A DNA stretch of 64,000 nucleotides from Candidatus Nanoarchaeia archaeon (GCA_028279755.1 JANQNB010000018.1:302191-366190); one strand, 5' to 3'; numbered from the stretch's first letter, positions 1 through 64,000 are shown. The notes: a model not told the origin generated them from the sequence alone. Made by a program: numbers and translations.

Positions 1-830
1 GCAGCAGGATTGTGCGCCACGTCGGTGAGCACGTTTGGCTTGACAAAGTCGAAACGGCCTGCCCATTTGGTTTCTTTCAGCGCTTTCTTGATGATAGCTT
101 CGTCGATGCCGAGCTTTCGCAAGACAGCAGCGGCGAGACGCGCGTTCTCCTGCTGGAATTCGCCCTTGAGGCTGAGCTCGAAGCGTTCTTGTTCTGGAAT
201 ATATAGTTTTGAATTATTATTTTTAGCCACTCTTTCAATGACGTCGAGACCATCAGTCGCCAGCGTAAAAACTGGCACGTTTTCTTTTACAATCCCTGCT
301 TTCTCAGCAGCAATCTTCTCGATCGTGTCGCCAAGCCAGGCGCTATGGTCCATGCTGATGTTGGTGATGACGCTCACGACAGGCACGACAACGTTGGTGC
401 AGTCTAAACGGCCGCCCATGCCGGTCTCGAGCACGACATAGTCGACGTCCTGTTCCTTGAAGTAGAGATATGCGGCTGCTGTCAGGAATTCGAAAAATGT
501 TGTTGGGATGCGATGCTTCTCGCTCACCTCACGCACCTGTTTCAGCAAGCGTTCCAGATCCTCTTTAGGAATGTCTGTGCGATCGATCTGGATGCGTTCG
601 GTAATCCGGTCAAGGTACGGCGAGGTGTACAAGCCAGTCCTGTTACCAGCTTCCTGCAGTCCCTGCGCGATCATGGCGCTTGTGCTGCCTTTCCCGTTCG
701 TACCAGCGATATGGACGCAGCGAAGGCTGTCTTGCGGATCGCCAAGCTTTGCGAGGAGTTCGATGAAGTGCTCGAGCTTGTATTCCTTGATGATCTCCGG
801 CAAGTGCATCAAGCGCTGGATCTCGTTCAT
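1..830 (-). CDS. folC: Folylpolyglutamate/dihydrofolate synthase (3' end runs off the window)
   Basis: Manual translation from ATG at 830: MNEIQRLMH...VHIAGTNGKGSTS...GLYTSPYL...FEFLTAAAYLYF...VLETGMGGRLDCTNVV...ITNISMDH...KAGI, all FolC motifs; absent from the ORF track because it has no stop in the window. Confidence 0.92.
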   Translation of the reverse strand, partial: MNEIQRLMHLPEIIKEYKLEHFIELLAKLGDPQDSLRCVHIAGTNGKGSTSAMIAQGLQEAGNRTGLYTSPYLDRITERIQIDRTDIPKEDLERLLKQVREVSEKHRIPTTFFEFLTAAAYLYFKEQDVDYVVLETGMGGRLDCTNVVVPVVSVITNISMDHSAWLGDTIEKIAAEKAGIVKENVPVFTLATDGLDVIERVAKNNNSKLYIPEQERFELSLKGEFQQENARLAAAVLRKLGIDEAIIKKALKETKWAGRFDFVKPNVLTDVAHNPA

Positions 831-868
831 GGTTGAGCGGCGAAGAAAGAGGTATATAAAAGTTTGGC

Positions 869-947
869 GCACCGCCGCGGCGCTCTTACTTCGTATGGTT
901 TGTGCTGCGGCCCTCTCGCTACGCATGCCGCGCCAAGGCGGCGGTGC
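869..947. repeat. AAG-bulge hairpin, copy 1 (REP-like dispersed element)
   Basis: GCACCGCCGC-GGCGC-TCTTAC...GCGCC-AAG-GCGGCGGTGC: 10-bp stem, 3-nt AAG bulge, 5-bp stem. Confidence 0.8.
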
Positions 948-1063
948 TATAGATTGGCAATGGAGGCTTCTCTGACGGATTGCCGCCAGAAGAGCTCGTC
1001 TATCTGGTTCACGTATGCTTCGTATTCCTGCCAGTCCATGTAATGCTTTTTCTTGAAGAGCAT
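947..1063 (-). CDS. 38-aa micro-protein MLFKKKHYMDWQEYEAYVNQIDELFWRQSVREASIANL
   Basis: SD-like GGGGGTGG, ATG 1 nt after the upstream stop, similar to the two upstream peptides. Confidence 0.6.
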   Translation of the reverse strand: MLFKKKHYMDWQEYEAYVNQIDELFWRQSVREASIANL

Positions 1064-1064
1064 C

Positions 1065-1181
1065 TTACCACCCCCTGAGGTAATGCTTCATCTCATCTTC
1101 GTCTGCGATGAGTCCCTGCCTGCTCAGCAGGCTGCTGACTTGTTCTGCGTATCTGTCCCTGTCCTGAAATGCTGCTGTCAT
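1065..1181 (-). CDS. 38-aa micro-protein MTAAFQDRDRYAEQVSSLLSRQGLIADEDEMKHYLRGW
   Basis: SD GGAGGT, ATG 1 nt after the upstream stop. Confidence 0.6.
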   Translation of the reverse strand: MTAAFQDRDRYAEQVSSLLSRQGLIADEDEMKHYLRGW

Positions 1182-1182
1182 G

Positions 1183-1266
1183 TTATACCTCCGCGCCAAG
1201 CGTGACGCGCTTCATCTGCTGGAAAAAGAGTTCTTCGATGAATGTCTGGTTCTCGTGGGCTTTCAT
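1183..1266 (-). CDS. 27-aa micro-protein MKAHENQTFIEELFFQQMKRVTLGAEV
   Basis: SD GAGGTGA 5 nt before ATG; TTAAATA TATA box at about 1311-1318 on the minus strand. Confidence 0.6.
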   Translation of the reverse strand: MKAHENQTFIEELFFQQMKRVTLGAEV

Positions 1267-1500
1267 GTGATTCACCTCTGTCGCTCTGACAGGCCTTGAT
1301 GTGGCAGAGTATTTAAGCGCCACGGGTGAATGTCCAGTGCTCTTCTCGACGATAGACACGGGCCAGTGGGTGTGCACGAAAAACTCGTTTTTTTCCACTT
1401 CAAGACTAGTTTTTTAAACAACAAAACTATACCTAAGACAGCAACGCAGCGACTTCTGTATACGCATGACGTGCAGAGCTTGCTGCCTGAGGTGACAAAA

Positions 1501-1740
1501 ATGGTAAAGAAACGAGGTCGCGGCCGTCCACGCGGTTTTGGCAGCGTCCCCCGCTCATACAAGGATCGATTCCAGAAGTTCTACTACGAGCACCGCGCTC
1601 GCCTGAACCAGGAACGGCGCAAACTGTACGAGGAACGCAAGGCGAAAGGGCTGTGCGTTCGCTGCGGCAAGATCGCGGTGAAGGGTAGTGTGTTCTGCCG
1701 CTCGCATCTTGACATGAGCCGCAAGTACAACAAGAACTAA
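1501..1740 (+). CDS. Small basic protein with an AT-hook-like RGRGRPR motif and a C-terminal CxxC...CxxH zinc finger
   Basis: SD GAGGTGA before ATG 1501; KKRGRGRPRG...CVRCGK...FCRSH. Confidence 0.75.
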   Translation: MVKKRGRGRPRGFGSVPRSYKDRFQKFYYEHRARLNQERRKLYEERKAKGLCVRCGKIAVKGSVFCRSHLDMSRKYNKN

Positions 1741-1778
1741 AACATATCTATTCTCAAATATATTATTTATTATATCTA

Positions 1779-2834
1779 TCAGAAATCCGTGATTTTCTTG
1801 TTCACGATGGTGGTATTGCCGCCTTCGCCTTTCTTGCGTTCGAGCGTGACAAACTTGCCTTCGTCGAGCGCTGCGAGCTTCCGCTGGAAGGTCTTATAGC
1901 TCACTTTGCCGCCTTCCTTCTTGTAGAGATTGTAGAGTTCGCCGATCTTCTTGCCGTCGTGCTGCTTGATCACGTCGTAGATGAAGCGTTCTTCTTCAGT
2001 GAGATCCTCGCTGCTCTTGATCGTGAACTCGTCCATGTTGCCCAACGCGGCGTTGACATGCTCAGCAGTGACTTTCTGGCTTGCTGCATCCTCTGCTTTC
2101 AACGTGGCCTGCCGCATCACGTACAAGCCGGTGCGGATGTCCTTTGCGCCTGCCGCTTTCTCGACGACAAGGTCGAAGGCTTTCGGCTCCCAGACGCCAG
2201 TGATGAACGCGTATTCTGAACGCTGTTCGAGAATGCCGCGTGTTTCCTTGTCGTTGTACTGCTTGAACTCGATCAGCTCTGGCGTGAGCCGTGATTTTAT
2301 GCGTTCGTCGAGCTCGATGAGCCAGCTCTTGTAGTTGGTGATGACAATGATGCTCTTCTTGAACAGTTCTTCGAGCAAGGAGTAGAGGAAATCGAACTCT
2401 TCTGCTTTGTCGATCTCGTCGAAGACAATGACTGCGCTTTTCTTGTTCACCATCGACGCGATGACCTTGATCAATTCCTGGCTGTTCTTGTTCTGCGTGA
2501 ACTTGAAGCCGAGGAGCTCGCAGAGTTCTAACAAGACTTTGTAGGTGGTGTTGGCTTGCCAGCAGTTCACATAGCAGACTTCCACGTCATCAGTGCGTTC
2601 TTCGAGGTCGCGGAGGACGAATCTGGCTGCTGCGGTTTTGCCGATGCCGGGTGCGCCGTGGATGAGCGCGTTGCGGCCGTTGCGTCCTTCGAGCAAAGGC
2701 GCGATCAGTCTCGCGAGCTCCTTTTGTTCCCGTTCGCGATACGGCAAGAGCTTTGGCAGGAACTCGTATTCGAGCGCGTCCTCGTTCTTGAAGAGCGATT
2801 CGCCAGCATTGAGAACATCGTCGAAGAGGCCCAT
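1779..2834 (-). CDS. cdc6: Orc1/Cdc6 replication initiation protein
   Basis: N-terminal FKNEDALEYEFLPKLLPYRE, Walker A GAPGIGKT, YVNC, Walker B IVFDEID, DERIKSRL, C-terminal wHTH. Confidence 0.93.
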   Translation of the reverse strand: MGLFDDVLNAGESLFKNEDALEYEFLPKLLPYREREQKELARLIAPLLEGRNGRNALIHGAPGIGKTAAARFVLRDLEERTDDVEVCYVNCWQANTTYKVLLELCELLGFKFTQNKNSQELIKVIASMVNKKSAVIVFDEIDKAEEFDFLYSLLEELFKKSIIVITNYKSWLIELDERIKSRLTPELIEFKQYNDKETRGILEQRSEYAFITGVWEPKAFDLVVEKAAGAKDIRTGLYVMRQATLKAEDAASQKVTAEHVNAALGNMDEFTIKSSEDLTEEERFIYDVIKQHDGKKIGELYNLYKKEGGKVSYKTFQRKLAALDEGKFVTLERKKGEGGNTTIVNKKITDF

Positions 2835-2981
2835 GGGATGTGAGCGAGGGCCTGGTGGTATTTATGGCTAGTGGTGGAATGGTCATTATTTTTCCATATA
2901 GTCAAAATTACTATATTTTATAACTACTAATTGGTGGTTAAAATAGAAAATTATTTAAACTCGAATTATTCATACGTGCCT

Positions 2982-3710
2982 ATGCAAATCCGTGATTTGG
3001 TGGCGCAATGTGCCTTGACGAAGAAAGAAGCGCATCTTCTTGAGGATCTCCTTCACCTTATTGAGCTGCATCCCAGTCTTGAAGAAGGAATGATTGATGG
3101 TGGTGTTGGCACGAAAATATACATTGATCCTCGCTATCGACACCTCAACACTCGTTCCTGGGATATTGACATGGTTTTCCCCGAACTTCCGGCAGATTTA
3201 CTGCCTCACTTACGGCCGATCACGGTAATCGAACGTGAAAGAATCGTCTATAAAATGTACGAAGTTGATATCACTTGCGTACCGGGAAAATTCACTGGAC
3301 ACAATCTTTATGTCCCAGGATACACGGACATTGACATAGCTGTCGGTGCGATTGCAGATATTGCCGTTCCTGAAGATGTGGATCCACTGATCATACCGCT
3401 TCAGCATGATGAGGGTCCTGAACGTCAGATTCGTTTTGTTCATCCTGGTGTTTTGATAGCTACTCAGCTCAAACCGCAAGGCTATAAATGGCAACGAGCC
3501 AACCGGGCACGTCTATTGTACCGATCCTTTGCCGAGGGAAGTCGGTTCGGATACACGCTCGGAGACGTTGAGGAGGTCTGCGCTTATGTTCTCAAGGAGA
3601 GCGGACTTGTCGGGACGTCGACCACAGATCATTTGCACAGACTGCGTGTAGATTTTGCGTCACGTGATGTTCCCTTCCGAAAGTTCGCTGAACGCGTTCT
3701 GAAAGGCTAG
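2982..3710 (+). CDS. Putative nucleotidyltransferase-fold protein (AbiEii/DUF2204-like)
   Basis: GG...R..DID motif (IDGGVG...TRSWDIDMV); own TATA box; atypical codon usage. Confidence 0.5.
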   Translation: MQIRDLVAQCALTKKEAHLLEDLLHLIELHPSLEEGMIDGGVGTKIYIDPRYRHLNTRSWDIDMVFPELPADLLPHLRPITVIERERIVYKMYEVDITCVPGKFTGHNLYVPGYTDIDIAVGAIADIAVPEDVDPLIIPLQHDEGPERQIRFVHPGVLIATQLKPQGYKWQRANRARLLYRSFAEGSRFGYTLGDVEEVCAYVLKESGLVGTSTTDHLHRLRVDFASRDVPFRKFAERVLKG

Positions 3711-3730
3711 CTCTCACGTAGCTCTTGGTC

Positions 3731-5440
3731 TCACAGAAAGTCTTCGATGTTCGCAGCTTCTGAGAATTCTGCACGCAAGGATGCAAGACGGGCATCGTCA
3801 ATACCTTCGTACAACCGCTGCGGCTGTCCGATCTGATGATCGGTAGAAATTCCGACCTGGCTGGCCTCGTCCCACCGTCCAGGAGCGCCGACTTCTCCCT
3901 CGAAGTTGAGCTGCTCGCTCCACAACTCTTGCATGCTACGTGGCAGGAAAGGTGCTGCCACGATCGCAAGACTGCGTCCAAGATTCAGCGCGAGGTTGAG
4001 GGAGCGTCGTGCATCTTCGGTGCGGCCTTCCCGTACGGCTGTCCAGGGCGCGGTTCGCTCGAGATACACGTTCCCGACGCTGGCAAACTCCATGACTTGG
4101 CGGTAGGCCTCACGGAACTCTGCGCGTGACAAGCGCTCTCCGATCTGCACCGGGAAACTGGCGATGTCTTCCATGAGAAAGCGGTCACTATCTGTGAGGT
4201 CGCTGAGTTCGCCCCCGACGCGGCCGTCGAACTTCTTCCGGATCTGGCTTAAGGTCCTGTTGAAAAAATTCCCAAGCTTGCCGATGAGCTCGCTGTTGAC
4301 ATGCGCCTGCATCTGGCTCCATTTGAAGTCAGTGTCCCGTGCTTCAGGAATCGTCGTCGTCAGATAGGCACGCAACACGTCTGGATGAAGATCACTCGTG
4401 AGTATGTGATGGGCGAACACGCCGATGTTCTTGCTCTTCGAGAACTTCTGCCCTTCGAATGTCAAGTAGTTCAACCCGACGATGTTGGTCGGCAGCTGGA
4501 TGTCCCTGTGGGCCATGAGCATGCCTGGCCAGAAGATCGTGTGGAACGGGATGTTGTCTTTTCCGAGGACGTGGATTCGTTCAGCATCTGAATTGAGCCA
4601 GTATTTTGCGAAGGCGTCACTGCCGAGCTCGTGTGTGAAACTCAGGTAGCCGATCGGCGCTTCGAACCAGACATAGAAGACCTGGTCTTGCACGCCGTCA
4701 TGATTGACCGGGATTCCCCAGGAGAGATCTCGCGTGATAGAGCGAGAGCGGAGGCCGTCTGCCAGCCACCGACTCGCTTCCCCGGAAACGTGGGGACGCC
4801 ACACATCTCGCTGACTCTTGATCCATCTGCCCAGATCACCGCGTACTCTGGGAAGGTCGAAGTAGAGCTGCGGCATCGCCCTCACGGTCAGTGCTTCTCC
4901 AGTGTTTGTACTGCGCGGGTTGACGAGCTCACCTGGCTCGAGCGGCCTGCGACAGCCGTCACACTGATCACTATAGGCTTCTTCATACCCGCAATCTGCT
5001 TGTGGACAAGTGCCTGTTACATAGCGGTCAGTGAGGAAATGTCCTTGTTCTGGAGAGAAATACATTGCTTCAACAGCCTGATGGATGAAGCCTTCTCTGT
5101 CAAGCGCGTCAAAGAACTGTCCTGTCATTCGATGGTGTTCGGGGCTTGAGGTTCGTGAGTAGTTTGTGTAACCGATTCCCATGGCTTCGTAGATTCTGCG
5201 GTGGGCGTCGTGGAGACGTTCGGTCAGTTCCGCTGTCGGGATGCCGAGTCGCTCGGCTGCCATCATTGCGGGCGCGCCGTGCTCGTCTGAACCACCGACG
5301 AGAACACTGTCCCGGCCCTGTGCTGTGTAGAACCTGTGCAGTATGTCGGCTGGCAGGTGCGAACCGACGATATTGCCGCAGTGCGGAAGATTATTGATGT
5401 ACGGCAACGCCGCAGTAATCAGTACTGGTGGTTTGCTCAT
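3731..5440 (-). CDS. metG: Methionyl-tRNA synthetase
   Basis: ITAALPYINNLPHCGN (HIGH-type), GSDEHG, zinc-knuckle Cys, YVWFEA, GKDNIPFH, KFSKS. Confidence 0.95.
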   Translation of the reverse strand: MSKPPVLITAALPYINNLPHCGNIVGSHLPADILHRFYTAQGRDSVLVGGSDEHGAPAMMAAERLGIPTAELTERLHDAHRRIYEAMGIGYTNYSRTSSPEHHRMTGQFFDALDREGFIHQAVEAMYFSPEQGHFLTDRYVTGTCPQADCGYEEAYSDQCDGCRRPLEPGELVNPRSTNTGEALTVRAMPQLYFDLPRVRGDLGRWIKSQRDVWRPHVSGEASRWLADGLRSRSITRDLSWGIPVNHDGVQDQVFYVWFEAPIGYLSFTHELGSDAFAKYWLNSDAERIHVLGKDNIPFHTIFWPGMLMAHRDIQLPTNIVGLNYLTFEGQKFSKSKNIGVFAHHILTSDLHPDVLRAYLTTTIPEARDTDFKWSQMQAHVNSELIGKLGNFFNRTLSQIRKKFDGRVGGELSDLTDSDRFLMEDIASFPVQIGERLSRAEFREAYRQVMEFASVGNVYLERTAPWTAVREGRTEDARRSLNLALNLGRSLAIVAAPFLPRSMQELWSEQLNFEGEVGAPGRWDEASQVGISTDHQIGQPQRLYEGIDDARLASLRAEFSEAANIEDFL

Positions 5441-5544
5441 ATCTACACAGAGACTTTCATCATTTATAAATCTTTTGTTACTACATAGTGAATACATCCA
5501 ACGCGGCCAAAACTTTATATTTCTGGCGTCTCCCTGTGCCTTCC

Positions 5545-7308
5545 ATGCATTACTCTTCCCTCGTGGACGTCTACGAAGCGCTCGAAGCCACTTCTAAGAG
5601 GCTTGAGAAGACGCACGTCTTGGCCGAGTTTCTGAAGCAAGTGCCTGAGCCTGAGCTTGAGCGCGTGATCCTCTTGCTCCAAGGCAGGCCGTTTCCGCCC
5701 TGGGATAGGCGAACGTTGGGTTTCTCGTCGAAGTTGGCAGTGAAGGCGGTTGCTGTCGCCTCAGGCGAGAGTGAGAAAAAGGTCACAGAAAGCTGGAAGC
5801 ACGAGGGCGACTTGGGCAAGGTGGCAGTGACGCTCGTGGGCAAGAAAAAGCAAGCGACGCTGGTCTCGCAGGACCTGACTGTGAAGGAAGTCTTTGACAC
5901 CCTGCAGAAGCTGCCTGCGATGGAAGGCCTGGGGTCGACTGACCGCAAGGTGAAGACCATCGCCGCTTTGCTAGGCCACGCAACCGGCAATGCTGCGCTC
6001 TACCTGCTCAGGACAGTGCTCGAGACCTTGCGCGTGGGTGTTGCTGAAGGCACCTTGCGCGACGCGATCACGTGGGCCTATCTGCAGCCTCAAATAAACT
6101 ACAATATGGAAAAGAATGATATCGAGTTCCATGAAGACAGCGACAGGGAAGCCTACAACAAGCTCACTCAGGCGGTGCAGAAAGCCTATGATCGCTGCAA
6201 TGACTTCAGCCATGTGGCAGCAACAGCCAAGCAAGGCGGCACAGCGGCATTATCTAAGATCTCCTTGGAATTAGGCACGCCCATCAGGGTCATGCTCAGC
6301 CAGCGAGAGCCCACGGTAGAAGCAGGAATGCAGCGTGTGGGCACGCCAGCAGCCCTGGAATTCAAATACGACGGCTTTCGCATGCAGGTGCACAAGGACA
6401 AGGACACGGTGACTATCTACACACGGCGCTTGGAGAACGTCACCACGCAGTTCCCGGACGTAGTGGATGCAGTGAAGGCTCACGTGAACGCCAAAACCGC
6501 CTTGCTGGACTGCGAAGCAGTGGGCTATGACAAGAAAACCGGGAAATACACGCCCTTCCAGCACATCAGCCAGCGGATCCGGCGCAAATACGACATCGAC
6601 AAGCTCAAGGAGCAACTCCCGATCGAGCTCAACGTGTTCGACATCCTCTATCTCGACGGCAAGGAATTGCTCGACTTGTCTTTCCACGAGCGGCGAAAAC
6701 TGCTGGAAAAAACGGTGAAAAACGTTCCGAAAGCTATAGTTTACAGTTCATATATCGCTACCGATAGTATTCCTGACGGCGAACGATTCAACGCCAAAAG
6801 TCTTGGTGCAGGCAACGAAGGCATCATGTGCAAAGCCCTCGATGGCGTCTACAAGCCAGGGAGCCGTGTCGCCACGTGGGTCAAGGTCAAGCCTGTTTTA
6901 GATACGATGGATCTTGTCGTGGTAGCTGCTGAGTGGGGTGAGGGCAAGCGCTCTGGCTGGCTCACAAGCTTCACTGTCGCATGCAAAGGCGATGAAGGCG
7001 ACTATGTCACGATCGGCAAGGTCGGCACTGGCTTGAAAGAGCTTGAACAAGACGAGGGTGTGACGTTCAACCAAGTCACAGAGCTGCTCAAGCCCCATAT
7101 TGTTCAGGAGAAAGGCCGGGACGTTGTTGTGAAGCCTGATCTCGTGTTCGAGCTCGCGTTTGAAGAGATCCAGCAGAGCCCGAGTTATGAAAGTGGCTAC
7201 GCACTGCGATTCCCAAGAGTTCTCCGCGTCAGAGACGACCGTGACCCAGAAGAGATCACAACCCTGGAAGAAGTCCGGGTAGCGTTCGAGCACCAGCGCG
7301 GCAGATGA
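5545..7308 (+). CDS. lig: ATP-dependent DNA ligase
   Basis: EFKYDGFRMQVH (KxDG), EGIMCK, WVKVK, GKVGTG, LRFPR. Confidence 0.97.
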   Translation: MHYSSLVDVYEALEATSKRLEKTHVLAEFLKQVPEPELERVILLLQGRPFPPWDRRTLGFSSKLAVKAVAVASGESEKKVTESWKHEGDLGKVAVTLVGKKKQATLVSQDLTVKEVFDTLQKLPAMEGLGSTDRKVKTIAALLGHATGNAALYLLRTVLETLRVGVAEGTLRDAITWAYLQPQINYNMEKNDIEFHEDSDREAYNKLTQAVQKAYDRCNDFSHVAATAKQGGTAALSKISLELGTPIRVMLSQREPTVEAGMQRVGTPAALEFKYDGFRMQVHKDKDTVTIYTRRLENVTTQFPDVVDAVKAHVNAKTALLDCEAVGYDKKTGKYTPFQHISQRIRRKYDIDKLKEQLPIELNVFDILYLDGKELLDLSFHERRKLLEKTVKNVPKAIVYSSYIATDSIPDGERFNAKSLGAGNEGIMCKALDGVYKPGSRVATWVKVKPVLDTMDLVVVAAEWGEGKRSGWLTSFTVACKGDEGDYVTIGKVGTGLKELEQDEGVTFNQVTELLKPHIVQEKGRDVVVKPDLVFELAFEEIQQSPSYESGYALRFPRVLRVRDDRDPEEITTLEEVRVAFEHQRGR

Positions 7309-7350
7309 TTCCCATAAGCTATTTAAGATGACGCTCACTCTTCGGCAGTG

Positions 7351-8145
7351 ATGACGCGGCGAAAGCGACGTAAGGACTGGGAGCCGACTGTGCCCCTTGC
7401 CTCGGGTGGGCCGACGCGTGTCATGCAAACGCGTACACGAACACGGCGACTTGAACATCTGACGCAACTTCAGCGAGAGCACCTCCTGTTCCTGGCACGA
7501 CAACACGGTGTCGAGCGTGACGTGGCCGAGTTTGAGCCGCCATTCTGCGATGAGGTCCGCTCAATTGTTGCAGAAGCAAACAGACCGGGGATTCAGGCAG
7601 TACATGGGACCTCGCACGCATTCCTGTACCATCGCCATTTCTATCATCTGCTGGCAAGCCCGTGCGGGCCGGTCACGACGATCAGTGCGAGCGCACCTGT
7701 TGTCCTTGTCGGCAGAATTGGCCCGTATGCTGGCGCTGTCTTTCAAGTGAAAGGACCGGATTTCCAGAAAGCAGCACAACGCTTTGCAGGCCACTGTAAT
7801 GTACTCTGCTCGATCCTGGATCGCCAACTCGACCGTGGCGATTATTATCACGAGTCAGATCTCCTTGCCATTGAATTGAAGCCGAGTCCGCAATTGTTCA
7901 ATGAAGTCTGCTACTGGTTCTCGCACAACGCTCCGCAGGTATTCAGACCAGCAGCGCATATGTTTCCCAGGAGAGGAGAAGAGAATGGAAATCGTGTCTA
8001 TTGCAACTCCGATCTTAAGCGGTTTGTGGAGCGGCCTACTGCCATCACTCTTGACCAGAAGGCACTTGCTGGCCCGCAGCGTGGTCCGCGACTGGTGGAT
8101 GCAGCTGCGCCTGATACCTATTACGTGCTGCCCTTCCAGCGATGA
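7351..8145 (+). CDS. Hypothetical protein
   Basis: About 265-aa ORF filling the gap, with a TTTAAG TATA upstream; no recognisable motif. Confidence 0.55.
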   Translation: MTRRKRRKDWEPTVPLASGGPTRVMQTRTRTRRLEHLTQLQREHLLFLARQHGVERDVAEFEPPFCDEVRSIVAEANRPGIQAVHGTSHAFLYHRHFYHLLASPCGPVTTISASAPVVLVGRIGPYAGAVFQVKGPDFQKAAQRFAGHCNVLCSILDRQLDRGDYYHESDLLAIELKPSPQLFNEVCYWFSHNAPQVFRPAAHMFPRRGEENGNRVYCNSDLKRFVERPTAITLDQKALAGPQRGPRLVDAAAPDTYYVLPFQR

Positions 8146-8216
8146 TTATAAAGGATTGTTCCACGCCTTCTCGATTCTGGCTCCACACCAGTATAGATTC
8201 TTGCACATTGAAACTT

Positions 8217-8242
8217 GACCCCCCTCGGTTTCCTGTGGAAAA
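8217..8242 (-). promoter_or_regulatory. ORB-like (origin recognition box) sequence
   Basis: Minus strand reads TTTTCCACAGGAAACCGAGGGGGGTC, matching TTCCAnnnGAAAC plus a G-string. Confidence 0.5.
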
Positions 8243-8246
8243 GAGA

Positions 8247-8272
8247 TGTTTCACAAATGGAACAGTGTTCCA
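8247..8272. promoter_or_regulatory. Operator-like palindromes upstream of the wHTH gene
   Basis: TGTTTCA-N4-TGGAACA-G-TGTTCCA; perfect palindrome at 8258-8272 just upstream of BRE/TATA. Confidence 0.5.
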
Positions 8273-8313
8273 AAAACGATAAGTATAAATAATACAAAGC
8301 TTTCACGGTTCGT

Positions 8314-8868
8314 ATGGCAGAACATGCAGTGGAACCGGCAAAGCTCCTCGAAGGCCTGTTCGACCGCAAGAAGATGGTGGTGATCAAGCACTTGCTGGAC
8401 CACAATGAGCAGGATTTCGGCGTGAGAGAGCTTGCGAAAGCAACACGCGTGCCGGTCGCGACCACGCATCGGATCCTGCAGACCCTGCTCAAGATGGGGA
8501 TTGTCGAAGACCGAAAAGTCAAGCACACCAAGTTCTATCGATTAAGCCAAAGCAAGGCAACTGCCTTTCTTGACGAGCTCTTGGCAGTGAAGAAAAGCGC
8601 GATCGAAGAGTTTGTCGAAGCAGCAAGCAAACTGCCTGAAGTACGCGAAATCCTGCAGCACGGCAAGCCGAGCAAGGAGAAAGCGAATCTCCTGGTGATC
8701 GGCCAGGGCATGGATGCAGCAGCACTCTCCAAGATCGTTGGCGAGATCAAAGACCGATACAAATTCACCATATTGCATATGACGCTGAGCCAGGAACAGT
8801 ATGATCAGATGCTTTCCATGGGGCTCTACGCTGGCGAGAAACTCACCTTGTATCGTCGAGAAGGGTAA
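8314..8868 (+). CDS. wHTH transcriptional regulator fused to a degenerate minimal nucleotidyltransferase-like domain
   Basis: GVRELAKATRVPVATTHRILQTL HTH; C-terminal ILQHG...ANLLVIG lacks the catalytic GS/DxD. Confidence 0.7.
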   Translation: MAEHAVEPAKLLEGLFDRKKMVVIKHLLDHNEQDFGVRELAKATRVPVATTHRILQTLLKMGIVEDRKVKHTKFYRLSQSKATAFLDELLAVKKSAIEEFVEAASKLPEVREILQHGKPSKEKANLLVIGQGMDAAALSKIVGEIKDRYKFTILHMTLSQEQYDQMLSMGLYAGEKLTLYRREG

Positions 8869-9127
8869 TTATTTTCCTATTGTTATTTTCTCCAGATACT
8901 ATTAAAAAGAATATACATTGAAGAACGAGAACATTTATATATAAGTGCCAACTAAAAATGACTAAAAGGTTTTGGCGAGAACTAAACATTCTTCCGGGCC
9001 CGAGGTGGGGCGTGGAAGGCTGAGCGTTTCGGCGCTCATGGTAGGGACGACACACGTAGTTAGCAGGCTCTACCGCTCCCAGCCTTTACAGTGACGACAA
9101 AACAGCAACGACAAAGGGGGAAGGAAC

Positions 9128-10201
9128 ATGGACTTTATCGTGAACCGCGCTGTGGAACAGCAAGAAGAGGCGGCAACGCCAGGATTTGAAGTCGGCCAGG
9201 CAATGATCAAAGTGATCGGCGTGGGCGGCGCAGGCAACAACATGGTGAACTGGCTCTATAACAAGGGAGTCAAGGGCGCCGAGATCATGGCCTGCAACAC
9301 CGACAAGCAGCACATCGACATGGTCGAAGCTGATAGCAAATTCTTGATCGGCAAGGACACGACGCGTGGCCTTGGCTGCGGCGGGTTCCCGGAAAAGGGC
9401 GCGGAGGCAGCCCAGGAAAGCCTCCAGGAATTCAAGGAACATCTCAGAGACGCAGACATGTGCTTTGTCTGCGCAGGCATGGGTGGCGGCACCGGCACAG
9501 GAGCCGCGCCAGTCGTGGCGCAGGTGGCACGCGATGCTGGCTCGATTGTCATTGGCACCGTAACCATGCCATTCAAGATCGAGCGCGCGCGCGTCGACAA
9601 GGCAGAATTCGGCCTGCAGCAGCTCAGACAAGTCTCTGACACCGTCATTGTCATCGACAACAACCGCTTGGTGCAGATCGCAGGCAACCTCCCAGTGCAG
9701 CAAGCGTTTGCCGTCGCGAACGAGCTCATCGCCACGATGATCAAAGGCATTGTCGAGATCATCGCCGTGCCAAGTCTCGTGAACCTCGACTATGCAGATG
9801 TCAAGGCCATCATGACAGACGGCGGCGTCGCGGCAATCGGCGTGGGCGCAAGCGACACCAACAACCGCGTGGAAGAAGCAGTCAAAGGCGCACTGGCGAA
9901 TCCCCTTCTGGAGATCAGCTATGAAGGCGCTACCGGCGCGATCATCCACGTGACAGGCGGCCCGGACATGACCCTCGACGAGATTTCCCGCGTAGGCGAG
10001 CTCGTCACAGAGAGCATGGACACAGATGCCAACGTCATCTGGGGCGCGCGCGTTGACGAGCACATGAAGGGCAAAGTCACAGTGATGACCATCATCACTG
10101 GTGTGCAAAGCCCGTGGATCCTCGGCAAGGAAAGCTCGAAGGACCGCGAAGTGGCTCGCCAGCAATTAAGTGAGGATCTCGGCATCGAGATCGTGCACTA
10201 A
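9128..10201 (+). CDS. ftsZ: Cell division protein FtsZ (FtsZ2-like)
   Basis: VIGVGGAGNN, GMGGGTGTG, IDNNRL, PSLVNLDYAD. Confidence 0.98.
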   Translation: MDFIVNRAVEQQEEAATPGFEVGQAMIKVIGVGGAGNNMVNWLYNKGVKGAEIMACNTDKQHIDMVEADSKFLIGKDTTRGLGCGGFPEKGAEAAQESLQEFKEHLRDADMCFVCAGMGGGTGTGAAPVVAQVARDAGSIVIGTVTMPFKIERARVDKAEFGLQQLRQVSDTVIVIDNNRLVQIAGNLPVQQAFAVANELIATMIKGIVEIIAVPSLVNLDYADVKAIMTDGGVAAIGVGASDTNNRVEEAVKGALANPLLEISYEGATGAIIHVTGGPDMTLDEISRVGELVTESMDTDANVIWGARVDEHMKGKVTVMTIITGVQSPWILGKESSKDREVARQQLSEDLGIEIVH

Positions 10202-10360
10202 ACGCTTTTTCACGATCACCTTATCGGTGGTGACAAAGGGATCGACAGCGACTACAGAAACTGCCTTCGCAGCAAACAGTGACAACCGATCCCGATTAAC
10301 TTTTTTCACAACGGCTCGGGTGGAGCCTCACGTTCACTTCTTCCTGAAGTGATTTCTCTG

Positions 10361-10426
10361 CCTTCACGGTGCCGTTCTCACACCCCCAACACCCCCCAAC
10401 CCTCGCACCGTGGAGGAATTTTTTTT
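10361..10426 (+). terminator. 12-bp hairpin with a C-rich loop followed by a T8 run, ending the structured region downstream of ftsZ
   Basis: CCTTCACGGTGC / GCACCGTGGAGG then AATTTTTTTT. Confidence 0.6.
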
Positions 10427-10472
10427 CAACTCCGGCGCAAGCCTTATATAGTATGAGTGAATTTCAATTCAC

Positions 10473-10634
10473 ATGTCATACTGTTGCGGTGGCGGTTGCC
10501 AGGAATACGCAAGCACCAAGCAGGAGCCGGTGAGTTCCAGCTATCAATCCTCTGCAGAGCCGGTGCGCGTGATCGGCTGCACCTGCGGCGGCGCTGGTCC
10601 ATGCCGAGGCACGTGCAGGATGCCTGCACCATAA
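10473..10634 (+). CDS. 53-aa Cys-rich, metallothionein-like micro-protein
   Basis: MSYCCGGGCQEY...VIGCTCGGAGPCRGTCRMPAP; TTATATA at about 10444-10450, at leaderless spacing. Confidence 0.65.
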   Translation: MSYCCGGGCQEYASTKQEPVSSSYQSSAEPVRVIGCTCGGAGPCRGTCRMPAP

Positions 10635-10702
10635 TTCTTGTTTTCACTCTATAGTTAAGCAAAACCTAGGTTTTTTTATACTCGACCAATTTTCTCGAAC
10701 AA

Positions 10703-11476
10703 ATGACAGTTGAACCTGTGAAGCTTTATTCTTGGTTTAATGTTTCACCGGATCTTATCGGATCATCAGTGAAGCTTATTGCACGCGACCTGGGTCGCCG
10801 TCGAGTTTCGTTTACAGGTCAACTCTTTGACTATGAAGTTAATCCTGGTACGCAACCAAGGATTAACCTTCCCCAGGATGGTTATGGGCAGCTCGATCCT
10901 TCTGCTCGCTCGATGCTTCGACTTGGTGAACCAAATCTCGAATGCGCTTGTGGGGAGATGAATGTGACCACTTTCTTGCTTGGAAGAGGCTGGTGGGAGG
11001 CGAGTCCCCGCGATAGCGTCTATTCAGGGGCTTTCACTCTTGCAAGAAGTGAGACTGCGTCCATGCCAAAGGCTGAGTATGACGAGCAGCTGCTGCTCAA
11101 TCAGTCACGTTACGCCGCTGGAAGCTCTGTTCCAGAGATATCTGCTCTGGCGACTGCTGGGGTAATTGGGGGAGCTATGACGTGCATACCTGATGCTGGC
11201 GTGGTGGTAGCTTCTCAGCTTATCTCAGGTGAAGCTCTCTTTCTTACAGGCATAGGTCTTCTCACTGTTGACGCTGTCGCCCTCGCTGCAAGGTCAGGAT
11301 ACAGGAGTGAACAGTTTGATCTTCGACATGGAACGCTTGATAGTGGCAGCACGATAGCAGAACCTGTTGTTTCCTTAGCGTTGCCATTCGTCGCTGCAGT
11401 TGCAAGTGGCATCGGCACGCATCTGGCCAAACCGTATGTGGCTGCTGCGTATGAGGCAGTGAAAGCACTCTTCTGA
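10703..11476 (+). CDS. Hypothetical protein with hydrophobic C-terminal helices
   Basis: ORF with own TATA box; atypical codon usage. Confidence 0.55.
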   Translation: MTVEPVKLYSWFNVSPDLIGSSVKLIARDLGRRRVSFTGQLFDYEVNPGTQPRINLPQDGYGQLDPSARSMLRLGEPNLECACGEMNVTTFLLGRGWWEASPRDSVYSGAFTLARSETASMPKAEYDEQLLLNQSRYAAGSSVPEISALATAGVIGGAMTCIPDAGVVVASQLISGEALFLTGIGLLTVDAVALAARSGYRSEQFDLRHGTLDSGSTIAEPVVSLALPFVAAVASGIGTHLAKPYVAAAYEAVKALF

Positions 11477-11544
11477 TTCTTGATTTGGGTTGTGCCACTC
11501 TGACGAGCAACATCTTTATAAACGCCCTGCCTGTTCCGACGATA

Positions 11545-12837
11545 ATGCCTGCGAAGACTGCTGCGAAAAAGACAGCGAAGAAAACAAGCACCAAGAACGA
11601 GCCAGTCCAGCCAGCCATGAACATCGGCCTGGTCGGCCATGTCGACCACGGGAAGACGACGCTGACTGAACGTCTCTCTGGCAAGTGGACAGACACGCAC
11701 TCTGAAGAGATCAAGCGCGGCATCACCATTCGCCTGGGCTATGCTGATACCACATTCTACACGATTCCCGGGAAGAAAGGGGAAGAACAATACACGACGA
11801 AAAGCATGGATGCTGAGACCAAGAAGGCGAACACGCCAGTCGTGAAACTCAGCTTTGTCGACGCGCCAGGCCACGAATCCCTGATGGCCACGATGTTGAG
11901 TGGCGCTACGATCATGGACGGCGCCCTGCTCATCGTCGCGGCGAACGAAGCCTGCCCGCAGCCGCAGACCCGAGAGCACTTGATGGCCTTGGAGATCAGC
12001 GGTATCGAGAAAGTCGTTGTCGTGCAGAACAAGATCGACCTCGTCAACAAAGAACGGGCGATGCGCAACCATCAACAGATCAAGGACTTCCTTGCCGAGA
12101 CCAAGTTCAAGGACGCGCCGATCGTGCCGATCAGCGCGCAGCGCGGCGTGAACATCGACGTGCTCATCAAGACAATGCTCGACACGTTCACTGTGCCGGA
12201 ACGGGATCCCAAAGCAGAGCCAGTCATGGTCGTCGCACGATCATTCGACATTAACAAGCCAGGAACAAAGGCAGCGAAACTAAACGGCGGTATCCTCGGA
12301 GGCGCCCTGAAGCAAGGCAAGCTGAAAGTCGGGGATAAGATCGAAATTCGCCCGGGTAGAATCGTCGAGGAAGCGAACAAGATCAAAGGCAAGCCACTCT
12401 TCGCGACGATCGAAGGATTGATGACTGGCGGCGAGCCGGTCGACGAAGTGACACCAGGCGGCTCGATCGCAGTCATGACAACCCTGGATCACGCTGTTGT
12501 ACGTTCCGACATGCTCACTGGCAGCGTTGTCGGCCATCCTGACAAGCTGCCGCCGGTGTGGGATAATCTTCGCTTGGATCCGACTTTGCTTGAGCGTGTC
12601 GTCGGCAGCCAGGACGAATTGAAAGTGAATCCGCTCACCTCGAATGAGATCCTTATGCTCAATGTGAACTCAGCCGCGACCGTTGGCATTGTCAGCGAGC
12701 TCGGCAAGAAGCGCGTCACGTGCAAGCTCAAGAAGCCCATCTGTGCAGAAGTCGGTTCACGAGTGACGATCTCGCGCCGTGTGGGAACACGCTTCCGCCT
12801 CATCGGCTATGGTACGATTGAGGAATTGAAGAATTAG
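11545..12837 (+). CDS. eif2g: Translation initiation factor 2 subunit gamma
   Basis: NIGLVGHVDHGKTT, RGITIRLGYAD, DAPGHE, PQPQTREH, NKID. Confidence 0.97.
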   Translation: MPAKTAAKKTAKKTSTKNEPVQPAMNIGLVGHVDHGKTTLTERLSGKWTDTHSEEIKRGITIRLGYADTTFYTIPGKKGEEQYTTKSMDAETKKANTPVVKLSFVDAPGHESLMATMLSGATIMDGALLIVAANEACPQPQTREHLMALEISGIEKVVVVQNKIDLVNKERAMRNHQQIKDFLAETKFKDAPIVPISAQRGVNIDVLIKTMLDTFTVPERDPKAEPVMVVARSFDINKPGTKAAKLNGGILGGALKQGKLKVGDKIEIRPGRIVEEANKIKGKPLFATIEGLMTGGEPVDEVTPGGSIAVMTTLDHAVVRSDMLTGSVVGHPDKLPPVWDNLRLDPTLLERVVGSQDELKVNPLTSNEILMLNVNSAATVGIVSELGKKRVTCKLKKPICAEVGSRVTISRRVGTRFRLIGYGTIEELKN

Positions 12838-13238
12838 CCCTTTACCTTACTGCTTTTGTATTTCTCTGGCTTGAATGCGATCGCGCGCTTGATCTCCGGC
12901 TCGAAGCCGCGTTTCTTCAGAAGCCCTTGCAGTTCCTCGTCATCGAACGTCACCTGGTCGTAGCCGAGAATGATCACATCCGGCTTGTGCTCGATGATGA
13001 CTTTCAGCATGTCGTCAAGCTCGCCGAGCACAGCGCGATCGACCAAGGGCTCGTTCTGTACATGAGAAAGGCGGTCCTCTTCGAGCGAGCGTGGCGTATG
13101 CCCTTTCACTTTCCGGATGCGATCGTCGCGCGCCACCACCACGACAAGCTCCTCGCCATGCCGCCGAGCCTGTCGGAAGAGCGAGCGATGTCCCTCATGC
13201 AAGGGATCGAACGCGCCGAAGACCATCACTGTCTGCAT
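12834..13238 (-). CDS. ribL: FAD synthase / cytidylyltransferase-like protein
   Basis: VMVFGAFDPLHEGH, VVARD, ILGYDQ, YKSSK. Confidence 0.8.
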   Translation of the reverse strand: MQTVMVFGAFDPLHEGHRSLFRQARRHGEELVVVVARDDRIRKVKGHTPRSLEEDRLSHVQNEPLVDRAVLGELDDMLKVIIEHKPDVIILGYDQVTFDDEELQGLLKKRGFEPEIKRAIAFKPEKYKSSKVKG

Positions 13239-13418
13239 ACATTCTCCTGGCGCTACTCCATTTTAAGTATTGTGTTTGAGGCTTAGACCAGAAAGGGTGA
13301 CACTGGTGACAAACGAGCTTTTTTTTCCCTATTCCCGAACTATACGTCCTGAAATGCTACAATTCTTCAAGATAATATTTATATATGAAAAAGTGTGATG
13401 GGCTCCTAGGTGGTGTAG

Positions 13419-13493
13419 ATGGCCTGGACCGTCGATCACAACGGCGACCTCGTGGAAGACGAGAGCCCTGAGGACGTCGAAGAGGAACCATAG
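13419..13493 (+). CDS. 24-aa acidic micro-protein MAWTVDHNGDLVEDESPEDVEEEP
   Basis: TTTATATA at 13378, SD AGGTGG before ATG, host-like codons (GTC, GAC, CTC, GAG). Confidence 0.5.
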   Translation: MAWTVDHNGDLVEDESPEDVEEEP

Positions 13494-13581
13494 CCTTCGG
13501 GTATGACACTCATTCTGATATGGCGAAGTGCGCTCTCAGGATTTGGCTTGCTGCCGCATAGCCAAGAAAGTGTAAAACGTT

Positions 13582-13776
13582 TTACTCGGACTTCTTTTCC
13601 ATGTAGCCGCACTTGCCGCACTGGACCCGGTCCTTGTGGTTCGCGAGAAAGGTGCCCGGGCCGCACTTCGGACAGTTCTTGTTCTTCCGCTTGAGCCCGT
13701 CGCCGCTGACCTCGTAGCACGTGCTCTTCTTCGAAGAGGCCTTCTTGGGTTTTTCCTCGGCTTTCTTGTCGGCCAT
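13582..13776 (-). CDS. rps27ae: 30S ribosomal protein S27ae
   Basis: KRKNKNCPKCGPGTFLANHKDRVQCGKCGY. Confidence 0.95.
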   Translation of the reverse strand: MADKKAEEKPKKASSKKSTCYEVSGDGLKRKNKNCPKCGPGTFLANHKDRVQCGKCGYMEKKSE

Positions 13777-14339
13777 TATGCATCACCCTCCTTCTTCTCT
13801 TCGGGTTTTGCTTCTTCCTTTTTCTCAGCAGGAGACTCGGCAGGTTTTTCCTCTTCCTTAGGAGATTCTTCTTTTGGAGCATCTTCCTTTTTCTCTTCAG
13901 GCTTCGCTTCTTCTTTTGGAGTTTCAGGACTTTCTTCCTTAGGAGCGTCTTCTTTCTTTTCTCCTTCAGCAACTGGCTCTTCTGCTTTTTCTCCTTCAGC
14001 TGGCTTCTCAGCCGGTGCTTCAGCAGGCTTGTCACCCTCGGCTGCTTTCTTCTTGGCTTCGAAGTCGTGCTTCTTGATCATGCTTGCGCGCTCGAGCAGT
14101 TCCAGGCTCTTGCGGTCCTTGTAGACCATGGCCTGCACCTTGCCGGATTGGTTGCCGTAATCGGTCGCGACCTCGCGCACGATCACGAGCTCAGGCTTGG
14201 CCTTCAGCTCTTTCGCCAAGGCAGCATGCACGACTTCCTTGCTCGGCGTCGCGCCTTCAAAGGTAATGCGAGCCTCGACCTCTGTCAGGTTCAGGAGGGG
14301 CTTCGCTTCTTTCGTGAGTATCTCAAGATTCATTGTCAT
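13776..14339 (-). CDS. rps24e: 30S ribosomal protein S24e with a long acidic, low-complexity C-terminal tail
   Basis: KPLLNLTE...GATPSKE...DYG...AMVY; position between spt4 and S27ae. Confidence 0.9.
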   Translation of the reverse strand: MTMNLEILTKEAKPLLNLTEVEARITFEGATPSKEVVHAALAKELKAKPELVIVREVATDYGNQSGKVQAMVYKDRKSLELLERASMIKKHDFEAKKKAAEGDKPAEAPAEKPAEGEKAEEPVAEGEKKEDAPKEESPETPKEEAKPEEKKEDAPKEESPKEEEKPAESPAEKKEEAKPEEKKEGDA

Positions 14340-14524
14340 CACCGTACTTTCAATGCGTATTCGCCAGTCTTCTCCACACCCATCTTGTGCGCGATCAGGC
14401 TCTTGTCAGTATCCAGGAACACGATGCGGCCCTGCCAGTTCGTGCTCAGGTTCGTGGTCTTGCACAACGGGCATTGGTCGCCTTCGACGAAGATCTTGCA
14501 GCTCTTGCATGCCTGTTTTCTCAT
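14339..14524 (-). CDS. spt4: Transcription elongation factor Spt4 (RpoE'')
   Basis: ACKSCK...CPLC...WQG...SLIA...GEYALKVR. Confidence 0.93.
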   Translation of the reverse strand: MRKQACKSCKIFVEGDQCPLCKTTNLSTNWQGRIVFLDTDKSLIAHKMGVEKTGEYALKVR

Positions 14525-15093
14525 TTTGCCGTCCTCGTCTTCTTGTCGCCGCTCAGGTCTTCAGTCACCCATTCGGGCTTGCCGAGACCTTCCTGGCGCA
14601 TTGTCAATCCGAATTTCGGGTTCGCGCGGTCCTTGTAGCTGATCGCGACCATGCGCGCGACGCACTGGTCGCCGACCTTCAGGACGCGTCCGCTCTCTTT
14701 CCCTTGCAGGACCTTCTCCTTTGTCACCGAGACGAAGTCGTTCATGGTCTGCGACACGTGGATCATGCCGTCGATCGGCCCGAGATTCACGAACGCGCCG
14801 AAGTCTGCGACATCGCGCACGATGCCTGGCAGGACTTCCTGCATCTCTGGCACATAGCTGAGCAGCTCGAAATCAGTCTCGTAATAGTTCGCGCCATCGC
14901 CTGGGATGATGATCCCGTCGTTGATCTGCGTGACATCAAGCACGTCGATGACAATGCCCAATTCCTTGCTGATGAACCCAGTGTACTGCTCTCTGACTGA
15001 GTTGACGATCGCTTCTTTCAGGTCGAGGCCGAACATACTCGGCGACACTCGCACATGGTCTTTGACTTTCATCGCGTAAAACACGATCAGCAC
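14521..15093 (-). CDS. rpo7: RNA polymerase subunit Rpo7 (E')
   Basis: IIPGDGA, S1 domain FGAFVNLGPIDGMIHVSQ, GLTMRQEGLGK. Confidence 0.95.
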   Translation of the reverse strand: MLIVFYAMKVKDHVRVSPSMFGLDLKEAIVNSVREQYTGFISKELGIVIDVLDVTQINDGIIIPGDGANYYETDFELLSYVPEMQEVLPGIVRDVADFGAFVNLGPIDGMIHVSQTMNDFVSVTKEKVLQGKESGRVLKVGDQCVARMVAISYKDRANPKFGLTMRQEGLGKPEWVTEDLSGDKKTRTAK

Positions 15094-15506
15094 CTCTCGA
15101 ATCTCTTGCCTGTGAGTTTCAACACGCCAATGCTCTTTTTCAGAAGACGACGCTGCAACGCCTTGTCCAATGTTGCGACGATTGCGCCGTCCTCGGCAAT
15201 CCTGAGGATTGCGTCATCAGCATGCGTCTCGGAGCACGGAACCGTTTTTAAAGGTATCTCTTTGTTGCCGAAGAGCAAACGGGCCATCAAGGGCTGTTTC
15301 TGGAGTTTCCGCTGCACAATGGCATAGCCGAGCTTTGCCGCACGGCCGTCCTTGCTCTTCTTCGCAGCGAGCGCTTCAAGCTCTTTCAACACGAGCTCAG
15401 GAACAACGAATGAGAATTTCTCGTCCATCGCTGCCGCTATCTCACTGAAGACGTCGATGCCCTGCCCGAAGAGCAAGAGCACATTCGTGTCGAGGACGAC
15501 TTTCAT
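15087..15506 (-). CDS. PIN-domain protein (Fcf1/Utp24-like)
   Basis: VVLDTN, VLKELE, ADDAIL, VATLDKAL; conserved position upstream of rpo7. Confidence 0.88.
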   Translation of the reverse strand: MKVVLDTNVLLLFGQGIDVFSEIAAAMDEKFSFVVPELVLKELEALAAKKSKDGRAAKLGYAIVQRKLQKQPLMARLLFGNKEIPLKTVPCSETHADDAILRIAEDGAIVATLDKALQRRLLKKSIGVLKLTGKRFERC

Positions 15507-15542
15507 GCAAAAAAGAGAAGTGAATTTGTTTATAACATTGTC

Positions 15543-15591
15543 GCGCTGCTGCGGCGCTCTTACTGCGTATGCCGCGCCAAGGCAGCAGCGC
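15543..15591. repeat. AAG-bulge hairpin, copy 2
   Basis: GCGCTGCTGC-GGCGC-TCTTAC...GCGCC-AAG-GCAGCAGCGC. Confidence 0.8.
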
Positions 15592-15831
15592 TCACTTCGA
15601 TGTCTTGTTGTAGACCCACGCGATCAGCGCGCCACCGATGGCGCCGTCGACAAAACCCCAGAGGGCGCCGATGATGCCGCCGAGGAAGGTTGCGTCGTAG
15701 CCGAGGTAGATGCTACTGAGCCCGGTGAAGCCAGTGCCGTAGCCGAGCCAGCCGGCCCAGCCGAGCAAGAGCACGCCAAGGCCCCAAGTGACGCCCAAAC
15801 CAAGCGCAAGTCCTTTCACACTCAATGTCAT
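15592..15831 (-). CDS. Small Gly-rich membrane protein (holin-like annotation family)
   Basis: ALGLGVTWG...YLGY...GGIIGALWGFVDG...AWVYN. Confidence 0.7.
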   Translation of the reverse strand: MTLSVKGLALGLGVTWGLGVLLLGWAGWLGYGTGFTGLSSIYLGYDATFLGGIIGALWGFVDGAIGGALIAWVYNKTSK

Positions 15832-15862
15832 GAGACAATCTGAAGAAGGGCAGGTTAAAAAG

Positions 15863-16084
15863 TTATCGAGCAACACGCCACTGCCACTTGCCGCTGGGGT
15901 GCTGGCGCAGTACGTGCGCTTTCTCGTCGAGCTTGTTCGTCTTCGCCCACTCCTTGGCTTTCTCCTCGCTCGCGAAGCTCTTCATCCGCTTCCGGCCATC
16001 CTGGTTGCCTTTCCAGAAGCGGTGCTTCTGCGAGGATGCGCCGACTGCTTTGTAGCGTTTCTGGCGTGTGTGGAATTTTCCCAT
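15863..16084 (-). CDS. Small basic hypothetical protein
   Basis: 73 aa, Lys/Arg-rich, KSFASEEKAKEWA; own TATA box. Confidence 0.7.
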   Translation of the reverse strand: MGKFHTRQKRYKAVGASSQKHRFWKGNQDGRKRMKSFASEEKAKEWAKTNKLDEKAHVLRQHPSGKWQWRVAR

Positions 16085-16137
16085 AGCTGCTGGCGTTTTC
16101 CGACCCTATAAAAAGCTTGCGCTCAGTAGCGCCTACA

Positions 16138-16237
16138 GCTCCAACGCCGCCTTGGTGGCCTCTCCAGTGCACTGACAGATTCACCGAATCAGATACAGCG
16201 CGATAGCCACGTCGAATGGCCACCGCTGCGTTGGAGC
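16138..16237. repeat. AAG-bulge hairpin, copy 4 (reads on the minus strand)
   Basis: Minus strand: GCTCCAACGCAGC-GGTGGCC...GGCCACC-AAG-GCGGCGTTGGAGC. Confidence 0.7.
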
Positions 16238-16238
16238 G

Positions 16239-17168
16239 CTACAGCTTCTTCAGTTCAGAAGTGATCCGAGAGCAGAAATCCATCGCGCCGAGGTAGTAAT
16301 CCTCGACCGGGTCGCTGTCGTTAACGCTCAGGACGTCAAGAATCCGATCCTTGCCATGCCCGTCGCGTTCCAGGTTCTTCAGGCCTTTGATATCCTCGTG
16401 GACAAAGACGTCTTTCTCCGGCTTGAGCAGGCTGTGCAGCCGTTCTTGGATGCGCTGCAGGAGCTCGATCGCCTTATGGCTCTGCTCTTTCGCCTCGTCT
16501 GGCGGGATGGCGTTGAACTCGTTGTACCACTCGCTCGGCACCTTGATCTGCTCGCGCATCTCCTTTGTGCCGCCATTCGAAGCGCGATACACGCGGCCGA
16601 TCACGAAATTCAATGCTTTGCACTTGTCCTCGATCGTGTGGATGTAGCGATGCAGCTCTTCCGGCTTGAATTCGTCAAGCTCTGCCAGCGTCGCCTGCTT
16701 CTCGCCCTGGTATTCGATCAGGCTCATGATCGCCAGGATGACATACGCGAGGATCAGGTTCACGCCAGTCAAGACGGGAATGTCGAGCTGGTCGCCGATC
16801 ATGCTGTTCAGCGAGGTGCCGAGCACAAGGAAGAGAAAGCACACTACGAGGGGCGTGAGCCAGAACAGCACGTCCTTGAACTCGCCTTCGAGCAGGCCGA
16901 TATAGATGAGGACACACAATAATGTTGGTCCAAAGCCGAGAAAGGCGTAGGCCATGCTGCTATTGGTCATGACTGCGCTGATTAACGCGATAAAGAGCGT
17001 GATAAGAATGCTGGCGAACAGCCAGGCCTTACTCCCCTTGACATGGCGCGCCATGACATGCTCGAGCTGCTCCTCCTGCTCGTCCTGTTCTTCTTCAGTC
17101 AGGAGCTGCGCCACTTCCTGATCAAGGCCAGCACGATCCGCCTCAGATTCCTCTCTCACCTCACCCAT
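16239..17168 (-). CDS. Hypothetical membrane protein (about 4 TM segments plus a soluble C-terminal domain)
   Basis: Hydrophobic segments followed by IEDKCKALNFVIGRVY. Confidence 0.75.
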   Translation of the reverse strand: MGEVREESEADRAGLDQEVAQLLTEEEQDEQEEQLEHVMARHVKGSKAWLFASILITLFIALISAVMTNSSMAYAFLGFGPTLLCVLIYIGLLEGEFKDVLFWLTPLVVCFLFLVLGTSLNSMIGDQLDIPVLTGVNLILAYVILAIMSLIEYQGEKQATLAELDEFKPEELHRYIHTIEDKCKALNFVIGRVYRASNGGTKEMREQIKVPSEWYNEFNAIPPDEAKEQSHKAIELLQRIQERLHSLLKPEKDVFVHEDIKGLKNLERDGHGKDRILDVLSVNDSDPVEDYYLGAMDFCSRITSELKKL

Positions 17169-17211
17169 GGCCAGAATTCACGAGAGAACGTTTAAATAAT
17201 TTTCGTCGAGA

Positions 17212-18201
17212 CTAAGCATTCTTCGGATACACGCCTGGCTGCATGAAGACCTGTCCGGTCCTGATGGCAATGCCCTTCTCGCCGAGCAATTGCTCGCTCG
17301 TCAGCCGCGCTTCGCCAGTGAGGATGGCCTCGTCCTTCAGGGTCATGACTGCGACGTGGTCGCCCACCTGGATGTTGTCATGCAGCTTCGCGATGCCTGG
17401 CACTTTCAATTGCACGCCCTGGCACAAGGACTCGACTGCTGAATCCAGCACCCAGATCTTCTTCAAGTGGGCAAGGCCTGCTTCTGCCGGCAGGATCGCT
17501 TTCCTGATGGCAGTTTCGTCGCCTTCCTGCCAGTAATGGAACGCATCTGCAAGATCCTGCAGCGTGACCAATTGATCTTCAGTGAACGGGCCTGCTTTTG
17601 TCCGCCGCAATTCATCCATGTGCGCGCCGACCTTCTCGCCGTCGATCTTTGTCAGGCCCATGTCGTGGCAGAGCTTCCGGATGTAGGTGCCGGCCTGGGT
17701 GCCTGCTGTGAACAGGACGTCCTGGCCGGCAAGATCGAGGAATTCGAGATAATAGATCGTGCGTTCCCGCTCTTGTCGCTTCACTGCGCTCTTGACTGGC
17801 GGCAGTTGCGTGATCTTGCCTTCGAAGTCAGACAGGAGCTTTCGCACCTGGTATTCTTCCAGCTCCTTATGCAAGTGCATGATCGTGATGTATTCTTTGC
17901 CAGCTGTCAGGAGACTGTGAACGACACGCGTGGCTCTGCCTAAGGCCACTGGCAGCACGCCAGTCACTTTCGGATCGAGTGTGCCGGAATGCCCTGCTTT
18001 TGTGATGCCAAGGATCTTCTGCACATAGGCAGAGACTTGATGACTGCTCGGCCCTGGCGGCTTGTCCAAGGGAACGATGCCGAAATCGAGCAGTTCCTTG
18101 ACAGAACGCTCTTCCGGGCGTTTGCCGTACTTGCTCGAGCTTGGCGCGTCGCGACGCACGACAACATTTCGTTCTTCCAGTTCAAACGGGAGTTTTCCCA
18201 T
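17212..18201 (-). CDS. cbf5: RNA-guided pseudouridine synthase Cbf5/TruB
   Basis: DKPPGPSSHQV, GHSGTLDPKVTGVL, GTYIRKLCHD, PUA domain. Confidence 0.97.
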   Translation of the reverse strand: MGKLPFELEERNVVVRRDAPSSSKYGKRPEERSVKELLDFGIVPLDKPPGPSSHQVSAYVQKILGITKAGHSGTLDPKVTGVLPVALGRATRVVHSLLTAGKEYITIMHLHKELEEYQVRKLLSDFEGKITQLPPVKSAVKRQERERTIYYLEFLDLAGQDVLFTAGTQAGTYIRKLCHDMGLTKIDGEKVGAHMDELRRTKAGPFTEDQLVTLQDLADAFHYWQEGDETAIRKAILPAEAGLAHLKKIWVLDSAVESLCQGVQLKVPGIAKLHDNIQVGDHVAVMTLKDEAILTGEARLTSEQLLGEKGIAIRTGQVFMQPGVYPKNA

Positions 18202-18298
18202 GGGAAGAGAGGTATTGAGAAGGTAATTAAAGATTGTGATTTACTGAAACATCGAAGAATCGAGCAATCATTTAATGGAGTGAATGTTTCCGCCTGAG

Positions 18299-18961
18299 AT
18301 GAAGCTCTCGATCATCCTGCCGGTGCTGAATGAAGAACATCACGGATTCCTCAAGCAGAGCTTGCCACTGCCGCACGAACTCATCATTGTGGATGGAGGA
18401 AGCACTGACAACACTGTAACTCTCTGCAGGCAGCACGCGACAAAATTCATTTCTCTGCCGAACTCGAACCGTGCGCAACGAATCAATGCAGGCATCAAAG
18501 CAGCAAGCGGGAAGATGCTCTTGCTTCATCATCCCCGGAGTTTCCTCGAACCCCGCGCTCTCGAACAGATTCCAGAGACTGGGTGGGGTGGCTTCACGCT
18601 CGCTTTTGACAACACAGGCGTGCCGTATCGTCTCCTTTCATGGTGGTCGAATAACATCCGTGCCAAACGCCGTCGTATCCTCTACCTTGACCATTGCATC
18701 TTCGCAGAAAAAGCACTGCTCCAAGACATTCCGGAGGTCGATGTCTTTGAAGATACGCTCCTGTCACGTCAGCTCAGAACAATCACACAACCGGTCTTGC
18801 TCCCCGGTATCTCGACAACAAGCAGCGTGCGCTTCAGGAAGCGATTCTTACGACAATGGCTGAAGAACCAAGTCATCAAGACAGGGTTTTTTCTGGGAAT
18901 CCCGCCAAACCGAATCAACCGTTTCTACGAACGCGGTTTCTGGCTGAACTCCAAACGCTAA
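18299..18961 (+). CDS. Glycosyltransferase family 2
   Basis: LSIILPVLNEE, IIVDGGSTDNT, RAQRINAG, FED. Confidence 0.85.
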   Translation: MKLSIILPVLNEEHHGFLKQSLPLPHELIIVDGGSTDNTVTLCRQHATKFISLPNSNRAQRINAGIKAASGKMLLLHHPRSFLEPRALEQIPETGWGGFTLAFDNTGVPYRLLSWWSNNIRAKRRRILYLDHCIFAEKALLQDIPEVDVFEDTLLSRQLRTITQPVLLPGISTTSSVRFRKRFLRQWLKNQVIKTGFFLGIPPNRINRFYERGFWLNSKR

Positions 18962-19344
18962 AGAATGACATGCCCATCGCGGAGCTGCGCTGCGAGGTTC
19001 TGCATGTTGGGCGACAAGGTGTGCTTGTCCAGCTCGTCCAGTGGAATGCGCTTGAAGTGATCGAAAACTTCGGGTTCGCCGACGACTGGCGTGCCGTCCA
19101 TCGTGGCAAGCAACCAGTTGTATTCCATCGTACGCCCGTCTTCATCGAATGCTTTTGTGCCCAGCGCTTTCACAATCTCGATTTCCACGCCGAGCTCTTC
19201 GAGCAACTCACGCTTCGCCGTATCTTCGACACTTTCTCCTGGCTTCATCTTCCCGCCAGGAAGCTCGTACCAGTCCCGCGAGATACGATGCAACAAGAGA
19301 ATACCATCGTCGTCAACAAGCACACACCCAGCAAGACGGATCAT
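18958..19344 (-). CDS. NUDIX hydrolase
   Basis: PGGKMKPGESVEDTAKRELLEELG Nudix box. Confidence 0.92.
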   Translation of the reverse strand: MIRLAGCVLVDDDGILLLHRISRDWYELPGGKMKPGESVEDTAKRELLEELGVEIEIVKALGTKAFDEDGRTMEYNWLLATMDGTPVVGEPEVFDHFKRIPLDELDKHTLSPNMQNLAAQLRDGHVIL

Positions 19345-19379
19345 GGTGGTGGTGGGAAAGATAGAGCTTAAAAAAATTC

Positions 19380-19880
19380 CTACAAAGTCTCAAGATAATC
19401 CAATGCTTCGTCAATTATGGAGATAGTTTTGATCCTGCCTTTCAGGAGATTATCCTTCACTGTCTCGACATCCTTGATGTCTTCGATGATTGCGTCTGAG
19501 AATGAATGGATGAAGGGGTGGATCCAGTCCTTGACAGTCGAACCGTTGAACACAACATTCTGGCGACGGTGATATGTGTCCTTCGGCAACACGGTGAGGA
19601 CTGGCTTGCTGAAGTACTTGGCAACCACCATCTCTTGCGACGTTCCAACACCAAGCCTGTTCTCGGCATATACTACGATGAGATCGCTGTCTTTGATATG
19701 TTTGCAATCGACCCCAAATACCTGCAAAAAATCACTTTCATCAAGCTTGCGATCATACGGATCGATGAACGAAGCATCGAATACCTTGCCCAAGACTTGC
19801 TGATATCGCTCGCGCCAATTATCGAACTTGGCGGCTTCTGCATCACCTTTCGGCACGCTTCCAGCCAGATAGATTTTCAT
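19380..19880 (-). CDS. Nucleoside 2-deoxyribosyltransferase-like protein
   Basis: MKIYLAG, D..HIKDSDLIVV, GTSQEM...KPV. Confidence 0.75.
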   Translation of the reverse strand: MKIYLAGSVPKGDAEAAKFDNWRERYQQVLGKVFDASFIDPYDRKLDESDFLQVFGVDCKHIKDSDLIVVYAENRLGVGTSQEMVVAKYFSKPVLTVLPKDTYHRRQNVVFNGSTVKDWIHPFIHSFSDAIIEDIKDVETVKDNLLKGRIKTISIIDEALDYLETL

Positions 19881-19916
19881 GCGAACGAGCGAGTCTGAAG
19901 ACGTTTAAAAAATTAC

Positions 19917-20747
19917 TCACACCTTCTCGATCCTGAAGCGCATCGCGCCGTTCTTCTTCATGGTGTCGCCTTCTTTGACGTCTTCACAGTCGAACATGCC
20001 GAACGCGCTGCCTTGATCAATGATGCTGATGTCGGTTTCCAACGTCCTGTCGCCGATGCGCAGCAAGGAAACGCGCACGCTCTTGCTCTCGTCGTCATTC
20101 TCATACAACAGATCAAGGTAATGCGTGCCTTTGGGCAGGTATAGCGAGGTCTTGTAGATGGTGTCTTCCTCTTCGCTGATAATGTACTGTTCGATCACCG
20201 TGCCATCGACCAGCAAGGTCAGTTCCGGCCATTCTTCGTCCTTCACACCGGCGGCGATCACCACGATCTCGACTTCTTCTTTTGGTGTCTGTACCACTTT
20301 GGTCGTTGGGATACAGGTATCGGTCACAAAGCCCTGCGTGCTGTAAGTGAGCCAGACATTCTCATCAGGCAAACGCTTGACATCAGACGCCCGCCCGAAG
20401 GTCCTCGGTTCTGAAGCATTCGTCTCGTTACCCGCTGCCTGCATCCCATACTCGATCTGCTGGATGCGACCGAGCGCGCGCGCATCAGCCAAAGCAATCT
20501 CATAGGCCTGCTTGTAATGCTCCAGCTCAGACTCGACAAAGGCGAGCTCTGTCTGCGTCGCCTGGTGCTCTTTCTGCAGATCCTTCACAGTGCCGAAATG
20601 GCCGATGATGATCGCGAGAATGACTATCACCAGCAATACTATCACAATATAGAATCCCTTGTTCGTATGATGCCCGAGCAGCTTGCCCTGCTTGCGCAGC
20701 TTGCGCTTATAGTATTGCCGCATTCGTGCCAGGTCGCGCGTGCTCAT
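19917..20747 (-). CDS. Membrane-anchored protein with a coiled coil and a putative carbohydrate-binding beta domain
   Basis: Basic N-terminus, one TM, coiled coil, WPELTLLVDG...GTHYLDLLYEND. Confidence 0.65.
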   Translation of the reverse strand: MSTRDLARMRQYYKRKLRKQGKLLGHHTNKGFYIVIVLLVIVILAIIIGHFGTVKDLQKEHQATQTELAFVESELEHYKQAYEIALADARALGRIQQIEYGMQAAGNETNASEPRTFGRASDVKRLPDENVWLTYSTQGFVTDTCIPTTKVVQTPKEEVEIVVIAAGVKDEEWPELTLLVDGTVIEQYIISEEEDTIYKTSLYLPKGTHYLDLLYENDDESKSVRVSLLRIGDRTLETDISIIDQGSAFGMFDCEDVKEGDTMKKNGAMRFRIEKV

Positions 20748-20954
20748 GGACAAGGGAAATGCACTACTCTCTCTTAAAGCTTTCACAAAGTGCCCATTTT
20801 CGTCTCAACTTGGTGACGAATTCAAAATGTACTTGCCGTCGAGTAGTTTATATACGAAATATTTAAATAAAATCTGGGCTTCCGCTACTATTCCCGAGTA
20901 CTAGGGGGTGCTCTGGGAATGAGGATCAACAATCCGAAAATGGGGGGATTGGTT

Positions 20955-23900
20955 ATGAAAAAGAGAGTTCTTGCTGTACTATTGATAGTGCTGTCACTTG
21001 TGATGGCGACCAACGCACTGGCATCAAGCATCGACTTCCCGAGCGCAGTCTTTGTGGACCAGGATTTCAAGCTCCAACAGAATTCCGGCAGTGTCGACTG
21101 TGACATGCCGAGCGGGGGCGGCAACTATTGCCTTGTCGCGTGGACAAGCCCGGACGGGAGCGACGACGGGTCGTTCAACGAGAACCCGGCGAATCCTGAT
21201 CCCGCGGCTGCTGACCGCTGGCAGAAATACACAGTGGTCGGCACCTACACTGTCACGATCACCGAATGCGTCGCCGGCAATTGCTCTGTGAACGCTTCCG
21301 ATACCGACACGGTCGAAGTGCTCGACCCGGCGACGATCGACGGCGAGATCAGCGCTGGCTATTATTTCGAAACACAGACTGACTGGCTCCAAGTACGAGG
21401 TTACGCGCAAGCGAACGCGCAGAGCGCCCGTGCAGTCTGGCAAGGCGACGACGGCACGCGCATCACGCAATGCGCAGCCGTGAACCAAGGCAATAATCCT
21501 GAATTCACGCACACCTGGGGAAGCGTCAGCAGCACATGGACGCACCAGAGCTACATGCTCTTCATCAATTACTTCCAAGGCCCAGGATGCGTTGGCCTGG
21601 ACTCGTATCCTCATTACTGGGTCGGCGACTTTGACCTGCTCCAGATCAGAGCGATTCTCAACGACCTCGACGCACTCAGCGCCGCGCTGAACAGCACGAA
21701 CGCCACCCTCCAGGCGCAAATCGATGATCTGTACAGCCAAGTCGGCAACATGAGTGCGAACCTGACTGCTATCGAAGCACAGGTTGATGACTTGTGGGAC
21801 CTTGTCAACCTGATGAACCACGGCACGATCAACCTTGAGTTCATCAACAACGAAGTCACTGTCTACGGCGAAGCGCCGGTCGGCGCCGCCATAGCTGACG
21901 TTGAATTCTACGACAGCGACGGCACGCTCGTGCACAGCTTCACTGTCGGCGTGGACGTGGACAGCACCTACACGCTTACCGAGGATACGAGCGCGTGGGA
22001 CGAGATCCGGTACACGGTCAGGGTCACGTTCTACGACAGCAGCAGCGTGGTGATCAGCCAGGCAATGAAGCTGCACGGTCTCATCCTCGCTGCTGACCAA
22101 CTCGTGGACACGCAGAACGGCGATGGCGGCTGGCCATGGACCATCCCGCCAGGAGGCTCAAGCCCTGCCAACATCATCGGCGAAGTGGCTGTTGGCCTTG
22201 TTGGCGCCTATGAGAAGACCGGCGACGCTGCATACCTCGCAGCGATCGACGACGCCTACCTCTTCATCAATAACACGAACAATTCGCGCTCGTGTTCAGT
22301 CTACAGTTTCCTCGTCAAAGCAAGCGAGGCGACTGGCGACGCCAAGTACGCAACGCTCGCACAGAACCGCTGGGATGCGCGCAAGGCAGGCTACGGCGAC
22401 GCTGACGCATGGGCAGCCGCGATCGTGACAGGCCGGACCAACCAAGGCTATGCTGCAACTGGATTGCTCGGCTACGACCTGGACCTGTGCACCTATGACG
22501 CACTCGTACTGGACAGCTACTTCCCAGGAAGCGGCTACGACAGCGACGCTGATTCCTTCGCAGAAGCAGCGTACCAATGGGCGTATGTGAACGAATCATT
22601 CAACGTGAGCGACGACACGGCAACGTGGTACATCCTGGGCATCAACGGCCTGTACGACATGTTCCAACGAACAGGACTGCACGCCAGCGAGGCAGCAAGC
22701 CTCCGTGCGCTGCTGCTCAGCTACCAGCAAGCCAACGGCGGCTTCCCGGAAAGCAGCGTGTACAGCGACGATTACCAAGGAACAGCCTATGTCATCAGGA
22801 CCTTAATGGAAGATGGCGCGAGCGATGCAGTGGACGCGGCACGCGACGCTGCAGACTGGCTGCTCAGCGAACAGAACAGCGACGGCGTCTGGGACTACTC
22901 CGGCACAGAATATCCGAGCATCAACGGCATGATCCTGTACGGAGTCAGCCTGGCGACTGAAGCAGAGACAGTCTCGACCGTGTTCGAAGCGCTGTTCACG
23001 AACTACATCAACCGCACCTTGCATGAGGAGATCGCAGAAGTGTGGGACGCTCTCGGAGCGCACAACCACGCGACGATCTTGATCGATGAATACCTGACCG
23101 AACTCTGGGTCTACGGAGAAGCGCCGATCGGAGCACTCTCCGCAAGAATCGGCTTCTGGGACATCAACGACGACAGCCTCGATTATAATGTCAGCGTCAA
23201 TGTCTCGAGTTGGGGAATCAATGACAACGAGTACGAAACACTCGTGCAGAAAGCAGACCTGGACTCTGTGCGATACGCGGTTGCCGCGCAATTCTACAAC
23301 GCCAGTCTGAACGCGAGCGGTCTTCCGCCATCAGGCAGTTACATGCAAGGATACTATGTCAGCCTTTCCTGGGACGGCATGTACCTCGCATGGCTGGAAG
23401 ACTGGCTGGACACGCACGAAGCCTGGCTGATCAACAACACACAATGGCTCAACGACCTGAACACGACCGTAGGCAACCACAGCGCACGGCTCGACCAGAT
23501 CGAAGCAGAGATCCTCGCGATCCAGGCAGAGCTGGTGCTGATCCAGGCGAACATCACAGACCTGCACGCCACAGACCTCTGGTTGCAGACGCAGATCGAC
23601 GACCTGGTCAGCAGAGTCGACGTCTTGGAAGCTGAAGTCATCGCCTTGTGGGAAGCGATCGAGCTGCTCAACCACGGCGATCTCGACCTTGTCTGGGACG
23701 AAGGCGACGACCGCCTGCGCGCCAAGATCAAGTTCCCGCTGGGAGCGACCAAAGCGCGACTGATGGCGTATGACGCGGACGACGAACTGTACGACACCTA
23801 CGGCATTGTCTTCCCTGAGGCAGACAATTACAAGAATGTCGACTGGTACGGCCTCCTCTCATGGGATCCGCAAGTCTACACCATAAAGGTGAAGTTCATG

Positions 23901-26900
23901 GACGATGCCAACGACCAGGTCGGCAGATGGGTCAGCCACCCGTTCTATGGCGTGTATCTCTTCCACGTCGACCTGGCGCTTTACGGCGATCCGGAAGCGT
24001 GCGCTGACATCGACCTGCCGCCAGAGATCTACAACGAGTTGCAGGACGTGCTGGACGAACCTGATCAAGACATCCTCTGGTGGGCTGTGGAGATGATCGC
24101 CGGCAACAATCCGGGAATGACCTACGGCGAGATGTGCGACTATGCAGAGCACTTCCTCGACGAGTTCTTCCACGACGAGTACGATGGCACAGTCGATGAG
24201 TTCATTGACGAACTCCCGCTCGAGTACGCGGAAGACATCCATACGATACTCCGTTGCCTGGGCTACGACGACGAGCTCCATTTGAACACGCTGTGGAACA
24301 TGTGTCAGCAAGGCGACATCGACGCCCTGGAGCGGTTCACGCACGGCTTCAACTTCGTCGAGTCGAAGACCTTCGAGACCTTCATCCAGCAGAACGATTT
24401 CGTCCGCGGCATCACCTTCGGACTCAATCCGAAGTACGACGCCGACTACGAGGTCTACCTGACCATGGGTTGGAGCAACAACCCTGGCGGCTATGACATC
24501 AGCCAGCAGCTCACCAGTTGTGAGTGGATGCAGCGCGACCAGTGGAACAGCCGCATCAGGCCGGTGCATTATCCGCCGACCTGGCCAGGCGACACTGAAG
24601 GCGAGGGCCGCTATCGGGTCTGGCTGGAAGCCTTCCCATGCACAGGCGACCCGACAGTGCCATACTACATGTCGAACCGCTTCAACATCCGGCTGGACGA
24701 CCTGGCAAACCCCTGGCCGGTCTTCGGCCTGAGCACGGTCGCGGTGACGCCTGACGTGGACAACTTTGCAGAAGACGTCTACTGGACCAACGACCCGAAC
24801 GTCGAGATGAGCGCCATGCTCGGCGAGGACGTCGACTGGATGGAAGACCTGCGTTGCGAGATCTGGAACTATGTCGATGACGGCCAGTCTCAGTTCTACG
24901 AGCGCTGGGACTTCACTGGCGTCGACCAGACAGGCTGCGAAGGCGACATCGACCTCTCAGCGATTCCGGCAACGCACCACAGTGTGCCGATGTACGACAT
25001 CGAAGTGTGCGCCCACCCAATAGTTGGCCAGGTCGAGTGTGACTTGGTAACGTTCGGCTGGGACACCACGCCGCCGAGCATCAACTTCATCTTCCCGGCG
25101 GCAGTGGACATCCTCAGTGGCGTGGTGACGTTTGCCGTGGACGCGACTGATGACGGTGTGATGCGCTATGTCAACATCACCCTGGTGAACAAGACGAACG
25201 CGAACATGACCTGGCCGCTCGGGCTTGCCAATTACAGCAATGTCTCGGGCTACTGGGAGATCGTCGTGAACACCTCGCAGGTGCCGGACGGCTGGTACAA
25301 CATCAGCGTCGTCGCGGTTGACTATGCGGACAACGTCGCGTATGGCGTGCTCGACCCTGGTATCGACAACGAACCGCCAGTCGTCGAGAGTGTCATGATG
25401 AGCGGCTACTTCGGCGAGACCTTCCTCATCGAAGCCCTGATCAGCGACACGCCGACAACACCGCACCCTGATACTGGCGAACCGCTGGGCAGCGTGGTCG
25501 CAGCAGAAGCTGAAGTGTGGGGCTACCTGTGCGACAACGTGGTCGGCGAGGAATGCCACCTCGACTGGTGCGAGAGCTATGAAGATGATCCGTACTGGGA
25601 GTGCGGTGTCTTCGAGCACTGGGACCAGGACTGCCTGGACAGCGTCGCGCTCGATTGCGAGCAGAACTGGGAAACCTACCTGTACGACAGTTACGACGCG
25701 TGCTACGACGACCTGCGCTGGGCCTGCCAGTCAGACTACGGCAGCTGCGAGACCTTCTGCGACGGCTGGGGCGAATCGCTGGGCTTCACGACCTGGGAGG
25801 AATGCATCAACTGGTGCTACGACGAGCACTGCGAGTACATCGAGACTGGCTATTGGGACGAGTGCGAGACCTTCCTGACAGCAGACAGCGAGTGTGTCGA
25901 CCAGTGGGAGAGCTACTGCGACTCCAACTGGGAAGCTGACCAGTTCGCAAGCTACGGGGACTGTGTCGACTTCTACGAAGAGACGGAGTGCGCCTACGAA
26001 GACAGTGTCGAACTCTGCCTTGAGGAATACGACACGTTCTGCCTCGAGAACTGGTGGCATGAAGGCTATGACAGCTATGAACAATGCATCGACGACGCGT
26101 GCTACGAGGAATACTGCTCGTGGTTCTGGAACGACGACTGCTCCTACACAATGGAGTGCGACGTCTCCAGCGACCAGTATGACGACGAATGCCTGGATGA
26201 AGCAGCTGACTACTGCGGCGATGACCAATGGCTGATCGAAGAGTTCGAGAGCTACCTCGACTGCTATTACTTCTACGCAGACGACGAGTGCTTCAGCGAA
26301 GGCGAGGATGTGATCGACTGCATCGCCCGAGAGATCGCTGACTGCGAAGACGGCGGCTGGGAAGGCGAGTACGACAGCTACGAACACTGCATCGAAGAGG
26401 AGACCCTCGACTGCTACGCAGACTACTGCAGCTATAACGACGACGATGGCACCAACCCTGAACTTGTCTGCGACGGCAACTGCCTCGCTGACGCGTGCCC
26501 GGAGGAGGATCGCCTCTACGACCCGGTCGAGACAGAGATCGTCGCGCTCGAGCTCACGAGCGGCGACTCATTGCTCGGCACGTGGAGCGGCGAGCTTGAC
26601 AGCCCGGCAAAGGGTGTGCACTACCACATCGACGTCTACGCAGTGGACGCTGCCAACAACGAGAACACCATGGAGAACGTGGAGGAGAGCGCTGGCGAGT
26701 TCTTCAGCGACGCAGGCTACACCATCGAGGTGAACGCGCCTGCAAGCGTGAACCGCGGGGCGAACTTCAACATGGACGGCAGCGTCACCAGCACTGACGG
26801 CAGCACGCCTGCAGGCAACCTGAACCTGGCACCGTGGAACGTTGACCTGCCATTGTTCGGCAACCTCTTCGCATACACGCAGAGCCTGGGCGACAGCGGC

Positions 26901-27320
26901 GAGCAAGTGCTCACCGCGACCTTCACGCCTGACGCAGCATGCGAGGACCGCGTCTTCACCGGCAGCACGACTGTCGATGTTGCAGGACCGAACAGCGGCG
27001 GCGGAAGCGGCGGCGGTGGTAGCGGCGATGGTGTCGGTGGCAATACGGAAGAAGAACCGGAAGAGCAGCCGGAATCTGAGCCTGACGACAGCCAAGGCGG
27101 CAATACCGAAGAGACACAGGTCGGTACTGGCAGCGGCGGCAACACGCAGGAAGAAGATACTGGTGCGGGCACAGAAGCGCCTGAAGAACCGAGCGAGGAG
27201 AACCTCATCACTGGCGCGGCTACTGGCGGCGGATTCTTCAGCGGCCTCACCTGGCTCTGGATCGCCCTTGGCCTCCTGGCACTGCTCTTGCTGCTCTGGC
27301 TCGTGCTGCGCAAGCGCTAG
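20955..27320 (+). CDS. Giant mosaic cell-surface glycoprotein
   Basis: Signal peptide MKKRVLAVLL; coiled coils; QW-type repeats (QNGDGGW, QQANGGF, QNSDGVW); acidic Cys-rich repeats; Ig-like segments; C-terminal TM plus RKR. Confidence 0.9.
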   Translation: MKKRVLAVLLIVLSLVMATNALASSIDFPSAVFVDQDFKLQQNSGSVDCDMPSGGGNYCLVAWTSPDGSDDGSFNENPANPDPAAADRWQKYTVVGTYTVTITECVAGNCSVNASDTDTVEVLDPATIDGEISAGYYFETQTDWLQVRGYAQANAQSARAVWQGDDGTRITQCAAVNQGNNPEFTHTWGSVSSTWTHQSYMLFINYFQGPGCVGLDSYPHYWVGDFDLLQIRAILNDLDALSAALNSTNATLQAQIDDLYSQVGNMSANLTAIEAQVDDLWDLVNLMNHGTINLEFINNEVTVYGEAPVGAAIADVEFYDSDGTLVHSFTVGVDVDSTYTLTEDTSAWDEIRYTVRVTFYDSSSVVISQAMKLHGLILAADQLVDTQNGDGGWPWTIPPGGSSPANIIGEVAVGLVGAYEKTGDAAYLAAIDDAYLFINNTNNSRSCSVYSFLVKASEATGDAKYATLAQNRWDARKAGYGDADAWAAAIVTGRTNQGYAATGLLGYDLDLCTYDALVLDSYFPGSGYDSDADSFAEAAYQWAYVNESFNVSDDTATWYILGINGLYDMFQRTGLHASEAASLRALLLSYQQANGGFPESSVYSDDYQGTAYVIRTLMEDGASDAVDAARDAADWLLSEQNSDGVWDYSGTEYPSINGMILYGVSLATEAETVSTVFEALFTNYINRTLHEEIAEVWDALGAHNHATILIDEYLTELWVYGEAPIGALSARIGFWDINDDSLDYNVSVNVSSWGINDNEYETLVQKADLDSVRYAVAAQFYNASLNASGLPPSGSYMQGYYVSLSWDGMYLAWLEDWLDTHEAWLINNTQWLNDLNTTVGNHSARLDQIEAEILAIQAELVLIQANITDLHATDLWLQTQIDDLVSRVDVLEAEVIALWEAIELLNHGDLDLVWDEGDDRLRAKIKFPLGATKARLMAYDADDELYDTYGIVFPEADNYKNVDWYGLLSWDPQVYTIKVKFMDDANDQVGRWVSHPFYGVYLFHVDLALYGDPEACADIDLPPEIYNELQDVLDEPDQDILWWAVEMIAGNNPGMTYGEMCDYAEHFLDEFFHDEYDGTVDEFIDELPLEYAEDIHTILRCLGYDDELHLNTLWNMCQQGDIDALERFTHGFNFVESKTFETFIQQNDFVRGITFGLNPKYDADYEVYLTMGWSNNPGGYDISQQLTSCEWMQRDQWNSRIRPVHYPPTWPGDTEGEGRYRVWLEAFPCTGDPTVPYYMSNRFNIRLDDLANPWPVFGLSTVAVTPDVDNFAEDVYWTNDPNVEMSAMLGEDVDWMEDLRCEIWNYVDDGQSQFYERWDFTGVDQTGCEGDIDLSAIPATHHSVPMYDIEVCAHPIVGQVECDLVTFGWDTTPPSINFIFPAAVDILSGVVTFAVDATDDGVMRYVNITLVNKTNANMTWPLGLANYSNVSGYWEIVVNTSQVPDGWYNISVVAVDYADNVAYGVLDPGIDNEPPVVESVMMSGYFGETFLIEALISDTPTTPHPDTGEPLGSVVAAEAEVWGYLCDNVVGEECHLDWCESYEDDPYWECGVFEHWDQDCLDSVALDCEQNWETYLYDSYDACYDDLRWACQSDYGSCETFCDGWGESLGFTTWEECINWCYDEHCEYIETGYWDECETFLTADSECVDQWESYCDSNWEADQFASYGDCVDFYEETECAYEDSVELCLEEYDTFCLENWWHEGYDSYEQCIDDACYEEYCSWFWNDDCSYTMECDVSSDQYDDECLDEAADYCGDDQWLIEEFESYLDCYYFYADDECFSEGEDVIDCIAREIADCEDGGWEGEYDSYEHCIEEETLDCYADYCSYNDDDGTNPELVCDGNCLADACPEEDRLYDPVETEIVALELTSGDSLLGTWSGELDSPAKGVHYHIDVYAVDAANNENTMENVEESAGEFFSDAGYTIEVNAPASVNRGANFNMDGSVTSTDGSTPAGNLNLAPWNVDLPLFGNLFAYTQSLGDSGEQVLTATFTPDAACEDRVFTGSTTVDVAGPNSGGGSGGGGSGDGVGGNTEEEPEEQPESEPDDSQGGNTEETQVGTGSGGNTQEEDTGAGTEAPEEPSEENLITGAATGGGFFSGLTWLWIALGLLALLLLLWLVLRKR

Positions 27321-27372
27321 AAACAACTTTTACCTTTTTTTCTTTATTCTACATCCAGAACAAGTGAGAGCG

Positions 27373-27774
27373 CTATAATCCTAGCTTCTCATCGATGTCG
27401 CCAGCGACGTCTCGCAAGCTCTTCAATGTCGCTTGCATGTCCTGCTCGAGCTTCTCCATCAATGATTCGAGTGTGTCGACCCGGAGCACGTACTTGGTCT
27501 TGTATTTCTCCACAAGCCCGGCGCTCATGAGCGTGTTCAGGTGATGCACGACCGTGCCACGCGTCAATCCTGTCATGCCTGCCAATTCGTCGCTCGACAC
27601 GTCCCGTTTCTGCTTCGCGTTCTTGAGCAGCGTGACAAAGATGCGGAAACAGCTCCGGTCCTTATCGCGCGGATTGAACAGGCCGATCGAACCGCCCAGC
27701 CATTGCAGCTGCTCGTTCACAGTGGCGCGTCGCGGCACCGGCGCTTGCACAAAGGTGATCCGTCGGAATCGCAT
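27373..27774 (-). CDS. wHTH transcriptional regulator (ArsR/TrmB-like)
   Basis: SSDELAGMTGLTRGTVVHHLNTLMSAGLV. Confidence 0.85.
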   Translation of the reverse strand: MRFRRITFVQAPVPRRATVNEQLQWLGGSIGLFNPRDKDRSCFRIFVTLLKNAKQKRDVSSDELAGMTGLTRGTVVHHLNTLMSAGLVEKYKTKYVLRVDTLESLMEKLEQDMQATLKSLRDVAGDIDEKLGL

Positions 27775-27875
27775 AGGAGGAGACAAGCAAGGAGGCTATA
27801 TAAAGCTTATTGACCTGATCCCCATCGGCAGATAGTGTCATAATATTTAAATAGTCCTCATCGCGAAAAAGCACT

Positions 27876-28511
27876 GTGGTAGATCAAGGGCTGGTGCGGT
27901 ACATCCGCGAGAGGAGAGGTGAGGGCTATCATGAAGACCACATACGAAAAGCGCTCCACGAACACGGGCACGACCAATCCACAGTGGACGATGCCTTCCA
28001 TCATGTGCACCGCCAGGAGCCAGTAAAGCCCATCCTGCCCATCCTCATCATCCTGCTTATCGGCCTCGGCGTCCTGCTCTTCTTCCTCTTCCGGCCAGAT
28101 GGCACGGTCGAGCCGCTGCCAGTCATCAACGAAACGCCACAGCCAGGGCCGGCCAGTGGCAATGTCGTCGAGATCGCGGCGCAGCTGAAAGTGGACAGCG
28201 TGAACCAGACGCCTGACGAGATCTACCTCTCGACCGTGCTGGCCTCGACAGCCCACGCCGGCAGCGTTGCAGACGGCATCCTCCTGTGCAGCATCAACGA
28301 GGAACTGACATACAAGAACTACTGCCTGCAAGAGATGGCAGAGACGCGGCGCGATCCTGAATACTGCGAAGTCATCGGGAACGCAGGGCAGCGGGACGAC
28401 TGCTATCTCGGCTTGATCCTGGCTGGCGAGGACCAATACTGCGGCCAGCTCCTCCTGGAGGAAAACCAACGCGTGTGCGAGATACTGCTCGGAGAACGAT
28501 ACGATGGATAG
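27876..28511 (+). CDS. Membrane-anchored protein with short Cys-paired repeats
   Basis: One TM, then C..I.....R/K..C repeats. Confidence 0.7.
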   Translation: MVDQGLVRYIRERRGEGYHEDHIRKALHEHGHDQSTVDDAFHHVHRQEPVKPILPILIILLIGLGVLLFFLFRPDGTVEPLPVINETPQPGPASGNVVEIAAQLKVDSVNQTPDEIYLSTVLASTAHAGSVADGILLCSINEELTYKNYCLQEMAETRRDPEYCEVIGNAGQRDDCYLGLILAGEDQYCGQLLLEENQRVCEILLGERYDG

Positions 28512-30204
28512 CTTACTTGTCGACATCGGCATCATCATCGTCGTGGCCACGATCGGCGGCTATCTTGCCAAGCTGTCGAAGCAGCCATTGATCCCTGCCT
28601 ACATCCTCATGGGTGTGCTCCTCGGTCCAGTACTCGGCCTGATCCGCGACCCCGAGAACATGCTCCTCCTGAGCGAGATAGGCATCGCATTCTTGCTGTT
28701 CATCGTCGGCCTCGAACTCGACCTGCGCAAATTGCGCGACGTCGGCGATGTCGCGACCTTCGGCGGCTTCCTGCAGGTAGCGATGATGTTCGGGCTCGGC
28801 TGGGGTGCGGCAAAACTCCTGGGTTTCTGCAACCTGACAGCGATCTATCTTGGCATCATCGTCTCGTTCAGCAGCACGATGGTCGTGATCAAGATGCTCA
28901 GCGACAAGTACGAGCTTGACACGCTGCACGGCAGAATCATCATCGGCGTGCTCCTGCTCCAGGACATCGTCGCCATCCTGGCATTGAGCATGCTCCACAC
29001 CGCAGACAGCGGCGCGGTCACGAGCATCCTCCTCAACCTGCTCATCGGCGGTGCGATCATCGTCGCCAGCTTCCTCCTCGGCAAGTTCCTCTTCCCGCCC
29101 CTGTTCCGGCACGCAGCGAAAAGCCTGGAGCTGCTCTTCCTGCTCGCAGTGAGTGTGTGCTTCTTCTTCGCATTGTTATTCACGCTCTTCGGCTTCTCCA
29201 TCGCAGTCGGCGCCTTCATCGCCGGCGTCATCCTGGCGAACCTGCCGTACAACATCGAGATCATCAGCCGCGTGAAACCATTGCGCGACTTCTTCACCGT
29301 GCTCTTCTTCGCCAGCATCGGCCTCCAGCTCACCTTCACTGACATCGCTTCGACGATACCGGCGTTCATTGTCCTTCTCGTCCTCACCGTCCTTGTCAGT
29401 CCGCTCCTCACAATCGTGGTGTGCAGCCTGTTCGGCTATAAGCGCCGCACGTCATTCCTGACAGGGATGACCCTGAGTCAGATCAGCGAGTTCGCCCTCA
29501 TCGTCGCGCTCGCAGGACTCACCTTGGGCCACATCTCGCAGGGCATCTTCAGCCTCATTCTGGAGGTGACCATCATTTCGATCATCGTCAGCGCCTATCT
29601 CATCAAGTTCGAGGACAAGATCTACAGCAAGCTCGGCAAGTACTTCCTCGTGTTCGAACGCTTCAGCAAAGTCAATAAGGAACTCGAGAACATGAGCGAC
29701 GAGAGCACGCACGACGTGGTCCAGATCGGCTACGACCGCACCGGCTACAGCATCTTCCGCACTTTGAGAAAGATGCGGAAGGACTTTGTTCTCGTCGACT
29801 TCGATCCTGACGTGATCCGCCACCTGCTCGAACGGAACATCCCCTGCATCTACGGGGACATCGGCGACCCGGACGTGCTGGACAAGCTCAAGCTGCAGCA
29901 GGTCAAGCTCGTCGTCAGCACGATCCCGAACTTCCACGAGAATCTCATGCTGCTCAAGACGATGAAGAAGAAGCACAGCCACGCGCAGGTCATCGTCACA
30001 AGCTACCAGGCGGAAGACGCGCTCGCGCTCTATGAAGAAGGCGCTGATTACGTCATCGTCCCCCACTTCCTCGGCGGCGAGCATGTCAGCTACATGCTCG
30101 AGGACATCAGCACCAACCTCGACAAACTCATCACGGCAAAGCTCCAGCACATCAAGGAACTCAAAACCAGGGAAGAGCTGCGTCCGAAGAAGCGCAAGAA
30201 GTGA
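28504..30204 (+). CDS. Kef-type cation:proton antiporter (CPA2) with a TrkA-N domain
   Basis: LSEIGIAFLLFIVGLE, FSSTMVV, LLLQD, SQISEF, GYDRTG, YGD. Confidence 0.93.
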   Translation: MDSLLVDIGIIIVVATIGGYLAKLSKQPLIPAYILMGVLLGPVLGLIRDPENMLLLSEIGIAFLLFIVGLELDLRKLRDVGDVATFGGFLQVAMMFGLGWGAAKLLGFCNLTAIYLGIIVSFSSTMVVIKMLSDKYELDTLHGRIIIGVLLLQDIVAILALSMLHTADSGAVTSILLNLLIGGAIIVASFLLGKFLFPPLFRHAAKSLELLFLLAVSVCFFFALLFTLFGFSIAVGAFIAGVILANLPYNIEIISRVKPLRDFFTVLFFASIGLQLTFTDIASTIPAFIVLLVLTVLVSPLLTIVVCSLFGYKRRTSFLTGMTLSQISEFALIVALAGLTLGHISQGIFSLILEVTIISIIVSAYLIKFEDKIYSKLGKYFLVFERFSKVNKELENMSDESTHDVVQIGYDRTGYSIFRTLRKMRKDFVLVDFDPDVIRHLLERNIPCIYGDIGDPDVLDKLKLQQVKLVVSTIPNFHENLMLLKTMKKKHSHAQVIVTSYQAEDALALYEEGADYVIVPHFLGGEHVSYMLEDISTNLDKLITAKLQHIKELKTREELRPKKRKK

Positions 30205-31143
30205 TCAGTGTCCGTTCAAGAGAAGATCTTCTGTCACGTCATCGTCAGCGTCTATCGCTAATCCTGCGAGGTCGGTGAACAGCCAACGTACATGTTCGCC
30301 GCGAGCCTGCGCTTCATTCCTCAAGAACACCTTCTCAAAGGCTCTTTCTGTGAATGGCACGTCAATCTTCTTCGTCAGGATGAAGGCGGCATACGCAAGC
30401 ACACCTCTTGTCGCGAGGTTCGGCACAAAGCTTGCTTGTTCATCTGCACTGAAAAACTCACCCATGAGGCTAGCGAACTGACGAACGCGATCGAAACGCC
30501 GCTTCTCGTCAAGTCTATACATGTCAGCCTCGAGGAAACTTGTTGTTGCGTCTCCACGGAATGCGTAGATCAGGTTCGCGAAGGCAGCGGCAGCGTTCAG
30601 ACGGATGCTGTGCGGTCGAGTGAAGATGATATGTCCGTTCGAGTACTTGCTTTCTGTGCCGTCAGGCATCTTGAATGTGTACGATCGCTTCTTGAAACGA
30701 GGATCAATAACGTCGCGATTGACAGTCGTGAATGTCATTGCAGCAGTTTCCAGCTGCTCATACGCCTCGAGCACTGCCTTCAGCTCTTCCACGCTCGGAT
30801 TGATATCGCACAGCATGATCGCTGCGCTCTTTCCAGGGGCCAAGCCGCTCGCGATCACCTGCTCCAGCCCTGCGACCATATTCCTGCCAAGCGGAGAATA
30901 TTGCGGTGTAACGACGTGATAGGCATCCTCAAAATCAAGGACCAAGTTGTTCAGTGCGGCCTCACCTACGACATATACCGGACCAAAGCCTGCTGCTTGC
31001 GCCTTTGGTATGAGATGCGGGAGGAAATCCCTGCCTTTGAGTTCATGACCAATGTGATGCGCTCCTGGCAGCAAGTCGCGTTCCCTGTCGCGGTAGTTTG
31101 CATCCTTGTCCCTGCCTGCTGAGAAGATTATTGGTATACTCAT
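30205..31143 (-). CDS. Putative MobA-like NTP-transferase-fold protein
   Basis: IIFSAG, MLCDI, C-terminal IDADD; atypical codon usage. Confidence 0.55.
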   Translation of the reverse strand: MSIPIIFSAGRDKDANYRDRERDLLPGAHHIGHELKGRDFLPHLIPKAQAAGFGPVYVVGEAALNNLVLDFEDAYHVVTPQYSPLGRNMVAGLEQVIASGLAPGKSAAIMLCDINPSVEELKAVLEAYEQLETAAMTFTTVNRDVIDPRFKKRSYTFKMPDGTESKYSNGHIIFTRPHSIRLNAAAAFANLIYAFRGDATTSFLEADMYRLDEKRRFDRVRQFASLMGEFFSADEQASFVPNLATRGVLAYAAFILTKKIDVPFTERAFEKVFLRNEAQARGEHVRWLFTDLAGLAIDADDDVTEDLLLNGH

Positions 31144-31262
31144 ATCTGACGAGAAACGCGATGTGATTTATAAGCATTCTCAGTAATTGACTACTGTGCA
31201 ATGGTGTTTAGTGATGATTTCTCCACAGCTTTATAAAGGCCTGGGCTTCTCTGCAGTCCATC

Positions 31263-31535
31263 ATGCAATCCCGTTCCACACGCACAAGACGGCTTAGGCT
31301 GGAAGCCAAGGCCCTGCAACCAGTGCTCAGCATCGGCAAGAATGGCATTACACAAGGCATTATCGCACAGCTCGCCGACGAGCTCGAGCGCAAGCAACTC
31401 GTGAAGATCAGGTTCCTGCGCAGCTTTCTCGAGGGCAGGGATAAGAAAGAAGCTGCTGCAGAGCTCGCCAGCTTCACGAAAAGCCAGGTTGTAGAGCTTG
31501 TCGGCCATGTCCTCGTGCTCTATCGAGCAGGCTGA
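31263..31535 (+). CDS. yhbY: YhbY/CRM RNA-binding protein
   Basis: LQPVLSIGKNGIT, LVKIRF, VGHVLVLYR. Confidence 0.9.
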   Translation: MQSRSTRTRRLRLEAKALQPVLSIGKNGITQGIIAQLADELERKQLVKIRFLRSFLEGRDKKEAAAELASFTKSQVVELVGHVLVLYRAG

Positions 31536-31571
31536 GTGGTACTGTGGCAGTATCGCTGCGGCTATTTGTTC

Positions 31572-31684
31572 TGCAGCACTGCGGCTTCTTACTCGCGCTT
31601 CGCGCGAGCACGTTCGAGCACGAGCGGAGCCTCATGACCTGCGGTCATCGCTCGTGCTCGGAGTTGTGCCAAGGCAGTGCTGCA
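31572..31684. repeat. AAG-bulge hairpin, copy 3, with branched internal hairpins
   Basis: TGCAGCACTGC-GGC-TTCTTAC...GCC-AAG-GCAGTGCTGCA; internal stems CTCGCGC/GCGCGAG and CGAGCACGAGCG/CGCTCGTGCTCG. Confidence 0.78.
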
Positions 31685-31765
31685 CCCAGACAGGCGCTCC
31701 TGAAGAAACATTTATAAAGGATTCTTCCTGGGATCATCCTTGAAGGAGATGGCAGTCTCTTTCCG

Positions 31766-33442
31766 GTGACAGCGATGGGAGCATACATAGAAGCGGAGAG
31801 CAAGGTCCAGAAGAGCATGTTCGGCTTGTGGGGCAAGCTCCTGTGCAAATACGGCTTTATTCTCAAAGAGGATGCGAAAGGCAATAAGCTCAGATCGAAC
31901 TATAAATGGGACTTTGGCCAGCAGATATGGGTGCCCAAGGATCCGAAAGGCGACTACGACCCTGAGCACGCGATGATGGAATATGCAGAAGAAGTATTGC
32001 TCTCAGGCCCGTACCAAACGCTGACCGGCGACTACGTACCGACCGGGTATCCTGTCCCACTCAAACGCTACCGGATCGTCTACGAGACCATGAACCTCTC
32101 GATCGAATCCATCTACTTCTGGATCATCGACCATTTCCGCTACGACCAAGGCTTCTCGCGCGCGCACAAGATCAAGGACGTGTTCACCGCGACAGAGAAC
32201 AGCGCGTTCTTCGGCACGAGCCAGCAACGCCTGGGCATCCAGCAGGACCGGGCGCAGCAATACCTGGCGACGATCGGCAAGATGGTGAAAGACCTGTTCC
32301 AGCTCGTAAGAGAGCTGCGCATCATCGACGAGAAACTCCACCCGCGTGGCGATTGGAAAACCAGCAAGACCGCAGACGTCACGCTCAAAGGCGAATACGT
32401 CGACCTCGTGGAGAACCGTGGCGGCCAGACAAGTCCTGCGAGCGTCTACGGCCTTGCGCAACAGCTCGGCTACGCCACACTGCCGGACCTCTTCTTCAAC
32501 ACCCACATCACCGACCTGAAGAAGGTCGACTCAGAGATCGACAAGCTCGACTTCAACACCACGCTGAAGAACGTGCTCAAGAGAAAGATCTACCAATTCA
32601 TCAACTGGAAGCTCAAGACAGACCACGAACTTGATTCACGACGCACGTTCACCCTCAAATACCTGCGCCAGCACTGGGACGTCATCGAGATGTACATGAG
32701 CTGGGTCAAGCCCTACCTGCGCCACGTCGCACGGCTGCAGATGAACGACGAGCGCCTGGACAGCATCGAGATGATCAGCGCATTCGAACAGAGCTATGTC
32801 GAAACTGAGGTCCTGTTCGCAAAACCGGATGTCCGCTCCCCATCGAAACGCAAGACCATGGAAGTCTGCCTGATCACCATGAACTTCCGCACGAGGCCGC
32901 AGATGAACTATGTCCAGGACGGCTACCAGAAAGGACCGATCCACGTCGGGCAGGCTGACATCTACTGGCGCGCCTACATGTGGAAACAGCATCACATCGA
33001 CGCGTACATCCGTTACCGGAAAGCCGAAGACCTGTACATGCTCGGCGTCGTCGACAAGAGCGTCAAGGCGGCGATGGAAGCCCTCGGCGAGGAACTCGAG
33101 AAATACCTTGCAGAAGCAGGCGAGCCGAAATACAAGGACAAGGTCGAGGAACAGAAGAAGCGCGAAGAAGAAGCGAAGAAGAAACAGAAAGGGCCAGGCC
33201 TGTTCAGCGGACTCTTCGAACCGTTCACCGCGCTCGGCTCGGGCATCGGCGAAGCCGTGGGTCTGAGCGGCGGCGGAGCATCGTTCGCCCTGAAGTCCGG
33301 CAAGAAGAAAAGCCCGCCGGGCTTCCCCAAAAGCCTGGGCGAGGACGGCAAGCTGAACAAGGCAAGCGGGAATCTCAACAAGCAGATGTATCAGGGAATG
33401 AAGAACTTCAAGAAAGGCTACGGCATGATCAGCTGGGGCTAG
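31766..33442 (+). CDS. Uncharacterised helical protein
   Basis: 558-aa ORF with host-like codon usage; first gene of a 3-gene operon. Confidence 0.85.
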   Translation: MTAMGAYIEAESKVQKSMFGLWGKLLCKYGFILKEDAKGNKLRSNYKWDFGQQIWVPKDPKGDYDPEHAMMEYAEEVLLSGPYQTLTGDYVPTGYPVPLKRYRIVYETMNLSIESIYFWIIDHFRYDQGFSRAHKIKDVFTATENSAFFGTSQQRLGIQQDRAQQYLATIGKMVKDLFQLVRELRIIDEKLHPRGDWKTSKTADVTLKGEYVDLVENRGGQTSPASVYGLAQQLGYATLPDLFFNTHITDLKKVDSEIDKLDFNTTLKNVLKRKIYQFINWKLKTDHELDSRRTFTLKYLRQHWDVIEMYMSWVKPYLRHVARLQMNDERLDSIEMISAFEQSYVETEVLFAKPDVRSPSKRKTMEVCLITMNFRTRPQMNYVQDGYQKGPIHVGQADIYWRAYMWKQHHIDAYIRYRKAEDLYMLGVVDKSVKAAMEALGEELEKYLAEAGEPKYKDKVEEQKKREEEAKKKQKGPGLFSGLFEPFTALGSGIGEAVGLSGGGASFALKSGKKKSPPGFPKSLGEDGKLNKASGNLNKQMYQGMKNFKKGYGMISWG

Positions 33443-33454
33443 TTTTTCTGGACA

Positions 33455-34102
33455 ATGGCGGATCTCAGTGGAGGTATCGATAAGCTCCCGCCCCGGGAGC
33501 GGCTCAAGCGCGTGCGCGAGATGGAAGCAGAAAAGCGCAAGCTGCTCGAGGAGGAAGTCCTCAAGAAGAAGAAAGAGCTCGAGCAGCTCGAGAAAGAGAC
33601 CAAGGAAGATATCCAGGAAGCAGAAGCCCTCGAAGAGGAAACCCTGAAAGAGATCACCCGGGAAAGCGCAGAAGAAGAACTGGAAGAACGGCTCAAGCAT
33701 TTCCGCAAAAGCCAAAACTTTGTCCCCGAGGGCGGGGTCGAAGCTGCAGAACCGGCAGGCTTCGGCCAGGTCGCCGAGCCTGGCGTCATGTATCAGAGCG
33801 AAGCGTTGCAGCGCGCGCAGGAGAACATCGACTACCTACTCCACGGCACGCCCAGCAGCGAGCGACGACAGGAAGTCGAGCGCGAACTGTACAGCAATAT
33901 CCGCGATGCAGCCGATACCTTCCAGCCGGAAGAAAGCTACGCCTTCAACAAGATCCAGGACGAGATGCACGAACTCAAGATGCGCGGGAGCGCGCAACGG
34001 CAAGATCAGATCGAGCACGCATACATGCAACGCATCGATAACGTTTTAAACAGCATTATCGACTACAAACAACAGGACGAAGAGAAGCGAAAGCGTGGAT
34101 AA
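33455..34102 (+). CDS. Coiled-coil hypothetical protein
   Basis: E/K-rich heptads. Confidence 0.8.
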   Translation: MADLSGGIDKLPPRERLKRVREMEAEKRKLLEEEVLKKKKELEQLEKETKEDIQEAEALEEETLKEITRESAEEELEERLKHFRKSQNFVPEGGVEAAEPAGFGQVAEPGVMYQSEALQRAQENIDYLLHGTPSSERRQEVERELYSNIRDAADTFQPEESYAFNKIQDEMHELKMRGSAQRQDQIEHAYMQRIDNVLNSIIDYKQQDEEKRKRG

Positions 34103-34104
34103 CA

Positions 34105-36135
34105 ATGGTCGTCTTCAACAATCCAGGGTATTATCACGCGCTCGACCGCACCTTCTCAGCTGAAGAATACGGGCCAGAGCTGCCGCACGAGCTCGAGGAC
34201 GGCACGACCTGGCAGACAGAGCTGGGCCCCAAAGACATCGGTACCAGCGCGAACCCGATGCAGAACCAGGTGCAAGCCTTGCAGGCGAAGATTCGCGAAG
34301 GTGCGTCCCGGGTCGAGCTCGAGTTCCCGGGAGCGGGCAAGGGCTCGAGCCAAGCGCCGACGCCGGAAAGCTACGGCTTCAAGGAACGGCAGGACATCAG
34401 GGAACTGGCGAAAGCGACCGGCATCAAGACCAGCACGCACGCGACGTTCAACAAGATGGGCTTCTCAGGCTTTGACCCGCAACGGGGTTTCAACGACGAA
34501 GCACGCTACCAGAATCTCAAAGAATTGCGAAAAGCGATCGAGTTCGCAGCAGAAGCGACGACAGGCGGCGCAGTCGTCTTCCACACCGGCGAATTCCAAC
34601 GACCGATCAGCGACTTCTGGGGGAACGGCACGCAGGGCCCGCAACCAGCAGACGCGAAATTCCACGGCTATGAAGAGGAAGAGAAACGCGCAACCCACTA
34701 CATGGTCGACGACCGCACCGGAGAGTTCGTCAGCGCGATCAGGAAAGACAAACGATTGTACCGTCCGAAATACATGCGTGCCCAAGACCTGTGTCCGGAC
34801 AAGGTCGGCGAATACGACAAGCGCAAGGGCGCGACGCTCGACGCGAGCGACTACGTGGACATGAACCATGAATGGATCGATGAGCGCGACAAGACACGGC
34901 TGTTCGAACGCGTCCCGGAATGGAACAAGGACCAGACAAAATTCGAGACCGAAGAGTACGACTGGGATCGCATCGTCCAGGAGACGAACCGGTACAACGG
35001 CGAGCACGGCACCAACCTGCGACCAGAGCAGATGTTCGTCCAGATCGAGACCGAAAACCAGATCCTGCAGGCCAAAGGCCATTCATTGTTCTACGCCCAC
35101 CGCTACAACGACCTCGACTTCCAGGAGAAGCAGATCAAGGAAGCGCTCCATTTCTACCGGGGCATTGACAAGAACCTGCCAGCCGAGGAGAAATGGAAAC
35201 TCATGACCCAGCGCGGCCTGCTCTATGGACGCGCAGCCCAGTACACTGGTTCTGAAGACGAAAGCATCCCTGACCTCTTAGCCCGTGAACTGAAAGACAT
35301 CCAGGACCAGATGCGCCACACACACGAGGCCAGCTCTGCTGCAGACGCGCAGGCGCGCGAACGGGAAGAGCTGCTCGACCATATGAAGCCAGTGCACGAA
35401 TACGGCGTCAAGCAATCGACAGAAGGCTTGGGTCGTGCAGGCTTGTATGCGTATGAGCAGACCCAGAAGAACAAAAACAAGCTCGAGGATCCGGTGTATG
35501 TCGCGCCCGAAAATTGGCAGGCCCAGATGTACGGCGGCCACCCGGACGAGCTGATCGAACTCGTCCAAAAGGGCAGGAAGGAGATGGTGCACGAGCTGCA
35601 GGACAAGTACGGGAAATCGGAAGGAGAAGCGAAAAAGCTCGCAGCCCAGCACATCAAGAGCACGATCGACATCGGCCACCTCAACCTCTGGCGACAGCAT
35701 TTCGTGGCGAAGAAAGGCGAGAGCGAGGAATCCAGAAGCAAGCGCTTCAACGAGTGGGCCATCGCCAAGACCAAGGACATGATCAAGGCAGGCGTGGTCG
35801 GTCACGTCCACATCGCTGACAATCTCGGCTGGGACGACGAGCATCTCACGCCTGGTGAGGGTAACGCCCCGATCCGCGAGTTCGTGAAAGAGCTCGAGAA
35901 AGCGGGCTATAAGGACTTCATCGTCGAGCCTGGCAGCTTCAACCCCATGCGCGCGCTGCCTGACTCGTGGAAATATTTCGGCAGCCCGATATACTCCGCA
36001 GGCACCCCGCAGTTCCGGCCTGCAGGCGAGTTCCGCGAAGCCCATTTCGGTTACGCAGGCCCCTCGCTCTACGTCGTCGGCGCATACTCGCCCAGCAACG
36101 ACTGGAAATTGTGGTCAGAAGTGCCAATGGAGTAA
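34105..36135 (+). CDS. Xylose isomerase/EndoIV-like TIM-barrel metalloenzyme with a large insertion
   Basis: STHA, VFHTGE, APEN, TIDIGHLN, HVHIADNLGWDDEHLTPGEGN, IVE. Confidence 0.85.
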   Translation: MVVFNNPGYYHALDRTFSAEEYGPELPHELEDGTTWQTELGPKDIGTSANPMQNQVQALQAKIREGASRVELEFPGAGKGSSQAPTPESYGFKERQDIRELAKATGIKTSTHATFNKMGFSGFDPQRGFNDEARYQNLKELRKAIEFAAEATTGGAVVFHTGEFQRPISDFWGNGTQGPQPADAKFHGYEEEEKRATHYMVDDRTGEFVSAIRKDKRLYRPKYMRAQDLCPDKVGEYDKRKGATLDASDYVDMNHEWIDERDKTRLFERVPEWNKDQTKFETEEYDWDRIVQETNRYNGEHGTNLRPEQMFVQIETENQILQAKGHSLFYAHRYNDLDFQEKQIKEALHFYRGIDKNLPAEEKWKLMTQRGLLYGRAAQYTGSEDESIPDLLARELKDIQDQMRHTHEASSAADAQAREREELLDHMKPVHEYGVKQSTEGLGRAGLYAYEQTQKNKNKLEDPVYVAPENWQAQMYGGHPDELIELVQKGRKEMVHELQDKYGKSEGEAKKLAAQHIKSTIDIGHLNLWRQHFVAKKGESEESRSKRFNEWAIAKTKDMIKAGVVGHVHIADNLGWDDEHLTPGEGNAPIREFVKELEKAGYKDFIVEPGSFNPMRALPDSWKYFGSPIYSAGTPQFRPAGEFREAHFGYAGPSLYVVGAYSPSNDWKLWSEVPME

Positions 36136-36145
36136 CGCAGAAGGA

Positions 36146-36949
36146 TCATGTTTTCTTCTCGACGATTTTGCGCATCGTGGTGATGTAATCGTCGGCAAGC
36201 GCGAGGTAGTGGTCGAACTCCTGCCCTGACATCTCCTTGCGCTCGCGGTGGATGATGCTCTTGCTCAGCTTGAAGAACTCGCGGCACACGCCTGGATACT
36301 TCTTGTCGACCAGGCCGGCCTTGACCAGCTTCTCCTCGATCAGGTCTGGCACGTGATCAGGACTGGGAGGAACCTCGCCCAGCTTCATCAGCGCGGCATG
36401 GCTCGCATCGATCACCGCCCAGTAAAGATCCACGGCTGCCTGGAGCACGTGCCACTTGGCATTCTGCATGGTTGTCGGCGCGCGGCTGTAATAGGTCCAG
36501 ATGCTCTCGATGCTCGGCCTGACGCGTCCAGTGAAGAGCAGCCTTTGGAGCGGGAGGAAGAAGCCGGTGTCGTACAGCGGCACGCCATCGCGGAGCATGT
36601 TGATGCCGACCGGGTCGCCTGCGCGTATGTATTCCCAGAAGGTCGTGTAGCGCAAGGTCGTGATGTGGAGCTTGGTGCTCACCTCACCCACGATCTTCTT
36701 GACGATCACGCGATAGCCCTGCACCAGCTCGCGTGTCACCTGCAGGTCGAGATCGTCGATCAGGACGAGCACGTCAACGTCGCCGCTCTTCTGACGTCGG
36801 CGCGCCACGCTGCCGAAGAGGATGACGCCCTTGATGAAGCCTCTGACTTCCTTGAGCAGGCGCTTCGAGAACGCATAGGCGAGGTCCTTTGCCTCATCAG
36901 AGTATTTCTTCTCGTTTTCTGGGGGCTGTTTTGCCACCTTGAACTCCAA
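36146..36949 (-). CDS. Minimal nucleotidyltransferase-HEPN fusion protein
   Basis: LFGSVAR...GDVDVLVLIDD; HEPN-like LYWAVIDASHAAL...KSIIH. Confidence 0.85.
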   Translation of the reverse strand: MEFKVAKQPPENEKKYSDEAKDLAYAFSKRLLKEVRGFIKGVILFGSVARRRQKSGDVDVLVLIDDLDLQVTRELVQGYRVIVKKIVGEVSTKLHITTLRYTTFWEYIRAGDPVGINMLRDGVPLYDTGFFLPLQRLLFTGRVRPSIESIWTYYSRAPTTMQNAKWHVLQAAVDLYWAVIDASHAALMKLGEVPPSPDHVPDLIEEKLVKAGLVDKKYPGVCREFFKLSKSIIHRERKEMSGQEFDHYLALADDYITTMRKIVEKKT

Positions 36950-37024
36950 GAGCCCACCTCCCTTTCCAGAACAACGGGCAGAGGCGATTTATAAACATTT
37001 CGCCGAGAAGGACGTACCAGCAGC

Positions 37025-37495
37025 TCATTCCTTCACTGTCGTGTAGAGCACGCCGGTGAGCCAGTGCGGGTTGCCGCTGCCAAAGCGTTCGAACTCGATC
37101 CTGATGATGAACTGCTGCTTCTCGCCGGCAAAGACCGGCACGCTGGCGTCCATGTGGACGGTGTATGACTGATCAGCACCGGGTGTGAGCTGCGCTGCTC
37201 CTCCGATCGGGGCCAGGGAGCCAACTTCCTCGCCAGTGTCCAGGCGGATCGTCGCGTTCGTGATCTCGATCGACTTGCCGAAATTGTTGCGCAGCAAGAG
37301 GTTGACATTGTCGTCGCTCATGTCGACCTCGTAATCGACGCATTCGAGCTGGTTGCCGAAATCGCACTTGTCTGGCACCCACCGGCTCGGGTTGAGCACG
37401 CCGAAGTAGGCAAGCGCGCCGATGGCGATGAGGATGACGAGAAAGGCCCAGCCATAGGTGATAAGATATTCCATGGATGCCTGTCCGCGACGCAT
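37025..37495 (-). CDS. Type IV pilin
   Basis: Class III signal RRG|QASMEYLITYGWA. Confidence 0.9.
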   Translation of the reverse strand: MRRGQASMEYLITYGWAFLVILIAIGALAYFGVLNPSRWVPDKCDFGNQLECVDYEVDMSDDNVNLLLRNNFGKSIEITNATIRLDTGEEVGSLAPIGGAAQLTPGADQSYTVHMDASVPVFAGEKQQFIIRIEFERFGSGNPHWLTGVLYTTVKE

Positions 37496-37498
37496 AGT

Positions 37499-37984
37499 TC
37501 AGCCCTCGACCGTCACCCTGATCCTGCCTGTCGTGCGAGCCTCACTGGCGAGCGTGACGTCAGCCTCCACCGCCACCTGTTTCCCGACACGGCCGGCAAA
37601 AGGATTGTCACCGCCGAAACTGCACGTGAGCTCGGCCTTTTCACCCTCGTGCAGGCTGGAAGGGATGAACGGCAGCCCATCGAGCATGATGTTCCTGGTG
37701 ATCATCACTCCCGAGCCTTCGTAGATGCACGCGATATCCTCGAGCATGATCTCGCCGTTATCGATGTTCTGCACTGTGAGATGGAGATTGCCATCAGTGC
37801 CTGCACTGGCGTGGGTGCAGCGGATGCCGCTCTCTGCCGGGAAACGGCACATGTCCGGCTTAAGCAGCTGGGGGTTGACAACTCCGAGATACACCATGAC
37901 TGCGATGGTCATGACCACGAGGATGAGGGCCCAGCCGTAGGTCGTCAGAAATTCCAGTGCGGTCTGGCCGCGTTTTCCTGTCAT
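37499..37984 (-). CDS. Type IV pilin
   Basis: KRG|QTALEFLTTYGWA. Confidence 0.9.
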   Translation of the reverse strand: MTGKRGQTALEFLTTYGWALILVVMTIAVMVYLGVVNPQLLKPDMCRFPAESGIRCTHASAGTDGNLHLTVQNIDNGEIMLEDIACIYEGSGVMITRNIMLDGLPFIPSSLHEGEKAELTCSFGGDNPFAGRVGKQVAVEADVTLASEARTTGRIRVTVEG

Positions 37985-38007
37985 GGTCCCCCTCTTTGAA
38001 AGCGGAT

Positions 38008-38469
38008 TTACTGCACTGTGCCGAAGATCTCGCCGTTGAGCGGCCGGTCGTACTGGCCCCCGATGACCTTATAGCTGCCAGTGAACTTCAGCTTGACCTT
38101 CTCGCCTTGGATGAGTGCAGGATTGCTCAGGCCTGTGCAATTGATCGCCCTGGCGACGCCAGCGCCGATATTGGCAGGCACGGTACACGCTGCTGTCGAG
38201 CTGTCAGGGAAGACGACGTCGAAGCTCAGGGTATCGACCGCGCTTCCCAACTGGTTCATGAGCACGAAACGGGTCTCGTCAGTGTCAATCATGAAATCCT
38301 TGCAGAAGAACTCCTGTTGGAAATTGCACCGTTCTGGAAGGAACTTGTTCGGGCTGATCACGCCGAAATACGCGAGCGCGCCGATCATGACAAGCACGAC
38401 AAGGAAGGCCCAACCATAGGTTGTCAGAAACTCTAAGGCTGCCTGTCCTCGTCGATTGCGCAGGCTCAT
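38008..38469 (-). CDS. Type IV pilin
   Basis: RRG|QAALEFLTTYGWA. Confidence 0.9.
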   Translation of the reverse strand: MSLRNRRGQAALEFLTTYGWAFLVVLVMIGALAYFGVISPNKFLPERCNFQQEFFCKDFMIDTDETRFVLMNQLGSAVDTLSFDVVFPDSSTAACTVPANIGAGVARAINCTGLSNPALIQGEKVKLKFTGSYKVIGGQYDRPLNGEIFGTVQ

Positions 38470-38753
38470 TTCCGCTTCCCCTTGATCCGTTCATGCACGT
38501 TATGGAAGTGCTGTCGGTTCTCCTCGTGCATCACATGCAGCTCGTCCCGCGTCCTGATGATCATGCTCAGGGTGATCACGCACAGCACGAACACGAGGAA
38601 GACGAGGCTAAACGTCATGATTCCCAGCGCGCTCGTATCAGGGCTCACGTTCGAGATGTAGCCGCCGAAGATGATGGCGACGACCAGCAACACAAAGAGC
38701 ATGATGCTCAAGATCGCTTTATGATGGCGCATATCAAGTTTGTTTCTCATCAA
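38466..38753 (-). CDS. Small 2-TM protein in the pilin operon
   Basis: Two hydrophobic helices; SD GGGTGA; overlaps the pilin start. Confidence 0.7.
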   Translation of the reverse strand: MMRNKLDMRHHKAILSIMLFVLLVVAIIFGGYISNVSPDTSALGIMTFSLVFLVFVLCVITLSMIIRTRDELHVMHEENRQHFHNVHERIKGKRK

Positions 38754-38822
38754 CTCACCCGTACCCTTTCTTAAATCCCTACCGTCGAGTTTTTTTATAA
38801 ATATTTCGGTATCTTTCCCTCG

Positions 38823-39851
38823 CTATCCCAACTGTATCATGCTGCCGAAGATCTTGCCTGCGGCTTTGAGCAGGATGAAGTACAGCGACAGGCTGGTCAG
38901 GAGGAACATGGGAATGTATTTCACTCCGCTTCTGATGTTCCCTTTCTCGATGATGCTGATGATCAATGCCGAGCTCGTCGAGATGATGCTGATCGCGAGC
39001 ACGGTGAAGATCCGGTAATCGTTGGCATCGATCGAGGGCTTGCTGAGCTTGAGCGCCGCGATCGGGGACGTGGCCATGTTCGCGCCGATGCTGCCGAGGA
39101 AGTTGCTGATCACATTGAAGAGCGTGAAGCTGAGCGCGAACAGGGCGGGCATGACGAACATGACAAGCGCGGCGATGAAGATCATGTACGTCAGCGTGGA
39201 AGCGGCCATCTCCTCCTTGAGCGTGCGCGCCTTCTTCAGGTTGTGGATGACCCGGTCGATCACGTCGACGATCTTTCCCCCTGACTCTATTTCGCCGATG
39301 ATCAGGTTCACGGAACGGCGCAGTATCGGGCTGTTGTACTTGTCTGCGAACTCCTTCAAGGCCTCTGTCACGTCATTGCCGGTCATGACACGTTTCGAGA
39401 CAAGGCCGATCTCCTTGGCGAGGATGCCGAACTCCGGCTTGATCGCGGCCCAGAGCGCTTTCTCAAAAGAATAGCCTCCTTTTAAGCTCGTGCTGACCAG
39501 TGTCAGATAGTCGGGCAGCTTCTTCTCCATCTCCTTCGTACGGTTGAAGATGCGCATCGAGAGCCAGAAATAACCGACGCCCCCGATGGCGAAGACTGCT
39601 CCAAGCATCAGCGACGTGAACAGCACGAAGCTTACAGAGAAGAAAACTGGAGGGCTCTTCCCTTGCAAGGAGGTATAGATGCTCGTGATGTAGATGAAAT
39701 AGGAGATCGCAGCGCCGATCCAGAACAGCAGGCCGAAGGTGTGATAGGGTATCTCGTCGAAGCCGGCCTTCTCGAAGAAGCGCTTGAGATGCGGTCGCAC
39801 CTTCTTCGGGATGAAGGCCTTGCCGAATGTCGAAAGGAAAAATATTTCCAT
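38823..39851 (-). CDS. Type II secretion system F-domain platform protein (TadC-like)
   Basis: EKKLPDYL...GYSFEKAL...FGILAKEI, multiple TMs. Confidence 0.9.
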   Translation of the reverse strand: MEIFFLSTFGKAFIPKKVRPHLKRFFEKAGFDEIPYHTFGLLFWIGAAISYFIYITSIYTSLQGKSPPVFFSVSFVLFTSLMLGAVFAIGGVGYFWLSMRIFNRTKEMEKKLPDYLTLVSTSLKGGYSFEKALWAAIKPEFGILAKEIGLVSKRVMTGNDVTEALKEFADKYNSPILRRSVNLIIGEIESGGKIVDVIDRVIHNLKKARTLKEEMAASTLTYMIFIAALVMFVMPALFALSFTLFNVISNFLGSIGANMATSPIAALKLSKPSIDANDYRIFTVLAISIISTSSALIISIIEKGNIRSGVKYIPMFLLTSLSLYFILLKAAGKIFGSMIQLG

Positions 39852-39854
39852 GGT

Positions 39855-40670
39855 TCACACGTTGACTGTTGGTCTGATGCTCTTGAAGATCGTGATGAAA
39901 AAGAACTGGAGGAGGATGAGGAAGAAGGCGAGCATGAGGAAGAAGATGAGGTCGAAGTTCGCGCTGATCATGCTCACGATGGTGATGAAGAGCGTGATGC
40001 CCAGGCTGGGGATGACGATGCTGAAGAGCATGAAGAACATGGTGAGGCTGTTCAGCTTCTTGCCATAGCGCTGGATCTCGATGAGCTGGTCGTTGGAGAT
40101 CTCCTCGAGGATGGCTTCAAGATAGTTCGTGACATCCACGCCGATGCGCAAGGCGTTCGTGATCTGGAACAGAATTCTGCGAAACTTCTCGCTTGGGCTG
40201 TAGCGGGAGGCGCGCTCGAGCGCTTCCTCGAGCGGCGTGCCCATGTCGATCTCGTGCACGATCTCCTTGAAGTACTTGTTCGCGACCCCGTAGCTCTTCG
40301 AGGCCTCGGTCAATGCAGCAATCAAGGGACGTCCGGCGTGGAGCTTCACGAGCAGGAAGCGCCCTGCGAAGAGGACTTCGCGGTCGATGTCCTTCGCGAT
40401 CTTATGGATCCGGACGTCAGCGACACGCGCAAGCAGGCGATAGACAAGATAGAACGAGATGAAGAAGATCACGACCGGCATGAGCGGGCTCCAGCCGAAC
40501 GCCTGGCCGAAGAGGAAGAAGGCGAAGGTGATGGCGACAGCGACCCACATGCTGGACAGCCAGGCATTCCTGATATAGGCGACTGGTTCCTTGTCGATCT
40601 TCGCCATGATCAGCTTGCGCTTGAGATCCGGGTGGCGGCTCGCGAGCCCGTCGAAAAATCCCATGGTCAT
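39855..40670 (-). CDS. Type II secretion system F-domain platform protein (TadB-like)
   Basis: GTPLEEALERAS..SPSEKFRRILFQI. Confidence 0.88.
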   Translation of the reverse strand: MTMGFFDGLASRHPDLKRKLIMAKIDKEPVAYIRNAWLSSMWVAVAITFAFFLFGQAFGWSPLMPVVIFFISFYLVYRLLARVADVRIHKIAKDIDREVLFAGRFLLVKLHAGRPLIAALTEASKSYGVANKYFKEIVHEIDMGTPLEEALERASRYSPSEKFRRILFQITNALRIGVDVTNYLEAILEEISNDQLIEIQRYGKKLNSLTMFFMLFSIVIPSLGITLFITIVSMISANFDLIFFLMLAFFLILLQFFFITIFKSIRPTVNV

Positions 40671-42136
40671 TCCAGTATCAATTTGCCGGTGTAGTACTTG
40701 GCGATGTGCAGGCCGATCTGGTTCACGTCCTCAACCCCTTTCCGGACGAGCCATTTCAGGATGCGCACCTTCTGCTTCAGATCGAAGGTGATCTCTTCCT
40801 TGCTCATCCCGGTATACAGCATGAGACGCTCCATGACCATCTCGGAATCGGCAAGCTTCTCGATCACGTCCTTCTGGGCGCTATAGCGCAGGAGGACTTT
40901 CGGATCGCCATCGTGGCCGATCTCAGCGACCTGCAAGGTACGTCGCTTGCCTGTGCGCCTGTTGCGGTTCTGCACCACGATGAGGCTCAGGGCCGAGAGC
41001 ATCTGCTTCGGGATGTCAATAGGAGGGTTGGTGAGGCGCTTGATCGTCTCGTCCGCGTTGTTCGCGTGCACTGTCGCATAGACGCTATGGCCCGTGTGCA
41101 TCGCTTCCAGCATGACTTCTGCCTCTTTCTTCCGACGGATCTCTCCCACGATGATGCGGTCAGGGCGCATACGCAGGCTGTTCACCAGGAGATCGAGCAT
41201 CGTGACGCCGCCCTTGCCTTCAGGGTTGGGCAAACGTGTCTCCATCGGTACCCAGTGGAGATCGTCTGGCAGGACAAGCTCGCGCGTATCCTCGATCGAT
41301 ACGATGCGCTGGTTCGGCGGGAAGAAATTGGCGACGACGTTGAGCATCGAGGTCTTACCGCTTCCCGTGCCGCCAGCGATGAGAATGGAGAGCTCGTTCT
41401 GGATGGCAAGCCAGATGAACGCCGCGGCCTCGACGCTGATCGTGCCTTCCTTGATGAACTTGGTGATGGTCCAGGGATCGTCCGCGAACTTACGGATCGT
41501 GATCGTGTTGCCTTTGTTGCTGATGGGTGAGAGCGTGGCATTGACACGATCCCCGGTGCGGAGGTGCGCGTCCATCAGGGGATTGAGATTGGTGATCTCC
41601 TTGCCGACTTCGCGGCCGATCATCGTGGCGAAATGCCGGATGCGCGCCTCGCTCGGGATGAGGATGTTGGTCACGAGCCAGCCATGGCGGCGGTGGTACA
41701 CCCACACTGGATCGGTGTGGTTGTTCACCACGATCTCCTCCAGCGCCGAGTCCTTGAGCAGGATCTCGATCTTGCCCAGCCCGAGATTCTCCTCGAGCAG
41801 GTAATTGACGAGCATGTTCAGGGTCTCAGGATTGGTCTGCGGGAAATACTTCAGGATCAGGTCGTGGATCTCCTTCTTGAACTCCTCCCGGATGTTCAGG
41901 ACTTCTTCGGCGCTCTCGAACTTGTCCAGGTCCACCATGTTCATCTTGCTGACGAACTCCTGGCGGATCTTCTCGAGGATGATCTTGGTCGTGGGCGAGA
42001 TGTTCGCGATGCTGACGTTGTAGATCGGCACCGGCTCCTTCGGATCGGTCTCTACCTTGATCTCGACGAGAATATTATTTATTTCGATGGCGTACTTCTC
42101 TAGGACTTCCGCATGCTCTTCTGTCTTTTTTGCCAT
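40667..42136 (-). CDS. Pilus assembly ATPase (CpaF/VirB11 family)
   Basis: GGTGSGKTS, SIEDTREL, LRMRPDRIIVGEIR, HTGH. Confidence 0.95.
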   Translation of the reverse strand: MAKKTEEHAEVLEKYAIEINNILVEIKVETDPKEPVPIYNVSIANISPTTKIILEKIRQEFVSKMNMVDLDKFESAEEVLNIREEFKKEIHDLILKYFPQTNPETLNMLVNYLLEENLGLGKIEILLKDSALEEIVVNNHTDPVWVYHRRHGWLVTNILIPSEARIRHFATMIGREVGKEITNLNPLMDAHLRTGDRVNATLSPISNKGNTITIRKFADDPWTITKFIKEGTISVEAAAFIWLAIQNELSILIAGGTGSGKTSMLNVVANFFPPNQRIVSIEDTRELVLPDDLHWVPMETRLPNPEGKGGVTMLDLLVNSLRMRPDRIIVGEIRRKKEAEVMLEAMHTGHSVYATVHANNADETIKRLTNPPIDIPKQMLSALSLIVVQNRNRRTGKRRTLQVAEIGHDGDPKVLLRYSAQKDVIEKLADSEMVMERLMLYTGMSKEEITFDLKQKVRILKWLVRKGVEDVNQIGLHIAKYYTGKLILE

Positions 42137-42145
42137 GTGTTGGCC

Positions 42146-43501
42146 TCATGGGCTGCCTTTCAGGTGCTGCTCTTCCTGATCGAGAGGATCGTGATCGAAC
42201 GATTCGTGATCGCCAGGCTGCTGTTCCGGAGCTTCGGGTTCGTGGTCGAATGATTCATGGGAATCAGATTGGGGAGACCTGCCTGATTCAGGTTCGTGAT
42301 CGAATGATCCATGATCAAAGCTTGGATTTGTAGGTATAACTGTTTCAGATTTGCCGACCTTCGCAGGCATATCTGCGATCACCTGATGCAGCTGCCGGAG
42401 GTTCTCTGTTTCCTCTGTATGCTGCAGGGGCGGCAGGTGCGTCAGGAGTTCCTTCGCCTTGCGATACTGGCGCATCGCCTCGCTCTTGTTCCCTGCCTTC
42501 ACTGCTTGGGTAGCGGCCTCTTCATGGGCTTGAAAGCGTTGCGCCTCTCCTGAGGGTCTGAACCCGGCGCGCGTTGCCATCAGCTCTGCAATGCTCTTGT
42601 GGATCTTTTTGAACTTCGGGAGCAGGACGCGCCGCTGGTGCGGCGTGAGCTCTTCGGCGACGAGCCGGTCCTTGACTTCCCGGTACCGCCGCATCGCAGC
42701 GGCGTAGGCGTGCTCCTGCACCAGGGTCTCAAGCTCTGCGATATCCGCATGGAAGGCCTGTTCCTCTGCTTCTGTCAGTCCGTGCGGTGCTGGCGCCTGT
42801 TCTGGAACTTCTTCCTTCGGCGGCGCTTGTATTGGAGGAGCGTGTGCTGGTGGCAGGATCGGTTCTTGTGACGTGATCTCTGGAAGCGGGGCTGCTGGCT
42901 CTGGCTGGAGTGAGATGGGAGGTGTGTCCTGTGCCGGAGGCGTCGCTTCTGGACTTGTTTGTGGCGTCGGTTCTGGAGTTGGTTCTGATTTCGGTTTTGT
43001 AGCCGGCTCTGATGTCGGCTCGACAGATTCCAGCTCCTCAGCCGATAGTTCAATCTCAGCGATAGGCGCTTGTTTCACCGGCTTGGGCTCTGCCGGTTCT
43101 TCCTTAGCCGCTTCCTCCTTCGCCTCGGGCGCTGCGAACTGTCCCAGTTCCTTCTCCAGAAGCTTCGCTTTCTCGTCCTTGCGATGACCAAAAGCTTCCT
43201 GGAAACGCTTGTAGAGCTTCTCGAGCAGGTGCTGGCGACTGTTGCGCTCCGGCGCATCCGCTGGATAGGCGTCAAGGCTCTCTTTCAGCTCGTGGAGGAG
43301 ATGTTGCGCCTTGTCCATGTCGCCTTCGCGCACCGCATTCTCGAGCTCGCGTTCGAAATCCTTGCTCGGGGAATAGAGGCCGACCTCTTCCTGGGCGATC
43401 GCTTCCGGACTGGCCGGCGCGCTCGCCTTTTCCGTCTTGTTGTGCAGATGATGCTCAAGGAATGCCTTGATGTCCTCTTCGACAAACTGCTCGAGCTCCA
43501 T
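42146..43501 (-). CDS. Helical protein with a Pro-rich linker and C-terminal SFDH repeats
   Basis: Helical hairpin blocks separated by a P/E-rich linker; lies in the pilus operon. Confidence 0.75.
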   Translation of the reverse strand: MELEQFVEEDIKAFLEHHLHNKTEKASAPASPEAIAQEEVGLYSPSKDFERELENAVREGDMDKAQHLLHELKESLDAYPADAPERNSRQHLLEKLYKRFQEAFGHRKDEKAKLLEKELGQFAAPEAKEEAAKEEPAEPKPVKQAPIAEIELSAEELESVEPTSEPATKPKSEPTPEPTPQTSPEATPPAQDTPPISLQPEPAAPLPEITSQEPILPPAHAPPIQAPPKEEVPEQAPAPHGLTEAEEQAFHADIAELETLVQEHAYAAAMRRYREVKDRLVAEELTPHQRRVLLPKFKKIHKSIAELMATRAGFRPSGEAQRFQAHEEAATQAVKAGNKSEAMRQYRKAKELLTHLPPLQHTEETENLRQLHQVIADMPAKVGKSETVIPTNPSFDHGSFDHEPESGRSPQSDSHESFDHEPEAPEQQPGDHESFDHDPLDQEEQHLKGSP

Positions 43502-43502
43502 T

Positions 43503-43955
43503 TTAGATCTTCATCAGCACCTGCGTCCGGTATTCCTTCCAGAGCTCTTCTTCGTCACTGAGCTGTCGCTTCCTCACCTCTGCGAGGAAGAATGCTTTCT
43601 TCGCGTCAAGGGTCTTGAGCACGTGGCTCTTCCACAGGGTCGCGGCCTTCATATCAGGGATGCGCTTCTCTGTGGCTTTCTTGAGGAAGGCCTGGTGATA
43701 GGTATCCCAGTTCAGCTCTTCCTCGCCGATGATCTTCGCCTTCTCCTTGTCAGCGCGATTGAGATAGATGAAGGGCTTGGTGAACTTGTACTCGATGCCC
43801 AGGATGCCCTCTTCCACGAGAAAGTCGACCCATGACTGGAGGGTCTCGACACTCACCTTGAGCTCAGCGGCAGTCTCCAGCAGCGGCGCCTTTTCCTTGC
43901 CTTCGAGAAATGCGATAAGTTGGTCTACGCCGGTCTTAATGACCTCGTCGCTCAT
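43503..43955 (-). CDS. wHTH-like protein heading the pilus ATPase operon
   Basis: KTGVDQLI...ETAAELKVSVETLQSWVDFLVEEGIL. Confidence 0.75.
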   Translation of the reverse strand: MSDEVIKTGVDQLIAFLEGKEKAPLLETAAELKVSVETLQSWVDFLVEEGILGIEYKFTKPFIYLNRADKEKAKIIGEEELNWDTYHQAFLKKATEKRIPDMKAATLWKSHVLKTLDAKKAFFLAEVRKRQLSDEEELWKEYRTQVLMKI

Positions 43956-44086
43956 ACGCCACCTCTTTTTGCTCCGAAGAGCCCTCCAATACAGTTCATT
44001 CTCCAGAAGAGAGTATTTAAAGTTTATGATTCACTATCGAGGGTCTGAAAGCCATTTTCTCGACGATTTCTCACCCTTGACAGCGA

Positions 44087-45109
44087 TCAGGTGCAGGTGT
44101 GGTTCCAGTAATTGACATCCTTTGTCATATTGTAGTCTGCCAGGTGCGGGATATCGAAGCGGAATTTTGGATAGTGGAAATCGCCTGCTGTGACGATGAT
44201 GCCGAGGGTCTCGTCCCCGCAGGTGAATATCTCATCAGCGAAGATCTGATGCGCGGTGTACGATCGATTCAGGGGCCAGGCGTGCGCCTGCGTGATCGCC
44301 GGATCGATAAGGGTCTCGATGCCTGAGATGTTGAGCGGATCAAACTCTGCAGAGAGGTCTCTGCCCAGGCGCTGGAGATAGGTCATGCCGACGCCGGTGT
44401 TTGACACATAGGCTTCTGTCGCGATCAGGTCTGAGAGGTTCTGCCGTGTCAGGAGGCTGCGCGGCACCGGGAACTTGGTGAAATTCCTGCTTCCGACAGT
44501 GAGCCAGGCCGAGGAGTATTTCGTGAAGAGGGGGTCGGGCAGGCCGAGCACATTCACGACCACGTCGTGCTGCGTTGAGCGGTTCCATTGCACAAAGGAG
44601 TCATTGATCGTGTAGTTGAGCTGATAGGAAATCAGCAGCTCGAACGGAAACCAGTCGCGCACAGTGACATTCTCGCTCAGGGTATAATTCGTATGAATGT
44701 TCAGCTCTTCCTTTCCGATCGCGACGAAGTCGTCGAGCCGTTCTGTGAACGTGGTGCCGCTCCCGCCAGGCACGCAGCGGAAGACCGCAGCGTCCAGCGT
44801 GGTATTGCCGTACTTGAGGCAGGAGGAGATGTTCGCAGCCATCTGCTCAGCGCTCGCGATCGGGGTGCCTGCATCGAGCTGCTCGGTGATGGCGATGAGC
44901 GCTGCTCGCGTGCTCAAGCGTGTGGCGTCGTCGATGTACGCGTCCCACGAGGCCACGTAATTGTCCATGACCGTGACGCGGGTCTCGACAGCGCCGGACG
45001 TCGTATCGAGACGGGGCGTGCTTGCGCTCCAGAAGAGCAGGATGAAGAAGGTGGCGAGCAGCACAGCGATCATCGAGAAGAGGATCCCGCGTTTCGTGAT
45101 CCTGCTCAT
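44087..45109 (-). CDS. Pilin-like (minor pilin) protein
   Basis: TKRG|ILFSMIAV class III-like signal. Confidence 0.7.
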   Translation of the reverse strand: MSRITKRGILFSMIAVLLATFFILLFWSASTPRLDTTSGAVETRVTVMDNYVASWDAYIDDATRLSTRAALIAITEQLDAGTPIASAEQMAANISSCLKYGNTTLDAAVFRCVPGGSGTTFTERLDDFVAIGKEELNIHTNYTLSENVTVRDWFPFELLISYQLNYTINDSFVQWNRSTQHDVVVNVLGLPDPLFTKYSSAWLTVGSRNFTKFPVPRSLLTRQNLSDLIATEAYVSNTGVGMTYLQRLGRDLSAEFDPLNISGIETLIDPAITQAHAWPLNRSYTAHQIFADEIFTCGDETLGIIVTAGDFHYPKFRFDIPHLADYNMTKDVNYWNHTCT

Positions 45110-45624
45110 GTCCACACCTCGACCTGGATCACATAGGGGCCGATGATATCGGTCTGGTTGATCAATGCGTACTCCACGCTGCGCGCAGCCAGATGCAGCT
45201 GCGGGATCAGCTCTGACGAGCCCTCCTGCTCGAAGATGACTGTCTGCGTCGCTGAACCTGACTTCTTCAGGCTCACGTTGATGTCCAATGTCGCGGGCAG
45301 GCTTTCTGCAGCAGCAGCGAGAAGGTTCGTCGCGTTCAGGATCTCTGTCTGGTTGAAGAAGATGATCACCTGCTCGGCCAGGGTGTGACGCACCTCTGTG
45401 ATCTGGCCCTCGCTGATCAGCTCGTCGATGACTGCGTGCCGGAAATCCCGTACTTCAGTCGTGCTGAGGAAATTGATGTAATCATGCGCGTACGTGAAGC
45501 TCTGCTCGCTGCTGGGCTGCTCGATGAAGAGGTTGAAGATCAGCACGAGCGTGAAACTCAGGATGGCGGCTGCGATAAAGGCGTCGATCACGAAGAAATA
45601 CGCTCCACGCTTGCCGAGAGTCAC
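45106..45624 (-). CDS. Pilin-like (minor pilin) protein
   Basis: GKRG|AYFFVIDAFIA; GTG start with SD GGAGGTG. Confidence 0.72.
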   Translation of the reverse strand: MTLGKRGAYFFVIDAFIAAAILSFTLVLIFNLFIEQPSSEQSFTYAHDYINFLSTTEVRDFRHAVIDELISEGQITEVRHTLAEQVIIFFNQTEILNATNLLAAAAESLPATLDINVSLKKSGSATQTVIFEQEGSSELIPQLHLAARSVEYALINQTDIIGPYVIQVEVWT

Positions 45625-45678
45625 GAGCCCACCTCCATAGCGAGTTACCAGAACTCAGGCTATAAAAAGCTAATTGTC

Positions 45679-46761
45679 CTATTTCGGAATTGAGAGCCGC
45701 TTCCCGTCGAGATACACAGTGGGATTCTTCAGCACGTGATCCAGATGGATGATGGCTGCGACGTCGCCGCCGAACCACTTATTGCTCCCGTTCGCGAAAT
45801 GGACTGTGCCCCGCACTTTCTCGTCGAGGATGGTGCAGCCGATCAGTTTCGCGCCGGGATTCAGGCCGATGCCGAGCTCGCACACCCGGCGGATGCCCCA
45901 GGGGAACTTCGCGCGTTGCTCTGCCCATCGCAAGGTGCGTTCGAGGGCTTTTGCTTCCGGCGTGTCGTTAAGTTTCACGATATCGCCCCGCTTGACTGTC
46001 AGGATGATGGGCTCTTCCGGAATAAGCGAAGCGTCCTTCGTGCGGTAGCTCCCGTCGATGACGATCCTGCCTTCCACGCCGCGCTTGACTGGCGGGAAGT
46101 AGACTTCTCCGGCTGGCATGTTGCCGCCACGCCCTGGATTTGTGTAGAACCCATCGTTGTTGATCGCTTTCATGCCTTTCTTCGACACTGTGAAATCGGA
46201 GCCGGCTTTTGTCGTCACCCGCACTTCCTCAGCATTGTCAAGCGCTTCTTTCAGGCGCGCCCCTTCCTTGCTGATCGTGTGATAGTCCACATCGAAGGCA
46301 TCGAGCACGGTCGAGAAATTGTCGTCGCTGATCAGTCCCCAGTTCGAGCTGGAGAAGAAGCGATGGCCGCGCTCTTTGCAGAAGGTGCGGTAGCTCAGGC
46401 CGAGGTGGTCCATGTTTCCCAGGCGGCCGCTCGCGTTGAGCAGGATGAGGCTCTGCTTCGGCAGTTTGTCGAGCGCGCTGATGACCCGCTGTTCAGCGAC
46501 ATCCCCGCGACGCTTCACCTCCTGGGTGACCAGACGTGTCGTGATCCCGAGCTCTTCGGCGGCAGCTGCGTAGAGCAGGTTGAGCCGTGACGCCACCTGG
46601 TGCCCTGGTTCGCCGTTGTCCGAGAGGATGAGCAGGCGCTCGTCGACCGCGCCGAGGTTCTCGACCAGGAGCTTCTTGAACAAGGGAATGAAGCGGGAAT
46701 ACTTCTGCAGGAAGTCCGCGGAAATCTTCGTTTCTCGCAGGAGTTCTTCGACAACCGTCAT
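45679..46761 (-). CDS. M29-family (thermophilic metalloprotease) aminopeptidase
   Basis: NMPAGEVY, ELGIGLNP, DEKVRGTVHFANG, HLD. Confidence 0.85.
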   Translation of the reverse strand: MTVVEELLRETKISADFLQKYSRFIPLFKKLLVENLGAVDERLLILSDNGEPGHQVASRLNLLYAAAAEELGITTRLVTQEVKRRGDVAEQRVISALDKLPKQSLILLNASGRLGNMDHLGLSYRTFCKERGHRFFSSSNWGLISDDNFSTVLDAFDVDYHTISKEGARLKEALDNAEEVRVTTKAGSDFTVSKKGMKAINNDGFYTNPGRGGNMPAGEVYFPPVKRGVEGRIVIDGSYRTKDASLIPEEPIILTVKRGDIVKLNDTPEAKALERTLRWAEQRAKFPWGIRRVCELGIGLNPGAKLIGCTILDEKVRGTVHFANGSNKWFGGDVAAIIHLDHVLKNPTVYLDGKRLSIPK

Positions 46762-46839
46762 TCTGTGATCCGCGACCAGGAATAATATAAAGCTTCTGAT
46801 TACGCAAGCTATATAAAACGCTCCTGGCTTGTCGTGACC

Positions 46840-47934
46840 ATGGTCGATTACAACGAGCGCATCGCTGAAATGGAGAAGGAACTCTCGACCATGCAGTACA
46901 ACAAGCGCACGCAGCACCATTACGGCTTGTTGCGTGCACGCATCGCGCAACTGAAGGAGAAGCAGGAGAAACGGAGCAAAAGCGCGGGGAAGAGCGAAGG
47001 CTATGAGGTCAAGCGCAGCGGGGACGCGACCGTGATCCTGCTCGGCTTCCCGAGCACAGGAAAATCGACTTTGCTCAACGCGCTCACTGACGCGAACAGC
47101 GAGATCGGCGCGTACGCCTTCACCACGCTCACGGTCGTTCCTGGCGTCCTGAAACACAAGCACGCGCGCATCCAGCTCCTCGACGTGCCGGGCATCGTGC
47201 AAGGCGCCGCTTCAGGCCGTGGCCGAGGCAAGGAAGTCCTTGCCAGCATGCGCAGCGCTGACATGGCTTTGATCGTTGTCGACGCCACACGGCCGGGTGA
47301 CCTGCCGGTCATCAGGCGCGAAGTGTATGATACACGGATCCGGCTTGACCAGGAACAGCCTGACGTGCGCATCAGAAAGACGATCAAGAACGGGGTGCGC
47401 GTCGGCCGCACGGTTGCAACTCCTTTGTTAGACAACAAGACGATCACCGACATCCTCAAGGAATTCCGGATCAACAATGCCGAAATAACCATACGAACGC
47501 CGATCGATGCCGACCAGTTCATCGACTGCATCGAAGGCAACCGGAAATACATGTCTTCGATCACTGTGCTCAACAAGATCGACCTGCTCGACGCCAGGAC
47601 ACTTGCCAAAGTGAAACGGGAAATCAAGCCGGACATCTGCATCAGCGCGAAGAACGACAAGAACCTCAGCAAGGTCAAGGAATTGATCTTCCAGCGCCTC
47701 AAGCTCATCAGGATCTATCTGAAGGAACCGGGAAAGGAAGCGGACATGAAGATCCCGCTCATCATGTTCAGGAACTGCACGATCAGGGACGTTTCCAACA
47801 AACTCCACCGGGACTTTGAGAAGAAATTCAAGTTCGCACGCGTCTGGGGACCGAGCGCGAAGTTCGACGGACAACGCCTTATGCTCGGGCACCGGCTCAA
47901 GGACGAGGATGTTCTCGAAATCCATCAACGATAG
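46840..47934 (+). CDS. drg: DRG-family GTPase with a TGS domain
   Basis: GFPSTGKSTL, YAFTTL, DVPG, NKID, FARVWGPSAKFDGQ. Confidence 0.95.
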   Translation: MVDYNERIAEMEKELSTMQYNKRTQHHYGLLRARIAQLKEKQEKRSKSAGKSEGYEVKRSGDATVILLGFPSTGKSTLLNALTDANSEIGAYAFTTLTVVPGVLKHKHARIQLLDVPGIVQGAASGRGRGKEVLASMRSADMALIVVDATRPGDLPVIRREVYDTRIRLDQEQPDVRIRKTIKNGVRVGRTVATPLLDNKTITDILKEFRINNAEITIRTPIDADQFIDCIEGNRKYMSSITVLNKIDLLDARTLAKVKREIKPDICISAKNDKNLSKVKELIFQRLKLIRIYLKEPGKEADMKIPLIMFRNCTIRDVSNKLHRDFEKKFKFARVWGPSAKFDGQRLMLGHRLKDEDVLEIHQR

Positions 47935-47963
47935 AAAAAAGGGAAAAGCGTTTAGAAGCGGGT

Positions 47964-48365
47964 TTACCGTCGGCGTCGCTTAGCCGGTTTCTTGCGCTTG
48001 GTCGTTTTCTTCTTCGCTTTGCGCTTCACGGTCTTCTTCTTCGCCTTCTTCTTCGGCTTGCGCTTCGCGACTTTCTTCTTCGCCTTGCGCTTCACGGTCT
48101 TCTTCTTGGCTTTCTTCTTCGCCTTCTTCTTGCGCTTTCGGCCGCCGCGAGCCATCTTCGTTCGAGCCACGTTCCCCTTCTTGTCGAGGAAGTAGAGATA
48201 CCCGTCTTCTCGTCGAACGCCACACTTGACGACGACTTCCTGTCGCTTGCTCGTCCGCACGCCGGCACGTGCCATCTGCACACGAGCGACATTACCTTTC
48301 TTGTCGATGAAGTAGAGCCAACCTTTCACTCTCTTCACACCGCACTTAACCAAGACTTGTGCCAT
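47964..48365 (-). CDS. CC1-like chromatin protein with a histone H1-like Lys/Ala tail
   Basis: Tandem KCGVxR.xG[WY]LYF[IL]DKKGNVAR..MAR repeats; KKKAKKK tail; SD GAGGTGG. Confidence 0.8.
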   Translation of the reverse strand: MAQVLVKCGVKRVKGWLYFIDKKGNVARVQMARAGVRTSKRQEVVVKCGVRREDGYLYFLDKKGNVARTKMARGGRKRKKKAKKKAKKKTVKRKAKKKVAKRKPKKKAKKKTVKRKAKKKTTKRKKPAKRRRR

Positions 48366-48517
48366 CTTATGTACCACCTCACTGGTGTATGCGCGCGGCC
48401 AAGCGTCACGTGTTTAAATAGTTTTCCTTCCGACGGGGGCTCGAGGAGAGAAACAGGATGTCCCTCTTCCTTGATGGCAAACAATATTTATATAGTGATT
48501 CCCGTCGGGAAGTGCTT

Positions 48518-51241
48518 GTGACAGACCAGCATAAGGTGGCGCTCGAGACATTGTACCATCTCCTTGACAGCTCTGGCTCGGGACTCACCAGCGTCGATGC
48601 GGCGCGCCGCCTGGAACAGCACGGCGCGAACGAGCTCCATGTCCGGAAGGAAACACCTGAGATCGTGAAGTTCCTGCGGCAGTTCAAGAACTTCTTCGCG
48701 CTCCTGCTCCTCGTCGGCAGTGCGCTGGCTTTTTTCGCTGAGTATCTCGATCCAGGACAGGGCAATTTGTATATTGCCTTAGCGTTGATCGTCGTCGTCT
48801 TCCTCAACGCGCTCTTTACCTATATCCAGGAGCACCAGAGCGAGCGGATCATGGAGAGCTTCCGGAACATGCTGCCGCCGATGATCAACGTCATGCGCGA
48901 CGGGAAAGCGCGAAAGATCGAGGCCCGGCTGGTCGTGCCCGGCGACATCATTCTCCTCGAGGAAGGAGACAAGATCCCTGCGGACTGCAGGCTCATCGAG
49001 ATCAACAATCTCAAAGTAGACCATTCGACCCTGACTGGCGAGAGCGAGCCGCAACTGCGCAAGCTCGAATGCACGCACGACAACATCCTCGAGAGCAGGA
49101 ACATGGTGTTCTCAGGAACATTGGTGCAGAGCGGGGACGGCAAGGCCCTGGTCTATGGCACGGGCATGGAGACGCAGATCGGCAAGATCGTTCAGCTCAC
49201 CAAGGAGACTAAGGACGTCGAGACTCCGATCCGGAAAGAGTTGAAGCATTTCATCAGCGTCATCTCGAGCATCGCCCTCATCCTCGGCGCGCTCTTCTTC
49301 ATTGTCAGCCTGTTGATGGGCAAGCAGATCATTGGCAGTCTCATCTTCGCCATCGGTATCATTGTTGCGAATGTTCCGGAAGGATTGCTCCCGACCGTGA
49401 CGCTGGCTCTCTCGATGGCGTCCCGGCGTATGGCGAAGAAGAACGCGCTCATCAAGAACCTGGAGAGCGTCGAAACGTTGGGCTCGACCACAGTGATCTG
49501 CACTGACAAGACTGGCACGATAACGCAGAATCGGATGAAAGTGACAACCTTGTCGATCGACAATACCGAATGGGCGGCGCAGGATCCTGAACTGAAAAAG
49601 GAGAAAGGGCTGAGCGTGGCGTGGGCTGCCATGGCCTTGTGCAACAACGCACGCATCGAAGCCCACCAGCACGACGGCGGCAGCGCATCGAGATTGCCGA
49701 ACATCGGCTTTGCCGGCGACCCCACAGAAGGCGCGCTCCTCCTCTATGCAGACAAGCTCAAGAGCATCAGGGCATTGCAGCATCGGCTGAAACGGATCCA
49801 TGAGATGCCGTTCGACAGCGAGACGAAACGCATGATCACGACGCATCATGTGAAGGGGAAGAAGAACATCGCCTATCTCAAGGGCGCGCCTGAGGTCGTG
49901 CTGCACATGTGCAAGAGCATGTACTGCAAAGGGAAGGACGTGCCGCTCACAGCGGCGCGGAAGCAGAAAGCAAAGGAGATCTATCACCGCCTCGCTTCCC
50001 GGGGGGAACGGGTCTTGGCTCTCGCGTACAAAGAGACGAACCAGGACAGGGCAGACGAGCACGGCTTCACCTTCATCGGACTGGTCGGCATGTTGGATCC
50101 GCCACGCCCCGAGATCCCGGACGCAATCCTGAAATGCCGCAGCGCCGGCATCCGCGTCTTCATGATCACCGGCGATCACCAGTTGACAGCCGAAGCGATC
50201 GCGCGACAGGTCGGATTGTATACTGGAAAAGGGAAAATCGTGAACGGCGAGCAATTGCACACGATGAGCGATGACAAGCTACGGGAATTGCTCCACGAGC
50301 AGGAGCTGGTATTCGCCCGCACAAATCCCTTGCAGAAGCTGCGCATTGTCACAGCCCTGCGCGCAAAAGGCGAAGTCGTCACTGTCACTGGCGACGGCGT
50401 GAACGATGCGCCAGCCTTGAAGAACGGGGATATGGGTGTCGCCATGGGCATCTCCGGGACTGAGGTCGCGAAGGAAGCGAGCGACATGGTCCTGATGGAT
50501 GACAACTTCGCCACGATCGTGAACGCAGTCGAGGAAGGCCGCACCATCTTCGCGAACATCAAGAAGTTCATCGCGTACATCCTGACCTCGAACATACCAC
50601 AAATCCTGCCATTTATTGCCTTCGTGCTTCTCAGCATTCCACTGCCGTTGACAGTGGTTCTCATTCTTTCCATTGATTTGGGAACAGACCTCATACCCGC
50701 GCTGGGATTGGGCAGTGAGAAGCCGGAGAGTGATGTCATGAAACAGGCACCCAGGAAGAGGAGCGAACGCTTGCTCACTCGGAAGCTCATTGGCGTGAGC
50801 TACGGCATCGTCGGCATGATCCAGGCAGCAGCCGGATTCTTCGCATACTTCACTGTGCTGTATCGCGGCGGCTGGCAATGGGGCCAGGAGCTCGCGTTCA
50901 ACAACCCCCTCTATATGAAAGCGGTCACCGCCTTCTTCGCCGCAGTCGTGATCTGCCAGGTGACCGACGTGCTGATCTGTAGGACGCGTCGCCAGAGCCT
51001 CTTCACTGTCGGCGTGTTCTCGAACAAGCTGATCAACCTGGGCATTGTCGCTGAGCTCGTGCTCCTCGCGATCATCGTGTTCACGCCCTGGCTCCACCCC
51101 TTCTTCGGGACCGCGCCGCTCGGTCTCTTTGAGCTCAGCCTGGGCATCCCCTTCGCGATCCTCATCCTGGTGTTCGGCGAGGGCCGCAAGCTGCTCACGC
51201 GCCGTGGGAACCAGTTCACTGCCAAGTACCTGATGTGGTAA
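48518..51241 (+). CDS. P-type cation-transporting ATPase, type IIC (Na+/K+-ATPase)-like
   Basis: TGESEP, VANVPEGL, DKTGT, KGAPE, TGDGVND, YILTSNIP, IDLGTD. Confidence 0.93.
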   Translation: MTDQHKVALETLYHLLDSSGSGLTSVDAARRLEQHGANELHVRKETPEIVKFLRQFKNFFALLLLVGSALAFFAEYLDPGQGNLYIALALIVVVFLNALFTYIQEHQSERIMESFRNMLPPMINVMRDGKARKIEARLVVPGDIILLEEGDKIPADCRLIEINNLKVDHSTLTGESEPQLRKLECTHDNILESRNMVFSGTLVQSGDGKALVYGTGMETQIGKIVQLTKETKDVETPIRKELKHFISVISSIALILGALFFIVSLLMGKQIIGSLIFAIGIIVANVPEGLLPTVTLALSMASRRMAKKNALIKNLESVETLGSTTVICTDKTGTITQNRMKVTTLSIDNTEWAAQDPELKKEKGLSVAWAAMALCNNARIEAHQHDGGSASRLPNIGFAGDPTEGALLLYADKLKSIRALQHRLKRIHEMPFDSETKRMITTHHVKGKKNIAYLKGAPEVVLHMCKSMYCKGKDVPLTAARKQKAKEIYHRLASRGERVLALAYKETNQDRADEHGFTFIGLVGMLDPPRPEIPDAILKCRSAGIRVFMITGDHQLTAEAIARQVGLYTGKGKIVNGEQLHTMSDDKLRELLHEQELVFARTNPLQKLRIVTALRAKGEVVTVTGDGVNDAPALKNGDMGVAMGISGTEVAKEASDMVLMDDNFATIVNAVEEGRTIFANIKKFIAYILTSNIPQILPFIAFVLLSIPLPLTVVLILSIDLGTDLIPALGLGSEKPESDVMKQAPRKRSERLLTRKLIGVSYGIVGMIQAAAGFFAYFTVLYRGGWQWGQELAFNNPLYMKAVTAFFAAVVICQVTDVLICRTRRQSLFTVGVFSNKLINLGIVAELVLLAIIVFTPWLHPFFGTAPLGLFELSLGIPFAILILVFGEGRKLLTRRGNQFTAKYLMW

Positions 51242-51273
51242 TTTTTTTAAACCACGCCTGGTTTCTCGACGAT

Positions 51274-52986
51274 ATGATTGAATATGGCCCGCGAGTAGAT
51301 ATCGTTCTGCTCAAGCAGGCAGGAAAGGACCGAGATGCGATAGTTGATGCACTGCTTGACAAGAACTTCTTTGTCCACGTGACTGAGGATGTGCATGAGG
51401 CAGAGCGCATCGATAAGGAGTGCGCGATCGGGCAAGTCCTGGCTGGCAAGGGATTTGATCCGAAAGTCAAGAGTGCGGTCGTGCAGCTTGGTGAGAACTC
51501 ACCAGCGGCTATTGCGGCTGCAGCTGAACAAGCGCGCTGCGCGCGCCTCAAGCTCGACGATCTTGTGGATAAGGTCGAATACTTCTACCAGGATCCGGCA
51601 AACATCTTCGTGTTCAGCATCTACATGGACGTCCGGACCGGCATGCTCGGCGACTCCAAGGAGGAATGCGTGCCGCCGATGCTGTGCACCAGCGATGATG
51701 GCAAGCTGACCTTGTGGATCGACACTGCAGGAGAGCAGAAAGTCTCCCAAATCATCTTCAAGAAAGTGATCGAAGAGGATTATGGCAAGAAGATCGAACG
51801 AGAATGCTATGACAAGACAACACCCCTGCTCGAATTCGTGCGATCAATTCCTGAGCGAGAACTAGGGAAGCGGACTGACAAGGAACTCGGCGATCTCCTG
51901 CTCAAATTCTTACGCCTGTTCGACGCGAAAGTCCAATACGCCAGCCTGAGCAGTGTCATGGAGTTCACCACCCAAGTGTTCACCAATCACCTCAAATCAC
52001 TGCTCGTTGACAAGCTGTCTGATCTTGAAGAACGGGAACGCGTGTTCAGCGTCCTCACGACACCAACAAAACTATCCTACATCCGCCGCTTCGAGCAGGA
52101 GCTGGCACGCATCGGGATCAAGCGACTGGAAAACAAGGATTGCGACGCCGACATCGCGCGCGTCGTGAAAGAATGGACCTGGATCAATTTCAACTATGAC
52201 GGTGAGCCCATCGATAAAGAATGGGTACTGCAGCGCATCGATGAGCTGGGCTCGACAAAGGATGATTTCGCGAAACTGCTCGAAGACGAGACCCAAACTG
52301 TCATGAAAGAGCAAGAGGCCTTGGTGCAAAAGTTCAAGCTGACTGAGAAGGAACAAGAGCTTTTCAGGCTCGGCAGGGAGATCATCTACCTTAAGTTCAT
52401 GCGCAAAGGCGTTTATGCAGAGAGCTTCTTCTACAACAAGATGCTCCTGGCAGAGATCGCTGAGCGGATCGGTCTGGAAACAACAGACATGCTGCACCTT
52501 CTGCCAGAAGAGATCCTCGGCGCGCTTGTCGTGGGCAGTTTCCCCAAAGCCCTCATACCGAAGCGGATTAAGCAAGCATTGTACGTCCACGGCGAGGGGC
52601 ATTCTTCGCCGCTCAGCAATGACTTGCGCGAGAAGTATATTGTCGCGCCGGAAATGCAGGAGGAGATCTCCGGTACGACAGCATATCCTGGCATGGTGAA
52701 AGGACGCGTCAAGCATGTCAATGTCGTCGAAGACATGAAAGGATTTGAGAAGGGCATGATCCTTGTCTCCAGGAATACGAATCCCGCGCTCGTGCCAGCA
52801 ATGCAGAAAGCGGCCGCGTTTGTCACTGACACTGGCGGCATGACCTGTCACGCAGCATGCGTCGCGCGCGAGATGAAGACGCCGTGTGTGGTGGGCACTG
52901 GTAACGGCAGCAGGATCCTGAAGGACGGCGACCTTGTCGAAGTCGACGCTACCAACGCAACAGTGAAAATTATCGAGAAGAAATGA
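51274..52986 (+). CDS. PEP-utilising enzyme mobile (swivel His) domain protein
   Basis: C-terminal TDTGGMTCHAACVAREMKTPCVVG...VEVDA; no ATP-grasp domain seen. Confidence 0.85.
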   Translation: MIEYGPRVDIVLLKQAGKDRDAIVDALLDKNFFVHVTEDVHEAERIDKECAIGQVLAGKGFDPKVKSAVVQLGENSPAAIAAAAEQARCARLKLDDLVDKVEYFYQDPANIFVFSIYMDVRTGMLGDSKEECVPPMLCTSDDGKLTLWIDTAGEQKVSQIIFKKVIEEDYGKKIERECYDKTTPLLEFVRSIPERELGKRTDKELGDLLLKFLRLFDAKVQYASLSSVMEFTTQVFTNHLKSLLVDKLSDLEERERVFSVLTTPTKLSYIRRFEQELARIGIKRLENKDCDADIARVVKEWTWINFNYDGEPIDKEWVLQRIDELGSTKDDFAKLLEDETQTVMKEQEALVQKFKLTEKEQELFRLGREIIYLKFMRKGVYAESFFYNKMLLAEIAERIGLETTDMLHLLPEEILGALVVGSFPKALIPKRIKQALYVHGEGHSSPLSNDLREKYIVAPEMQEEISGTTAYPGMVKGRVKHVNVVEDMKGFEKGMILVSRNTNPALVPAMQKAAAFVTDTGGMTCHAACVAREMKTPCVVGTGNGSRILKDGDLVEVDATNATVKIIEKK

Positions 52987-54416
52987 TAACAAAAGCAGAG
53001 ATCAAGAAGATATCGTGGTATGTGCAGGCAGGCGCTGCAAGCCCGGTCGGCATCGGCGTCCCTTTGCTGAGCATCGGCGAAGAACACCCTGGCACGTTCA
53101 GCTTTCCGCAAGACAGCAGCTATCTGGAGAAGAACGAGAAGGGCTTCCAAGTTTACCATCACTTCGACAAGGAAGAAACGAAGAAATTGGCGTGCCAGAT
53201 ATTCCAGCGTTATGAAGAACGTCCCGAACTCTTTCTCGAGATCGAGCAGCGCATGATCAGGCTCGGCAAGGAACTCGAGACAGCAGGCCTTGCACTCACC
53301 GAGCGCGAGCTGGATCCTGGATTCGCAGACGACTATCACGCGGTGTTCCGCATGGCGATCGCGGTCTGGCAGGACAGCTACTTCCCTGACTTCTTCGATG
53401 TGGACGAGGAACTGAACTTCTCGCTCATCTTCGGCACTGAGCTCCCGGATCGGGAGACCATACTGAAACTCATGGTCACGCCCTCGCCAGGACTGGTGCA
53501 AGCGGAACAGATTTCCTTTCTTGAACTATGCATTGCGCTCAAAGATGGCAAGGACGCGAACAAGCTTCTGGAACAGCATGCTAAGGAGTATTGGTTCATC
53601 ACCAATGATTTCGAGACCTCGACCAAGCTGACTGCTGAAGACTTCAAGAAGAAAGCCGAGGATCTGCTTGCAAAGCCTGGGGGGTATGACGCGCTGGAAT
53701 CAGAAATGGAGAATGCTGCCCGTCTCCGCGAGGAAGCGGCAGAACTCCGGCAAGGCCTGGCTGCTGACGTCAGGAAACGCCTGGACTTCTTCCTCTGGAG
53801 CGCGCTCTTCCGCGACGTTCGAAAGAAGTATGCGCAGATCATGAACTACGTGCAACTCACAATCGCGAAGAAGGTCGCGGCACGTGATGGCGTGCCGCTG
53901 GAGACAGTCATGTGGTTGCTCCCTGACGAGCTCGAGGACGCGATAACGAACGGCGTTGCTGTGTACAAGAATAAGATCGCCAATCGCGAAAAGCACGGAC
54001 TCTTCTTCTACACCAAGCGTGCCGGAGAGCAGGACCGTGTTTCTGGCGAAGAAGCACGCGACTTGTTCGACGCGATCACAAACACCTTCCTCAGCGACGA
54101 AGCCATCACCGGCAATCCTGCATCAGCTGGCACTGCGCAAGGCACGGTGCGGATCATGCTCAACCAGGCAGACTTCCATCGGTTCAAGAAAGGCGACATC
54201 CTCGTGGCGCCGATGACCCGGCCCGAATACGTGCCCTTGATGAAAAAAGCTGCTGCGATCGTGACTGACGAAGGCGGTTTGACTTGTCATGCGGCTGTCG
54301 TGTCCCGAGAACTGGGCAAGCCCTGTGTTATCGGCACGCAAGTGGCCTCGCGCGTGCTCACAGATGGTGCACACGTCGAAGTAGATGCCAATAAGGGTAC
54401 AGTACGGCGAGTCTAA
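52983..54416 (+). CDS. PEP-utilising enzyme mobile (swivel His) domain protein
   Basis: MTRPEY, TDEGGLTCHAAVVSRELGKPCVIG. Confidence 0.87.
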   Translation: MITKAEIKKISWYVQAGAASPVGIGVPLLSIGEEHPGTFSFPQDSSYLEKNEKGFQVYHHFDKEETKKLACQIFQRYEERPELFLEIEQRMIRLGKELETAGLALTERELDPGFADDYHAVFRMAIAVWQDSYFPDFFDVDEELNFSLIFGTELPDRETILKLMVTPSPGLVQAEQISFLELCIALKDGKDANKLLEQHAKEYWFITNDFETSTKLTAEDFKKKAEDLLAKPGGYDALESEMENAARLREEAAELRQGLAADVRKRLDFFLWSALFRDVRKKYAQIMNYVQLTIAKKVAARDGVPLETVMWLLPDELEDAITNGVAVYKNKIANREKHGLFFYTKRAGEQDRVSGEEARDLFDAITNTFLSDEAITGNPASAGTAQGTVRIMLNQADFHRFKKGDILVAPMTRPEYVPLMKKAAAIVTDEGGLTCHAAVVSRELGKPCVIGTQVASRVLTDGAHVEVDANKGTVRRV

Positions 54417-54419
54417 GAA

Positions 54420-54521
54420 CTACATATTGGCCCGGCGGCGCTTCTCCTTCTTCATCCGCTTGCGCTGCCATTTCCAGCGCATCTGGCCCTTCTTCTTCCA
54501 ACGACGGGAACTTCGCTTCAT
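54420..54521 (-). CDS. rpl41e: Ribosomal protein L41e (eS32)
   Basis: MKRSSRRWKKKGQMRWKWQRKRMKKEKRRRANM; own TTTATAAA TATA box. Confidence 0.85.
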   Translation of the reverse strand: MKRSSRRWKKKGQMRWKWQRKRMKKEKRRRANM

Positions 54522-54619
54522 CTATCTCGTGCGAACAGTGAGGGCTTTATAAACGTTGCGACTGCTGTTTGAGCGTGTTTTGCGAAACATTTATATATAG
54601 AAATCACTACTATATAATG

Positions 54620-55408
54620 ATGACAAATAAGACTGTCTTGGAAGAGGTCACGCTTGGCATGATCGTCAGGGACGAGCTGATGAATGCTGCTGGCGGCCTG
54701 CTTCCTGTGCTGGAAACGCAGGCGCCTCATTATGGCGCAGTCAGGATCGCTGATACTGGCTCCACAGACGGCACACGAGAACTGCTTGAAGAGCTCTCAG
54801 CGCAGTATCCGCATCTCACTGTCATGGACATCCCGTTCAGGGGCTATGGCCCGTCACGCCAGGCAGTCAGTGACGCGATCGAGACGCCCTGGATAGCGTG
54901 GGTTGACGCTGACGAGATCATCTTTCCGGAATCAGTCGACAGGCTGGCTGTAAATATGTCAATGAAGCCGCACGCGCATGGGCATATGGTGAAGCATCTT
55001 GTCGTGCTACCGGGTCAAGAACCCAAGCCAGCAGCCAACTGGAACCCGAGAGTCTACAGAGTGCAAGGATCAGAATTCGAAGGAAAGATCTGGGAAGTGG
55101 TGGACGTCCCGGGAAAATGCTCCCAGTCTTTTGACGTCGAACTGCTGCATTTCCGTCCTAACGAGCCAGGCATGCAGGCACGCGACAACTGGTATGAGAA
55201 CTTCGCCGTGAACCTTCGCGAGGGGACAGGACCGAACGGCAACGGGAACTTTGCGCTCTGGAAGACGCCGCACCCGGCAAGCCTCAAACGCTTCGGCATC
55301 TCACTGCCGGACGTGTTCACGCGATTGGAAGCGATGGGATTGCACCCCAAACCAGAAATCTACGACAATCTCAGCTATGATCGGCCAAGTTCGCTGCCGA
55401 CGCGATAA
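54620..55408 (+). CDS. Glycosyltransferase family 2
   Basis: TLGMIVRDE, ADTGSTDGT, WVDADE. Confidence 0.85.
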   Translation: MTNKTVLEEVTLGMIVRDELMNAAGGLLPVLETQAPHYGAVRIADTGSTDGTRELLEELSAQYPHLTVMDIPFRGYGPSRQAVSDAIETPWIAWVDADEIIFPESVDRLAVNMSMKPHAHGHMVKHLVVLPGQEPKPAANWNPRVYRVQGSEFEGKIWEVVDVPGKCSQSFDVELLHFRPNEPGMQARDNWYENFAVNLREGTGPNGNGNFALWKTPHPASLKRFGISLPDVFTRLEAMGLHPKPEIYDNLSYDRPSSLPTR

Positions 55409-55417
55409 TATTGGAAT

Positions 55418-55894
55418 ATGAAGAAAATGATGTCTCGCTACATTGCCGCATTATACATCGCATTAGTAGCTACAACAGTTGCATGTACTCTCAAGCCTGC
55501 TCTCCGAACGCAGCCAGCAAGACCTTCCGAATTATTCGCATGTTATAGTTGCTACCAGGCAGCAAATCAAGAACACTGGGGCGCTCAACCATCCTTGCCG
55601 CCCAACAAGAACGCAACACCTGATGATGACCAATTCGTGACTCGAAGCTTCTTCGGAGAACGAAGAGGAACACAGTGGGCGGCGGGCATCGTGGAAACTG
55701 CAACTTATGTTTGGGAACGCGATGAGAATGGAGCCATACCCGGAATCGCACATTCGCATATTGACAGAAATTATTGCGGCTGGGGTGACACCTCTGCACT
55801 ACGTGCAGAATTAAGCGGGATTCCTGAAGACGTCGAGGAATGCACCCCTAAGATCAGGCAACAAGCAACAGCGACGCTTGAAAGCAAATTCTGA
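55418..55894 (+). CDS. Hypothetical secreted protein / lipoprotein-like
   Basis: N-terminal hydrophobic signal ending in VAC; atypical codon usage. Confidence 0.55.
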   Translation: MKKMMSRYIAALYIALVATTVACTLKPALRTQPARPSELFACYSCYQAANQEHWGAQPSLPPNKNATPDDDQFVTRSFFGERRGTQWAAGIVETATYVWERDENGAIPGIAHSHIDRNYCGWGDTSALRAELSGIPEDVEECTPKIRQQATATLESKF

Positions 55895-55906
55895 AAGCTC
55901 CCTTTC

Positions 55907-57061
55907 TTACTTCGCCAGTTCGATAATCTTCAGAACGTCCGCCTGTTTGAGTGGATGGGCCATCCCGACAGGCCCGTTTGCAGTGGCCCGCTTTGCCATC
56001 TCTTCCAGGCGATCGGTCGGCACCTCGAGCTGCGCCAGCGAGATAGGCATGCCAATGCTGGTGAGCCACTCCTTGAAAGCTTCAATGCCTGCCTTGGCTG
56101 CCGCTATATCCTGACTTTCTTCAACACCCCATACCTTTCGAGCCCATCGAGCAATACGGGCGGTTTCGGCATCGAGCTGGAAGGTCAGCCAGGCGGGAAA
56201 CACTGCTGCCAGACCTGCGCCATGCGCTACGTCGTAGAGCGCTGAGAGCTCATGCTCGACAGCATGCGTGCCCCAATCAGGGAGTCGGCCGATACCGAGC
56301 CAGTTATTGTGCGCGACCATGCCTGACAGCATCACTTCAGACCACGCATCATAGTCTTTCACGTTCTTGAGCACCTTCGGCACTTGTTCAATCACCGTTC
56401 TCATCGCCCCTTCAAGCAATTGATCGGTCAATGCCACGTTTTGTGTTATCGTGAAATAACGCTCGAGAAGATGAGCAAACATGTCTGCTGCGCCACAGCC
56501 GACTTGGTACTTTGGCAGGGTGAAGCACAACTCAGGATTGAGGATGCTGAACGCGGGATAGTTGAGTGGTGAGGAGACATGGGTTTTCACTAGGCCTTCT
56601 TCTTTGGTGATGACTGTCGCTGAAGATGACTCGCTGCCTGCAGCAGGAATGGTGAGGATCGTACCGACTGGCAAGGACTTTTCCGGAACTTTTCCTTCAA
56701 AGAAATCCCAGACATCGCCGTCGTAAGGAACACCTAAAGCGATCGCCTTTGCAGAATCAATGACACTGCCGCCACCGACAGCGAGAATGAAGCCGATTTT
56801 CTCCTTCCTGCAGAGTTCGATCCCCTCCTGGACAAGGCTCAGGCGCGGATTCGGCTTCACACCGCCGAGTTCCACAAACTCGATCTTCGCTGCTGTCAGC
56901 GAGGCCACGACACGATCATAGAGCCCTGATTTCTTGATAGAACCACTGCCGTAATGGAGAAGTACCTTTGCTTTGTACTGGGCAAGCTCCTCGCCAAGCT
57001 GGCGCTCAGTTCCTTTGCCGAAGATGATCTTTGTCGGATTCTGGAAAACAAAATCTTCCAT
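55907..57061 (-). CDS. Iron-containing alcohol dehydrogenase (butanol dehydrogenase/YqhD-like)
   Basis: FQNPTKIIFG, GVKPNP, AVGGGSVIDSAK, HAVEHELS, HGAGLA. Confidence 0.93.
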   Translation of the reverse strand: MEDFVFQNPTKIIFGKGTERQLGEELAQYKAKVLLHYGSGSIKKSGLYDRVVASLTAAKIEFVELGGVKPNPRLSLVQEGIELCRKEKIGFILAVGGGSVIDSAKAIALGVPYDGDVWDFFEGKVPEKSLPVGTILTIPAAGSESSSATVITKEEGLVKTHVSSPLNYPAFSILNPELCFTLPKYQVGCGAADMFAHLLERYFTITQNVALTDQLLEGAMRTVIEQVPKVLKNVKDYDAWSEVMLSGMVAHNNWLGIGRLPDWGTHAVEHELSALYDVAHGAGLAAVFPAWLTFQLDAETARIARWARKVWGVEESQDIAAAKAGIEAFKEWLTSIGMPISLAQLEVPTDRLEEMAKRATANGPVGMAHPLKQADVLKIIELAK

Positions 57062-57078
57062 TATGCCACCCAGTATAA

Positions 57079-57153
57079 TGCCCCCGCCGGGATTCGAACC
57101 CGAGTCGTCGCCTCGAAAGGGCGAAATGATTGGCCGGACTACACCACAGGGGC
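57079..57153 (-). tRNA. tRNA-Glu(TTC)
   Basis: Cloverleaf; anticodon arm TCGCC-CTTTCGA-GGCGA; T arm GGTTCGAATCC. Confidence 0.95.
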
Positions 57154-57177
57154 GTGGGCCCCCAGAACAGGGGGAAC

Positions 57178-57251
57178 TGGGCCCGCCGAGATTTGAACTC
57201 GGGACCACTCGATTATCAGTCGAGCACTCTACCAGACTAAGCTACGGGCCC
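57178..57251 (-). tRNA. tRNA-Ile(GAT)
   Basis: Anticodon arm CTCGA-CTGATAA-TCGAG; T arm AGTTCAAATCT. Confidence 0.95.
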
Positions 57252-57272
57252 TTGACAATATACTCAGTCGCA

Positions 57273-57344
57273 TGCACCGGCCGGGATTTGAACCCGGGTC
57301 ACAACGTTGGCAACGTCGTATACTAACCACTATACTACCGGTGC
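57273..57344 (-). tRNA. tRNA-Gly(GCC)
   Basis: Anticodon arm CGACG-TTGCCAA-CGTTG; T arm GGTTCAAATCC. Confidence 0.95.
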
Positions 57345-57395
57345 TTAGTAGCAGCCTCGGCAAACTGAGGGGCTTTTATAAAGCTTACTGTAGAA

Positions 57396-57776
57396 TTATT
57401 TCTTTTTCTTCTTGCCTTCGATCTGGACCTTGATGGTCTTCTTGTCCTCTTTCTTGCTGATGAGGATTAAGTGGCTTTTCAGGATCAGGTCGTGCTGGCT
57501 GATGAAGGCTAAGAGGACAAAGCCGGAATACAGGAATTCGAAGATCTTGTTCACCATGGCCATGTCGACGCCCACGAACTGGATCACGCCGAAATAGCTG
57601 AACAGACTCACGAGCTCGAAGAGAAGGAAGAGGAGGCTAGCAACAAAGAGAAAGTCCCATGGGCGTCGCTCTTTGTGCCGTTTGGTCTTCACCAGGAAGA
57701 GGTACGCGTAGATCATGATGAAGAACGCGATGAACAGATTGGCGATGGTGAACAGGCCGAAGAGGTAGTTTGCCAT
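57396..57776 (-). CDS. Hypothetical membrane protein
   Basis: 3 hydrophobic helices and a basic tail. Confidence 0.7.
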   Translation of the reverse strand: MANYLFGLFTIANLFIAFFIMIYAYLFLVKTKRHKERRPWDFLFVASLLFLLFELVSLFSYFGVIQFVGVDMAMVNKIFEFLYSGFVLLAFISQHDLILKSHLILISKKEDKKTIKVQIEGKKKKK

Positions 57777-57836
57777 GCCGCGATTCCCTGCACAGTGCTT
57801 TTTAAAGTTTTCCTGCTATTCGACGATAGAAACAAA

Positions 57837-57909
57837 TGGGCCCGGCCGGACTCGAACCGGCGACATGCGCCGTGTAAAGGCGCCGTCATAGCCACTAGAC
57901 CACAGGCCC
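57837..57909 (-). tRNA. tRNA-Val(TAC)
   Basis: Anticodon arm GCGCC-TTTACAC-GGCGC; T arm GGTTCGAGTCC. Confidence 0.95.
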
Positions 57910-58047
57910 TCGCGATCCTTGGACATGTCACCTTCTTAAATAAGCATTGGTCATGCCCGCGTAAACCATTTAAAGCTCTTGTTTTCCCGCGCTACAGCGA
58001 AATATTTAAATAGCCTGGTATGGGAAAATGTATACGGAGAACCCGCG

Positions 58048-58866
58048 ATGACAGAGGCAGTATTGGCGCAGAAACGACGCGTCTCGACGCAGGAGCAGAT
58101 CTTTCAGATTTTGTTTGAGAGCGATGAGCTCACGTGGAAACAGATCATCTTCGGCTTGATCGAAGCTGAGGAAATGGACCCGTGGGACATAGATATTACG
58201 CTTATTTCTCAAAAATTTCTTGAGATGCTTAAAACATTAAAGCAGATGGACTTCCGTATCAGTGGCAAGATCGTGCTCGCGAGCGCGATCCTGCTCAAGA
58301 TGAAGAGCAAGAAGCTCATGGAAGAGGAGATCGCGGCGCTCGACCAATTGATCAACAGCGCTGACGAGCCTGTCGATATGGGCTTCTTCGACGAGTTCCC
58401 GGCAGAGAGCATCTTTGTCTTCGACGAGCACGGCAAGGTCAAGCGGGAGAAGCCACGTCTCGTGCCCAGGACGCCGCAGCCACGCAAGCGGAAAGTCAGT
58501 GTGTATGACTTGGTGGAAGCGCTTGAGAAGGCCCTTGAGATCGACGCCCGCCGTGTCAAGACCGCACCGAAGCTGATCAAGGAAGCGAAAGCGCCGCGCG
58601 ATCACGTCGATATGAGCGCTTTGCTTCGCGAAGTCTACGACCGCGTCAATGGCCATTACAAGGCAGACAGCGCGCCGAAGCTGACCTTCGACGACCTCAT
58701 CCCGAGCGAGGAACGCGAAGACAAGGTGCTGACCTTCATCCCTCTCTTGCATCTCGACTTCCAGCGCAAAGTCGACGTGAAGCAGAAGCAGCATTTCGGC
58801 ACGATCCACGTGCACTTGCTGCAAGCGAACGCGAACTTCACCCAAGCACAGCTCGAAGCGAAGTGA
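58048..58866 (+). CDS. scpA: Segregation and condensation protein A (kleisin)
   Basis: MDPWDIDI, SGKIVLASAILLKMKS, RKVSVYDLVEAL, FIPLLHL. Confidence 0.9.
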   Translation: MTEAVLAQKRRVSTQEQIFQILFESDELTWKQIIFGLIEAEEMDPWDIDITLISQKFLEMLKTLKQMDFRISGKIVLASAILLKMKSKKLMEEEIAALDQLINSADEPVDMGFFDEFPAESIFVFDEHGKVKREKPRLVPRTPQPRKRKVSVYDLVEALEKALEIDARRVKTAPKLIKEAKAPRDHVDMSALLREVYDRVNGHYKADSAPKLTFDDLIPSEEREDKVLTFIPLLHLDFQRKVDVKQKQHFGTIHVHLLQANANFTQAQLEAK

Positions 58867-58899
58867 ATATTTAAATACCCCTTGCTGTTCTCGACGACG

Positions 58900-59595
58900 A
58901 TGCACGTTGTCACCCTGAATTTCCACGGCAACCCCAATGTTGGGCTCTATGGCTACTGCGGCGAGGTAGACGGCAAGCGCCTCTGCCTCCTGGGCGAGCA
59001 GCTCAACGATGATGACGAGGCGCAGATAGCCGAAGCGCTCGATGCAGAGCTGCACCATCTTACCATAGCAGGCACGCCAATGCCAGGCGTCTTCCTCGCC
59101 GGCAACTCGCACACCCTGCTTGTGCCAGCCATCGCCTTCGACCGGGAGCACCAGCACCTGACAAAGCTCGGCTTTCCGGTGAAAGTCTTCCATTCGCGGC
59201 TCACCTGCTTCGGCAATAATATCGTGACGAACGATCACGGCTGCCTGGTCAATCCCGATTTCTCTGACACAGAGATGGACGACCTGCGCGACCTGCTCGG
59301 CGTGCCAGTCAAGCGCATCGAAATAGCCGGCCTGAAAACACCAGGCGCGTGCGTCGTGCTGAACGGCAAGCGGGGCGTGATTCATCGCGATGCAGCAGCG
59401 CACGAAATCGCGATGGTGAAAGAAACGCTGAAGCTCGACGAGCTCGAACCGGCAAGCGTGAATCTCGGCTCGCCGTTCGTCCGTGCCGGCATCCTTAATA
59501 ATGACCAGGGCTTTGTCGTGAGCGACGCGAGCGGCGGCCCGGAAATCGTGCATTTAGAGCAAAGCCTCGGCTATGGTGATCGCAATGAAGGATGA
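58900..59595 (+). CDS. eif6: Translation initiation factor 6
   Basis: GNPNVGLY, GNNIVTNDHG, SVNLGSPFVRAGILNN. Confidence 0.9.
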   Translation: MHVVTLNFHGNPNVGLYGYCGEVDGKRLCLLGEQLNDDDEAQIAEALDAELHHLTIAGTPMPGVFLAGNSHTLLVPAIAFDREHQHLTKLGFPVKVFHSRLTCFGNNIVTNDHGCLVNPDFSDTEMDDLRDLLGVPVKRIEIAGLKTPGACVVLNGKRGVIHRDAAAHEIAMVKETLKLDELEPASVNLGSPFVRAGILNNDQGFVVSDASGGPEIVHLEQSLGYGDRNEG

Positions 59596-59980
59596 GGATG
59601 CCAAGCAATTGTACATGGAATACAAATTGCTCAGCGAGCAGCTCAAAAAAGTGCAGCAATACCTCGAGAAGACAAGCGAGAACCTGTCCAACATCGGCGA
59701 CACGATCAGCAGCCTTGAAGAGTTCTCCAAGCTCAAGAAAGGCGCCAAGATCTTCGCGCCCTTCGCGAACGGTATCTTTGTCGACGCGACGCTCAACGAC
59801 GCATCGCATGTGCGCATGAATGTCGGCGGCCACACGGTCGTGACCAAGAGTGTGGACGAGGCAAAGAAGATGATGGAAGCGCAACGCGACGAAGTGCGCG
59901 AGATGCGCGATCGTGCGAACGCTGATTTGTTGAAACTCACGCAACGATTGAAAGAGATCGAAGCCAGCATTGAGGGGTGA
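59585..59980 (+). CDS. pfdA: Prefoldin subunit alpha
   Basis: Coiled coil, PFANGIFV, MNVGG..VTKSVDEA; lies between eif6 and ftsY. Confidence 0.9.
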   Translation: MKDEDAKQLYMEYKLLSEQLKKVQQYLEKTSENLSNIGDTISSLEEFSKLKKGAKIFAPFANGIFVDATLNDASHVRMNVGGHTVVTKSVDEAKKMMEAQRDEVREMRDRANADLLKLTQRLKEIEASIEG

Positions 59981-59986
59981 GGAGCT

Positions 59987-61585
59987 TTGTTCGGCTTTCT
60001 CAAGAAGAAACTGAAGGACGCGGTCAAGAAGTTCACCAAGAAGGCTGAAGAGGAGGTTGTCGAGGAGAAAGTCGACGACAAGGCAGCCATCGCGAAGGCG
60101 AAGCAGGAAGAGAAGCAGATTCTGAAGAAGGCGGAGAAGGTCAAGGAGATTCCTGAAACGCCTGACGAGAAAGCCCAGCACGAGAAAGAAGCAAGAGAGA
60201 AGAAAGCGGCGCCGAAAAAGGTTCAGCCAAAACCAACAAAACCCGCTCCAAAGCCTGCACCAAAGCCGGCGAAAGCCGCACCTCCCAAACCCGCTCCTAA
60301 GAAACCCGAACCAAAGGTTGCTCCGAAGAAAACTGTTCCTGAAAAACCTAAGAAAGAAATTCCAGTCAAGGAAACTCCTAAGAAAGAAGAACCTGTTCCA
60401 GACAAAAAGGTCGAACCTGTCAAGGAAGAACCTGTTAAGGAAGCAAAACCCGGATTTCTCAAGAAACTGTTCAAGAAAAAAGAACCTGTTCCTGAACCAG
60501 AGCCTATCCCTGAAAAACCAATTGAACCAGAAGTTCCGGAAGAACCACCTGAGGAAAAAGTTGAGCCAGTCGAAGAGGAACCTGAGGAAGAACCGGTCCT
60601 CGAGGAGGAACCGATTCCAGAAGAGCCAATTCCCGAAGAACCTGAAGAGGAGCCTGTGCTTGAAGAAGAGCCTGTTCCTGAGGAGCCGGAAGAGCCAAAA
60701 CCGAAACGCGGCCTCTTCGCAAAGCTGAAAGACACGTTCACGAAGAAAAGTTTGAGCCCGGAAAAGTTCGAAGAGATGTTCTGGGACCTGGAAGTCGTGC
60801 TGCTCGAGAACAACGTCGCCTTGGAAGTCATCGAAAAGCTCAAGGAAGACATGAAACAGGATTTGACAACCGGCAAGGTGAGTCGCTTAGGCATTGATGA
60901 CATGATTCTCGTGAGCCTGCGCGAAAGCGTCGACGCAGTGCTTGACATCTCTGGCTTCGACCTGGTCAAGAAGATCAAGAAAGACAAGAAGCGGCCGTAC
61001 ACGATCGCGTTCATCGGCGTGAACGGCTCAGGAAAGACGACAACCCTCGCGAAGATCGCGAATCTGTTCCAGGAAGAAGGGCTTGGCGTGGTCATCGCAG
61101 CAAGCGACACGTTCAGAGCAGCGGCGATCGACCAGTTGAAAGAGCACGCCGATCGCCTCGCGATCAAGATGATCAGCCAGGGCTATGGCGCTGATCCGGC
61201 AGCAGTGGCATACGACGCGATCGAACACGCGAAAGCCAAGAACCAGGACGTGGTGATGATCGACACAGCCGGTCGCCTCCATTCCAACACGAACCTGATG
61301 GCAGAACTGGAGAAAGTCGTGCGCGTCGCAAAACCGGACCTGAAGATCTTCATCGGAGAATCGATAACTGGCAACGACTGCGTGGAGCAGGCGAAACAGT
61401 TCGACAAGGCCGTGGGTATCGACGCGATCATTCTTTCGAAAGCAGACGTTGATGAGAAAGGCGGCGCCGCTCTCAGTGTCAGTTGGGTCACGAAGAAACC
61501 AATCCTCTATCTCGGCGTCGGACAAGCCTACGGCGATCTCAAAGCCTTTGACAAGGACGAGATTGTGAAGAGCTTAGGGCTCTAG
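59987..61585 (+). CDS. ftsY: SRP receptor FtsY with a long K/P/E-rich N-terminal linker
   Basis: GVNGSGKTT, DTFRAAA, DTAGR, SKAD, GVGQ; TTG start. Confidence 0.96.
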   Translation: MFGFLKKKLKDAVKKFTKKAEEEVVEEKVDDKAAIAKAKQEEKQILKKAEKVKEIPETPDEKAQHEKEAREKKAAPKKVQPKPTKPAPKPAPKPAKAAPPKPAPKKPEPKVAPKKTVPEKPKKEIPVKETPKKEEPVPDKKVEPVKEEPVKEAKPGFLKKLFKKKEPVPEPEPIPEKPIEPEVPEEPPEEKVEPVEEEPEEEPVLEEEPIPEEPIPEEPEEEPVLEEEPVPEEPEEPKPKRGLFAKLKDTFTKKSLSPEKFEEMFWDLEVVLLENNVALEVIEKLKEDMKQDLTTGKVSRLGIDDMILVSLRESVDAVLDISGFDLVKKIKKDKKRPYTIAFIGVNGSGKTTTLAKIANLFQEEGLGVVIAASDTFRAAAIDQLKEHADRLAIKMISQGYGADPAAVAYDAIEHAKAKNQDVVMIDTAGRLHSNTNLMAELEKVVRVAKPDLKIFIGESITGNDCVEQAKQFDKAVGIDAIILSKADVDEKGGAALSVSWVTKKPILYLGVGQAYGDLKAFDKDEIVKSLGL

Positions 61586-62427
61586 ACCTTTCTGACTTCC
61601 GCAGTCCTATTGTTGTATGCAGTGTAGAAACCGCTCATTTGTTCTGCAACACGCGCTGGCTCGAGCAATGGAGACACGTTGGTAGCAGTAATGATATCAG
61701 TGCCTCGCTTGCGAGCATGTCGCCTGAGCACTTCTTCATCTTCGGTAGAGAGATCGTTTCGGACTTGATTCAGCTGATAGGCAGCATTGTCTGCGTGTTC
61801 GAGTCGTCGCCCAACAAATTGACACCCTGTATCTTGGAGTAAGATAACTTCTACTGTTGGTCGCGGTGAGCGACGTGCAGGAAAGAGCGAAAGCTGGATG
61901 TCAGTGTAGAGCAGATCCTGATACTCTTGCTCTAAGCTATCCAGGTATTCCCGCAATCCCTGACAATCTTCAGCCGGAATGCTGGGAAAACTGCGCAACT
62001 TGAGCCTTATCAGGCCGAAAGTACTGAGCTTTCCATACAAACGCTGGAGAGCGAGCGGGGAGGGAAATATCAAATCAGCGAACCGATTGATTGTCTCGTG
62101 AACATCAAGCACTTTGATGATACGCTTCCGGCCTTCAGGCACCTGCCAGCTACCAGTATGGACATCAAGCACCAACTGCAGGTACATTAGAGTGTCTAGC
62201 GCTTGCTCCGCAGATGCGCGTATGCCTTCATCACCTCCGTTTGTGACTCGCAGCGATTCGGGCGTGCCATTCAAAGGTAATACATCGCGAACAAAAGCAT
62301 AAGCCCAACACTTATCAGCCACTCCCTTCTTTTCCGTGTCCCGAGCCTTCTCGCGCTGCCAACGTTCGTTCTGTTCTGCCTGCCAGGCAGCTATGGGATC
62401 CGGACCAACGTAGATTGCATTTGACAT
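61582..62427 (-). CDS. Hypothetical protein
   Basis: Long ORF with own TATA box; atypical codon usage. Confidence 0.55.
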   Translation of the reverse strand: MSNAIYVGPDPIAAWQAEQNERWQREKARDTEKKGVADKCWAYAFVRDVLPLNGTPESLRVTNGGDEGIRASAEQALDTLMYLQLVLDVHTGSWQVPEGRKRIIKVLDVHETINRFADLIFPSPLALQRLYGKLSTFGLIRLKLRSFPSIPAEDCQGLREYLDSLEQEYQDLLYTDIQLSLFPARRSPRPTVEVILLQDTGCQFVGRRLEHADNAAYQLNQVRNDLSTEDEEVLRRHARKRGTDIITATNVSPLLEPARVAEQMSGFYTAYNNRTAEVRKV

Positions 62428-62562
62428 GCGGAAAGTCTGCTTTGCATGATTTATATGCTTTTTGACAGTTACCATTGCATAGTGACTATCATTTGACATA
62501 TTACAGGAACACACTGGACATTCTCACGTCACCCTTTTAAAGCGCCCGGCATTCTTCCGAAT

Positions 62563-64000
62563 ATGGCGATTCAGTTCATGAAGAAGGCGCATGCAGACAA
62601 GGACACCTTGGCCACGCTGCACCCGCTTGTCAGAGAGTGGTTTCTTGGCAAATTCAAGGAGCTCAGCCCGCCACAGCGCTACAGCATCAAGAACATCAGC
62701 GATGGCGTCAATACGCTTATCAGCTCTCCCACAGGCAGCGGAAAAACCCTTAGCGCATTTCTTTCCATATTGAACAAATTAATCATCCTGCAAGAACGAG
62801 GCGAGCTGGAACAGCGGGTCTACTGCATCTATATCAGTCCGCTCAAGGCGCTGGCCAATGACATCACCAAGAACCTGAAAGAGCCGCTGAAAGAGCTCAA
62901 AGAGCTCGCAAAGCAGCGCAAGCAGAAAATTGACATCAAGGTGGGCACACGGACAGGCGACACGACAGCCAGCCAGCGCACTGGCATGCTGAAAAAACCG
63001 CCGCACATCCTGATCACAACGCCAGAAAGCCTGGCGATTTCTCTCACCACCATCAAATTTCGGAACATGTTGAAACCGACAGAATTTCTGATCATCGATG
63101 AAATCCACTCCCTTGCAGAAGGCAAGCGCGGCGTCCATCTCAGTCTTTCTGCTGAGCGTCTGGAAGAATTGATCAAAGAGGACGATCCGAAGAGGCAGCT
63201 CGTCAGGATAGGTCTCAGCGCGACAGTCAGCCCACTAGAGGACGTCGCGAAATTCCTTGTCGGCTTAGAATACCCAAATAAGAAAGTTTACCGCGACTGC
63301 AAGATCGTGGATGTGCAGGCATTCAAACAGCACGACCTGAAAGTGCTCTGTCCTGTTGCGGACATCATGCGCACAACGCACGCGCAAATGCAGGCAGCGA
63401 TGTATGACATGCTGCATGACCTGATCCAAGGACACAAAACAACTTTGGTGTTCACCAATACACGAGCCGGTACTGAACGAGTGGTGCATTTCCTCAAAGC
63501 GCGCTATCCAAAATCCTACCACGGCATCATGGACGGTGATACTGAGGAAGAAGTGCTGGAACAAGAAACAGAACAGGACATGCTCAAGGATGAGATAAAG
63601 AATGGATTACGTAATGGAGGAAAAAAGGAAAAAACCAAACAGAAAGGTGGTTTCATCGGTGCACATCATGGTTCATTGTCAAAAAAGCACCGGCTTAACA
63701 TTGAAAACAGACTTCGAAACGGTGAACTCAAGGCTGTCGTCTGTTCTACTTCATTGGAATTAGGTATTGATATTGGTTCAATTGATTTAGTTGTTCTCCT
63801 TGGTTCCCCTAAGAGTGTGGCACGTGCACTCCAACGCATAGGTCGTTCAGGCCACCAACTCCACGAGACTGCGAAGGGAAGGATTATTGTTCTTGACCGC
63901 GATGATATGGTGGAGTGTTCAGTTTTATTGAAGAGCGCGATCGAGAAGAAGATCGACAAGGTGCACATCCCACAGAACGCGCTCGACGTGCTCGCGCAGC
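62563..64000 (+). CDS. lhr: Lhr-family ATP-dependent helicase (runs off the window)
   Basis: [65 protein letters not shown]. Confidence 0.95.

Follow-up and report, generated by a model that had tools for sequence, protein, structure and literature searches.

What are the four bulged hairpins that lie between genes in this stretch of archaeal DNA, and what put them there? The stretch, hereafter the window, comprises 64,000 nucleotides of Candidatus Nanoarchaeia archaeon (GCA_028279755.1 JANQNB010000018.1:302191-366190). The original prediction, made from the sequence alone, described four dispersed elements of one architecture and took them for a REP/REPIN-like element or a protein-binding structure, with the acting enzyme encoded elsewhere. 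Followed up in the source genome (G000, 1.49 Mb, assembly 93.7% complete) and its relatives, that observation is confirmed and was understated, and its interpretation is partly supported. We consider it rather probable that the hairpins are members of a foldback-element family specific to this lineage, whose copies are small, non-coding, and non-autonomous and move at the DNA level, or did so until recently. We read this family as resembling REPINs and MITEs, with no known transposase that accounts for it.

Structure of the window copies

The window holds exactly four copies (Table 1), at the positions and with the architecture first described: 10-13-bp arms ending in GC, a GG...CC inner stem, and an AAG bulge, which in all four is 3 nt long and confined to the 3′ side. 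The arm sequences originally quoted are correct, including the single A-G mismatch of copy 3, which falls at the third arm pair counted from the junction and is common to the other C2 copies inspected. The motif TCTTAC, noted after the inner stem in three copies, is that of copies 1, 2, and 4. Structurally, the bulged hairpin is the minimum-energy structure of all four copies (RNAfold), its z-scores relative to dinucleotide shuffles lying between −2.5 and −5.7, and the complementary strands fold about equally well. Copy 4 scored 81.9 bits against the type D model, R1. The core of copy 1 contains the left half of a type B copy nested in it, with the arm GGTTTGTGCTGC at 897-908 followed by GGCCCTCTCGCTACGCATG at 909-927; the right half is missing in alignment against composite copies, and copy 1 therefore appears to derive from a nested composite by deletion. 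Against Rfam, only the four tRNAs of the window reached the gathering threshold, and in E-value scans over the elements all matches had E >1. A fifth match in the window, at 10577-10618, was rejected as chance because its bulge is GAG and it lies within a small ORF rich in Cys.

Table 1 Element copies in the window, with arms and inner strands named left and right as on the plus strand (left arm = 5′ arm for plus-strand copies)
Copy	Type	Size	Coordinates	Strand	Left arm	Left inner strand	Core	Right inner strand	Bulge	Right arm
1	A	79 nt	869..947	+	869-878	GGCGC 879-883	884-929	GCGCC 930-934	AAG 935-937	938-947
2	A-short, minimal form	49 nt	15543..15591	+	15543-15552	GGCGC 15553-15557	16-nt loop 15558-15573	GCGCC 15574-15578	AAG 15579-15581	15582-15591
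3	C2	100 nt	16138..16237	- (AAG strand = minus)	16138-16150	GGTGGCC 16154-16160		GGCCACC 16218-16224	CTT (bulge complement) 16151-16153	16225-16237
4	D, Y-shaped fold	113 nt	31572..31684	+	31572-31582	GGC 31583-31585	two internal hairpins	GCC 31668-31670	AAG 31671-31673	31674-31684

Three copies had been placed within 0-1 nt of a stop codon. This holds for copy 2, which is flush (0 nt) with the stop of ORF 15592-15876, and for copy 3, which a single nucleotide separates from that of ORF 16239-17168, both ORFs being on the minus strand; copy 1 has only a 1-nt overlap with the stop of a 38-aa minus-strand ORF (947-1063) that is weak evidence of a gene. Copy 4 begins 36 nt past the stop of a CRS1/YhbY gene. 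The AAG-bearing strand is antisense to the abutting gene in copies 1-2 and sense in copies 3-4, as had been claimed.

A genome-wide family with an invariant junction

The architecture of the four hairpins recurs far beyond chance expectation, as a dispersed family would: a junction-based scan of G000 gave 64 matches against 4 in the reversed-sequence control genome, and 58 copies were left after curation. Arms are 9-16 bp long in every copy, and elements measure 48-190 nt. The bulge reads AAG in 56 of the 58 copies, and the junction C/GG(C) ... (G)CC-AAG/G (slash, arm boundary) is invariant across the family. Fifty distinct 10-nt arms occur among the 58 copies, and 564 of 580 arm pairs are Watson-Crick (0.972), whereas 1000 shuffles averaged 0.528 and never exceeded 0.588; the pairs include 4 G-T and 2 A-C. 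Before GG, the six inner arm pairs follow the purine/pyrimidine pattern YRYYRC and vary almost exclusively by transitions, while the outer pairs are free. Inside the junction lies an inner helix whose length depends on the type: types A and B have 5 bp, type D has 3 bp and sometimes 4, and type C2 has 7 bp. A loop or multiloop comes next. The structured cores are exchangeable (types A, B, C1, C2, D, and E), and among close copies they are far better conserved than the outer arms, with identical 26-nt cores flanked by arms that differ at 2-6 of 10 positions. This could reflect a sequence-level function of the core in every copy.

Position relative to genes

Copies survive where the compact genome tolerates them: directly behind stop codons, between convergent stops that touch, or in the space that separates a stop from the following TATA box. 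At 24 of 52 outermost copies, an ORF with 80 or more codons ends within 8 nt of an arm, as opposed to 3-8 of 52 when the boundary is shifted by 40-150 nt; several copies occupy precisely the gap separating convergent stops, and the neighbours are ordinary housekeeping genes. Both the excess at stops and the exactly filled gaps favour an explanation that we nevertheless hold to be unlikely, namely that these are host-functional RNA hairpins, such as 3′-end structures, terminators, or insulators at near-spacerless genes, spread or kept because of their use and with a junction and cores that bind an RNA-binding protein. The same explanation gains from the conservation of cores over arms, from the transitions at the six inner pairs, which are expected where change passes through wobble intermediates, and from the folding of both strands, which would allow a plain hairpin function in either orientation.

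Other aspects of position tell against it. No T-tract was seen by eye after copies in the listed flanks, and a place between divergent gene starts was found for 6 of 45 copies (on crude gene calls) as well as for the copy common to G004:C77 and G006:C213. Of the copies no more than 5 nt from the stop of a called gene, 12 are sense and 9 antisense (by eye, on crude gene calls, with three convergent-gap copies counted for both sides), which agrees with the initial argument against a plain strand-consistent terminator.

Turnover, nesting, and orientation

Copies come and go at orthologous sites, and they insert into one another. At four orthologous sites one species has a copy and another does not, which is the insertion polymorphism looked for at the outset: in G003 a type D copy of 106 nt separates two genes that stand ~15 nt apart in G000, and three sites filled in G000 are empty in G003 and G002 (the first), in G003 (the second), and in G002 (the third). 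No palindrome was found at the empty sites of these four, and in two of them the stop codons of convergent genes overlap or abut. In no case do both of the compared genomes, which represent different species of a single genus, carry a copy, and this occupancy of 0/4 argues against hairpins retained for a host function. No target-site duplication was evident at the three G000-filled sites or, by eye, in the flanks of 45 copies; since the compared species are only 70-78% identical at filled sites, short duplications could be hidden. Nesting takes the form of B inside A-long, A inside D, and one triple nest, and two further records have an insertion at another internal position.

An orthologous copy can also occur in either orientation. 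Downstream of the same gene, G004:C49 and G006:C40 match at 104 of 120 positions only after one is reverse-complemented, and at 80 of 120 otherwise. This copy could have been inverted in place between two close genomes, the alternative being that related copies inserted there twice, independently of each other. Subfamilies, nesting, the YRYYRC arm pattern, and the orientation flip all come in addition to what was first described.

Distribution and covariation of type D

Type D, the subfamily of window copy 4, was found in 14 of 18 further genomes from this family (15/19 with G000 counted) and in 0 of 42 genomes from other families of the order. Within this one family, matches to the model range from 0 to at least 60 per genome, the highest counts within the genus being those of G004 (at least 60) and G006 (at least 56). 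Covariation was assessed in 84 copies from 7 genomes, with 28 pairs and 2249 paired cells: 97.2% of cells are paired, compared with 74.2% in shuffles and 34-52% with partners slid, and 27 of the 28 pairs changed on both sides. Together with the arms of G000, these pairs uphold the compensatory change that the original prediction had proposed. The outcomes it named as contrary (no further copies and no significant covariation, or copies that are all strand-consistent transcript 3′ ends with no insertion polymorphism) are not what we found.

The kinds of non-Watson-Crick pairs help to separate DNA from RNA. Among the 2249 paired cells there are 65 G-T/T-G and 21 A-C/C-A pairs. At a single pair, 37 of the 84 copies have T-G, which favours RNA hairpins and, as it would be a C-A mismatch on the opposite strand, hints at one preferred folding strand; with that pair set aside, the counts are 28 and 21. 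G-U thus amounts to about 1% of pairs and, without the single T-G pair, is no commoner than A-C, a scarcity that is unusual for RNA under structural selection. We prefer a DNA-level over an RNA-level process because G-T is about as rare as A-C (one pair aside), gene orientation is mixed, and an orthologous copy is inverted. RNA hairpins would, moreover, leave the invariant one-sided AAG bulge, the subfamilies, and the nesting unexplained.

Proposed mobility and the acting enzyme

If the elements are mobile foldback DNA, as we prefer, the AAG-bulge junction and the R/Y-patterned helix would putatively be where a DNA-binding nuclease or recombinase, acting in trans, recognises the element, which would fold either as single-stranded DNA or by cruciform extrusion. 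The almost perfect Watson-Crick pairing of all stems may be kept by DNA-level palindrome dynamics as much as by selection, presumably through intra-strand template switching or arm-to-arm conversion, which could also invert the core. Any host benefit, for instance as an insulator between abutting genes, would be secondary. In a more specific form, which we advance tentatively and regard as rather doubtful, this would be a mobile prokaryotic foldback element for which no dedicated transposase of the known classes is needed. Structure would define its ends, at the base of the extruded hairpin, and C/GGC...GCC-AAG/G on a YRYYRC helix would be read by a host or novel nuclease or recombinase. The element would have exchangeable structured cores, flip in place, and owe the perfect pairing of its stems to template switching in DNA. 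Were this true, stem 'covariation' would be a mutational signature and not proof of RNA function.

Searches of G000 for Y1_Tnp, RVT_1, IS110, TnpB-domain, and Phage_integrase proteins revealed no transposase or recombinase linked to the elements. RVT_1 and IS110 gave no match, and TnpB-domain matches were sub-threshold only. G000 contains no dispersed repeats of at least 200 bp in at least three copies that might be an autonomous partner, and a long-range junction scan for an autonomous element with the same ends yielded chance-level pairs only.

The enzyme originally envisaged was a Y1 HUH transposase (RAYT or IS200/IS605 TnpA) that binds the bulged single-stranded hairpin and whose gene lies elsewhere or is unassembled. 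'REP/REPIN-like' is a fair description of family behaviour: as in bacterial REP/REPIN-RAYT systems, these are short intergenic hairpins in tens of copies, non-autonomous, with paired changes, often at gene 3′ ends or in convergent gaps. Unlike those, they reside in an archaeal host without a RAYT or Y1 HUH gene in G000, lack the conserved terminal 5′ tetranucleotide (as the diversity of arms implies), and combine variable outer stems with an invariant inner AAG-bulge junction and with cores that are exchanged and nested. The enzyme itself we now judge quite improbable. Pfam Y1_Tnp had no match in G000 despite its 58 copies, some with identical cores, although a 93.7%-complete assembly could be missing the gene. 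Across the family, Y1_Tnp exceeded the cut-off in only 3/19 genomes, a distribution that does not track that of the elements; G012, whose Y1 match is the best, lacks any match to the type D model. The two genomes of the genus richest in type D, G004 and G006, are indeed the two with Y1_Tnp above cut-off, and their matches lie near contig ends, which suggests repeated copies. These genes, however, look IS200-type and have an end hairpin of their own, different and without the AAG junction; one has an in-frame TAG stop, the other matches the profile only from position 46, and our scan gave no clear element copies beside them, whereas RAYT genes are typically flanked by REPs. Along the largest contig, too, no strand bias of copies is visible (replication origins not placed).

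Less probable still is that the elements are substrates of the archaeal tRNA-splicing endonuclease, with arm, 3-nt bulge, and short G-C helix forming a bulge-helix-loop, cores excised from transcripts and perhaps circularised, and the family being intron-like. G000 encodes EndA, many of its tRNA genes have introns, and the order of parts is that of its tRNA-Met precursor, where a 3-nt bulge on the 3′ strand adjoins the outer helix and precedes a 4-bp helix. In the elements, by contrast, the helix is not fixed at 4 bp (3-7 bp by type), a second 3-nt bulge is absent, and the bulge has one specific sequence, AAG, an invariance not expected of a structure-reading enzyme. Moreover, copies occur on either strand, with about two fifths of those abutting stops antisense to the neighbouring gene; empty DNA sites lack the hairpin that a spliced product would leave; G000 has no reverse transcriptase match that could fix RNA events in DNA; G-U pairs are scarce; and the 16S processing stem of G000 has no junction similar to that of the elements.

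Integron attC sites are defined by their fold and extrahelical bases, have a variable apical structure, and often start at the stop codon of the preceding gene, and folded single-stranded sites of this kind for a tyrosine recombinase would fit a structure conserved over varying stems, a one-sided bulge, a variable apical part, copies that start directly after stops, and four Phage_integrase-domain matches in G000, but we deem them the least likely of all, since copies are single and scattered among housekeeping genes with no cassette arrays, none adjoins a recombinase gene or lies near the four Phage_integrase loci, and conservation sits at the inner junction with no outer R box or R′/R″ consensus.

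Relation to other hairpin elements

IS200/IS605-derived PATEs have hairpin-dependent mobility and include non-autonomous copies in archaea, in which the present elements resemble them. PATEs, however, have a pair of unlike subterminal hairpins and rely on TnpA or TnpB; in the present elements one hairpin embraces the whole, G000 has neither a TnpA gene nor more than sub-threshold TnpB matches, and the end hairpin of the IS200-like genes of G004 and G006 is without the AAG junction. Parvovirus-type flip/flop terminal hairpins are Y- or T-shaped, GC-rich, and ~110-125 nt long, with a long stem, an asymmetric interior, and two orientations. The likeness in these features is by analogy only; the copies here are chromosomal and interspersed, not at a genome terminus, and no Rep gene is known for them. 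MITEs differ in that the terminal inverted repeats here vary between copies (50 of 58 arms distinct), perhaps in the target-site duplication, which was not seen at the three filled sites between species 70-78% identical, and in the parent insertion sequence, of which none was found in G000. They are alike in being small, non-coding, multi-copy, and nested, with terminal inverted repeats and presence or absence at orthologous sites, and in a published census a Woesearchaea genome, with 105 MITE-like sequences per Mb, is reported to be one of the archaeal genomes where these are most abundant (PMC11602168).

A dispersed family of bulged foldback hairpins

On balance, we lean towards reading the elements as a DNA-level, non-autonomous foldback family that is specific to one Woesearchaeota family and is defined by its bulged junction (the boundary of outer arm, inner stem and bulge) rather than by its termini. 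All four window copies were verified at their predicted positions and with the predicted architecture: read directly from the sequence, each has a 10–13-bp outer arm ending in GC, an inner stem with GG at its start and CC at its end, a 3-nt AAG bulge confined to the 3′ side, and a complementary arm beginning with GC. Structurally, the bulged hairpin is the minimum-energy structure for all four (z-scores −2.5 to −5.7 against dinucleotide shuffles), and their complementary strands fold about as well. Genome-wide, a junction scan (requiring both junction motifs, nine or more paired positions out of ten in the arms, and 3 bp or more of inner stem) of the source genome, G000 (1,488,492 bp in 24 contigs, 93.7% complete, 54.6% G+C; the window is C23:302191-366190), returned 64 matches, as against 4 in the reversed, uncomplemented genome. 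Six of the 64 were discarded as chance, among them a would-be fifth window copy, counted as chance for its GAG bulge and its place inside a small Cys-rich ORF. This leaves 58 curated copies, exactly four of them in the window, and the type D covariance model described below matched 23 sites in G000, some missed by the junction scan, so that the true total is somewhat above 58. The dispersed family that had been proposed is thus confirmed, and is broader than first reported. No further dispersed repeats of at least 200 bp in at least three copies were found in G000; these roughly sixty structured elements are the sole dispersed repeats found there, occupying the few positions that such a genome can spare.

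The junction is the constant part of the family. Among the 58 copies the bulge is AAG in 56, TAG in one and AGG in one, and the junction-adjacent arm base is C in all 58. Outward from this C, the arm reads R (G 46, A 12), Y (C 29, T 22; also A 6, G 1), Y (C 50, T 7; also G 1), R (G 36, A 22) and Y (C 34, T 24); these five inner positions vary nearly always by transitions, and positions farther out vary freely. The same arm pattern, YRYYRC, is also kept in other type D genomes (pairs 6–11). Ten-nucleotide arms take 50 distinct forms among the 58 copies.

The cores fall into several types. Type A-short has a 26-nt core, giving 49-nt elements, and type B is related to A, covariation having turned the inner stem GGCGC/GCGCC into GGCCC/GGGCC; an extra helix and hairpin mark A-long and B-long, and type E is a type A with two inserted hairpins. 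Types C1 and C2 form a further group, with an A–G mismatch at the third arm pair from the junction common to the C2 copies read, and type D is Y-shaped. Types A and D have end motifs in common, GGCNNCTTAC on the left and ATGCC-AAG on the right. Aligned with composite copies, copy 1 looks like a composite that lacks its right half.

Window copies, discarded matches and neighbouring features (window coordinates where marked; otherwise genome and contig or locus)
Feature	Location	Strand	Description
Copy 1	window 869-947	+	type A
Copy 2	window 15543-15591	+	type A-short, 49 nt
Copy 3	window 16138-16237	-	type C2
Copy 4	window 31572-31684	+	type D
Discarded window match	window 10577-10618		GAG bulge
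Other discarded matches	G000 C4:95577, C6:45760, C7:84929, C7:254860, C24:55843		
Small Cys-rich ORF	window 10474-10632		MSYCCGGGCQEY..., behind a TATA-like box; source of one false hairpin match
Long ORF	window 20919-27320		2133 aa, by far the largest gene of the window's first half
tRNA cluster	window 57079-57909	-	four genes (Glu, Ile, Gly, Val)
tRNA-Leu-adjacent repeats	G000 C23:152223-152286 (L072 224-287)		outside the window
AT-rich perfect palindrome and variants	G000 C4:80488, C14:90527, C22:25619, C23:14041, C13:33168		ATTTTCTATATAGAAAAT, intergenic
Second repeat family	G004 L168 ~3091-3259; G006 C55, C266, C255		~165 nt, inverted conserved ends of ~30 bp (GGCTCTTAGGCAAATG...)
Stem at the position equivalent to copy 3	G001 L027		11 bp, CTGGCGCGGCA / TGCCGCGCCAG around ~75 AT-rich nt
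Y1 genes or relics	G004:C103, G004:C48 end, G006:C77, G012:C6		

Covariation and the level of constraint

The compensatory change that the original prediction had noticed in the outer stems proved to be strong. Arms in G000 are Watson–Crick paired at 564 of 580 positions, as against a mean of 0.528 and a maximum of 0.588 when 3′ arms were shuffled among copies (1000 trials). For type D, a covariance model was built from 13 copies; in an alignment of 84 copies from seven genomes, standard pairs make up 97.2% of 2332 cells (column shuffles, 74.2%; slid partners, 34–52%), and 27 of the 28 pairs change on both sides, in 577 cells, an alignment that, being fitted to the model, favours the structure, with a margin that is large all the same.

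Such covariation would suit a hairpin that serves the host as an RNA, a reading we consider unlikely, given how little wobble accompanies it. Structural RNAs usually tolerate many more G–U pairs. Among 2249 paired cells of the 84 type D copies (outermost pair excluded) there were 65 G–T/T–G and 21 A–C/C–A, and 37 of the G–T fall at one single pair, without which the counts are 28 and 21, each about 1%; the G000 arms hold four G–T and two A–C among their 580 pairs. This rough symmetry is as expected from a constraint acting on both DNA strands or from templated correction. Strong covariation with almost no wobble thus cautions against taking covariation alone as evidence of a functional RNA. 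Rfam gave no match at the elements at gathering thresholds, and permissive scans returned only E > 1.

The mixed strand orientation that had been predicted also held, with counts of 12 sense and 9 antisense where the stop of a called gene lies no more than 5 nt from a copy (counted by eye on crude gene calls, three copies between convergent genes being counted on both sides). Most tellingly, between the related genomes G004 and G006, one copy (G004:C49 and G006:C40) lies downstream of the same gene with both flanks orthologous and with arms differing by one compensated transition, and the two versions are identical at 104 of 120 positions when one is reverse-complemented, as against 80 of 120 in the same orientation. 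From these alignments we read the difference as an apparent inversion in place, the alternative being two independent insertions; at a second orthologous copy (G004:C77 and G006:C213) the orientation is kept.

Turnover, nesting and position relative to genes

The genomes of DPANN archaea are very small and densely packed with genes, and their mobile DNA is poorly known. Comparison of orthologous intergenic regions, as proposed for detecting insertion polymorphism, found filled and empty states at four sites. In the related genome G003, a 106-nt type D copy starts inside the stop codon of a PIN-domain gene orthologue, the same gene pair being about 15 nt apart in G000. Conversely, G000 has a type D copy between the stop of a Toprim-domain gene and the TATA box of a RIO-kinase gene, which in G003 and G002 lie a few nucleotides apart with no element. 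A 128-nt composite separates convergent genes in G000 whose stops overlap in G003 (CTAG), and a 55-nt A-short copy lies between convergent stops that touch in G002. None of the empty orthologous sites contained a palindrome or the arm sequence; elements therefore bring their arms with them. Two ways in which they might pre-exist were rejected: that they are inverted copies of the target flank, since the arm sequences are not in three empty sites, and that empty palindromes serve as targets, since no core-less palindrome of the element arm type was noticed by eye among the 191 perfect inverted repeats in G000 with arms of 9 bp or longer and a spacer no longer than 30. No target-site duplication was seen at the filled and empty sites, in species just 70–78% identical, a divergence that could hide short ones.

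Elements also lie inside one another: in at least five G000 copies B takes up the hairpin slot of A-long, in two copies the apical hairpin of D contains A, one locus has three nesting levels, and a nested copy at another internal position occurs in a metagenome contig and a G006 record. Further comparison of G004 with G006 found one locus to be a rearranged cluster of elements, another to lie at contig ends in G006, and the locus around a 73-aa gene not to be syntenic; flanks were unrelated in two of four similar-copy pairs. Three sequencing runs contain the sequence, all of them DNA contigs from a single study and one perhaps its source; no RNA run is among them. Aligned to window 500–17500, these contigs in some cases end inside copy 1, with joints from repeats, and none skipped an element, which is uninformative on polymorphism.

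Identical 26-nt cores occur with arms that differ at 2–6 of 10 positions, and four composite copies have interiors 94–99% identical and identical inner arms, with outer arms that differ at 2–4 of 10 positions, every difference being compensated in the partner arm. Similar copies at unrelated G004/G006 loci show four compensated arm transitions against about 9% change inside the element; in another such pair, 12 of 13 arm positions are alike. Change is therefore quicker in the outermost arms than elsewhere in the element, and always in step. It might come from conversion between the two arms, from homogenisation among copies that affects their interiors without reaching the edges, or from the copying process itself.

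Of 52 outermost copies, 24 have the end of an ORF (80 codons or more) within 8 nt of the 10-bp arm boundary, compared with 14 of 52 for boundaries shifted by 20 nt and 3–8 of 52 for shifts of 40–150 nt. On crude gene calls, 39 of 45 copies have a gene 3′ end on one side or both, and the other 6 are flanked by gene starts on both sides. At empty sites, intergenic spacers are close to zero, so selection against other insertion points can explain the contact with stops; targeting of stop codons is the other possibility. In the window, TATA-like motifs were read on the far side of each copy, as predicted. Of three copies said to abut a stop within 0–1 nt, copy 2 touches one and copy 3 lies at 1 nt, but copy 1 qualifies only through a 38-aa ORF whose stop codon it overlaps; copy 4 lies 36 nt downstream of the stop of a CRS1/YhbY gene. 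Elements of this kind mark gene boundaries and break MAG assemblies, and knowing them would aid annotation and assembly of these lineages. In G001, the stem at the position equivalent to copy 3, downstream of the orthologue of window gene 16239–17168, lacks the AAG bulge and could represent a different type of hairpin.

Distribution and the search for an enzyme

Type D matches were found in 15 of 61 genomes searched, namely G000 and 14 of 18 other genomes of the same family; 42 further families of the order, each represented by one genome, gave none. Copy number varies widely between related genomes, with type D matches ranging from 0 to at least 60 per genome; 63 candidates were scored in each, so that high counts are lower bounds. 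The exact type A/B core pattern occurs in two of 41 related genomes (G000 and G006) and elsewhere in one genome_contigs record and three metagenome contigs of one sample; no viral contig carries it. A full-text literature search found no published description of such elements. In a census of MITE-like sequences, a Woesearchaea genome is among the densest archaea, at 105 per Mb (PMC11602168); the passages that report this leave the anatomy undescribed, and the census supplements may list members of the family.

The REP/REPIN-like character originally suggested stands as regards behaviour and fails as regards the proposed HUH enzyme: Y1_Tnp, the Pfam domain of that class, had no match in the 93.7% complete G000. 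We consider mobility driven by such an enzyme improbable. Within the family, Y1_Tnp was above cut-off in G012, G006 and G004, and the last two are the genomes of their genus richest in type D, which is suggestive. However, their Y1 genes look, from their sequences, like IS200-type relics, one having an in-frame TAG and one a profile match that begins only at position 46, and each has a different end hairpin of its own; moreover, type D has no match in G012, and G000 combines many copies with the lack of any such gene. The hairpin that ends the Y1 genes read in G004 and G006 is GC-rich; in G004 it is CCCCGGCC-TTTA-GGCCGGGG. Both genomes also hold several copies of the second repeat family, beside type D copies.

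Other candidate enzymes fared no better in G000: RVT_1 and the IS110 DEDD domain had no match, and the TnpB zinc-ribbon domain only sub-threshold matches. An autonomous copy was sought as junctions with matching arms at most 6 kb apart; the eight pairs are about the chance estimate, and the best, which encloses an EamA transporter gene, was rejected as chance. Small contigs were rejected as hidden insertion sequences, only C5 and C8 being alike; these two 1124-bp contigs, 93% identical over their full length, are likely strain variants kept separate by the assembler. The conserved bulged junction, free outer stems and swappable cores point to a structure-reading protein outside the usual transposases.

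tRNA-related and other observations

That the hairpins are substrates of the splicing endonuclease, of which G000 has one, is very unlikely. Several tRNA introns begin TATCCTC, as do some type D cores, and have a small hairpin and then AAG or AG at their end; we hold this likeness to be coincidence, because the intron AAG of tRNA-Lys(CUU) pairs with the anticodon. The 16S processing stem has no junction resembling that of the elements. An attC-like site is still harder to credit, the four tyrosine-recombinase-domain loci of G000 all lying away from element copies.

ARAGORN called 49 tRNA genes in the whole of G000, many with introns, some at non-canonical positions and some probably false, and several of the introns are related to one another. 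Directly after tRNA-Leu, the last ~10 nt of the gene are repeated twice, first inverted and then direct, so that two alternative hairpins with the tRNA 3′ end as arm can form. Their loops are similar to the reverse complement of the type A loop and to the 3′ segment of A-long; the site may be an old integration site or a decayed element with the tRNA end as arm. The AT-rich palindrome of G000, ATTTTCTATATAGAAAAT, may be a shared bidirectional promoter or a binding site.
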